Origin: Chiloscyllium plagiosum | Taxonomy: Eukaryota | Assembly (NCBI RefSeq): GCF_004010195.1 | Contig: NC_057753.1 | Location: 9,906,211 to 9,947,007, forward strand | Length of the DNA: 40,797 bases | Reading direction: 5' to 3' | In this document: in pieces, positions 1 through 40,797 of the stretch | Numbering within the stretch: position 1 is the stretch's first letter | Layout of the letters: each line of letters begins with the position of its first letter | Program-made: the position numbers and the translations under genes | Notes under the pieces: model-generated | What the model was told of the DNA's origin: nothing | Seen by the model: the letters and a program-made list of their open reading frames with translations, nothing else | Databases searched by the model: none

Positions 1-166
1 GCCGATGGGATGAATGGCCTAATTTCTGCTCCTATGTCTTATGATCTCTTGTTGTCCTGGATTCAGTGAGAGTGGGAGCAGGAGAAGGTCATTTGGTCTT
101 TTGAACTTGCACCAGCATTGAACAGATCATAACGGGATATTAATCTACCAACATCTCGGTGGATAG

Positions 167-575
167 ACTGGGACTTTTTTCACTGAAGCACAGGAGGGTG
201 AGAGGTGACCTTACAGGAGGTGTATAAAATCATGACGGACATCGATGAGGTGACCACCGGGTATCCTTTCCCTAGGGTGGGGGTATCAAGATTATGCAGT
301 AAATTTGAAGGGGAGAGGAGAAAGATTTTAAAAAGGCATGAGGGGCACCTTTATTTTTTACACAGAGAATAGTTGGTGTGGAATGAATATCCAGAGGAAG
401 TGGTGGATGCAGGTACAGTAACAACATTTAAAAGACATTTGGATAAGTACATGAATAGGAAAGGTTCAGAGGGATATGGGCCACACACAGGTAGGTGGGA
501 CTAGATTAGTTTGTGAATATAGTCAGCATGGACTAGTTGGACTGAAGCATCTATGCTGTCTGATACTATAACTGT
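167..575 (+). mobile_element. CR1/HER1-like LINE 3' end fragment
   Basis: Degenerate LGLFSL..RGDL..YKIM coding remnant, TGGAATGA..CCAGAGGAAGTGG and 3' tail matching other CR1 copies in the window. Confidence 0.85.
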
Positions 576-827
576 TCTTTCCTGGTCTTAAAATCATTTT
601 CTTGCCTTCCCCTATAACCATCTACTTCTTTGCTGTTTAAAACCCAGATGAACTCAGCCTTGAATATATTCAACAACCCCCTAACTGCAGAAAGGCATCC
701 CCACTTCTGAACTCAATGCCTCTTGCTAATCTACCACTTGCCTTGCTGATTGCTTGCTGCACCTGCCTGACAACTGGCATTGACTGGAGTAGAAAGGATG
801 CTGAGGTCCCTCTATACATCCACACAT

Positions 828-960
828 CATTCCTGAAGAAGGACCCGTGCCCAAAATGTTGACTCTTCTGCTCCTTGGATGCTGCCTAACCTACTGTGCT
901 TTTCCAGTACCACACTTTTTGACTCTGCTCTCCAGTATCTGCAATTCTCACTTTCTCCAC
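828..960 (+). mobile_element. Short Penelope-derived repeat (pLTR fragment with degenerate hammerhead motif)
   Basis: CCTGAAGAAGG..GCCC-AAAATGTTGAC followed by GATGCTGCCT..CTGTGCTTTTCCAG, as in other copies. Confidence 0.7.
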
Positions 961-1119
961 ATCCAAATACATCACCATTTAAATAATACACCTTCTTTCT
1001 GCTTTTTTTTTTACACAGCAAAGGCTAAAACTTCACATGGTGGTACTGCATTTGCTACGTGTTTGCAAATTGTGGTCTTCTGTACATTGGGGAGACCAAG
1101 TGTAAACTTGGGGAATGAT

Positions 1120-2365
1120 AATAGACAATAGGTGCAGGAGTAGGCCATTCTGCCCTTCGAGCCTGCACCACCATTCAATATGATCATGGCTGATCATCCT
1201 CAATCAGTATCCTGTTCCTGCCATATCTCCTTAACCCTTGATTCCACTATCCTTGAGAGCGCTATCCAACTCTTTCTTAAACAAATCCAGAGACTGGGCC
1301 TCCACTGCCTTCTGGGGCAAAGCATTCCACACACCCACCACTCTCTGGGTGAAGAAGTTTCTCCTCATCTCTGTCCTAAATGGCCTACCCCTTATTTTTA
1401 ATCTGTGTCCTCTGGTTCGGGACTCACCCATCAGTGGAAACATGTTTCCTGCCTCCAGAGTGTCCAATCCTTTAGTAATCTTATACGTCTCAATCAGATC
1501 CACTCACAGTCTTCTAAGCTCAAGGGTATACAAGCCCAGTTGCTCCAATCTTTCAACATAAGATAGTCCTGCCATTCCAGGAAGTGACCTCATGAGCCTA
1601 CGCTGCACTCCCTCAATAGCCAGAATGTCTTTTCTCAAATTTGGAGACCAGAACTGCACACAATATTCCAGGTGTGATCTCACCAGGGCCCTGTACTGCT
1701 GCAGAAGAACCTTTTTGCTTCTATACTCAATCCCTCTTGTTATGAAGGCCAGCATGCTACTAGCTTTCTTCACTACCTGCTGTACCTGCATGCTTGCCTT
1801 CATTGACTGGTGTACAAGAACACCCAGATCTCTTTGTACTGCCCCTTTACCTAAATTGATTCCATTTAGGTAGTAATCTGCCTTCCTGTTCTTGCCACCA
1901 AAGTGGATAACCGTACATTTATCCACATTAAACTGCATCTGCCATGCATCTGTCCTCTCACCTAACCTGTCCAGGTCATGCTGTAATCTCCTAACATCCT
2001 CCTCATATTTCACCCTGCCACCCAGCTTTGTATCATCAGCAAATTTGCTAATGTTACTATTAATACCATCTTCTATATCATTAATATATATTGTAAAAAG
2101 CTGCGGTCCCAGCACTGATCCCTGCAGTACCCCACTAGTCACCGCCTGCCATTCCGAAAGGGAGCTGTTTATCACTACTCTTTGTTTCCTGTCAGCCAAC
2201 CAATTTTCAATCCAAGTCAGTACTTTGCCCCCAATACCATGCACCCTAATTTTGCTCACTAATCTCCTGTAGGACTTTATCAAAGGCTTTCTGAAAGTCC
2301 AAGTACACTACATCCACTGGATCTCCCTTGTCCATCTTCAGAGTTACATCTTCAAAAAATTTTTG
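1120..2365 (-). mobile_element. 5'-truncated CR1-clade LINE (RT domain to 3'UTR)
   Basis: ORF 1504-2283 has SGVLQGSVLGPQLF and KFADDTKLGG; upstream VDVVYLDFQKAFDKV in another frame; in-frame stop near 1504; 3' tail near 1120. Confidence 0.95.
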
Positions 2366-2369
2366 ATTC

Positions 2370-2845
2370 GCTGAGCGTAGCAGCTGGATCGGCAAAGGCC
2401 GAACGGACCTCCCAGTCACCACCCATTTTAATTCCCCCTCCCACTCTCTTTCTGGCATGACCATCTTTGGCCTCTTCCATTGTCACAACGAACCAAACCG
2501 CAAATTGGAGGAACAACACTTCATCCTCCACCTGGGCAGCCTACAGCTCAGAGGACTCAACATTGATATCTCCACTTTCAAATAACCACCCTTCCCAATT
2601 CCCGACTCCCTTCTGAGCCTGGATGGCTCATTTCCACTGGTCCATGCCACCAACTAGGTCATACCCTCGGCCTGCCTTCACCTATCCCCACTTCACCACA
2701 CTGCCCCTTACACCCCCTTTATCTGCATCTCCCCCTACACCAGGTCCCAGTCCTGAAGAAGGGTTACACCCGAAATGTCGACTTCTCCACCTCCTGATGC
2801 TGCCTGGCTCGCTGAATTCTTCCAGTCTCCTGCCTGTTTATTTTG
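2370..2845 (+). mobile_element. Penelope-like element 3' end (GIY-YIG endonuclease C-terminus plus pLTR)
   Basis: From 2406 it translates DLPVTTHFNSPSHSLSGMTIFGLFHCHNEPNRKLEEQHFILHLGSLQLRGLNIDISTFK; pyrimidine-rich UTR and a hammerhead motif follow. Confidence 0.85.
2749..2783 (+). ncRNA. Minimal type I hammerhead ribozyme motif of the Penelope pLTR
   Basis: AGTC-CTGAAGA-A-GGGT-TAC-ACCC-GAAA-TG-TC-GACT: stem I AGTC/GACT, stem II GGGT/ACCC, core CUGANGA...GAAA, UC cleavage site at 2778-2779. Confidence 0.75.
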
Positions 2846-2879
2846 CGAATTGAGACACAGACCTGCACCAACGTTTCCA

Positions 2880-3204
2880 GAGTCTGTCCCCTCCCGGATT
2901 CACTCCCTTTCCTTTCAATTGCTGCAAGTCAATAATTGAATCCCAAAATGAAAAACAAATGGAAAAGAGAGTGTCGTACTCACAGATCTCAGACAGAGGA
3001 AGGAATTTGCAGTCTGGGTGAAGCTCAATCTTTATTCAGAGAGAGGAGCAGGAGTAGCAGCTTCAAAAGCTCATGGACCAACGTCCGCATTCAGACAATG
3101 GAGCGGCTGTGATTGGCAGGAGGACCAGACGCCTTCCGGTCCTCCAGGATCCTCTATTGGTCAATCAAGAAAAGGTCGCGCCCCTTTTTCTTTGCGGACA
3201 GCGA
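2880..3204 (-). promoter_or_regulatory. Orphan ZNF-type promoter and non-coding first exon
   Basis: Two CCAAT boxes (3112-3116, 3156-3160), ETS CCGGAAG (3133-3139), donor GTGAGT (2983-2978). Downstream GGAGTGAATCCGGGAGGGGACAGACTCTG matches the cassette sequence near 5845-5875 and 25922-25951. Confidence 0.6.
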
Positions 3205-3704
3205 NNNNNNNNNNNNNNNNNNNNNNNNNNNNNNNNNNNNNNNNNNNNNNNNNNNNNNNNNNNNNNNNNNNNNNNNNNNNNNNNNNNNNNNNNNNNNNNN
3301 NNNNNNNNNNNNNNNNNNNNNNNNNNNNNNNNNNNNNNNNNNNNNNNNNNNNNNNNNNNNNNNNNNNNNNNNNNNNNNNNNNNNNNNNNNNNNNNNNNNN
3401 NNNNNNNNNNNNNNNNNNNNNNNNNNNNNNNNNNNNNNNNNNNNNNNNNNNNNNNNNNNNNNNNNNNNNNNNNNNNNNNNNNNNNNNNNNNNNNNNNNNN
3501 NNNNNNNNNNNNNNNNNNNNNNNNNNNNNNNNNNNNNNNNNNNNNNNNNNNNNNNNNNNNNNNNNNNNNNNNNNNNNNNNNNNNNNNNNNNNNNNNNNNN
3601 NNNNNNNNNNNNNNNNNNNNNNNNNNNNNNNNNNNNNNNNNNNNNNNNNNNNNNNNNNNNNNNNNNNNNNNNNNNNNNNNNNNNNNNNNNNNNNNNNNNN
3701 NNNN

Positions 3705-3787
3705 GTGGGCTTGGATCGGCGCAACATCGAGGGCCGAAGGGCCTGTACTGCGCTGTATTCTTCTATGTTCTATGTCCTATGTTCTAA
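3705..3787 (+). mobile_element. LINE (HER1/CR1-like) 3' tail
   Basis: GGGCCGAAGGGCCTGTACTG hairpin-type tail followed by (TTCTATG)n. Confidence 0.75.
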
Positions 3788-4114
3788 TTCTCCCACATCA
3801 TCCCAGGGAATAAAACAAGAAAAATGAAACAAAATTAGAAATAAATAGGTGCTTGTGGTTAATGTTTGTTCATTAGGAAGTAAACCAGAAATAGGGGTCT
3901 CCCAGGATTCTTATGGTGCCCTACCTGAGGAATTCTCTCTCCCTTACATCTAACTATTAGAACTCAGCTAAGATTTACTACAATATTTACATCAACAGAA
4001 ATAAAGCACCTATTATCAAATAGACATAGAGACATACAGCACTGATGTAGACTTTTCCTCTCTCTCAGGGACATAAAAACACAAGTCCATGGAAGTGAAT
4101 GTGTATTTGCAGAA

Positions 4115-5056
4115 TTAAAAATCACACAACACCAGGTTATAGTCCAACAGGTTTAATTGAAAGCCCTTGCTTTCGAAGTGCAGCTCCTTCATCAGGTGCT
4201 TCTGGAGAATAAGATTGTAAGACACAGAATTTATAGCAACAGTTTACAGTGCGATGTAACTGAAATTATATATTGAAAAAGACCTGGATTGTTTAAGTGT
4301 TTCATCTGTTAGAATGACCATGTTGATTTCAGTTCTTTCATATGTAAATCACAAAACATTTTAAAAACGAAAGTTACATTCCCAAGTGAACTTTACCAAT
4401 TGCTGTCAATATTAGCCCACATAATGTATTGATGGTGTGAGCTCCCCTGTGTGAGACTGTCTGTACCACAATGGCTAGACTGATTCTCATCTAAAAAGTT
4501 GATTTATGGAATCTTACATTGATTCATGCAGTTTTTGAGCAAAGTAAGATGTAATTCTGCAAGTACAAATTCACCCAACAAAGCATGTGTATGTGTGTGT
4601 GCACGTGCGTGGAGGTGTATTTGCAGATACATTCTATTTTGCTTAAAAAATGCACAATCTGCAGGCAGTCAATCCATGTAATATTTTGTAAATTCCACTT
4701 TGGAAATAGAACCAGTCTGACTCAAGATTGAGATACAGGCAAACTCTGACCTCACACCTATAATGCATTGTTTTGCTATAAAACCTTGTTATCTCGAGAA
4801 GGTGGCATACAAGAAATTCTGGGGTTTACATTGTAATGATACCTGCAAACCATTCGAAACGGTGAAAGACTTAACAATCTATGTTTGTTCAATGTAACAT
4901 TTCAGTGGCAGGACGCTGAAATGTTTTGCTGTAAATTCTGTGCCTTATGATCTTATACTCCACAACCACCTGATGAAGAAACGGCACTCCAGAAGTCACT
5001 GCTTCCTAAAAAGCCTGTGGGACTACAACCTGGTGATGTGTAATTTTTGACTTTTG
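4115..5056. mobile_element. Two Penelope-derived pLTR/UTR fragments in inverted arrangement
   Basis: 4115-4330 is approximately the reverse complement of 4850-5056; each arm has CACCTGATGAAG.. and AAACCTGTTGGACTATAACCTGGTG-like sequence. Confidence 0.7.
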
Positions 5057-5176
5057 TGCAGGTTAGAGTGGATTGGCTATGCTAAATTACCCATAGTGCC
5101 CAGGGATGTGCAGGTTAGGGTGGAATGGCCATGCAAAATTATGCATGATGTACAGGTAAGGTGCATTACTCAGGGT

Positions 5177-5490
5177 TAAGATTAGATTAGATTAGAGTGT
5201 GGAAACAGGCCCTTCGGCCCAACAAGTCCACACCGATCCGCCGAAGCGAAACCCATCCATACCCCTACATTTACCCCTTACCTAGCACTACGGGCAATTT
5301 AGTGTGGCCAATTCACCTGACCCTGCACATCTTTGTGATGTGGGAGGAAACCGGAGCACCCGGAGGAAACCCACGCAGACACGGGGAGAACGTGCAAACT
5401 CCACACAGTCAGTCGCCTGAGGCGGGAATTGAACCCGGGTCTCTGGCGCTGTGAGGCAGCAGTGCTAACCACTGTGCCACCGTGCCGCCC
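5177..5490 (-). mobile_element. Full-length HE1/V-SINE-like tRNA-derived SINE nested in an older + strand SINE (5056-5600)
   Basis: Reverse strand reads GGGCGGCACGGTGGCACAGTGGTTAGCACTG (A box), GGTTCAATTCC (B box), core GTGGGTTTCCTCCGGGTGCTCCGGTTTCCTCCCAC, (TCTAA)n tail. Confidence 0.9.
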
Positions 5491-5599
5491 ACCAGAGCAA
5501 TAGTGGTAGGGGAATGGATGTGGGTGGGTTACCCTTGGGAGGGTCGGTGTGGACTCGTGGGGCCGAGTGGCCTGTTCCCACATGGTGGGGATTCTCTGA

Positions 5600-5905
5600 A
5601 GGGAAGAGGTTTTTGAAAAGTGTGTTCGGCTGGAATGCAGCGCATGCGCAGTGTGGGCTCTGTTGACAGTTTTTACCCCGCCCCCTTTACCGTCACTTCG
5701 TTTGGCCTCGCCCCTCGTTTCTTTAATGACGTCACAGCGCGGACGTGGGCATGCCCATTTCAAAGTGAATCTCCCTCCCTCTGGGCTACTCTTCATCCTG
5801 GGAGGGAGACCGAGATGGGAAAATCTGTTCACTTGTAGCTATGGCCGTGAATCCAGGGAGGGAGCAGACTCCACAAACTCAAGTATTGTGACTCCTGTGA
5901 GGAGG
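5600..5905 (+). promoter_or_regulatory. CpG-rich ZNF-cassette promoter, copy 1
   Basis: NRF1-type GCGCATGCGC 5640-5649, GC box CCCCGCCCC, CRE TGACGTCA 5727-5734; paralogous to 12300-12545, 25720-25990 and 39230-39450. Confidence 0.6.
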
Positions 5906-5914
5906 AACGGGAGG

Positions 5915-7010
5915 ATAGAGTCACAGAGATGTACAGCATGGAAACAGACCCTTCGGTCCAACCCGTCCCTACCGACCGGTTATCCCAACCCAATCTAGTC
6001 CCACCTGCCAGCACACGGCCCATATCCCTCCAAACCCTTCCCATTCATATACCCATCCGAATGCCTTTTAAATGTTGCAACTGTACCAGCCTCCACTACT
6101 TTCTCTGGCAGCTCATTCCACACACGTACCACCCTCTGTGTGGAAAAAGTTGCCCCGAGGTCTCTCTTATATCTTTCCCCTCTCACCCTAAACCTATGCC
6201 CTCTAGTTCTGGACTCCTCAGCCCCAGGGAAAAGACTTTGTTTATTTATTCTATCCATGCCCCTCATGATTTTGTAAACCTCTATACGGTCACCCCTCAA
6301 CCTCTGACGCTCCAGGGAAAACAGCCCTAGTCTGTTCAGCCTCTTCCCATAGCTCAAATCCTCCAACCTTGGCAGCATCCTTGTAAATCTTTTCTGAACC
6401 CTTTCAAGTTTCACAACACCTTTCCGATAGGAAGACCAGAATTGCACACAATATTCCAACAGTGGCCTAACCAATGTCCTGTACAGCCGCAATATGACCT
6501 CCCAACTCCTGTACTCAATACTCCGACCAATAAAAGAAAGCATACCAAACACCGCCTTCACTATCCTATCTACCTATGACTCCACCTTCAAAGAGCTATG
6601 AACCTGCACTCCAAGGTCTCTTTGTTCAGCAACGCTCCCTAGGACTTTACCATTAAGTGTATAAGTCCTGCTAAGTTTTGCTTTCCCAAAATGCAGCACT
6701 TCGCATTTATCTGCCACTTCTCAGCCCATTGGCCCATCTGGTCAAGATCTTGTTGTAATCTGAGGTAACCTTCTTCGCTGTCCACTACACCTCCAATTTT
6801 GGTGTCATCTGCAAACTTACTAACTGTACCTCTTATGCTCGCATCCAAATCATTTACGTACATGACAAAAAGTAGAGGACCCAGCACCGATCCTTGTGGC
6901 ACTCCACTGGTCACAGGCCTCCAGTCTGAAAAACAACCCTCCACCACCACCCTCTGTCTTCTACCTTTGAGCCAGTTCTGTATCCAAAGGGCTAGTTCTT
7001 CCTGTATTCC
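5915..7010 (-). mobile_element. 5'-truncated CR1/HER1-like LINE
   Basis: SGVPQGSVLGPLLF, KFADDTKIGG, LVRPLLEYCVQFWS and 3' tail. Confidence 0.95.
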
Positions 7011-7304
7011 GAGAGAGGTTGGGGAGGGTTAGATACCTTTTCTGTTTTTATTTTTAAAATGTACCCGATTCCCACAAGTAAATTCAATGGGTGCAAGTAC
7101 AGCTCATGCAATATTCCTCATTGCAGCTTTACGCTGGCTTTGCATCCTCTGTTTTTCCTCAGCCTTGGCTCCAGCACATTCGGCTTCCTTCCCTCATCCC
7201 CATCCCCCCGCCCTGAGGTCCAAGCTGACCCCCAAAGTTCAGTTTATCCCTCCATTCTTTCCCGGTTGTCTTTGGTGGGTTTTGAAAACTTTCTGAATCC
7301 TCTG

Positions 7305-7865
7305 AGTATAAGAGTTGGGAAGTTATGTTGTAGCTGCACCAGACATTTGGTTAGGCCACTTTTGGAATGTTTTGTGCAGTTCTGGTCTCTCTGCTATAGG
7401 AAGGATGTTGTGAAGCTTGAAATGGTTCAGAAAAGATTGACAAGGATGTTTTCAGGGTTTGAGCTCAATAGGGTGGGGCTGTTTTCTTTTGCACGCCGGA
7501 GGCTATGGATTGACCTTACAAACTTTTATAAAATCATGAGGGACATGGATAGGGTAAATAGACAAGGTTTTTTCCCTGGGATTGGGTCATAGGTTTAGAG
7601 TGAGGGTAGGGGGGGAGATTTAAAAGGTACCTCAGGGGCAACGCCTATATTCAGAGGTTGGTGCGTGTGTGGCATGAGCTGCCAGACGAAGTCATGGAGG
7701 CTAGTACAACTACAGTATTTAAAAGGCATCTGGAGGAGTATATAAATAGGAAGGGTTTAGAGGGATATAGGCCAAGTTTTAGCAAATGGGACTAGATTGA
7801 TTTAGAATATCTGGTTGGCATGGACTGAACGGACTCTTTCTCTGCTGTGTATTTCTGTGACTCTG
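7305..7865 (+). mobile_element. CR1 LINE 3' fragment
   Basis: LVRPLLECFVQFWS..KDVVKLE remnant and tail; paralog at 26875-27330. Confidence 0.85.
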
Positions 7866-7983
7866 TCTTGCTACCAATGTTTGCCATGTCTGTATGATCA
7901 GTTTCTTTCTGGTGTTAATGCCTTGATGTTTCATTTTGCTCCCCACATCTTGGGGACATTAACCATTTCCCGTCTGGTTGTTC

Positions 7984-8522
7984 TGATGATCCAGGTTTCT
8001 GGGATTGGTCAATAAGCACACCTGGAAATGACTTTGTCAATCACACAAGCAATTGTTTATTCTTTGGTACGGCCAGGTCGGTAGACTGTGATCAGCCCAG
8101 AAGTATGAGTACTCCTCGAGTGCCATAAGAATTGGATAACTTAGAGTTTGCATAGAGCTTATGTACATTGTTTATAGTCAGGCATGGAGCATGATCACGT
8201 AGTAACAATCAATCAGATTTCCTGAGGTCCCCATGGTCTTTTGACTTAGCCTATCACGATTTCTTGTAAACAACCTGTTATTGAAATCGTATTTGTCCTG
8301 CCTGGTGGATAGGCTTAAACCGTAACTTCTGCGACTAATGGTTAGGGTCATATTGTTACTTCTGCGTTTGCAATTTTTTTCACTGGATTTACATCAGTCT
8401 GTAGTTTCTTGTTTATTCTGAGTATCAACCTGACTCAGTTCAGACCACTTTAGCCAAGCAGAAGCCATTTTGTGCAGCTCCTTCAGCCATTTTGTCCCAT
8501 TTCCCAGATGCCCACATCCTCG
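7984..8522 (-). mobile_element. ERV 3' LTR (~539 bp)
   Basis: On - strand it starts right after the PPT AAAGGGGGGAA (8533-8523) with CGAGGA (presumed TG>CG), has TATAAA (~8171-8176) and AATAAA (~8056-8061), and ends TCATCA. Confidence 0.75.
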
Positions 8523-8539
8523 TTCCCCCCTTTGATTGC

Positions 8540-10509
8540 ACCGCAATCACTGAAAGGGAAGGCTAATCCAAACAAGGTGTTCCAGCCATCAACATCCTCT
8601 AGTGTGGCACCACCATCTTCGCCGCTCACCTGGTCATTGCCATCGACACATGCGGGTAAGCCATCAAATCTATATCACTAAGGGAGCTCATATGATTCGC
8701 AATTAAACACTTAACAATAGCAATACCGGCATACAGAGGAAAATTATTCTGATATACATAGTTAAATTGATAAGCCCATTGTATCAAGAGCCCGATCCCC
8801 AGTTTCCCCAACTGGTCCCTTCAAGGAACACCTGGATCTCGTCTTGTTTCTTAGTAAAATTGCAAGTGCGATTGGGAATGCCCATAATGCATTTATGTTG
8901 GAAAGTAGCGCAGACCCCACCTTCCTGGGCTAGTCTAAGGTATGCTGATTCTGCATAGAATAAAGACGCAGATCTGATAATCCCAGACTAATCTGTTCCA
9001 GAGCCTCTTTAGTCTTATTTCCTAGAACGGTCAAGCTGCAAATGAGGTAATTGCAGTTCTTTTGACTTATCACCCCTACCGATCTTCCCAAACTCAGGGT
9101 ACTCAGGATTCCCCAGCCTATTGAGTGTCCTGGATTGTTACTCAGTCCCTTGGGATCCTTCCAGTTGGAGCAAGGTTAGCTGAGACAGCCCGCTGCATCC
9201 TCCTCAGATGAAGATACCATTGACTTGTCCACTGGTCAGGACAAGGTACTGTTGTGGGAGCAAGGGCTCTGATAGTGACTTTACGAAGAACATCTTTGCC
9301 ATTAAGGACAAGGAAATTGGTAGGTAGCTTTACCTTGACTGAAGAAATAGTAGCCAAGGTGTATAATAGGGACAATTTGTTAAAATAGGTTACTGAAATG
9401 TTACAGCAGAGGGTCTGGTCAGGTCTACAAGAGGAAAGGGCTGACGTTTTGCAAGAGGAGTCGCTTGTGCACCATAAAAAAATTGGCAAAGTGACTGTTG
9501 AGCGCTCGCACTGTATGGTAGACAAAGGTCGTCTGAATTCTGTTCCCATTAGGCTCTCCCTTAGTTCTGTTGCACATGGTCTTGGCGACAGTATCAGATT
9601 CTGAAAAGAGAAAAGACCTATAAATGCACTAGGGAAGGGTTCCGTTCCGGGTCTGTACATGGAGATGGGTATAGTTACTTTTGCTGCACAAGGCCTGTTG
9701 TACCCCAGCCAGTGGAACGCAAGCTGTTTGTATACATGGGAAGGAGGTATAAGGCCCCTTTTGTCTTACACGTGTGGGCAAGACAAGTCTCAAATAGGCG
9801 AGAGATGTTATGTGGAACATGAAGAATTATACACCCAGAGCCAGTTCCATTAAAGCAATTCTCATATGACCCTGCAGTGGAGTTAAAAGACTTCAGCAAA
9901 CACGTGGCAGGAGGGCTAACACAGTATTGGAAAGTGATATTTCTCTTTGGAGGGTCGGCAGTAGGAGGTCTGACGAATAGGTTGGGACTGGGGACAGGGC
10001 AAGTAAGTTATCTACCAATAGAGAAGAGTAACATACTACTGACTCTAGGATGAAGAACATTCTGTGGGCCTATATAAATAAGTTGTTTGTGGATTGAGGA
10101 GTTTCCCCTATCAGGCTTCTCTTTTATCGAGTAGGCCCATCCTGCAAAAAGGGATGGTGTTCCCGGGTTTCCTTCAAACATTTACCATAATAACGGGGTT
10201 GATCATTTTTATCCTCACTAGGCTTGTGTCTGCAGATAAAATCAAAAAGACAGGTTCAGTAACGACAAGGTAACTCTCACTGATTTCTACTGTCCACGTG
10301 GACCATATGTTTCTGATGTAAGAGTCCATGCAATAATCAATCACGTTCCACATGCCAAAGACGTCTGGTCCGGTGCACTGGACTACATCTCCTCGGCATA
10401 GGTGGTGGGTAATCTCGGATCGTTCCAGATCGCATCGACACTTAGTGGCTTTCCCCATCATGGTGTCGTACGTGATCAAACAGGTCAGTAGGTAGGCGAT
10501 CCCCCACAT
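8540..10509 (-). pseudogene. env: Endogenous retrovirus env (gamma-type TM), disrupted
   Basis: Signal peptide MWGIAYLLTCLI; furin-like RRMQR|AVS (~9190); fusion-peptide-like SIGWGILSTLSLG; ISD QNQHTLD..LAQEGGVCATFQHKC (~8890-8950); hydrophobic TM; several stops and frameshifts. Confidence 0.85.
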
Positions 10510-10649
10510 GTCCCTCCTCTTACTTCAGGTATCTGTAATAAGAATTGCATTAGAACAACAGCAAAATTCAAAAACCCAAATGGAGAGGATCCCTCGGTTT
10601 CCAGTATTCTCTCCTCCTCGTGCCCCTCTTGATTGGTGTGGCCAGTCAA

Positions 10650-11040
10650 TTTTCAATGATGCAGGTGGACCCATATCAAGCGCCCAGCGATTTTGAACGC
10701 CGTAGGGGCGGGAAGTAAAACCTGGTAGGGGCCATCCCAATGAGGTTGGAGACCTTTGCGAGTCCAGTTCTTGACGAGCACAAACGAACCAGGCTCTACC
10801 CATGACGATGCTGAAAGGGAGGGAACATCGCCATAGGCTGCATGCACCTGGGAGAGAGAGGCATGCATAATGTTGGTTAGAGCAAGTTCATAACCAATCA
10901 TTGCTTTGGTCACCTGGTGGAAGTGGACCAAGGAGACAGCCGAATCGTTCCAAGGGGTATGGAGCAGGCGACTGTTGTGTCTCACCAACAGGCGTGGGTT
11001 GCATCTGCAATAAGGCCACAGGGAGTAGCATAACTAATGC
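10650..11040 (-). pseudogene. pol: ERV pol integrase C-terminal fragment
   Basis: [21 protein letters not shown] (end of IN core) and [43 protein letters not shown] (GPY/F domain). Confidence 0.85.
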
Positions 11041-11044
11041 ATCC

Positions 11045-11517
11045 GTTAGAATACAGAAATGGCTCGATACAATAAGGAAGTATTAGTCGCTATGACCGCT
11101 AGACTACAGAAGTAGCACAATAAGATAAGGAAATGTTAACCACACTGGCTGGCTCTCGGTGCAGGTGCAGTGGCACTGTATCACAAGACAAAAGTCACCT
11201 AACCATTATGACCTAAGTTGTTTAGCAGTTAATATAATTGGATCAAGTAACTAAATAGAGTGATATCATATATTGATTGGTAATTGTCTGAATATACGAT
11301 GTGATTATGACCTATGTTCTCATTTAAGAAAAGTGTACAAGTGTCTCTGTATTAAGCCATATGTGTGCAGTTGCTCTGAGGAATTTAGAAGTGCATAACT
11401 TCTGTGTTTCTCTGCGCTCTGCACCCGGCTGCATGAAGAAATAAAGAGTGAAGTCTAAAACAGCCAGACTGAATTTGAGGGTTCATTGACCAATTGCGGA
11501 ACTGAGACACCCCACCA
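11045..11517 (+). mobile_element. LTR-like element, opposite orientation to the ERV; 5' end uncertain
   Basis: AATAAA near 11440; 3' part resembles the 7984-8522 LTR (GAGGA..CATA.CTTCTG..AATAAA..ATTGACCAAT); inverted paralog at 40440-40797. Confidence 0.55.
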
Positions 11518-11681
11518 GGGGTCCAGATCTTCACTTGCAAATTCAGATATGTGTCTTAACTACCTGGGTGAGAAGGTATGGAAGGATATAGATTGGGAAG
11601 GGGATGGGGTAGATTTCTGTTTTTATTTTATCTTTTCTATCCTGGACTGACAGTGATGACCTTTGTAATCTCTTTTCACAG

Positions 11682-12095
11682 AGTACGGGGAAGAAGCCCT
11701 TCAGCTGCCCCGAATGCGGGAAGGCTTTCAGCGATTCCTCCTCCCTGTTGAAGCATCAGCGGGCCCACATGGGGGAGAGGCCTTTCAGCTCCCAGAGTGT
11801 AGGAAGGCCTTCAGCGTTTCATCCTCCCTGCTGATGCATCAGCAGGCACACACGGGGGAGAGGCCGTTCACTTGCTCAGAGTGTGAGAGGGGGTTCAGTC
11901 AGATGAGCCAACTGAAAACACAAGCAGCTCCACTCGGGGGTGGTTCAGGTGTCCCGAGTGCGGGAAGGTGTTCACTTGCTCGGTTAAGCAGCTGACCCAC
12001 AAACGGATCCACACAGGGGAGTGGTCATTTACCAGCTTTCAGTTTGAGAAGGCCTCATACGCTACTCCCACGTGTAGAGGCTCCAGTTCACATAG
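11682..12095 (+). pseudogene. C2H2 zinc-finger pseudogene A
   Basis: Acceptor TTTTCACAG|A at 11681, then [24 protein letters not shown] and [16 protein letters not shown] with frameshifts and stops; ATG region deleted. Confidence 0.85.
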
Positions 12096-12104
12096 GGTCA
12101 AGTG

Positions 12105-12298
12105 TTGTGCAGGTTAGGGTGGATTGGCCATGCTAAATTACCCATAGTGCACAGGAATGTGCAAGTTAGGTGTATTAGTCAGGGGTAAATGTAGAGCACT
12201 AGGGGTAGGGGAATAGGTGTGGGTGGGTAACCCTTCGGAAGGTCAGTGTGGACTCGTTAGGCCGAATGGCATTGCTCCACACTGTGGGGATTCTCTGA
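12105..12298 (+). mobile_element. HE1-like SINE 3' half
   Basis: GTGCAGGTTAGGGTGGATTGGCCATGCTAAATT...GGCCGAATGGC tail. Confidence 0.8.
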
Positions 12299-12299
12299 A

Positions 12300-12545
12300 G
12301 GTAAAGGATTTTTGGAAACTGTACAGGGCAGTGCAGGCCAGGCCAGGCCAGTGGCCGCTGGCCGTTCGGAGCAAGCGCAGTCCGGCAGCATGTTTTGGGC
12401 CTCGCTCCATTGATGACGTCACAATGTGGAAGTGTCCCTGTCAAGTTTGAGTGGAACTGCCTCCCTCTGGGCAACTCTTCATCCTGGGAGGGAGAGGGTC
12501 GGACCAGGGGGAGGAAGCGAAATCAATTTTTATTTAAGGTGGGTG
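12300..12545 (+). promoter_or_regulatory. ZNF-cassette promoter, copy 2
   Basis: CpG-rich, CRE TGACGTCA 12414-12421, shared CCTCCCTCTGGGCAACTCTTCATCCTGGGAGGG. Confidence 0.55.
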
Positions 12546-13094
12546 GGTGAACTAGTCGGCATATGTTTTGGATGAGAGGGGAAAGATTATACCGAGACCC
12601 TCAGGGGCAACCTTTTCACACAATGAAGGAAAAGCTCTGCCTTTAAATTACATTCTTGAGATTTGATATTTAAAAGGAGTTCTGGGATTAACTTTCCTAA
12701 GAACAGAAACCCATTCTAAAAGATGAAAGATTTAATCTAAAATTGTTCAAGGTATGACATCTCCATGTCTCTGAAAACCCCATGTCTCTCTGTTTTACAA
12801 CACAACCCAGGGCCCTACCATGAACTGTACAAGTCCTGCCCTTCCTTGCTTTAGCAAAATGCAATCCCTCAATTTTATCCATACCCCTCTCATACACATG
12901 CTCTCTCTCAGACGCACACACTTACGCACACTCTCATGCACATGCGCATACATACAGATCTATGGGGTGAATTTGTTTTGGCAGAATATTTGCAGATACA
13001 TTTAATTTTGTTCAAAGAACGCACAATCTGCTGGCAGTCAATCCATGTAATACTTTATTAATTCCTATATTGGAAATAGAATCAGTTTGATTCA

Positions 13095-15350
13095 TTATGG
13101 GGGACTGTAACTTCCCCAACATTGACTGAAAATGCTTTCACTCTAGTATGTTGTATGGATCAGTTTTTGTCCAATGTGTGCAGTAGGGTTTTCTGACAGT
13201 GTGTTGAAGAGCCGACAAGAGGGGAGGCCACACTGGATCTGGCCAGGTGTTTGATTTAGTGGTAGGGGAGCACTTTGGAGAGAATGACCATAATTCAGTT
13301 ACGTTTAGTTTATCGATGGAAAGGGATAGGAACATGCCGCGGGACAAGAATTATCGATGGGGCAAGGGCAATTATAATGCGATTAGGCAAGACTTAGGAT
13401 GCATAGAATGGGGTAGCAAAATGCAGGGGATGGGGACAATTGAAATGTGGAGCTGGTCCAAGGAACAGATATGGCATGTCCTTGATTGGATGTCACTGTC
13501 AGGCAGGGAGGAAGTGATAAGGTAAGGGAATCGTGGTTTACTCCAGAAATTGCATCTCTTGTTAAGTAGAAGAAGGAGATTTATATGACAATGAGACGAG
13601 ATGGTTCAGATAAGGTGATGAAGAGTTACAGATTAGCTAGGAAGGATTTAAAGAGAGAGTTAAGAGGAGCAAAGAGAGGACATGAGCAGTCTTTAGAAGA
13701 TAGGATAAAGGAGAACCCTAAAGCTTTCTATACGTATGTGAGGAATAAGAGGATGACTAAGTAGGAATAGGGCCAGTCAAAGACAGAATTGGGAAATTGT
13801 GTGTGGACCCTGTGGAGATTGGAGAGGTGTTAACGAATATTTCTCATCGGTCTTCACTCAGGAAAAGGACAATATTGTACAGGAGAAGAATGAGATACGA
13901 GATATTAGACCAGAAATGATCGAAGGTTAGTATGGAGGAGGTGCTATCAATTCTAAAGGAGTGAAAGTAGATAAGTCCCCTGGGCTGGATGGGATTTATC
14001 TGAGGATTCTCTGGAAAGCATGGGAGGAGATGGCAGGACCTTTAGCTTTTATCTTTGACTCATCATTGTCTACAGGTTTAGTACCAGAGGAGTGGAGGTG
14101 TGCAAATGTTGTACCCTTGTTCAAGAAGGGCAGTAGAGATTATAGACCAGTGAGCCTTATGTCTGTTGTAGGGAAACTTTTGGAAAGATTATAAGAGAGA
14201 GGATTTATAATCATCTAGCAAGCAACAAATTGATTTCAGATAGTCAAAATGGTTTTGTCAAAGGCAGGTCATTTCTCACAGACCTCATTGAGTTTTTTGA
14301 GAAGGTGACCAAGCATGCGGATGAGGTTATGACAGTTAACATGGTATACATGGACATCCGTAAAGCCTTTGATTAGGTTCCATGTGGTAGCCTGTTGGAG
14401 AAAATGCAGAGGCTTGGGATTGGGGGTGATTTAGCAGTTTGGATTAGAAACTGGCTTTCTGAAAGAAGGCAGCGAGTGTTGCTTGATGGAAAATATTCAG
14501 CCTGGCGTCTGGTTACTAGTGGTGTGCCACAAAGATCTGTTTTGTGACCAATGCTGTTTGTCATTTTTATAAATGACTTAGATGTGGACATAGGTGGATG
14601 GGTTAGTAAGTTTGCAGTTGGCACTAAAGTTGGTGGAGTAGTGAACAGTGTGAAAGAATGTTACAGGTTGCAGGGGGACTTGAATAAACTGCAGAATTGG
14701 GCTGAGAAGTGGCAAATGGAGTTGAATGCAGCTAAATGTGAGGTGATTCACTTTAGGAAGAATAACAGGAAGGCAGAATACCGGGTCAACGGAAAGGTTC
14801 TTGATAGTGTGAATCTTGGAGTCCATGTACATAAATCCCTGAAGGTTGCCACCCAGGTTGATAGTGCTGTTAAGAAGGCATATGGTGTGCTAGGTTTTAT
14901 TGGTAGAGGGATTGAGCTCCAGAGCCGTAACGTCATGCTGCAACTATACAAAACGCTAGTGTGGCTGCACTTGGAATATTTTGTAATGTTCTGGTTGCCC
15001 CATTACAGGATCTGGAAGCATTGGAAAAGGTACAGAGGAAATTTATCAGGATGTTGACTGGACAGGAGCGAAGGTCTTTAAGACTGAGACACTTGGGTCT
15101 GTTCTCATTGGAAAGAAGCTGAAAATGTGTTGCTGGAAGGGCTTATGCCCGAAACGTAGATTCTCCTGTTCCCTGGATGCTGCCTGACCTGCTGCGCTGT
15201 TCCAGCATCACATTTTCAGCTCTGATCTCCAGCATCTGCAGACGTCACTTTCTCCTCATTGGAAAGAAGGCAGTTAAGAAGGGATTGATAGAGACAAACA
15301 AGATAATCAGAGGATTAGATAGCGTGGACAAATGAAAGTCTTTGAGGGGT
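13095..15350 (+). mobile_element. Long degenerate CR1 LINE ORF2 (endonuclease end through RT)
   Basis: GEHFGENDHNSVTF, KSPGLDGIY, ANVVPLFKKG..YRPVSL, IFINDLD..SKFA; many disruptions. Confidence 0.92.
15117..15256 (+). mobile_element. Short Penelope-derived insertion with inverted 5' tail and TSD
   Basis: AGCTGAAAATGTGTTGCTGGAA inverted against TTCCAGCATCACATTTTCAGCT; flanked by duplicated CTCATTGGAAAGAAG (15104-15118, 15255-15269). Confidence 0.8.
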
Positions 15351-15369
15351 GATAGATGTAAGAAGTGCG

Positions 15370-16430
15370 GTAAAGAGAAGCCAGGGACCTATAGATCGGT
15401 GAGCCTGACCTCAGTGGTGGGCAAGTTGTTGGAGGGAATCCTGAGGGAAAGGAGGTACATGTATTTGGAAAGGTAAGGACTGATTCACAATAGTCAACAT
15501 GGCTTTGTGCATGGGAAATCATGTCTCACAAACTTGATTGAGTTTTTTGAAGATGTAACAAAGAAGATTGATGAGGCCAGAGCAGTAGATGTGATTTATA
15601 TGGACTTCAGTAAGGCGTTTGACAAGGTTCCCCATGGGAGACTGATTAGCAAGGTTAGATCTCATGGACTACAGAGAGAACTAGCCATTTGGATACAGAA
15701 CTGGCTCAAAGGTAGAAGACAGAGGATGGTGGTGGAGGGTTGTTTTTCAGACTGGAGGCCTGTGATCAGTGGAGTGCCACANNNNNNNNNNNNNNNNNNN
15801 NNNNNNNNNNNNNNNNNNNNNNNNNNNNNNNNNNNNNNNNNNNNNNNNNNNNNNNNNNNNNNNNNNNNNNNNNNNNNNNNNNNNNNNNNNNNNNNNNNNN
15901 NNNNNNNNNNNNNNNNNNNNNNNNNNNNNNNNNNNNNNNNNNNNNNNNNNNNNNNNNNNNNNNNNNNNNNNNNNNNNNNNNNNNNNNNNNNNNNNNNNNN
16001 NNNNNNNNNNNNNNNNNNNNNNNNNNNNNNNNNNNNNNNNNNNNGCTGTTTTCTCTGGAGCGTCAGAGGCTGAGGGGTGACCTTGTAGAGGTTTACAAAA
16101 TTATGAGGGGCATGGATAGGATAAATAGACAAAGTCTTTTCCCTGGGGTCGGGGAGTCCAGAACTAGAGGGCATAGGTCTCTTTTATATCTTTTCCCTCT
16201 CACCCTAAACCTAAGGGGCAACTTTTTCACGCAGAGGGTGGTAAGTGTATGGAATGAGCTGCCAGAGGATGTGGTGGAAGCTGGTACAATTGCAACATTT
16301 AAGAGGCATCTGGATGGGTATATGAATAGGAAGGGTTTGGAGGGATGTGGGCTGGGTGCTGGCAGGTAGGACTAGATTGGGTTGGGATATCTGGGTCTGT
16401 TTCCATGCTGTACATCTCTATGACTCTATC
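15370..16430 (+). mobile_element. CR1/HER1-like LINE (RT to tail, spans an N gap)
   Basis: GKSCLTNLIEFFE..VDVIYMDFSKAFDKVPH and 3' tail. Confidence 0.93.
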
Positions 16431-16775
16431 TATTGGTTTTGAAACTTCCATCTTCAGATCTTCAAATAATCAGTAAAAAGAGATCAAAAGGCATCACTGT
16501 CAGTGCAGGGTAGAAATTCAGAACAAGCAAATCTATTTTCTGTGGAAAATTTTCTTTTGTCATTTCACAAAATTGAAAGCACCATCCCACTTTCTCTCCC
16601 TCTGCTCTAACTAATTCTTACAGGGACAGAAAAGCAAACATGTCAAGAATGACATCTCTGCATTTTTGATAACTCCACCTGAAAGTTAATATCTTTCACA
16701 ACATTGGGATACTGCTGAGTGAGCAGGTCTGATTTTGGGAAGCAAAAAAAACCCAATGAATTTGCAACAACCCTT
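16431..16775 (-). pseudogene. Orphan ZNF-cassette intron and small non-coding exon (16678-16622); finger exon missing
   Basis: Paralog of 21360-21720 and the reverse complement of 34050-34425; TTTCAG|GTGGAG acceptor and GTAAG donor. Confidence 0.7.
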
Positions 16776-16777
16776 TC

Positions 16778-16965
16778 CCTTCAGAGAATCGCCACAGTAT
16801 GGAAGCAGGCCACTCGACCCAACGAGTCCACACCGACCCTCCGAAGGGTAACCCCCCCACACCCATTGCCCTACCCCTATTGCTCCACATTTCCCTCTAA
16901 CTAAAGCACCTAACCTGTACATCCCTGGGCACTGTGGATAAGTTAGCACTGTCAATCCATCCCAA
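16778..16965 (-). mobile_element. HE1-like SINE 3' half
   Basis: Reverse complement of the SINE tail seen at 5491-5600. Confidence 0.75.
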
Positions 16966-16969
16966 TCCG

Positions 16970-17440
16970 GACTAAGTTAAAAATCACACAACACCAGGTT
17001 AGAGTCCAACAAATTTATTTGGAAGGAGCAGCATTCGGAGCACTTCTTCATCAGGTGTTGTGGAGAATAAGATCAGAAGGCACAGAAATCTTGGAAAAAC
17101 AGTAGTGTCCTGCCACTGAATCGATATATTGAACAAACCTGGATGGGTTGCAATTAGCATTAGTATGTAAATCTGAGAAATTCTTGTTGGTCACCTTCTC
17201 GAGATAACTTAAGGTTTTATTGCAAAAGGTGACATCTCAGTTCAGGCAATGCATTAAAGGTGTACGGTCAGGTCAAATTCTGTCTGTATCCCAATCTTGA
17301 GTCAGACTGTTTCTGTATCCACTGTGGAATCTACAAAATATTACATGGATTATCTGCCTGCATTTTTTGAGTAAAATAGAATGTAATTGCAAATATAATT
17401 CTGCAAATTCAAATTCACCCCCATGGACTTGTGTGTATGT
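16970..17440 (-). mobile_element. Penelope-derived pLTR/UTR fragment
   Basis: AAAATCACACAACACCAGGTT..CTTCATCAGGTG; reverse complement of the 4612-5056 family. Confidence 0.7.
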
Positions 17441-17605
17441 GCATGAGAGGAAAAAAAAGTATATTTCTGTGCTGTATATTAAAAGACAGTGAGGGTAAAA
17501 AGCACAAGCCCCAGTAAAAGCAGATGGAAAGTGAGTGTAAAATTTCAATATGACAGGACAGGCCCCACATTCCTTCCCCTCCGTCCCCCCCACAACCTGC
17601 CTCAC

Positions 17606-17858
17606 CTTTCACCTCCCGGGCCCAGTACCTTCCAGGTGGCCCCATAGTTGACACAGGGGCCGCCCCACGACCAGTAGAACTCCACCACCCAGGCGGCCGA
17701 CGAGTTCCCAAGCAGGCCCTTAACCCCGTCCGCCTTCAAAATGGTCACCGGCTCCTGTACAGGCGGCCGGTGTGGCCGTGACACAGCAGTTGCGCCAGGA
17801 AGGCGGCGGTGAGGGGTGTTTGCCCCGGCCGCACGGCGCCGCTTCCCCGCACGAGCAA
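17606..17858 (-). pseudogene. QSOX2: Isolated QSOX-family (QSOX2-like) exon 1: signal peptide and start of the thioredoxin domain, disabled
   Basis: ..AAFLAQLLCHGHTGRLY/EPVTILKADGVKGLLGNSSAAWVVEFYWSWGGPCVNYGATWKVL/AREVK then G|GTGAGG donor. Resembles recalled QSOX2 ARLY..[33 protein letters not shown]. Two frameshifts, WCGHC>WGGPC, no ATG. Confidence 0.8.
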
Positions 17859-17960
17859 CTTCTCCTCACAACCACCTCAACGCCACGTGACGTCAGTTCG
17901 GGGGGGGGGGGGGGAGATGGGCGGGGCCGGGGGAGCCTCACCGTCACCAAACAACAGCCA
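17859..17960 (-). promoter_or_regulatory. CpG promoter of the QSOX-like exon
   Basis: GCCACGTGACGTCA (17882-17895; overlapping CRE and CCACGT/E-box), GC box GGGCGGGG 17919-17926. Confidence 0.6.
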
Positions 17961-18409
17961 CCTCGCGCTACAACTGCTCATTCACAAAAACAAACTGTCT
18001 TGTTTCGCTCCACAACTGCAGGGGGGACTCTGCCACGTTTCGAGGAGCCCTGTCCGCATTGTGAAAACTCACAGCTCAATTTAGAGATATTCCTTTAAAC
18101 TGTCATCTCCAAATGGGGAAATTAGCATCTTAAAAGGGATTTTAATGGACATTTTAATGGGCTATTACTACAAAGAGATTTAAATGGACAAGATAGATTA
18201 TATTTCAAAGGGATGTGGGCACATTCAAAGGTGTATCTTAATATCTAAATAAATGTACATTTCGAAGAGATGCTACCCTATTTACAAACAGAAATATCCC
18301 TTTGAGACAAGAGGTGTGAATTATGTCTGTATCCCAATGTTGAGTCAGACTGACATTTTTCTTAGAAAAGTTCTGCATTTAAATTACATTGTTGAGAAGT
18401 TAATTGATA

Positions 18410-18625
18410 GATTAGGGTGGATTGGCTGTACTAAATAACCCAGAGTGCCCAGGGATGCACAAGTTCGGGTGGGTTGGCTGTGCTAAATTACCCACAGTGT
18501 CCAGGAATGTGCAGATAAGGGTGGATTGGCTATGGGAAATATGGAGTAAAGGGGTGTGTATGAGTGGGAAGCTCTTCGGAGGGCCAGAGTGGAACAGATG
18601 GGCTAATGGCCTACTTCCACATTGG
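18410..18625 (+). mobile_element. HE1-like SINE 3' part
   Basis: Repeated GTGGATTGGCT..GCTAAATT..CCCAGGGATG units and tail. Confidence 0.7.
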
Positions 18626-18829
18626 CTGGATTCCCCCACAAAGGAGCATTTTATCCGCATCTATCCTGTCAAGCCCCTTTCAGAATAATGCTTGTTTATA
18701 AGATCAGTTCTGGTTCCTAGAGGTATACAGCACAGAAACAAACCATTCGGTCCAACTCGTCCATGCCGACCAGGATTTCCAAACTAATAAAGCCTTAAGT
18801 CTTCTCAAAAATGTGATTCAGAATATGTA

Positions 18830-19110
18830 AATATTAAGATTTACATATTAATGAACTGAATCTGCAGCCCATTCTAAAAGATGAAAGACTTAACAGTGCT
18901 CTAGGTTTGTTCAATATATCCTATCAGTTGCATGACACTGTGATCTTTGCTATAGAATCAGTGTCTTATGATCCTGCTCCACAGATTCCTGAAAAAGAAG
19001 CAGCACTTAGAAAGCTAGTGCTTCCAAATAAACCTGTTGGACGATAACCTGGTGTTGTGTGATTTTTAACTTTGTCAACCCCAGTCCAACACTGGCACCT
19101 CTGCATCATC
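18830..19110 (+). mobile_element. Penelope-derived pLTR fragment
   Basis: GAAAGCTAGTGCTTCCAAATAAACCTGTTGGAC..AACCTGGTGTTGTGTGATTTTTAAC. Confidence 0.75.
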
Positions 19111-19659
19111 TCTAGTGAACATAGCCCACACCTCCCGGTGCTGCCATTAACCTTTACAATGCAGATGAAACGACACAGTCTGCACTCCTGAAAAATTTAC
19201 AATGTCTAACGATACGAGCTACTCATTCACTGCTCCTTCTGATACACGACATTGGAAACTTAGTGCAGGAGGCTGAAAGAAATGAGCAGCTTTAAAACAA
19301 AAACCTCTTGGAGTTCAAAGCCTTCAGTGAGAGCCTGAGTCCAGCAGAAAGTTCAGGTAACCTTTATTGTGAACCAACTTTGTTAGAGCTTCCGATCCCC
19401 CCACCAAAGAGGCACACAAAAAGTAGCTGGTTTTTAAACAGCTGAAGGTCAAAGTGCACACGCTTCCCCACCATCTCACTTTCTTTACTATTGGTTAGCA
19501 CTGACTTGTTCTGTTGTAAATGGATCCTTGGTACAGCCTTAACCCGGAGGAAGTATTGCCTCACTCAGCAATTTCAACCCATACCCTGTATCCAAGTAAG
19601 TTTCTCCCCACTCATTTGCCAGGGGTGGGGGCAGGATGGTTTGGCAGGGGGGTGGGAAA

Positions 19660-19960
19660 GACAGTATAGAGTCAACCACACTGCTGTGGGTCTGGAGTCA
19701 CATGTAGGCCAGACAGGGTAAAGGATGCAGCTGGGATGACTGAGAATCCTTTGCCACAACTGCATTTTCCTTTCCTAAAAAGGATGTGAGTGAATCAGAT
19801 GGGGTTTTTTGCCCCTGCCACACCACCAAAAATGGTTTCACTGTTAAGATTCTGAACTCCCGATTTCTGACTGAATTCTATTTCCACCATATGCCACAGC
19901 AGGATTCAAACCCGGTCGTCGCTGGAACTGGGTTGATATCCAGTTGATATTGGCACTCTG
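19660..19960 (-). mobile_element. Deu-domain (SacSINE1-like) SINE remnant in the ZNF 3'UTR
   Basis: Reverse strand GGGTTTGAATCC..TGGCATATGGTGGAA and TCTGGCCTACATGTGACTCCAGACCCACAGC; paralog at 35430-35685 (+). Confidence 0.6.
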
Positions 19961-19971
19961 CCCTCACTCCT

Positions 19972-20993
19972 TCAATCCCGTTGCAGTGGTACATGAACTC
20001 GCTGGTGCCTCCGCAGGTTGGAGAGCGGGTGAAGCCCTTCCTGCATTCAGGGCAGCTGAAGGGCCTCTCCCCAGTGTGGATCTGCCAGTGCATCAACAGG
20101 TTGGATGCCTGGGTAAAGCCCCTCCCACATTCTGGACAGCTGTAGGGCCTCTGCCCCGTGTGGACCCGCCGGTGGGGAAGTAGGTGGGAGGCCCGGGTAA
20201 AGCCCTTCCTGCACTTGGGGCACTGAAAGGCCTCTTCCCCCGTATGGACCTGTTGGTGCCTCAGTAGTACGGAGGAATTGCTGCTCCACCAGTCAATCAT
20301 GAACTCACTGGTGCCTCCGCAGATGGGAGGAGCGGGTGAAGGCCTTCCCACACTTGGGCAGCTGAAGGCTCTCTCCCCAGTATGGACCTGCCGGTGCTTC
20401 ACCAGGGCAGAGGAATTTCTGAAGGCGTACCCACATTTGGAACAGCTAACAGGCCTCTCCCCCCGTGTGGACATGCTGGTGCTTCAGCAAGTCAGAAAAA
20501 TAGTTGAAGGCCTTCCCGCACTCAGGGCAACTGAAGGGCTTCTCCCCAGTATGGATCCGCCGTTGCGTGCGCAGGTTGCTCACCTGACTGAATCCCTTCC
20601 CACACTCGGGGCACAAGAATGGCATTTCTTCAGTGTGGATCTGCCGGTGGGTCAGCAGGATGGATGCCTGGGTAAAACACTTCCCACACACGGGGCAGCT
20701 GAAGAGCCTCTCCCCTGTGTGGACTCGCCGGTGCTTCAGCAGAATGGAGGAATTGCTGAAGATCTTCCTGCACTCAGTGCAGGGGATCGGTCTCTCCCCT
20801 GTGTGGACCTGCTGGTGGGTCTGCAGGGCGGATGAATTGCTGAAGGCCTTCCCGCACACAGGGCAGGAGAACGGCCTCTCCCCGGTGTGACTGCGCAATG
20901 AATCTCCAGGGCAGACTGAGCACAGAAGCCTTTTCCACAGTTGCCACACTTCCACGGTTTCTCCACAGGGCGGGATTCCTCAGGTTTCTCCAT
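19972..20993 (-). pseudogene. C2H2 zinc-finger pseudogene B (about 11-12 fingers, no KRAB)
   Basis: MEKPEESRPVEKPWKCGNCGKGF then tandem [14 protein letters not shown] fingers split over several frames; acceptor at 21399-21400, upstream exon 21649-21592, AATAAA 19368-19363. Confidence 0.9.
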
Positions 20994-21894
20994 GGCTGTA
21001 GATTCAGCCGCACACAACGTGTAGAGCCCCTCCACATCGTGAATTCCTCTTTCCAGCCTGTATAACTGTTTCAGGCTCCACACTCAGTACACTGCAACAG
21101 TAGGGTCTCTCATCCAGTCCCACTGATGCTGAAAATGTATTCAAACAGGAACCAAAAAGCTTTGCTCCTTCTCACAGAATCATATTTGAAAATTGTTGCG
21201 GTCCTGATGGATTGAGTGACTGTCAGACGTTGACGTCAAAATGAGGACTCCAGGCACTGCAGAGTCAGAGTCGAGAAATGTGGCACTGGAAAAGCACGGT
21301 AGGTCAGGTAGCATCCAAGGAGCAGAAGATTCAATGTTTCGGGCATAAGTCCCTCATCTGTTGATTTTGAAACTTCTGTCTTCAGATCGTCAAATACTCT
21401 GTAAAGAGAGATTACAAACGTCATCACTGTCAGTCCAGGGTAGAAATTCAGAACAAACAATTCCACTTTCTGTGGAATATTCTTTTCTTTTGTTATTCCA
21501 CAAAATTGAAAGCACCATCCCACTCTCTCACCCCCTCTGTTCTCACTCCGCTCTAACTAATTTTCCTGAAGGTGCTGATTCAGGATCTTACAGGGCAGGA
21601 AAGTAAAAACGTCTAGAATGACGTCCCTCTGAATTTTGGATAACTCCACCTGAAAGTTAATATCTTTCACAACACAGTGATACTGCTGAGAGTGAGCGGG
21701 TCTGATTTTGGGAAGCAAAAGAAAAGGGTGCGTCAATGCAATGCAGTTTCTTGAGGAACAACCAGAAATGAAATGGTTAACGTCCCCAGGGAAAAATGGG
21801 GGCAGGGGGAATGAGGTGGAGACACCAAGGCATTTACACCAACACTAGAGAGAAACTAAACATACAGACGTGACAAACATTGTTGGAAAGCCAG

Positions 21895-22412
21895 GGTCAT
21901 TGAGATATACAGCACAGAGACAGAACCTTCGGTCCAACTCATCCGTACAGAACAGATATCTCAAATCAATCTAGTCCATTTGCCAGCACCTAGCCCACAC
22001 CCTTTAAACCTTCCTATTAATTTTCCCCATTCAGACGCCTTTTAATTGTAATTGTACCAGCTTCCATCACTTCCTCTGGCAGCTCATTCCTTTCACACAC
22101 CACCCTCAATGAAAAAGTTGCCCTTTTGGTCTCTGAAATGATTACGCTCTCATTCTGGACTGCCCATCCCAAGGAAAAGATGTTGTCTATTTACCCTATC
22201 CATGCCCCTCATGATTTTATAAATCTCTATAAGGTCACCCCCTCAGCCTCCGACGCTCCAGGGAAAACAGCCCCAGCCTACTCAACTTTTCCCTATAGCT
22301 CAAATCCTCCAATCCTGGCAATATTCTTGTAAATCTTTTCTGAACCCTTTCAAGTTTCACAACATCTTTCCAATAGGAGGGAGACCAGAATTGCACGCAA
22401 TATTCCAACAGT
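21895..22412 (-). mobile_element. CR1 LINE 3' fragment
   Basis: LLEYCVQFWSPSYWKDVVKLERVQKRF and tail. Confidence 0.88.
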
Positions 22413-22589
22413 CGCTGTGGTTCTGTTGGAGAATGGTAATTTAATTCCAAAATGTTAATTCCTTCACGAGAAGGGAATAATTGGCAATGTAGCTGTGAGA
22501 GGCCCATTGCAGAAGAGTGAATAACTGAGTGATAGAACCTTCCATTAAGATGGAGAGGAACAGAGTTGATTCTGAGGCTGGGGACTTAA

Positions 22590-23925
22590 ATCTAAAGCAA
22601 GGAAATTACAATGGCAGAGGCACAAACAGGCTGCAACAAATAAGGGAACATTATTGAAAGAAATGACAAACATTTAGATAGCACCTGGAGGAATGGTTGT
22701 TCCATCCTGTCTGACAAAATAAAACATAAAAGGTAGCCCAGCCACGGCTAACAAGGGACATGATGGATAGGACTGGATCCAAAGAAGCAGCATACAAATT
22801 GACTTAAAAAATAAAGCAGCAGATCTGAAGATTGGAATGTTTCAACAAAAGGATTGATTAAAAGGGGAAAATGGGGTATGTGAAAACAAAAAAAAAATTG
22901 GTGAAAACAATTACAGTTAGAAACAGGCAAAGTTCTCATGTGGAACAAAGAGATGGCAGACCAATTAACCACATATATTGCTTCTATCATCACAAAGGAG
23001 GGCGCAAGTATGTTGGGGAACACATGGTCCATTGAGAGCAGAACTGAAGGAAATGAGTAGTTGTGGAGAAATTGATGGGATTAAAAGTTTACAAATCCCC
23101 AGCCCCCAGTAATCCAAACTCCACAGTATGCACTGAGATAAGTCATCCAATTGTCAAATCCTGGGCTGATGCAAGACTTACACACTTAACGGGAAGATCC
23201 TGGGGAGTGTTACTGAACAACAATTGTGCTGGTTCACAATTCCTTGAAAGTAGTCGCAGGTTGATAGGATAGTGAAGAAGGCGTTTGGTATTCTTTCCTT
23301 TATTGGTCAGAGTATTGGGTACAGAAATTGGGAGGTCATGTTGCATCTGTACAGGACATCGGTCAGGCCACCTTTAGAATATTGCATGCAATTCTAGTTT
23401 CTTTCCCATCAAAAGGATGTTGTGAAACTTGAAAGGGTTCAGAAAAGATTTACAAGGATGTTGCTGGGGTTGGAGGATTTGAGCTATCAGGAGAGGCAGA
23501 AAAGGCTGGGGCTGTTTTCCCAGAGCGACAGAGGTGTGTGTGTGTGTGTGGTGATGGGGGGGTGACCTTACAGATGTTAATAAAATCATGAGGGTAATGG
23601 ATAGGATAAACAGACAAGGTCTTTTCCCTGGGTGGTAGAATCCAGAACTAGAGGTCATAAGTTTAGAGTAAGAGGGGAAAGATTTTAAAAGGGACCTCAG
23701 GGGCAAGTGTTTCATGCAGAGGGTAGTGCATGTATGGAATGAGCTGTCAGAGAAAGTGATGGAGGATGGTACAATTACAGTATTTAAAAGGCATCTGGAT
23801 GGGTATATGAACAGGAAAGGTTTACAGGGCTATGGGCCAAGTCCTGGCAAATGGGACGAGATTAGGTTAGGATAATTGGTCGGCATGGACTAAAGGGTCT
23901 GTTTATGTGCTGCATGTCCCTACGA
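22590..23925 (+). mobile_element. Two adjacent degenerate CR1 fragments
   Basis: EKLMGLKVYKSP remnant (23063-23110), then a CR1 3' end at 23160-23925 containing a (GT)n run. Confidence 0.75.
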
Positions 23926-24094
23926 TTTTACTTCAGGACTCTTAAATTGTTTGTGAAAACCACTTCAGTAATCTGCCCAGTTTTAAGACTACAATACACA
24001 GGAGCAGAATGAGGCCATTTGGCCCATTGTGTCTGCTCCAATCATGGCCGATATGTTTCTACTGTTGAAAACATCTTCTCTACATCCACTATAT

Positions 24095-24450
24095 CCAGTC
24101 ATAGAGCTGCATAGCACGGAAACAGATCCTTCAGACCAACCAGTCCATATCGACCATAATTCCAAACTAAACTTGTCCCATCTGCCTGCACTTGGCCCAA
24201 TATCCCTCGAAACATTTCTTATTCATGTACTTATCCAAATATCTTTTAAATTTTGTGACTTTGTTACGCACATCCACCACTTCATTCCACACATGAAGCA
24301 CTCTCCGTGTAAAAAAAGTTTCCCCTTGTTTTGTTTTTAGATCTTTCTATTCTCACCTTAAAAAGACATCCCCTAGTCTTGAAAGTCCTCAGTCCAGGGA
24401 AACAACTCCTGACATTCATCTTACCTATATCCATCGAGATTTTATAAATC
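24095..24450 (-). mobile_element. CR1 3' end
   Basis: Reverse complement of a CR1 tail. Confidence 0.7.
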
Positions 24451-24696
24451 TCTTCGATGAAGAGTCATCTGGACCTGAAATGTTAGCTTGTTCTCTCTAC
24501 GTGTACACTGCCTGACCCGTTGTGATTTCCAGCATTTGTTGTTTTCAGGACGGATTCCAGCATCTGTAGCAATGTGCTCCTAATTGTTTTATCCAGTTGG
24601 CTAGATCTCCCCGGATCCATTGAGACTTAACCTTACTCAACAATCCACCATGCGGCAGTCAATAAGGTTTCCACATTCTATCTCTTTCAGCACACA

Positions 24697-25055
24697 TGGG
24701 CGGCACAGTGAATCAGTGGTTAGCACTACTGCCTCACAGCACCTGGGACAAGGGTTTGATTCCAGCATCGGGCGACTGTCTGTGTGGAGTTTGTACATTG
24801 TTTCCCGCCCTGTGACTGCATGGCTGTCCTCCAGGTGCTCTGGTTTCCTCCCACAGTCCAAAGATGTGCAGGTTAGGGTGAATTGACTGTGTTAAATTGC
24901 CCCATAGTCTTCAGGGATGTGTAGGTTAGGTATATTAGTTGGAGGTAAATGGAGAATGATAGGAGTAGGGAAATGGGTGTGGGTGGGTTACTCTTCGGAG
25001 GGTTGGTATGTACTTGTTGGGCCAAATGGCCTCTTTCCGCCCTGTAGGGATCCCA
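24697..25055 (+). mobile_element. Full-length HE1-like SINE
   Basis: GGGCGGCACAGTG..CAGTGGTTAGCACT, GGTTTGATTCC, V-type core and tail. Confidence 0.88.
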
Positions 25056-25230
25056 TGTGGCACCCCTCTCCCCCAGCTCTTTGCATTTCCCACAGAGGAA
25101 GTGGGAACGGGAGAAATAAAGTGTTTTACATGGGAGGAAGATTCGGTGAGCGTGAAGCTAAAATTAAACGTAGTGCTTTTCTTGAACTCAAGCTGAGTGA
25201 TTTGGTGGGGGAGTGGAAAAAGGAAAAAGT

Positions 25231-25548
25231 ACGGTGTCTCAGTGGTTAGCACTGCCACCTCATGGCACCAGGGACCTGGGTTCGATTCCAGTCTCGGGGC
25301 GACTGTCTGTGTGGATATTGCACATTCTCCTACTGATGTCTGAGGCGGGTTTCCTTCCGGTGCGCCTGTTTCCTCCCACAATCCATAGATGTGCAGGTTC
25401 AGGCTAGATTCTCCATAGTGTCGAGGATGTGTAGGTTAGGTGCATTAATTAGGTGTAAATGTAGGGGAATGGGTCTGTGTGGGTTACCCTTCAGAGGGTC
25501 GGTGTTGACTTATTGGGCCAAGTGGCCTGTATCCACACCGTCAGGATT
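25231..25548 (+). mobile_element. HE1-like SINE
   Basis: CAGTGGTTAGCACTGCC..GGGTTCGATTCC, core and tail. Confidence 0.85.
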
Positions 25549-25719
25549 CAATGAAGGGTAGGGATTTTTGCAAACTATGATTTCTTCCTGTTCTGCTGCA
25601 GGGGCAGCACAGGGACGTCGATTTCGAAGTTCCTTGGATGCTGCCTGAACTGCTGTGCTCTTCCAGCACCACTAATCCAGAATCTGGTTTCCAGCATCTG
25701 CAGTCTTTGTTTTTAACCA

Positions 25720-25990
25720 CAGTGCGGTCGAGCCGACCTAGCGCCCGATATCCGTATCGCCCCATTGTGACGTCACAATGCGGATTTGGCCCTGTCAGTT
25801 TCAGAGTGAATCTCCCTCCCTCTGGGCAACTCCTCCCCCCCCCCCCAGGATGAGAGAAAGAGAGAGAGGCGGGGGTGGGGGGGGGGGGTTTGGTGGGGGA
25901 ATCTGTTCACTTGTATCAACTGGAGTGAATCCAGGGAGGGGGCAGACTCTGCAAACTTAATTACCCAGTTGAGGAGGGACGGAAGGAAGG
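25720..25990 (+). promoter_or_regulatory. ZNF-cassette promoter, copy 3 (Penelope fragment at 25615-25718 just upstream)
   Basis: Perfect 18-bp palindrome CATTGTGACGTCACAATG 25763-25780; shared GTGAATCTCCCTCCCTCTGGGC. Confidence 0.55.
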
Positions 25991-26006
25991 GGGAAAGGGA
26001 GATTGA

Positions 26007-26583
26007 TGTGGGATATAAATGAATTAATGTTATTTCTGCAAGTATAAATTCTGATACAGAATGGGAATGAGAAAATACATATTCAGCAAAAAGAAAGCAT
26101 GAGACGTGATTACAGAACAATGGTGGATATATGGGCAAACAGGAAAGCATCTGTTTCCCCTCCTCAAGACACAGGAACTAACCCTAATCAAAGAGGTCAA
26201 AGTGGCCTCTGGATGGAAATAGATGCTGATAGAAGAAAAGATATGCCTAATCAATAACCTATAATAGACTGACGTCAAACACCCTTATGGGAGTCAGAGA
26301 TAAGAGTTTGTCACGGACAAAACAGGATAAACAGAAGTTGTGGGATAAGTCTTAAGGAAATGAGTGACGTAAGCGAAGCAGGGAACAAACAATGGAATAA
26401 GGAAAAATATGGGGATTCAAACTGAATAAATTTCGAGAGTTTGTTGGATTTGGTGTGCATTTTGTCATTACCTTACCTGGTAATGAGACAGGGCACCCAC
26501 CTATAGGTGTATAAATAAATGGCGGATTCAGATATTTGTCTCGGACTGAAATTATTAAAGTGAGTGAGCTTTTGTTTCTCACA
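26007..26583 (+). mobile_element. Solo LTR (577 bp) with 4-bp TSD
   Basis: TGTGGGA...TCTCACA termini; TTGA on both sides (26003-26006, 26584-26587); TATAAA near 26509 and ATTAAA near 26554. Confidence 0.8.
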
Positions 26584-26874
26584 TTGAGAAGGGAGAAATA
26601 TCTTATTTTTAAAATGCATCTGATTCCCACAAATGCAACAGGTACAAGTACAGCACATGCAATATTCCTCATTGCAGTTTCAAACGGCTGCAATGGTTTT
26701 GCACCTTCTGTTCTTCCTCCACCTTAGCTCCAGCGCATTTGGCTTCCTTCCCCTATCCCCATCCCTGGCCCGACTCTTTGATGCTTCCAAGCTGACCCTC
26801 AAAAGTTCAGTTTGTCTCTCCATTCTTTCCCATTGTCTTTTGTGGGTTTTGAAATCTTTCCCAATCCTCTGATT

Positions 26875-27330
26875 GAGTCTCGGACTTGGGAGTTTATGTT
26901 GTGGCTGTACAGGACATTGTTCGGCCACTTTTGGAATATTGTGTGCAATTCTGGTCTCCCTGCTATTGGAAGGACGTTGTGAAACTTGAAAGAGTTCAGA
27001 AAAGATTTACAACGATGTTGCCAGGGTTTGAGCTAAATAGGTTGGGGCTGTTTTTCATAGTGAGCCAGAGGCTCAGGGGTGACCTTGTGGACGTTTATAA
27101 AATCATGAGAGGCATTGATAAGGGAAATAGTCAAGTCTTTTACTGGGATGGGGAGTCCAGATCTAGAGGGTAATAGATTAGGATGAGTGGGGGAAAATAC
27201 TTAAATGGTACCTCAGGGGCAGCTTTTTCATGCAGAGGGTGGTTGTATAAGGAATGAGCTGTCAGAGGTAGCGGTGGATGCTGATATAATAATGATATCT
27301 AAAAAGCATCTGAATGGGTGTAGGAAGGGT
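26875..27330 (+). mobile_element. CR1 3' fragment
   Basis: VRPLLEYCVQFWSPCYWKDVVKLERVQKRF. Confidence 0.88.
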
Positions 27331-27331
27331 T

Positions 27332-28320
27332 GAGTGTGGGGGAAGGGATTTATCCGCTCCTCCCAACTCTTAGACCACTGACGGGTCCACACCGGGGAGA
27401 GGCCCTTCCCCTGCTCTGAACGCAGGAAGGGCTTCAGCAGTTCCTCCTCCCTGCTAACACACCAGCGGATCCACACCGGAGAGAGACCATTCACCTGCCC
27501 TGAGTGTGGGAAGGGCTTAACTCAGCCCTCCCAACTGCTGACACACCAGCGGGTCCACACTGGGGAGATGCCATTCGCCTGCCCAGTGTGTGGGAAGGGC
27601 TTTGCGGTCTCTTCCAAACTCCTGGCCCACCGGCAGGTCCACACACGGGAGAGGCCCTTCAGTGGTTAGCACTGCTGCCTCACAGCGCCAGAGACCCGGG
27701 TTCAATTCCCTCAGGCGACTGACTGTGTGGAGTTTACACGTTCTCCCTGTGTCTGCGTAGGTTTCCTCCGGGTGCTCCGGTTTCCTCCCACAGTCCAAAG
27801 ATGTGTAGGTCAGGTGAATTGGCCATGCTAAATTGCCCGTAGTGTTAGGTAAGTGGTAAATGTAGGGGTATGGGTGGGTTACGCTTCGGCGGGTCGGTGT
27901 GGACTTGTTGGGCCGAAGGGCTTGTTTCCACACTGTAATGTAATGTAAATGTAATCTGTCCAGAGTACAGGAAGGCCTTCAGCTATTCCTCCCACCTGCT
28001 GAGGCGCCAGCAGGTCCACACTGGGGAGAAGCCGTTCTCCTGCCCAGCGTGCGAGAAATGCTTTAACCGCTCCTCCCACCTACTGACCCACCGGCGGGTC
28101 CACATGGGGCAGGACAACGGCCACTCCCCTGAGTGCAGGAAGGGCTTCAGCAATTCTTCCGCTCTGCTGACCTAAGGGCGGGTCCATACAGGGGAGAGAC
28201 CATTTAGCTGCACCGCTTGTGGTAAGAGATTCACATTTTCCAGCAACTTGCGAAGACGCCAGCGGGGGGCACCAGTGCTCCCAACAATCAGATTCCACCA
28301 GTGACGCTACTGTGGACTAA
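27332..28320 (+). pseudogene. C2H2 zinc-finger pseudogene C, 5'-deleted and SINE-interrupted
   Basis: [26 protein letters not shown] and HTGEKPFSCPACEKCF fingers with stops; SINE at 27660-27957. Confidence 0.88.
27660..27957 (+). mobile_element. Young HE1-like SINE inserted in ZNF C
   Basis: Closely similar to the 5177-5490 copy; (TGTAA)n tail; splits PFS|CPE codons. Confidence 0.9.
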
Positions 28321-28424
28321 ACCTTCTGGCCATTCTGACAGTGGGTGCAATGGGAGAGTTGGTGGGCTTTTTTTTATTTTTAGCTGGACTGCACACCGCC
28401 TTCACACCCCCCAACCACAACCCC

Positions 28425-29000
28425 ACAGTGGCTCAGTGGTTAAAAATGCTGTCTCATAGTGCCATGGATCCAGGTTTGATTATACTCTTGGGGTGACTGT
28501 CTGTGTGGAGCTTGCACGTTCGCCTGCCATGTCTGCGTGGGTTTCCTCCAGGTGTTCTGGTTTTGCTCCCACAATACAAAGATGCATAGGTTAGGGCGAA
28601 TTAGCCGAGCTAAATTGTCGATAGCATAGAGGGATGTGTAGGTGTGGTACATTAGTCGGGGTAAATGTAAACTGGTTGAGAGTGTGGTACTGGAAAAGCA
28701 CAGCAGTTCAGTCAGCATCTGAGGCGCAGGAGAATCGACATTTCAGGCATAAGATCTTCATCAGGAATGATGCCTGAAACATTGATTCTCCTACTCCTCG
28801 GATGCTGCCTGATCTGCTGTGATTTTTCAGCACCACACTCTCGACCCTGATCTCCAGCATCTGCAGTCCTCACTTTCACCAAGTAAATGTACAGTAATAG
28901 GGTTAAGAGAATGGGTCTGGGTGGGTAACTCTACAGAGAGTTGGTGTTGCCTTATTGGGCCAAAGGGCCTGTTTACATTCTGTAGGGGTTCTGTGATTCC
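28425..29000 (+). mobile_element. HE1-like SINE containing an inverted pair of Penelope short repeats (~28670-28880)
   Basis: SINE head at 28427 and tail near 28995; 28675-28765 is the reverse complement of 28768-28850. Confidence 0.78.
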
Positions 29001-29309
29001 ATGAACTTTGCTTCCAATGGGCGATGCTACCCGTTGAATCTGGGACTACATGTTCCCACTGAAACAATCCGCAGAAACCTAAGACCACTGGAGCAGACGT
29101 TAGACCATTCAGCCCATCAAGTCTGCTCCACCATTTGTTAGAAAGAAAAAAAATTGTGGTTGCTGGAATCCAAAGTAGGCAAGCAGGAGGCTGGGAGAAC
29201 GCAGCAAGCCAGACAGCATCAGGAAGTGAAGTTAGCATTTCAGGTATTAACCCTCCTTCAGGACTGAAGAAGGGTTCTTCCTGAAACATTGACTTCTGTA
29301 TCAGAAACA

Positions 29310-29610
29310 AATTCACCAGGATGTTGCCTGGGGTTGGAGAGTTTGAGCTGCAGGGAGAGGCTATTTGGCTGGGTGAGAGATTTAAAAGGGACATAAGGGG
29401 CAATGTTTTCACACAGAGTGTATGGAATGAGCTGCCAGAGAAAGTGGAGGCTGGTACAATTATACCACTTAGAAGGCATCTGGTTTCGGACATGAACAGT
29501 AAGGGTTTAGAAGGATATGACAAATGGGACCAAATTAATTTAAGATGTCTTGTCAGCATGGATAAGTTGGACCGAAGGTTCTGTTTCCGTGCTGTATATC
29601 TCTACATCTA
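29310..29610 (+). mobile_element. CR1 3' end, preceded by an inverted Penelope pair (~29155-29300)
   Basis: RFKRDIRGNVFTQSVWNELPE remnant. Confidence 0.8.
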
Positions 29611-30359
29611 CTGGTCCTGATGTAAGTTTTAAAATTGAGTCCAAATAACTTTCAATAGTTCAGTCTTGTTGAGCTCATTTCTTGAAAGGTTTCAAATGAA
29701 TCCCTCCAAGTGATACTGTTTAAAAATGCTGAGTTGGACAAAATATCCCATTAAGTTCGACACAAACTCACAGCTGAAGACATCAGAAGTCACGAGACAC
29801 AAAGTTATAGTCCAACAGGTTTATTTGAAATCACAAGCTTTAGGAGCATTGCTCCTTCTNNNNNNNNNNNNNNNNNNNNNNNNNNNNNNNNNNNNNNNNN
29901 NNNNNNNNNNNNNNNNNNNNNNNNNNNNNNNNNNNNNNNNNNNNNNNNNNNNNNNNNNNNNNNNNNNNNNNNNNNNNNNNNNNNNNNNNNNNNNNNNNNN
30001 NNNNNNNNNNNNNNNNNNNNNNNNNNNNNNNNNNNNNNNNNNNNNNNNNNNNNNNNNNNNNNNNNNNNNNNNNNNNNNNNNNNNNNNNNNNNNNNNNNNN
30101 NNNNNNNNNNNNNNNNNNNNNNNNNNNNNNNNNNNNNNNNNNNNNNNNNNNNNNNNNNNNNNNNNNNNNNNNNNNNNNNNNNNNNNNNNNNNNNNNNNNN
30201 NNNNNNNNNNNNNNNNNNNNNNNNNNNNNNNNNNNNNNNNNNNNNNNNNNNNNNNNNNNNNNNNNNNNNNNNNNNNNNNNNNNNNNNNNNNNNNNNNNNN
30301 NNNNNNNNNNNNNNNNNNNNNNNNNNNNNNNNNNNNNNNNNNNNNNNNNNNNNNNNNNN

Positions 30360-30726
30360 GCTTCAACGCATCCCTCAACACGTAGTCGTGGACCTTGGAA
30401 TGTGCCAGTCTGCAGCATTCAGTCAGGGTCAACTCCTTCAGCTGGAAGATCAGCAGGTTTCGGACCGCCCAGAGAGCGTCCTTCACCGAGTTGATGATCC
30501 TCCAGGCACAGGTGATGTTCGTCTCGGTGTGCATCCCGGGGAACAGACCGTAGAGCACGGAGTCCCGTGTCACGGCGCTGCTGGGGACGAACCTTGACAA
30601 ACACTCCAGACTTCCTCTGCATGGGCACATTCCAGAAGGAGGTGTGTGACAGTCTCGTCCCCCCCCGCAGCCGCTTCGAGGGCAGCGTGCGGTGCGGCTG
30701 AGAGTCCGGGCGTGCATAAAGGATCT
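30360..30726 (-). mobile_element. Tx1-clade LINE ORF2 C-terminus (inverted arm)
   Basis: Reverse complement of 30781-31160. Confidence 0.88.
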
Positions 30727-31351
30727 TCCAACAAGCACCAAGACATGGCTTGGCTGGTGGTGAGAAGGGCTCTGCCTGTGAGATCCTTTATGCACGCCCG
30801 GACTCTCAGCCGCACCGCACGCTGCCCTCGAAGCGGCGGCGGTGGGGACAAGACTGTCACACACCACCTTCTGGAATGTGCCTATGCAGAGGAAGTCTGG
30901 AGAGGAATGCAGTGGTGTCTGTCGAGGTTCGTCCCGAGCAGCGCCGTGACGCGGGACTCCGTGCTCTACGGCCTGTTCCCCGGGACGCACACCAAGACGA
31001 ACATCAACTGTGCCTGGAGGATCAGCAACTCGGTGAAGGACGCTATCTGGGTGATCCGAAACCTGCTGATCTTCCAGCTGAAGGAGTTGACCACGACTGA
31101 GTGCTGCAGACTGGCACATTCCAAGGTCCAGGACTACGTGTTGAGGGACGCGCTGAAGCTTGGGGCAGCTGCCGCCAAGGCACGGTGGGGAAAGACCACT
31201 GTGTAAAGTCTGCCTGCCTAAAGAAGAACAGGGGGCCCATGCAGTCATTTGGGCTCAGCTGACGCCTCAGCTATTTGTATGGGCATATGATTGAAAAATG
31301 TACAGACCTGTATAAAAATGATAAATTCTGATCTCTGTATATACATGTTTA
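30727..31351 (+). mobile_element. Tx1-clade LINE ORF2 C-terminal zinc-binding region and 3'UTR
   Basis: LPVRSFMHAR..CPRSGGGGDKTVTHHLLECAYAEEVW..IWVIRNLLIF, stop at 31206. Confidence 0.88.
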
Positions 31352-31702
31352 CATATGTATGGCATGACCAANNNNNNNNNNNNNNNNNNNNNNNNNNNNN
31401 NNNNNNNNNNNNNNNNNNNNNNNNNNNNNNNNNNNNNNNNNNNNNNNNNNNNNNNNNNNNNNNNNNNNNNNNNNNNNNNNNNNNNNNNNNNNNNNNNNNN
31501 NNNNNNNNNNNNNNNNNNNNNNNNNNNNNNNNNNNNNNNNNNNNNNNNNNNNNNNNNNNNNNNNNNNNNNNNNNNNNNNNNNNNNNNNNNNNNNNNNNNN
31601 NNNNNNNNNNNNNNNNNNNNNNNNNNNNNNNNNNNNNNNNNNNNNNNNNNNNNNNNNNNNNNNNNNNNNNNNNNNNNNNNNNNNNNNNNNNNNNNNNNNN
31701 NN

Positions 31703-32996
31703 GACCTTTGCCAATGTTTTGTAATCCGCATTTAATCGTGAGATTGGTCTCCAATTTCTGATTTCCTCCCTCTCCCCCTTCCGCTTGTAGATGAGGGTGA
31801 TGTTGCCTTTCCTCATGGATTCACTCATGGTACTTGCCCGAAGCATACTGACATACACCTCCAGCAGGTCCCGGCCAACCAGAGCGGAATAGAGCTCGAC
31901 CGGTAAGCCGTCGCTTCCGGGAGTTTTATTCTTTTCGAAGGACTCGAGGGCCTTGGTCAGCTCGTCCAGAGATAGCGGCTGGTCCAGCCTCTCCCGTGTT
32001 CTGTCGTCTAAGACCTCCGGGATAGAGGACAGGAACGACTGGGAGGCCATGCTGTCGGTCAGCTTCGCGTCATACAGACTGGCATAGAAGGATTTACTGA
32101 TCCTCATGATGTTAGCCTGAGATGACGTTATCGAGCCATCTTCTTCCTTCAGGGTGCTGAGCACGGAGCTCTCTTTGTGCACCTTCTGGAAGAAGAAATG
32201 TGAGCACATCTCGTCCTGCTCCACCGAGCGAACCCTGGACCGGAAGATTATCTTGGAGGCCTCCGAAGCAAAGAGCGAGGCTTGCTGGCCCTTCACCTCC
32301 TTGAGGTCCTCCATGACATCCACCCCCATCGTCTGCAGCAGGAGCATGTTCTGCATACTTTCCTGGAGCTGGGACAGTTTTCCCCGCCTCTCTCTCGCCT
32401 CCTGAACACCTTTGAGGATGAAGAACCTCTTGATGTTCCCTTTTACTGTTTCCCACCAGTCCGCTGGGGACTCAAAGAGGGGCTTCACGATTCTCCAACC
32501 TGAGTAGTCCCTCTTGAGCTCCTCAATGTTTCCCGGGGTCAACAGCTTTGTGTTCAGCTTCCACGTTCCCTTACCAGCCAGGTGCTCGTCCTGTAGGTGA
32601 CAGTCAAAAAAGAACACCGGCTTGACGTCGGTGGATCTGACCGAGAACGTTCGGGACACAAACAGGTAATCTATCCTTGAGCGGATAGACCCGTCTGCCC
32701 GTGACCAGGTGTATCTACACTGCGCTCCGTCTGTAGGGGTGCTGAAGACGTCGTGCAGCTTGGCATCTTTTATCGTGTCCATCAGGGCTGTGGACATGTT
32801 GTCCAGTTTACTGTCCCCCCCGCCGGATCGTCCATCTGCATCAATGATACAGTTGAAGTCTCCGGCCAGAATGACCGGCCTGGACGTAGCCAGCAACAGT
32901 GGAAGCTGCTGCAGGACGGCCAACCGTTCACTCTTACCCACTGGGGCATACACATTAATCAGTCTCAGGGGAGCATTCCTGTACATGACGTCGGCG
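31703..32996 (-). mobile_element. Tx1-clade LINE ORF2 (APE endonuclease, linker, start of RT)
   Basis: LINVYAP, ILAGDFNC, YTW..SRIDYLF, WKLN, KTPGSDGLP, NWRPIS; open throughout, gaps on both sides. Confidence 0.93.
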
Positions 32997-34768
32997 NNNN
33001 NNNNNNNNNNNNNNNNNNNNNNNNNNNNNNNNNNNNNNNNNNNNNNNNNNNNNNNNNNNNNNNNNNNNNNNNNNNNNNNNNNNNNNNNNNNNNNNNNNNN
33101 NNNNNNNNNNNNNNNNNNNNNNNNNNNNNNNNNNNNNNNNNNNNNNNNNNNNNNNNNNNNNNNNNNNNNNNNNNNNNNNNNNNNNNNNNNNNNNNNNNNN
33201 NNNNNNNNNNNNNNNNNNNNNNNNNNNNNNNNNNNNNNNNNNNNNNNNNNNNNNNNNNNNNNNNNNNNNNNNNNNNNNNNNNNNNNNNNNNNNNNNNNNN
33301 NNNNNNNNNNNNNNNNNNNNNNNNNNNNNNNNNNNNNNNNNNNNNNNNNNNNNNNNNNNNNNNNNNNNNNNNNNNNNNNNNNNNNNNNNNNNNNNNNNNN
33401 NNNNNNNNNNNNNNNNNNNNNNNNNNNNNNNNNNNNNNNNNNNNNNNNNNNNNNNNNNNNNNNNNNNNNNNNNNNNNNNNNNNNNNNNNNNNNNNNNNNN
33501 NNNNNNNNNNNNNNNNNNNNNNNNNNNNNNNNNNNNNNNNNNNNNNNNNNNNNNNNNNNNNNNNNNNNNNNNNNNNNNNNNNNNNNNNNNNNNNNNNNNN
33601 NNNNNNNNNNNNNNNNNNNNNNNNNNNNNNNNNNNNNNNNNNNNNNNNNNNNNNNNNNNNNNNNNNNNNNNNNNNNNNNNNNNNNNNNNNNNNNNNNNNN
33701 NNNNNNNNNNNNNNNNNNNNNNNNNNNNNNNNNNNNNNNNNNNNNNNNNNNNNNNNNNNNNNNNNNNNNNNNNNNNNNNNNNNNNNNNNNNNNNNNNNNN
33801 NNNNNNNNNNNNNNNNNNNNNNNNNNNNNNNNNNNNNNNNNNNNNNNNNNNNNNNNNNNNNNNNNNNNNNNNNNNNNNNNNNNNNNNNNNNNNNNNNNNN
33901 NNNNNNNNNNNNNNNNNNNNNNNNNNNNNNNNNNNNNNNNNNNNNNNNNNNNNNNNNNNNNGTGAAATGGGTGTGGCTTTGGAGGGTCGGTGTGGACGTG
34001 TTGGGCTGAGTGGCCTCTTCCATACTGTGGGGATTGTCTGAAGGGAAGGGGTTATTGCAAACTCATTGTTTTTTTTTTGCTTCCAAAAATCAGACCTGCT
34101 CACTCTCAGCAGTATCCCAATGTTGTGAAAGATATTAACTTTCAGGTGGAGGTATCCAAGATGTAGAGAGCTGTTTTTGCTTTTCTGCCCTTGTAAGATC
34201 CTGAATCAGCACCTTCAGGAGAATTAGTTAGAGCGAAGTAAGAACAGAGGGGGAGAGAGGCTGGGATGGTGCTTCAATTTTGTGAAATAACAAAAGAAAA
34301 GAATATTCCACAGAAAGTAGAATTGCTTGTTCTGAATTCCTACCATGTACTACCAGTGATGACTTTTGTGATCTCTTTTTACTGATTATTTGAAGATCTG
34401 AAGATGGAAGTTTCAAAATTAACAGATCGATCTCCTGCTCCTCGGATGCTGCCTGACCGTCTGTGCTTTTCCAGCGCCGGACTTTCCTACACTGACTATC
34501 CAGTAACCGCTGTCCTCACTTTGACGTCAATGTCTGACAGTCACTCAATCCATCAGGACCAGCACGATTTTTGACTGTGATTCTGTGAGAAGGAGCAAAA
34601 CTTTTTGGTTCCTATTTGAGTGCGTTTTCAGCATCAGTGGGATTGGATGAGAGACCCGCCTTTGCAGCGCACTGAGCATGGAGCCTGAAACAGCTATACG
34701 GCCTGGAAAGAGGAATTCATAGCAGGGAGGGACTCTATATGTGTTTGTCTGCAGCTGAAGGGTTGGCC

Positions 34769-35408
34769 ATGGAGAAACCGGAGGAATTCTGCCCCATGGA
34801 GAAACCATGGAAGTGTGGCAACTGTGGGAAAGGCTTTTATGCCCCGTCTGACCTTGAGACTCATTGGCAGTCACACCAGGGAGAGGCCCTCCACTGCCCA
34901 GAGTGCGGGAAGACCTTTACCCAGGCCTCCCACCTGCTGACCCACCGGCACTTCCACACGGGCGAGAGGCCATCCAGCTGCCCCCAGTGCGGGAAGGCCT
35001 TCAGTAATTCCTCCGCCCTGTTGATCCACCGGTGGATCCACACAGGCGAAAGGCCCTTCAGCTGCCCTGAGTGTGGCCACAGTCGCCACACTTCCATGGG
35101 TTCTCCATGGGGCAGAATTCCTCCGGTTTCTCCATGACCAAACCTTCAGGGAAGGCCTTCAGTTATTCCACTCCCTGGTGTGACTGCCAATGAGTCTCAA
35201 GGTCAGACGGGACATAAAAGCCTTTCCCACAGTCGCCCCACTTCCATGGTTTCTCCATGGGCCAGAATTCCTCCGGTTTCTCCATGGCCAAACCTGAGTG
35301 AGGGAAGGCCTTCAGTTATTCCTCTGCCCTGCTGAGGTACTGACAGGTTCAGTGCGGGAAGGGCTTTACCCACTCCTTCCACCTGCAGAGCCATTGCAGG
35401 AGGTTTGA
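34769..35408 (+). pseudogene. C2H2 zinc-finger pseudogene D with inverted templated insertions
   Basis: [52 protein letters not shown]; upstream exon 34146-34192; acceptor mutated to TG at 34383-34384; AATAAA 35920-35925. Confidence 0.88.
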
Positions 35409-36189
35409 AGGAGCGACGGCCGAGTGCCATTATCGACTAGACTATCAACCCAGTTCCGGGGACTCCCAGGTTTGAATTTCACCGTGGCAGATGGCGGAAT
35501 TGGAAATCAGTCAGAAATCTAGAGTTCAGAATCTAACGATGAAACCATTTTTTGGGGAGTGGGGGTGGAGAAATCCCTATCTGATTCACTCACTTCCTTT
35601 TTAGGGAAAAGATTCACTCAGTCGTCCCAGCTGCATCCTTTATCCGGTCTGGCCTGCACGTGACTCCAGACCCACAGCCATGAAAATCTTAGTTGGAGAC
35701 AGGGTATAGGTTGAAATTGCTGCGTGAGGCAATACTTCCTATGGGTTCAGGCTGTACCAAGGATCCAATTACAAAGGGACAACTCAGTGCTGACCAATAG
35801 TAAAGAAAGGCAGGGGGATGGGAGTGTGTGGGCTTTGACCTTGAGCTGTTTTTTAGAAAAGCTACTTTTTGTACACTTGTTTGCTGGGAGGATCTGAAGC
35901 TGTAACAAGGTTGGGTCACAATAAAGGTTACCTGAACTTACCCTGGGCTCAGGCTCTCATTGAAGGCTTTGAGCTTCAAGAGGTTTTTGTTTTAAAGCTG
36001 CTCATTTCTTTCAGCCTTCTGCACTAAGTTTCCAATGTTGTGTATCAGATGGAGCAGTGAATGAGGAGCTAGTATCGTTAGAAATTGTAAATTTTTCACG
36101 ACTGTAGGTACGACGTCGTTTCATCAGCATTGTAAAGTTTACTGGCAGTACTGGGAGGTGTGGGCTGTGTTAATGAGAAACTATATGGA

Positions 36190-37840
36190 GGTCTACGTCC
36201 AAGTCATCTATAAAAAAGACAAATAGCAGTGGTCATAAAACAGATCTTTGTGGCACACCACTAGTAACTGGACTCCAGGCTGATTATTCTCCATAAATCA
36301 CCACTCACTGTCCTCTTTCAGCAAGCCAGTTTCTGATCCAAACTGCTAAATCACCCCCAATCCCATGCCTCTTCATTTTCTCCAACAGCCTACCATGTGA
36401 AACCCTATCAAAGGCTTTACTAAGGTCCATGTACACCACGTCAACTGCCATAACCTCATCCACATGCTTGGTCACCTTCTCAAAAACCTCAATTGGGTTT
36501 GTGAGAGATGCCCTGCCCTTGAAACCATGTTGACTATCTGAAATCAACTTGTTACTTGCTAGATGATTATAAATCCGATCTCTTATACTCCTTTCCAAAA
36601 GCTTCCCTACAACAGACGTATGGGTTTGTGAGAGATGCCCTGCCCTTGATGAAACCATGTTGACTATCTGAAATCAACTTGTTACTTGCTAGATGATTAT
36701 AAATCCGATCTCTTATACTCCTTTCCAAAAGCTTCCCTACAACAGACGTAGGGTCACTGGTCTATAATTACCTGGGTCATCTCTACTGCCCTTCTTGAAC
36801 AAGGGCATAACATTTGCACTCCTCCACTCCTCTGGTACTAAACCTGTAGACAATGATGACTCAAAGCCAAAGGCTCTGCCATATCCTCCCTAGCTTCCCA
36901 GAGAATCCTCGGATAAATCCCATTGGGCTCAGGGCACTTGTCTACTTTCACTCCTTCTAGAATTGATAGCACCTCCTCCTTACTAACTTTGATCCTTTCT
37001 AGTCTAATATCTCATATCTCATTCTTCTCCCCTACAATAGTCTCCTTTTCCTGAGTGAAGACCGATGAGAAATATTCATTAACACCTCTTGGATCTCCAC
37101 AGGGCCCACACAAAACTTCCCAATTCTGTCTTTGGCTCTATTCCTACCTTAGTCATCCTTTTATTCCTCATATACCTATAGAAAGCTTTAGGGTTCTCCT
37201 TTATTCTACCTGCTAAAGACTGCTCATGTCCTCTGTTTGTTCTTCTTAACTCTCTCTTTAAATCCTTCCTAGCTAATCTGTAGCTCTCCATGGCCTCATC
37301 TGAACCGTCTCATCTCATTGTCACAAAAGTCTTCTTCTCCTGCTTAACAAAAGATGCAATTTCTGTAGAAAACCATGGTTCCCTTACCTTATCACTTCCT
37401 CCCTATCTGACAGGGACATACCAACCAAGGACACACAATATCTGTTTCTTAAACCAGCTCCACATTTCAATTGTCTCCATCCCCTGCATTTTGCTACCTC
37501 ATTCTATGCATCCTAAGTCTTGCCTCATTAGAATTGCCCTTGCCCCATCAATAATTCTTGCCCTGCGGCATGTTCCTATCCCTTTCCATCGCTAAATGAA
37601 ACCTAACTGAATTATGGTCACTCTCTCCCAAAGTGCTCACCTACCACTAAATCAAACATCTGGTCTGGTTCATTACCAAGTACCAGATCCAGTGTGGCCT
37701 TCCTTCTTGTCAGCCCTTCGACATACTGTGCCAGAAAGCCCTCCTGCACACACTGGACAAAACTGATCCATACGACGTACCAGAGTGAAAGCATTTCCAG
37801 TTAATGTTGGGGAAGTTACAGTCCCCCATAATGATCACCT
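36190..37840 (-). mobile_element. CR1 LINE, inverted segmental copy of 13095-14590
   Basis: QHGFKGRASLTN..VDVVYMDLSKAFDRV; same 5' junction sequence as 13020-13110. Confidence 0.9.
36494..36750. repeat. Near-perfect tandem duplication (~127 and 130 bp)
   Basis: TGGGTTTGTGAGAGATGCCC...ACAACAGACGTA occurs twice, differing by a 3-nt indel. Confidence 0.92.
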
Positions 37841-37954
37841 ATAATGACCCCCCCCCCCATGAATCAAACTGATTCTATTTCCAAAGTAGGAATTCATAAA
37901 ATATTACATGGATTGACTGCCTGCAGATTGTGCACTTTTTGAGCAAAATTCAGG

Positions 37955-38620
37955 GACATAATTCTTTGAAAGTTGCATCACTGGTAGGCAGGGTGGTTAA
38001 GAGGTGTTTCGCATGCTTGCTTTCATTGTTCACACTGTCATGGATCGGCGTTGGGACATCATGTTGAGATTGTCTAGGATGTTGGTGAGGCCACTTTGAG
38101 TACTGAGTACATTTCTGGTTGCCCTGTTGTAGGAAGATTATTATTAAAGGGCATTTGGACAAGATTTACCAGGATGTTACCAGGACTGGTGGGTATGAGT
38201 TAGAAGGAGAGGCTGGAACGTTTTTCACTGGAGCATAGGAGATTTAGGGGTGACCTTACTGAGATTTATAAAATCATGAGGGGAGGAGGGAAGGTGAATA
38301 GCAAAGGGCTCTTCCTTTATGTAGGGGAACTCAAAACAAATGGCAATTTCTTTAAGGCGAGAGCAAAGAGATTTAAAGAGAGCCTGAGGGGCAGTGACTC
38401 AGAGGGTGGTTTGTTTGGGGAATGAACTTGCTGAGGAAGTGGGAGATGCAGGTACAGTTACGATGTTTAAAAGACATTTGGATGGGTTCATGAATAGAAA
38501 GATTGAGGGGGATATGGGCCAAATGCAGGCAAGTGGGACTGGTTTAGTTTGGGAATCCTGGTCGACATGGACCAGTTGGACTGAAGGGTCTGTTTCTGTG
38601 CTGTATGCCTCTATGACTCT
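37955..38620 (+). mobile_element. CR1 3' fragment
   Basis: TQRVVCLGNELAEEV..FKRHLD and tail. Confidence 0.82.
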
Positions 38621-38719
38621 AAGAACCAGAAGTCATCTTATTGAAACCAGTAAGATTTTGAAAGGGGCTTAACGGGGTACACACAGATAAAATGCTCCGT
38701 TGTGGGGGTAAGTTATAGA

Positions 38720-39120
38720 CAATGTGGACGCAGTCCATTGAGTCCACCCCACCCATACCCACCCCCTACCCTGTATTTCCCATGGCGAATCCACCTTAAC
38801 CTGCAGGTCCCTGAACACTATGGATAATTTAGCAAGTCCAGTCCATCCTATCCTGGACAAAGTTAAAAACCACACAACACCAGGTTATCGTCCGACAGGT
38901 TTATTTGGATGCATTCATGTTCAGAGCACTGCTCCTTCAGCAGTGGTTGTGGCGAATAAGATCACGATCACAAAATGTATAGGCAAATGAGTCCAGTGTC
39001 ATGGAGTTGTCATACACGAAACAATTTTAGATTAAATCTTTTAGAATCGGTTTCTGTTCCTTGGAATGTTAATCCCAGAACTCCTGTTAAATATCAAATC
39101 TCAAGAATGTAATTTAAAGG
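38720..39120 (-). mobile_element. SINE tail plus Penelope-derived pLTR fragment
   Basis: Same SINE-to-AAAA.CACACAACACCAGGTT arrangement as 16860-17060. Confidence 0.65.
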
Positions 39121-39229
39121 CAGAGCTTTTCTTCATTGTATGAAAAGGTTGCCCCTTGGTATATCTTTCCCCTCTCTCCTGAAACGTCTGCCGTCTGATT
39201 CTGGATTCGCCCCACCCGTCCACCTTAAA

Positions 39230-39450
39230 CAAAAATTGATTTCGCCCTCTCCTCCCTCTCCCCCTCCCAGGATGAAGAGCTGCCCAGAGGGAGGGAGTTC
39301 CACTCAAACCTGACAGGGACACTTTCGCCTTGTGACATCATCAATGGAGTGAGGCCCAAAAACATGCTGCCGCACTGCACTTACTCCGGACGGCCGCTTG
39401 CATGCACTGCGCCAGTGCTGCCCTGTACAGTTTCCAAAAATCCTTTCCCT
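39230..39450 (-). promoter_or_regulatory. ZNF-cassette promoter, copy 4
   Basis: Reverse complement of 12300-12545; CRE altered to TGACATCA at 39333-39340. Confidence 0.5.
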
Positions 39451-39539
39451 TCAGCGAGGCCATTCGGCCTAACGAGTCCACGTCCACGCCCACTCTCCAA
39501 AGGGTAACCCACCCACACCTACTCCCCCACCCCTAGTGC

Positions 39540-39865
39540 TCTACAAATCCCTTCCCACACTCTGTGCAGCTGAAGGGCCTCTCCCCTGTGTGGACCCGCT
39601 GATTCTTCAGCAGGGTGGAGGAATAGCTGAAGGTCTTCCTGCACTCTGGGCAGCTGAAGGGCCTCTCCCCCATGTGACCCACTGGTGGGTCAGTAGGTTG
39701 CAGGCCCGGGTAAAGCTCTTCCCGCACTCGGTGCAAGGGAACGGCCTCTCCCCGGTGTGACTGTGCCGATCAGTATCCAGGACACAAGGGAAACGGAAGC
39801 TTTTCCCCGCAGTCGCCACACTTCCACGGTTTCTCCACGGGACGGGAGTCCTTGGGTTTCTCCAT
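39540..39865 (-). pseudogene. C2H2 zinc-finger pseudogene E, 3'-truncated
   Basis: [52 protein letters not shown] with frameshifts; acceptor at 40272-40273; fused to a SINE tail. Confidence 0.88.
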
Positions 39866-40439
39866 GGCCGAAGCTTCAGTTACACACAAACACTAGTAGA
39901 GCCCCTCCCTGCTGTGAATTCCTCTTCCCAGGCCGTATACCTGTTTAAGGCTCCACACTCAGTGCACTGCAACGGTAGAGTCTCTCATCCAGTCCCACTG
40001 ATGCTGAAAACGTACTCAAACAGGAACCAAAAAGCTTTGCTCCTTGGCACAGAACCATAGTCAAAAATTGTTGTGGTCCTGATGGATCGAGTGACTGTCA
40101 GACTTTGACGTCAACGTGAGGACTGCAGACACTGGAGAGTTAGAGACAAAGTGTGGCGTTGGAAAAGCACAGCAGGTTAGGCTGCATCCGAGGAGCAGGA
40201 GAGTCAATGTTTCAGGCCTAAGCCTTCCATCTGTTGACTTCGATACTTTCGTCTTCACAACTTCAAATATTCTGTGAAAAGAGATTACAAAGGTCATCAG
40301 TGTCAGTCCCTGATAGAAAAGAAAAGATAAAGTAAAAACAGAAAAGACATCTATCCCATCCCCTTCCCAATCTTTTATCCTTCTGTCCCTTCTTACTGGG
40401 TAATTACACACCTGAGTTTGCAAGTGAAAATCAGACCCC

Positions 40440-40797
40440 TGGTGGGGTCACTTGGTTCTGCGATCAATCAATGAACCCTCACCATCGGTGTGACTGTTTT
40501 AGACTTCACTCTTTATTTCTTCATATGGCCGGGTACAGAGTGTCCGGAAACACAGAAGTTATGCATTTCCGTATTCCTCAGAGGAACTGCACACATGGCT
40601 TAATACAGAGGCCCTAGTACACTTTTCTTAAAGGAAAACAAGGGCTGTGATCGCATTGTATATTCAGACAATTACCAATCAATACACGATATCACTTCAT
40701 TGACAGATAGTTGATCCACTGATATTAACTGGTAAATAACTGAGGTCATAACGGTGAGGTCACTTTTATCTTGTGATTCAGTGCCACTGCACCTGCA
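40440..40797 (-). mobile_element. LTR-like element, inverted paralog of 11160-11517
   Basis: Direct reverse-complement match running to the window end. Confidence 0.55.

Follow-up and report, generated by a model that had tools for sequence, protein, structure and literature searches.

Six SINE junctions among damaged zinc-finger gene copies in Chiloscyllium plagiosum: a probable trace of cluster duplication

Results

Layout of the locus

We analysed a stretch of 40,797 nucleotides of Chiloscyllium plagiosum (contig NC_057753.1), hereafter the window. It holds five C2H2 zinc-finger (ZNF) arrays, B, D, E, F and G, all of which are disrupted. It also holds six copies of a junction in which a SINE tail is followed by a 23-nt flank (Table 1).

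Table 1. Gene copies and associated elements in the window
Feature	Position	Strand	Parts and remarks
Upstream context common to A and C	4618..5119; C 16909-17395	+ / -	5'-truncated SINE abutting an old repeat fragment, with an identical join in both; 72% over 528 nt
Younger SINE	5182-5491	-	Separates copy A tail from its upstream part
Copy A, SINE 3' tail and flank	5494..5619	+	Flank 5597-5619
P1, GC-rich promoter-like block	5620..5915	+	TGACGTCA at 5727; homologues in B, F, G; putative promoter
Copy A, intron-like stretch	5914..7983	+	LINE fragments; 7048-7760 common to G, 7355-7983 common to region upstream of D
LTR-like element before array B	11160..11681	+	With exon-end remnant and 135-nt intron; paralogous to 40797-40272 (-); LTR-like by anatomy
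ZNF array B	11682..12060	+	Lacks 5' UTR and MEKP start; ~4-5 finger remnants, frameshifts
Copy B	12105..12495	+	Truncated SINE, flank 12296-12318, P1 (TGACGTCA 12414); behind array B, no ZNF downstream
Copy C	16425..16965	-	Truncated SINE, flank 16783-16761, putative 50-nt exon 16728-16679, 208-nt intron; TG in place of the acceptor AG; truncated by LINE at 16425
P2, CpG island upstream of C	17500..18100	-	TGACGTCA at 17888; single copy in window
Gene D (no junction)	19118..21749	-	Putative 52-nt exon 21701-21650, acceptor 21399, 5' UTR, ATG 20993; ~12-13 finger remnants, several frameshifts, a stop; high-copy repeat in 3' UTR; AATAAA 19368-19363
Copy G	25231..26010	+	Near full-length SINE, flank 25552-25574, ~110-nt repeat insertion, P1 (TGACGTCA 25768)
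G, intron and array	26603..28264	+	LINE-bearing intron fused directly to ZNF array G (27331-28264); stops, young SINE insertion 27660-27948
Copy E	33962..36171	+	SINE tail beside N gap, flank 34039-34061, putative exon 34094-34145, loss of acceptor AG shared with C; ATG 34769, 122-aa ORF with 3 fingers, inverted duplication 35077-35334; 3' UTR paralogous to D's, AATAAA 35920
Copy F	38994..39545	-	Short SINE tail, flank 39453-39431, P1; behind array F, no ZNF downstream
Gene F	39546..40797	-	LTR-like element, 140-nt intron 40411-40272, 5' UTR, ATG 39865; finger 1 frameshifted, array truncated after ~4 fingers

The junction and what follows it

The junction occurs at 5589 (+), 12288 (+), 16791 (-), 25544 (+), 34031 (+) and 39461 (-), confirming the six recurrences reported in a first-pass annotation. 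A flank pattern built from these copies themselves matched six times in the window and nowhere in 100 dinucleotide shuffles. With a tail profile made from four junction-less SINE tails of the window, 15 matches were found. The flank was present at 6 and absent from 9, namely the four profile seeds, a fifth SINE-like tail and four short hits at LINE 3' ends. Among the longer SINE-tail matches in the window, 6/11 carried it. This SINE and LINE may be the HE1 V-SINE and HER1 LINE, a pair in which the SINE has a tRNA-like head and shares its 3' tail with the LINE. HE1 and HER1 are tabulated for sharks and rays (PMC3747384). The junction pattern had no match in metagenome contigs, which are uninformative for vertebrate DNA.

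In copies A, B, F and G the junction is followed by P1, a GC-rich block that is homologous among the four and contains the TGACGTCA motif (with one mismatch in F). In C and E it is followed by a module with a putative small exon. This alternative had been described earlier as a CpG promoter or a small-exon module, and it stands, with P1 as a presumptive promoter. A further P1-like fragment lies at 2873-2906 (-), with no junction adjoining it in the sequenced part.

Two of the six junctions run on into a ZNF array, and those of A, B, C and F reach none. In B and F the junction is placed immediately behind the array. D is the longest array in the window, yet it has no junction.

Among A, B, C and F, pairwise identity of the SINE tails is 82-88%, compared with 68-78% to the four junction-less tails. 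Tail identity to the other junction copies is 68-77% for G and 66-77% for E, no higher than that of unrelated tails. A weakly supported tree of the tails resolves only B with F and two young SINEs. The case for a single origin that includes G and E is therefore made from the flank and the downstream homology. We also considered whether the flank is a target-site duplication inside ZNF coding sequence, since it looks like the GKGF codons of a finger. This candidate was rejected, as the sequence that follows is not ZNF coding.

Duplication of the copies as DNA

Homology extends past the junction for 0.1-3.4 kb. Identity is 78-87% between B and F (11160-14589 vs 40797-36191), 78-86% between D and E (19118-21725 vs 36171-34070), 81% between C and E, 72% between the upstream parts of A and C, and 71-76% among the introns of A, G and D. 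The copies are old (~8-29% diverged), G being the most divergent. Because the homology includes introns and old repeats, the copies were duplicated as DNA; the paralogy spans introns, flanks and shared old insertions, as expected of segmental duplication. Processed retrocopies were rejected, since introns and promoter-like blocks are retained. These comparisons agree with the earlier proposal of DNA-level amplification rather than retrocopying and, at the sequence level, support a ZNF family, apparently without KRAB, that duplicates and turns over by birth and death.

A short direct repeat stands at both ends of the block that is missing in C and E (AAACT; GAAACTG in B, F and D). One deletion at this repeat best explains why the junction leads either to the promoter-like block or to the small exon, and by parsimony the event in C and E would be a deletion rather than an insertion. 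Both C and E have lost the acceptor AG, so the template of at least one duplication was probably a gene that was damaged beforehand.

Damage and selection in the arrays

Starts of the form MEKP..EKPWKC are present in D, E and F, and a MEKP start is absent from B and G. Reading from the MEKP ATG yields 85 aa in D and 31 aa in F, with no complete finger in either, and 122 aa with three fingers in E, where the ORF survives through compensating frameshifts. B and G contain frameshifts or stops. No copy in the window has the intact multi-finger reading frame of a functional member. The "complete parts list" of the first-pass annotation is a composite: no single copy has all of its parts, and every array is damaged. 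In related contigs there is one additional base at each of 20897, 20354 and 20022, near the frameshifts of D.

Between paralogous window copies, dN amounts to 0.14-0.17, much as in non-coding sequence, where divergence (p) is 0.08-0.18. dS (0.27-0.61) exceeds dN with a ratio of 0.26-0.51, measured on 27-73 codons. This excess could reflect past purifying selection, or CpG decay together with mis-paired fingers.

Read evidence for the gene structure

All read evidence comes from relatives or paralogues, the best DNA run sharing only 0.24 of the window's words, and the RNA runs are RNA by guess, none being recorded as such. The putative small exon measures 50-52 nt (47-58 nt in the first-pass annotation), and the next intron 208-251 nt rather than the ~190 nt given previously. 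Read depth over the small exon in RNA is at intron level: the RNA/DNA ratio (X1) is 0.005-0.008 in small-exon bins, 0.006 in intron 2 and 0.27-0.64 in the main exon. No splice joint across the small exon is among the 15 joints listed (778 further joints lie beyond these). The six junctions and shared modules of the earlier description hold up; its complete cassette and intron size do not.

In a relative's DNA run (X14), depth is 155 at the join between junction and module (16760) and 12,608 inside the module (16716), so that the join is, by this rough measure, ~80-fold shallower. In the relative's DNA contigs, depth is high over the intron module, over the main exon and at the 3' end. P2 is deep both there and in one RNA-guess run, and is a candidate first exon of the ZNF family.

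A very high-copy repeat (~19660-19840) lies in the 3' region common to D and E and is followed by AATAAA (19368-19363, -), bearing out the earlier report of a repeat-bearing 3' UTR before AATAAA. The repeat may be a Deu-SINE (SacSINE1-like), a type defined by its Deu core domain. Behind AATAAA, 775 reads end loosely in poly(T) at 19349, a distance of 14 nt. The reads of this run come mostly from paralogues, since 94% of matched reads are less than 95% alike. In a relative's poly(A) run, 798 reads depart from the window at 16794, where the SINE tail ends. An RNA-guess contig differs from the 3' region of D at 6 positions in 330 nt, and D or E may retain some expression. RNA of relatives supports the main exon and poly(A) site of the family, and not the small exon. 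At other sites in the genome, members of the wider ZNF family seem to be transcribed and to receive poly(A) tails.

Family identity

Copies D, E and F have a first finger of the form EK[PL]WKC..CGKGF..PS.LE.H with a linked C2H2 array. This places them in the EKPWKC-type elasmobranch ZNF expansion. The first-finger motif occurs in 10/264 proteins compared, and all eight whose names were checked are elasmobranch. These proteins share with the window copies a first finger, (M)EKPWKC, directly before a TGERPF-linked array. They include RefSeq models named zinc finger protein 850/721/91/420-like from Heterodontus francisci (XP_067869942.1, XP_067910341.1), Carcharodon carcharias (XP_041031536.1) and Amblyraja radiata. 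Several models contain 2-4 such starts, which suggests that annotation has merged tandem genes. The window copies differ from these proteins in being disrupted throughout and in having a longer start, MEKPEESRPVEKPWKC, which is absent from the 264 proteins compared. Two protein searches with the N-terminus only gave no match, and a full protein scan without a profile was dominated by long generic arrays.

Neither KRAB nor SCAN was present among the precomputed Pfam domains of six elasmobranch matches (among 120 listed), and the 25 top-ranking Pfam families for the D array and the E ORF do not include KRAB. The 5' UTR region upstream of the arrays has stops in every frame. KRAB is reported as enriched among families missing in cartilaginous fishes (PMC8455134).

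Discussion

We consider the window to be a damaged piece of a tandem elasmobranch C2H2 ZNF cluster, with the junction most likely representing one old SINE insertion passively copied with its flank by segmental duplication. In this history, a SINE would have inserted upstream of P1 in one gene. The unit of SINE, junction, P1, LINE-bearing intron, acceptor, single coding exon and 3' UTR would then have been duplicated in tandem and in inversion, and the copies trimmed by deletions. A deletion at the short direct repeat likely removed P1 and its intron from the C/E type, and another likely fused one array to the SINE of the next unit in the B/F type. An old repeat carried along in cluster duplication and later trimmed is the most likely source of six junctions among five damaged ZNF copies, and is ordinary for such clusters. 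The junction itself is likely a passive marker, of a local sub-lineage rather than of the whole ZNF family.

An alternative along the lines of the first-pass annotation takes the junction as the mark of a founding cassette of a functional ZNF family, amplified genome-wide as promoter, small exon, coding exon and 3' UTR. All six junctions do lie inside a ZNF-rich 41-kb window and lead into shared modules. A relative's DNA contigs also show high depth at the 3' end, over the main exon and over the intron module, and the poly(A) site is in use. However, D lacks the junction, four of the six junctions (A, B, C and F) reach no array, the join falls roughly 80-fold below module depth in X14, and the small exon has RNA/DNA ratios like intron 2, far under the main exon (X1). 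Moreover, the CpG island with family-level depth is P2, a different one. We therefore regard the founding cassette as improbable; DNA duplication and birth-and-death of apparently KRAB-less ZNFs are what we keep from that interpretation.

The flank could also be the 3' end of a SINE subfamily, for example by read-through to a T-run terminator, in which case at least two independent insertions in the cluster were later multiplied by duplications. A T-rich run does end the flank, the flank sits on 6/11 of the longer tail matches in the window, the G and E tails stand apart from those of A, B, C and F, and upstream contexts vary between copies. We find this account quite improbable: homology passes the T-run into P1 in four copies, G among them, and also reaches a motif found at the intron end of D, and SINE reads of relatives depart before the flank. 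We judge it very improbable that the C/E form is ancestral and that the P1-intron block (~2.4 kb) is a mobile piece inserted behind the junction with a 5-7-nt target-site duplication. The identical short motif at either end of the block, and the extra P1-like fragment with no adjoining junction in the sequenced part, would fit such an insertion, but inspecting the block ends by eye revealed neither coding capacity nor terminal inverted repeats. G, the most divergent copy, has the block, and the derived acceptor loss shared by C and E fits a late deletion.

Passive copying with segmental duplication has parallels in young mouse KRAB-ZFP clusters, where earlier-inserted transposons were multiplied in this way (Bruno et al. 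2025, PMC12575710). Many pseudogenes and fragments are reported from these clusters, and recombination at microhomologies has been proposed (PMC12575710; Kauzlaric et al. 2017, PMC5363842). Unlike them, the window has no KRAB exon that we could see, its marker is a SINE rather than an ERV, and its copies are old. The lineage-specific tandem expansions that Wells et al. (2023, PMC10547256) describe from across the metazoans, including cyprinid FiNZ-ZNFs, likewise consist of clustered, fast-turnover KRAB-less arrays, although FiNZ-ZNFs carry an N-terminal accessory domain, FiNZ, and no such domain was found in the window. The supplement of that study lists 475-3586 ZNF ORFs per genome for eight chondrichthyan assemblies; sharks go unmentioned in its main text, where selection and TE repression are tested in fish only. 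An independent chondrichthyan analogue of KRAB-ZNF clusters is plausible and is not new as fact, the expansions being tabulated and members annotated in RefSeq.

Although this large family has been counted (Wells et al. 2023) and annotated automatically (RefSeq), none of the papers listed in our literature searches dealt specifically with its gene structure or function. The window offers a small, clear example of a ZNF cluster duplicating and decaying, with the junction as a usable marker for ordering the duplications. Whether an effector-less family silences transposons is a question worth asking of intact genes, which the window lacks. More speculatively, and we think this rather unlikely, sharks and rays might run a genome defence of hundreds to thousands of expressed ZNFs lacking KRAB, SCAN and FiNZ, in which the first finger may recruit a repressor and SINEs serve as break points that shuffle promoters and arrays. 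If so, the window would hold the remains of one dead sub-lineage, for which the junction would be a ready phylogenetic marker.

Identity of the junction

The junction, a SINE tail joined to a 23-nt flank, is a real marker, most likely of one local and for the most part dead sub-lineage within a zinc finger (ZNF) family. A fuzzy search of the window recovered all six copies (A, B, C, E, F and G) at the positions reported by the first-pass annotation, which had taken the junction to mark an amplified, KRAB-less ZNF cassette. The flank alone gave six matches in the window versus none in 100 shuffles; since its pattern was derived from the same six copies, this comparison indicates non-randomness, not independent discovery. 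The flank is unlikely to belong to a general SINE consensus, because it is present at 6 of the 15 tail matches that a profile from four other SINE tails found in the window, other SINE tails end in unrelated sequence when aligned, and 798 reads in a relative's poly(A) run depart from the window at 16794, where the tail ends immediately before the flank. Within the limits of the tail profile, the alignment and the relative's reads, the junction withstands the first refutation proposed by the first-pass annotation, namely that it is simply SINE consensus.

Organization of the duplicated blocks

Self-comparison revealed that the window consists of rearranged paralogous blocks. The GC-rich promoter-like block P1 directly continues the junction in A, B, F and G, and an intron module continues it in C and E; the same module occurs in D, a ZNF gene without a junction. 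DNA upstream of D matches a LINE-plus-flank stretch of A's intron, part of which is common to G. Because these overlaps join up, we infer one ancestral unit that would have comprised the SINE, the junction, P1, a LINE-bearing intron, the module, an acceptor, a single long exon and the 3' UTR. P1 and the intron are absent from C and E. One deletion could account for this, a reading that fits the short direct repeat bordering the absent block. Loss of the acceptor AG is common to C and E, and A and C have the same repeat upstream and a SINE truncated at the same point. B and F form an inverted duplication (~3.4-4.6 kb), and in both a truncated array adjoins the next unit's SINE. Only in G and E does an array lie downstream of the junction.

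Reads from relatives

All reads came from relatives or paralogues, and the best run shares just 0.24 with the window. Four runs were aligned to 16400-21800 at 80% likeness, which pools paralogues; depth does not equal copy number. Poly(T) is present in 775 reads at 19349, which lies 14 nt beyond D's AATAAA, so the ZNF family uses this 3' end. RNA/DNA depth ratios in run X1 support the acceptor before the main exon and not the putative small exon of the module, because they were 0.27-0.64 over the main exon versus 0.005-0.008 in the two small-exon bins (intron 2, 0.006). A 50-nt exon that has diverged may, however, be hard to align. These bins were lowest in runs X4 and X16 as well. The first-pass annotation correctly read DNA-level duplication; its complete parts list is a composite that includes one unsupported part.

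DNA depth was 12,608 within the module versus 155 at the junction-module join. P2, a CpG island upstream of C (17500-18100, minus strand) that is single copy in the window, showed module-like depth; it is deep in a relative's DNA contigs and in one run presumed to be RNA. It was rich in RNA in X1, whereas X4 and X16 gave no clear enrichment. P2 may normally provide the first exon of ZNF family genes.

Coding state of the arrays

Mapping of half-fingers, based on 98 fingers from five elasmobranch proteins, showed that each of the five arrays contains frameshifts or stops. Reading from the MEKP start, D encodes 85 aa and F 31 aa, neither with a complete finger, and E encodes 122 aa with three. 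The E array is broken after these fingers by a local inverted duplication (35077-35334) that copies the start region of E itself and is 94-95% identical to 34755-34886. Amino-acid-changing divergence (0.14-0.17) was near non-coding divergence (0.08-0.18), and synonymous divergence was higher (0.27-0.61), over just 27-73 codons per pair. These figures are compatible with earlier selection or with none. The window data have no bearing on TE silencing either way.

Family membership

The wider ZNF family is already counted and annotated. The first finger resembles that of annotated elasmobranch proteins: its EK[PL]WKC motif occurs in 4 of the 120 protein matches listed, all elasmobranch, and in 10 of 264 proteins after a widened search; at least eight of these are from Heterodontus, Carcharodon and Amblyraja. 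Neither KRAB nor SCAN was among the precomputed Pfam domains of the six elasmobranch matches among the 120 listed. According to both PMC8455134 and PMC11603059, cartilaginous fishes lack KRAB-ZNFs. Wells et al. 2023 (PMC10547256) report that ZNFs have expanded throughout the metazoans, irrespective of the accessory domain. The supplement of that study gives 475-3586 ORFs for eight chondrichthyan assemblies, and three sharks have 136-444 ORFs on one sequence per species; its main text does not discuss sharks.

Repeats and other elements

Repeats and other elements in the window
Feature	Position	Strand	Remarks
Degraded endogenous-retrovirus-like stretch	7990-11100	-	Broken envelope-like frames; interrupts unit A
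LTR-like element with AATAAA	11160-11520; 40440-40797	+; -	At expected promoter site of genes B and F
L1/Tx1-like LINE	30360-32986		Endonuclease (PF03372) and zf-RVT (PF13966) matches
Further P1/exon-1 motif fragment	2873-3204	-	Preceded by CCAAT-like boxes; adjoins assembly gap
Two young SINEs	5182-5474; 27660-27948	-; +	92% identical
~120-nt repeat in 5' UTR of D, E, F	21238-21358; 34431-34522; 40110-40217		
Other ~120-nt repeat copies	825-962; 15136-15259; 28674-28881		Palindromic at 28674-28846

Ahead of its envelope-like frames, the retrovirus-like stretch carries a putative integrase-end-like motif; three open frames there had no match in Pfam. SINEs in the window are putatively HE1 and DeuSINE, names that PMC3747384 tabulates for sharks. 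The minus-strand young SINE lies within A's old SINE and the plus-strand copy within ZNF array G. The 3' end of the LINE forms an inverted pair (30360-31159, 87%). The LTR-like element was duplicated along with genes B and F (82%), and the ~120-nt repeat was inserted before the D/E/F duplication, because it is present in the 5' UTR of all three. In mouse KZFP clusters, too, segmental duplication is reported to have passively multiplied transposon copies that were already in place (Bruno et al. 2025).

Follow-up and report, generated by a model that had tools for sequence, protein, structure and literature searches.

Why would the promoter and first exon of a sulfhydryl oxidase gene lie among broken zinc-finger (ZNF) genes, and does this promoter now serve other sequences? 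The question is raised by a stretch of 40,797 nucleotides from the bamboo shark Chiloscyllium plagiosum (hereafter the window), in which a preliminary description had noticed a QSOX2-like leader, the start of a thioredoxin (Trx) domain, a splice donor and a CpG promoter. All of these are borne out at 17990-17606 (-) by tblastn, a PDB match and CpG o/e. The window copy is, in our view, probably a decayed member of an element that bamboo sharks carry in many copies, in which the promoter and exon 1 of QSOX2 were duplicated into ZNF-cluster DNA and act, within the family, as a portable promoter.

The QSOX2 module and its surroundings

The window is a gapped scaffold with five runs of N. It holds broken C2H2 ZNF genes (Pfam zf-C2H2) and plentiful LINE fragments (Pfam RVT_1), and the features that bear on our question are the following:

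17843-17990 (-): QSOX2-derived CpG-rich promoter and 5' leader, from motif positions and CpG o/e
about 17842-17840 (-): site of the lost QSOX2 start codon, with parent residues 2-11 aligning at 17839-17810
17755-17839 (-): signal-peptide-coding leader of QSOX2 exon 1, from three tblastn frames
17620-17754 (-): start of the Trx1 domain, 45 codons, matching QSOX1 structures and QSOX2
17604-17621 (-): family-wide +1 frameshift (about 17621) and intact donor AAG/GTGAGG (17606/17605); LGPGGE in 22 of 22 sister models
17480-17605 (-): unique intron start, putatively co-duplicated with the exon; single copy in the window
16761-17477 (-): two interspersed repeats in the intron (17477-16970, with AATAAA at 17221 and 17019, and 16965-16761), with many copies in the window
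16425-16760 (-): orphan 5' part of a ZNF cassette, 78-81% identical to 21356-21724 and 33977-34430
16045-16430 (+): 3' end of a LINE truncating the cassette at about 16430, from self-comparison
about 11160-12050 (+), 20000-21725 (-), 34070-35350 (+) and 39545-40797 (-): ZNF cassette repeats, from self-comparison
27330-28260 (+): additional zinc fingers, from self-comparison

By tblastn, parent QSOX2 matches a single site in the window, 17839-17620, where its alignment is divided among three frames. The Trx1 piece, 17754-17620 (-), matches bamboo-shark QSOX2 at 76-78% identity (tblastn E 4e-22), QSOX1 in the PDB at E 1e-9 and Pfam Thioredoxin at E 0.014, which is below the curated cut-off. No other QSOX2 exon was found in the window, in agreement with the preliminary description: the next-best tblastn match (E 0.58), parent residues 180-207 against 21694-21599, was rejected as chance. 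The promoter stretch keeps the character of a CpG island, with CpG o/e of 0.75 and GC of 0.66 over 17606-17990 (window background 0.34), and its putative motifs comprise a CRE-like TGACGTCA (17895-17888), an overlapping E-box CACGTG (17889-17884) and a GC box (17919-17924).

The enzyme itself is not encoded here. The CxxC motif, WCGHC in 13 of 13 parent and outgroup QSOX2 rows, had been read as WGGPC at 17667-17653 (-), and this reading is confirmed both in the window and in 22 sister models; in addition, the ATG is deleted, the frame is broken three times and no other exon is present. A lost ATG at 17858 had been suggested, which we reject given that parent residue 2 aligns at 17839 and thus sets the site immediately upstream of it. 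Sisters carry 5-9 extra residues at this site, which, judged from protein sequences, would correspond to a deletion of 15-26 nt in the window copy. Frameshifts had also been claimed, and these stand, yet against the parent they number three (about 17813, 17755 and 17621) rather than two. The first two are deletions in the leader that are absent from most sisters.

Is this a copy of the gene or of its mRNA? A retrocopy might appeal to the LINE machinery that abounds in the window (RVT_1), but the match ends at the exon 1 donor, GT intron sequence follows in place of exon 2, and upstream promoter DNA is included, which makes a retrocopied origin very improbable. The locus is likewise no processed pseudogene, as it retains the donor, the beginning of the intron and the upstream island, and lacks exon 2. 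The preliminary description had argued for duplication at the DNA level, a view that is upheld by the retained donor and unique intron start, by the missing exon 2 and by a parent on another chromosome. The structure found is that of a 3'-truncated duplicate: promoter, first exon and donor were copied at the level of DNA, and an intact parent lies elsewhere.

Beyond the donor, the intron consists largely of the two repeats, which we take to be MER-like (17477-16970) and SINE-like (16965-16761), and which are matched by zero-difference contigs in each of three runs, X1, X14 and X6. X1 and X6 are called RNA-like and X14 DNA-like by pattern, the library type of X14 being a guess, and a fourth run, X24 (of which about 2% was read), is the only one on record as RNA. 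The orphan cassette retains the acceptor AG at 16680-16679, as previously reported, with a weak pyrimidine tract (9/18). The acceptor used by sisters, at 16472-16471, is TG in the window copy (AG>TG; alignment A2) and in the 34k cassette, whereas all contigs aligned at 16472 have the AG form. Beyond the LINE 3' end lies an N gap (15782-16044), and no ZNF coding sequence was found on the minus strand of 1-16045.

In three cassettes, the acceptor that the sisters use, at the 5' end of the ZNF-bearing exon, is found about 390-410 nt upstream of the MEKP start of the ZNF. The window further holds four related GC-rich elements, each adjoining a SINE-like repeat, at 5620-5900 (+), 12320-12770 (+), 25580-25900 (+) and 38994-39450 (-) (alignment A3), in which the same CRE word occurs at 5727, 12414 and 25768, with a variant near 39300. 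These cassette-linked elements probably represent the promoters and first exons native to the ZNF genes, in which case the QSOX2 module would offer a second, alternative front end.

Several side observations concern the same surroundings. The 34k cassette (33977-34430) is a sister of the orphan cassette, with the acceptor loss in common and the same repeat upstream, and a gap of 965 N (32997-33961) sits at the expected place of a second QSOX-like exon (about 33218-32923). Long inverted duplications of 78-87% identity (13004-14589 with 36191-37950, and 19118-19989 with 35391-36171) connect the 21k and 34k ZNF units and their flanks. GC-rich retrotransposon fragments at 29821-32997, which include an inverted arrangement flanked by N gaps (30360-31159), are presumably Tx1/L1-like, and ORF fragments at 9142-11033 are, we assume, remnants of retroviral-type integrase and envelope. 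A repeat at 18311-18397, which lies 400 nt upstream of the exon, has pieces in common with the native-promoter elements (at 12629-12661 and 39099-39132). It also has a weak match (E 0.11) in the exon-2 tail of one sister model, P0006, perhaps as a sign that splicing reaches into the flank of the next tandem copy; owing to this E value and a large gap, the match (18378-18340) was left out of the tally of tails given below.

A family of copies in bamboo sharks

The closest proteins to the 45-residue Trx piece come from bamboo sharks (Hemiscylliidae). A search with these residues gave 11 matches, of which 8 are short RefSeq proteins with 89-93% identity. Their clusters expand to 22 RefSeq models with WGGPC, all of them predictions, which represent 12 distinct exon-1 parts in three species: five in H. 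ocellatum (4 contigs), four in C. punctatum and three in C. plagiosum (2 contigs). What had been described as a stray element belongs to a family and is not a one-off. The parental gene, whose location the preliminary description had left to a search, is an intact QSOX2 that adjoins LHX3, and in each species the family copies sit on contigs other than that of the parent. Separately, three database models (P0011, P0034 and P0047, from C. plagiosum, C. punctatum and S. canicula) fuse QSOX2 with its neighbour LHX3, which is either read-through splicing or an annotation artefact.

All 12 distinct copies share six amino-acid changes, including both changes in CxxC, which occur in no parent or outgroup. 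The preliminary description had cautioned that changes toward G/C could be sequencing errors; given that those around CxxC are common to 12 of 12 sister exon-1 sequences and to no parent or outgroup, this caveat fails. As a side observation, the six changes fall within 16 codons surrounding the active site (17628-17673), a clustering that is not significant (P 0.06), and by single-base routes five of the six are transversions and four of the six lead to G.

Could the window copy instead be a real QSOX2 exon 1, distorted by sequencing error or misassembly? The assembly is gapped, the stretch is GC-rich, and two private letters of the window copy, 17820 and 17851, are matched by no aligned contig and may be errors. 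However, WGGPC occurs in three species and the intact parent is separate, which refutes an error in CxxC; both flanks of the locus are covered by zero-difference contigs in X1, X14 and X6, and X14 holds contigs of the window form. One of these, at a depth of about 8.8, has the window letters at 17728-17744; another (7 differences, 1 gap) spans the three deletions at window length, and record 15 crosses the lost-ATG site at that length as well (162 letters over 161 nt, 1 gap), with the reservation for X14, as for X1, that the run could share its source with the window. Taken together, we regard an error or misassembly as hardly credible.

When did the family arise? In a tree of 44 columns and 21 rows, which included 8 of 13 family sequences, the family forms one clade (support 100/99) that groups, unresolved, with hemiscylliid and Stegostoma QSOX2. 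Column 2 of the family still reads P and its leader LL, as opposed to S and a single L in 3 of 3 hemiscylliid parents. Since these two ancestral states were kept by the family and lost in all three parents, the duplication predates the common ancestor of the parents and hence the split between Hemiscyllium and Chiloscyllium. We claim no age in years, as the available parts of PMC8455134 and PMC10587355 hold nothing relevant. Residues diagnostic of the species are common to each species' copies, in all three species, which points to repeated re-amplification within each species. At column 4, T, the ancestral state, is still present in the window copy, as opposed to S in the sisters that are abundant and expressed in the runs examined; the window copy therefore stands outside the young subfamily.

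When species are compared, the number of differences in the 44 residues is 0-1 for the parents and 2-8 for the copies (means 3.9-5.3), and protein constraint has therefore been relaxed. This bears on the alternative that the product of the family is a secreted micro-protein, functional though redox-dead, made of a signal peptide and half a Trx domain, for which loss of CxxC was selected. Several models (P0002, P0004 and P0016) do have a single frame that runs from the ATG through the leader into the Trx piece, and the six family-wide changes are invariant in every copy. Against this, the copies diverge several times faster than the parent, their leaders are frameshifted differently, their tails are unrelated, the search itself favours open frames and the clustering of changes misses significance. 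A selected micro-protein is therefore quite unlikely.

The size of the family can be gauged from X14, in which sister contigs reach a depth of about 1920 at two separate places as compared to about 8.8 for the locus-specific contig; this ratio of about 220 hints at a family of about 200 copies, a crude figure from one run of guessed library type, in which depth is not copy number. A scan of metagenomes gave 41 pattern matches, of which 0 were confirmed. A profile search over 1.84 billion representatives gave no further WGGPC protein and no QSOX-ZNF fusion among 147 newly fetched matches, nor was either found among 104 long matches. Absence of the element outside Hemiscylliidae is weakly indicated by these searches, which cover annotated proteins, and the whale-shark QSOX2 model is without exon 1. 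In literature listings, no description of the element was found, and supplementary gene tables of shark genome papers could mention its loci.

Transcription and splicing from the copied donor

Sister copies are transcribed. Depth over the exon core exceeds that over the intron start 11-26-fold in X1 and 79-135-fold in X6, as compared to 0.7-2.1-fold in the DNA-like X14, whose high-depth sister contigs cover 17544-17548 in the intron start. Raw RNA reads of X24 run 28.3 versus 2.6 in the direction expected for minus-strand RNA, and at 17744 all 11 of 11 X24 reads have the S codon of the family and not the T of the parent. Depth in the RNA-like runs drops above about 17830; the translation of the sister models starts at an ATG equal to 17981 and runs through the promoter and leader stretch.

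The copied donor is also used. Three X6 contigs depart from the alignment exactly at 17606/17605 and go on into letters that spell ATRS, a tail also borne by P0007, P0008 and P0013, three models from H. ocellatum, and further loose ends in X6, at 17811 and 17750, reveal the extra letters of sisters at the two leader deletions. Where does the donor lead? Of 22 model tails, 13 were long enough for comparison with the window: two match the 5' end of the ZNF-cassette exon (P0005, 14/15 residues, E 2e-11; P0020, E 2e-9), five match antisense LINE (E 4e-4 to 0.12), one is weak and five are without a match in the window. The tails RYLK, RYLN and RYLDT might come from the cassette acceptor and were too short to be counted. 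Given the five tails without a match and the weak one, most splicing from the donor may be noise. Loci spliced to an intact ZNF, in turn, would probably be annotated as ZNF genes and so escape our searches, and the tally is therefore biased against ZNF targets. No transcript was found that connects exon 1 with an intact ZNF ORF, and none of the proteins found combines exon 1 with C2H2 fingers.

For the family, the strand bias of X24 reveals transcription in the sense direction, the X6 loose ends at 17605 and the RefSeq tails reveal that the copied donor is spliced to foreign exons, and at this level promoter donation likely holds. The preliminary description had proposed promoter capture at the window locus itself, with the donor splicing to the cassette mini-exon at 16678. 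In its favour, donor and acceptor AG are intact, the CpG island is kept, and no second CpG island lies between exon 1 and the cassette. Moreover, low-depth (6-24) zero-difference contigs, unspliced, cover the intron and upstream flank of the locus in X1 and X6, and could reflect weak transcription of the window copy. The proposed 17606-16678 junction is not among the 15 joints listed, and 192 joints and 868 loose ends are obscured by repeat noise, among which it could lie. On the other hand, 0 of 22 sister tails start with RW, the reading expected from this acceptor; the mini-exon bin is not enriched over the adjacent intron bin (0.79 in X1, 1.01 in X6); and the pyrimidine tract is weak and no ZNF ORF follows. 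The reads at the locus carry sister letters: non-window letters are found in X24 in 11 of 11 reads at 17736-17744, 15 of 15 at 17763 and 14 of 14 at 17790, and at the same positions no X1 contig carries the window letters. A search for sequencing runs that contain the sequence listed none on record as RNA, a result without bearing on expression. Promoter donation is supported for the family, as X6 contigs leave the donor and two RefSeq models enter the ZNF-cassette exon, and an active window copy splicing to 16678 is unlikely. The window copy is probably an older, decayed and silent member, with a truncated ZNF exon downstream.

The following history is probable on these observations. Before Hemiscyllium and Chiloscyllium split, a 3'-truncated DNA-level duplication brought the CpG promoter, exon 1, donor and intron start of QSOX2 into ZNF-cluster DNA. 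CxxC and the reading frame were lost once, before the piece spread, most likely together with tandem ZNF units, and each species then re-amplified it from a different master. Transcription begins in the CpG island, and any acceptor that happens to lie downstream can receive the donor, whether at the 5' end of the exon that bears the ZNF or in cryptic exons, of which antisense LINE is an example. The short frame left from QSOX would act as an upstream ORF and not as an enzyme; intact ZNF proteins might be made from such transcripts, and the module might thereby exert real control of ZNF genes.

A probable promoter-donating duplicate and its relatives

Most documented cases of promoter donation by partial duplication are single events of recent date in apes. 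In bamboo sharks, a single captured host promoter would have persisted since before two shark genera split, multiplied and been turned over in each species, all inside ZNF clusters, and it is this lineage-wide amplification of a promoter-donating duplicate that would be new. A bolder reading, which we put forward tentatively and hold to be possible rather than probable, is that the captured promoter and first exon form a standard module, re-amplified to some 100-200 copies, and that this module has replaced the native promoter in driving a considerable subfamily of intact C2H2 ZNF genes, the QSOX frame being disabled and kept only as an upstream ORF. If the module does drive intact ZNF genes, a fast-turnover ZNF family can exchange its whole regulatory front end for the promoter of a host gene.

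Compared to known systems, the QSOX2-like element is a single-exon module amplified across a shark family, and neither a functional QSOX nor a retrocopy. It resembles its parent QSOX2 (P0012, P0028 and P0029) in exon 1 sequence, donor position and identity over the Trx piece, and differs from it in that the window copy has no ATG, three frameshifts, WGGPC and none of the later domains of the parent (Pfam PF18108, PF18371 and PF04777). The short Hemiscylliidae models named 'sulfhydryl oxidase 1/2-like' in RefSeq (for example XP_072411752.1, XP_043538291.1 and XP_060677569.1) are automatic models of this same element and bear enzyme names even though the active site is gone, so that 22 RefSeq proteins without the active site are named sulfhydryl oxidase-like.

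Human 3'-truncated duplicates (such as NOTCH2NL-NBPF, ARHGAP11B and SRGAP2B/C) are, in the portion of the source available to us, described as young, more than 99% identical and multi-exon (PMC6169893). Like the shark element, they keep ancestral 5' regulatory sequence, are transcribed, are often spliced into downstream duplicated sequence and rarely keep the ORF; the shark element, in contrast, is old, single-exon, catalytically destroyed and turned over per species. The accessible part of the report on NPEPPSP1-TBC1D3 describes one 110-kb duplication beside one paralog, with a donor ORF of 449 codons and measured expression (PMC12871316). Both cases combine the partial duplication of an unrelated gene and its promoter beside a tandem gene family with a fusion transcript and separate ORFs of donor and recipient. 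Unlike NPEPPSP1-TBC1D3, the shark module measures about 0.5 kb or somewhat more, comprises one exon with a dead active site, numbers at least 12 copies across three species and has a putative effect on ZNF expression.
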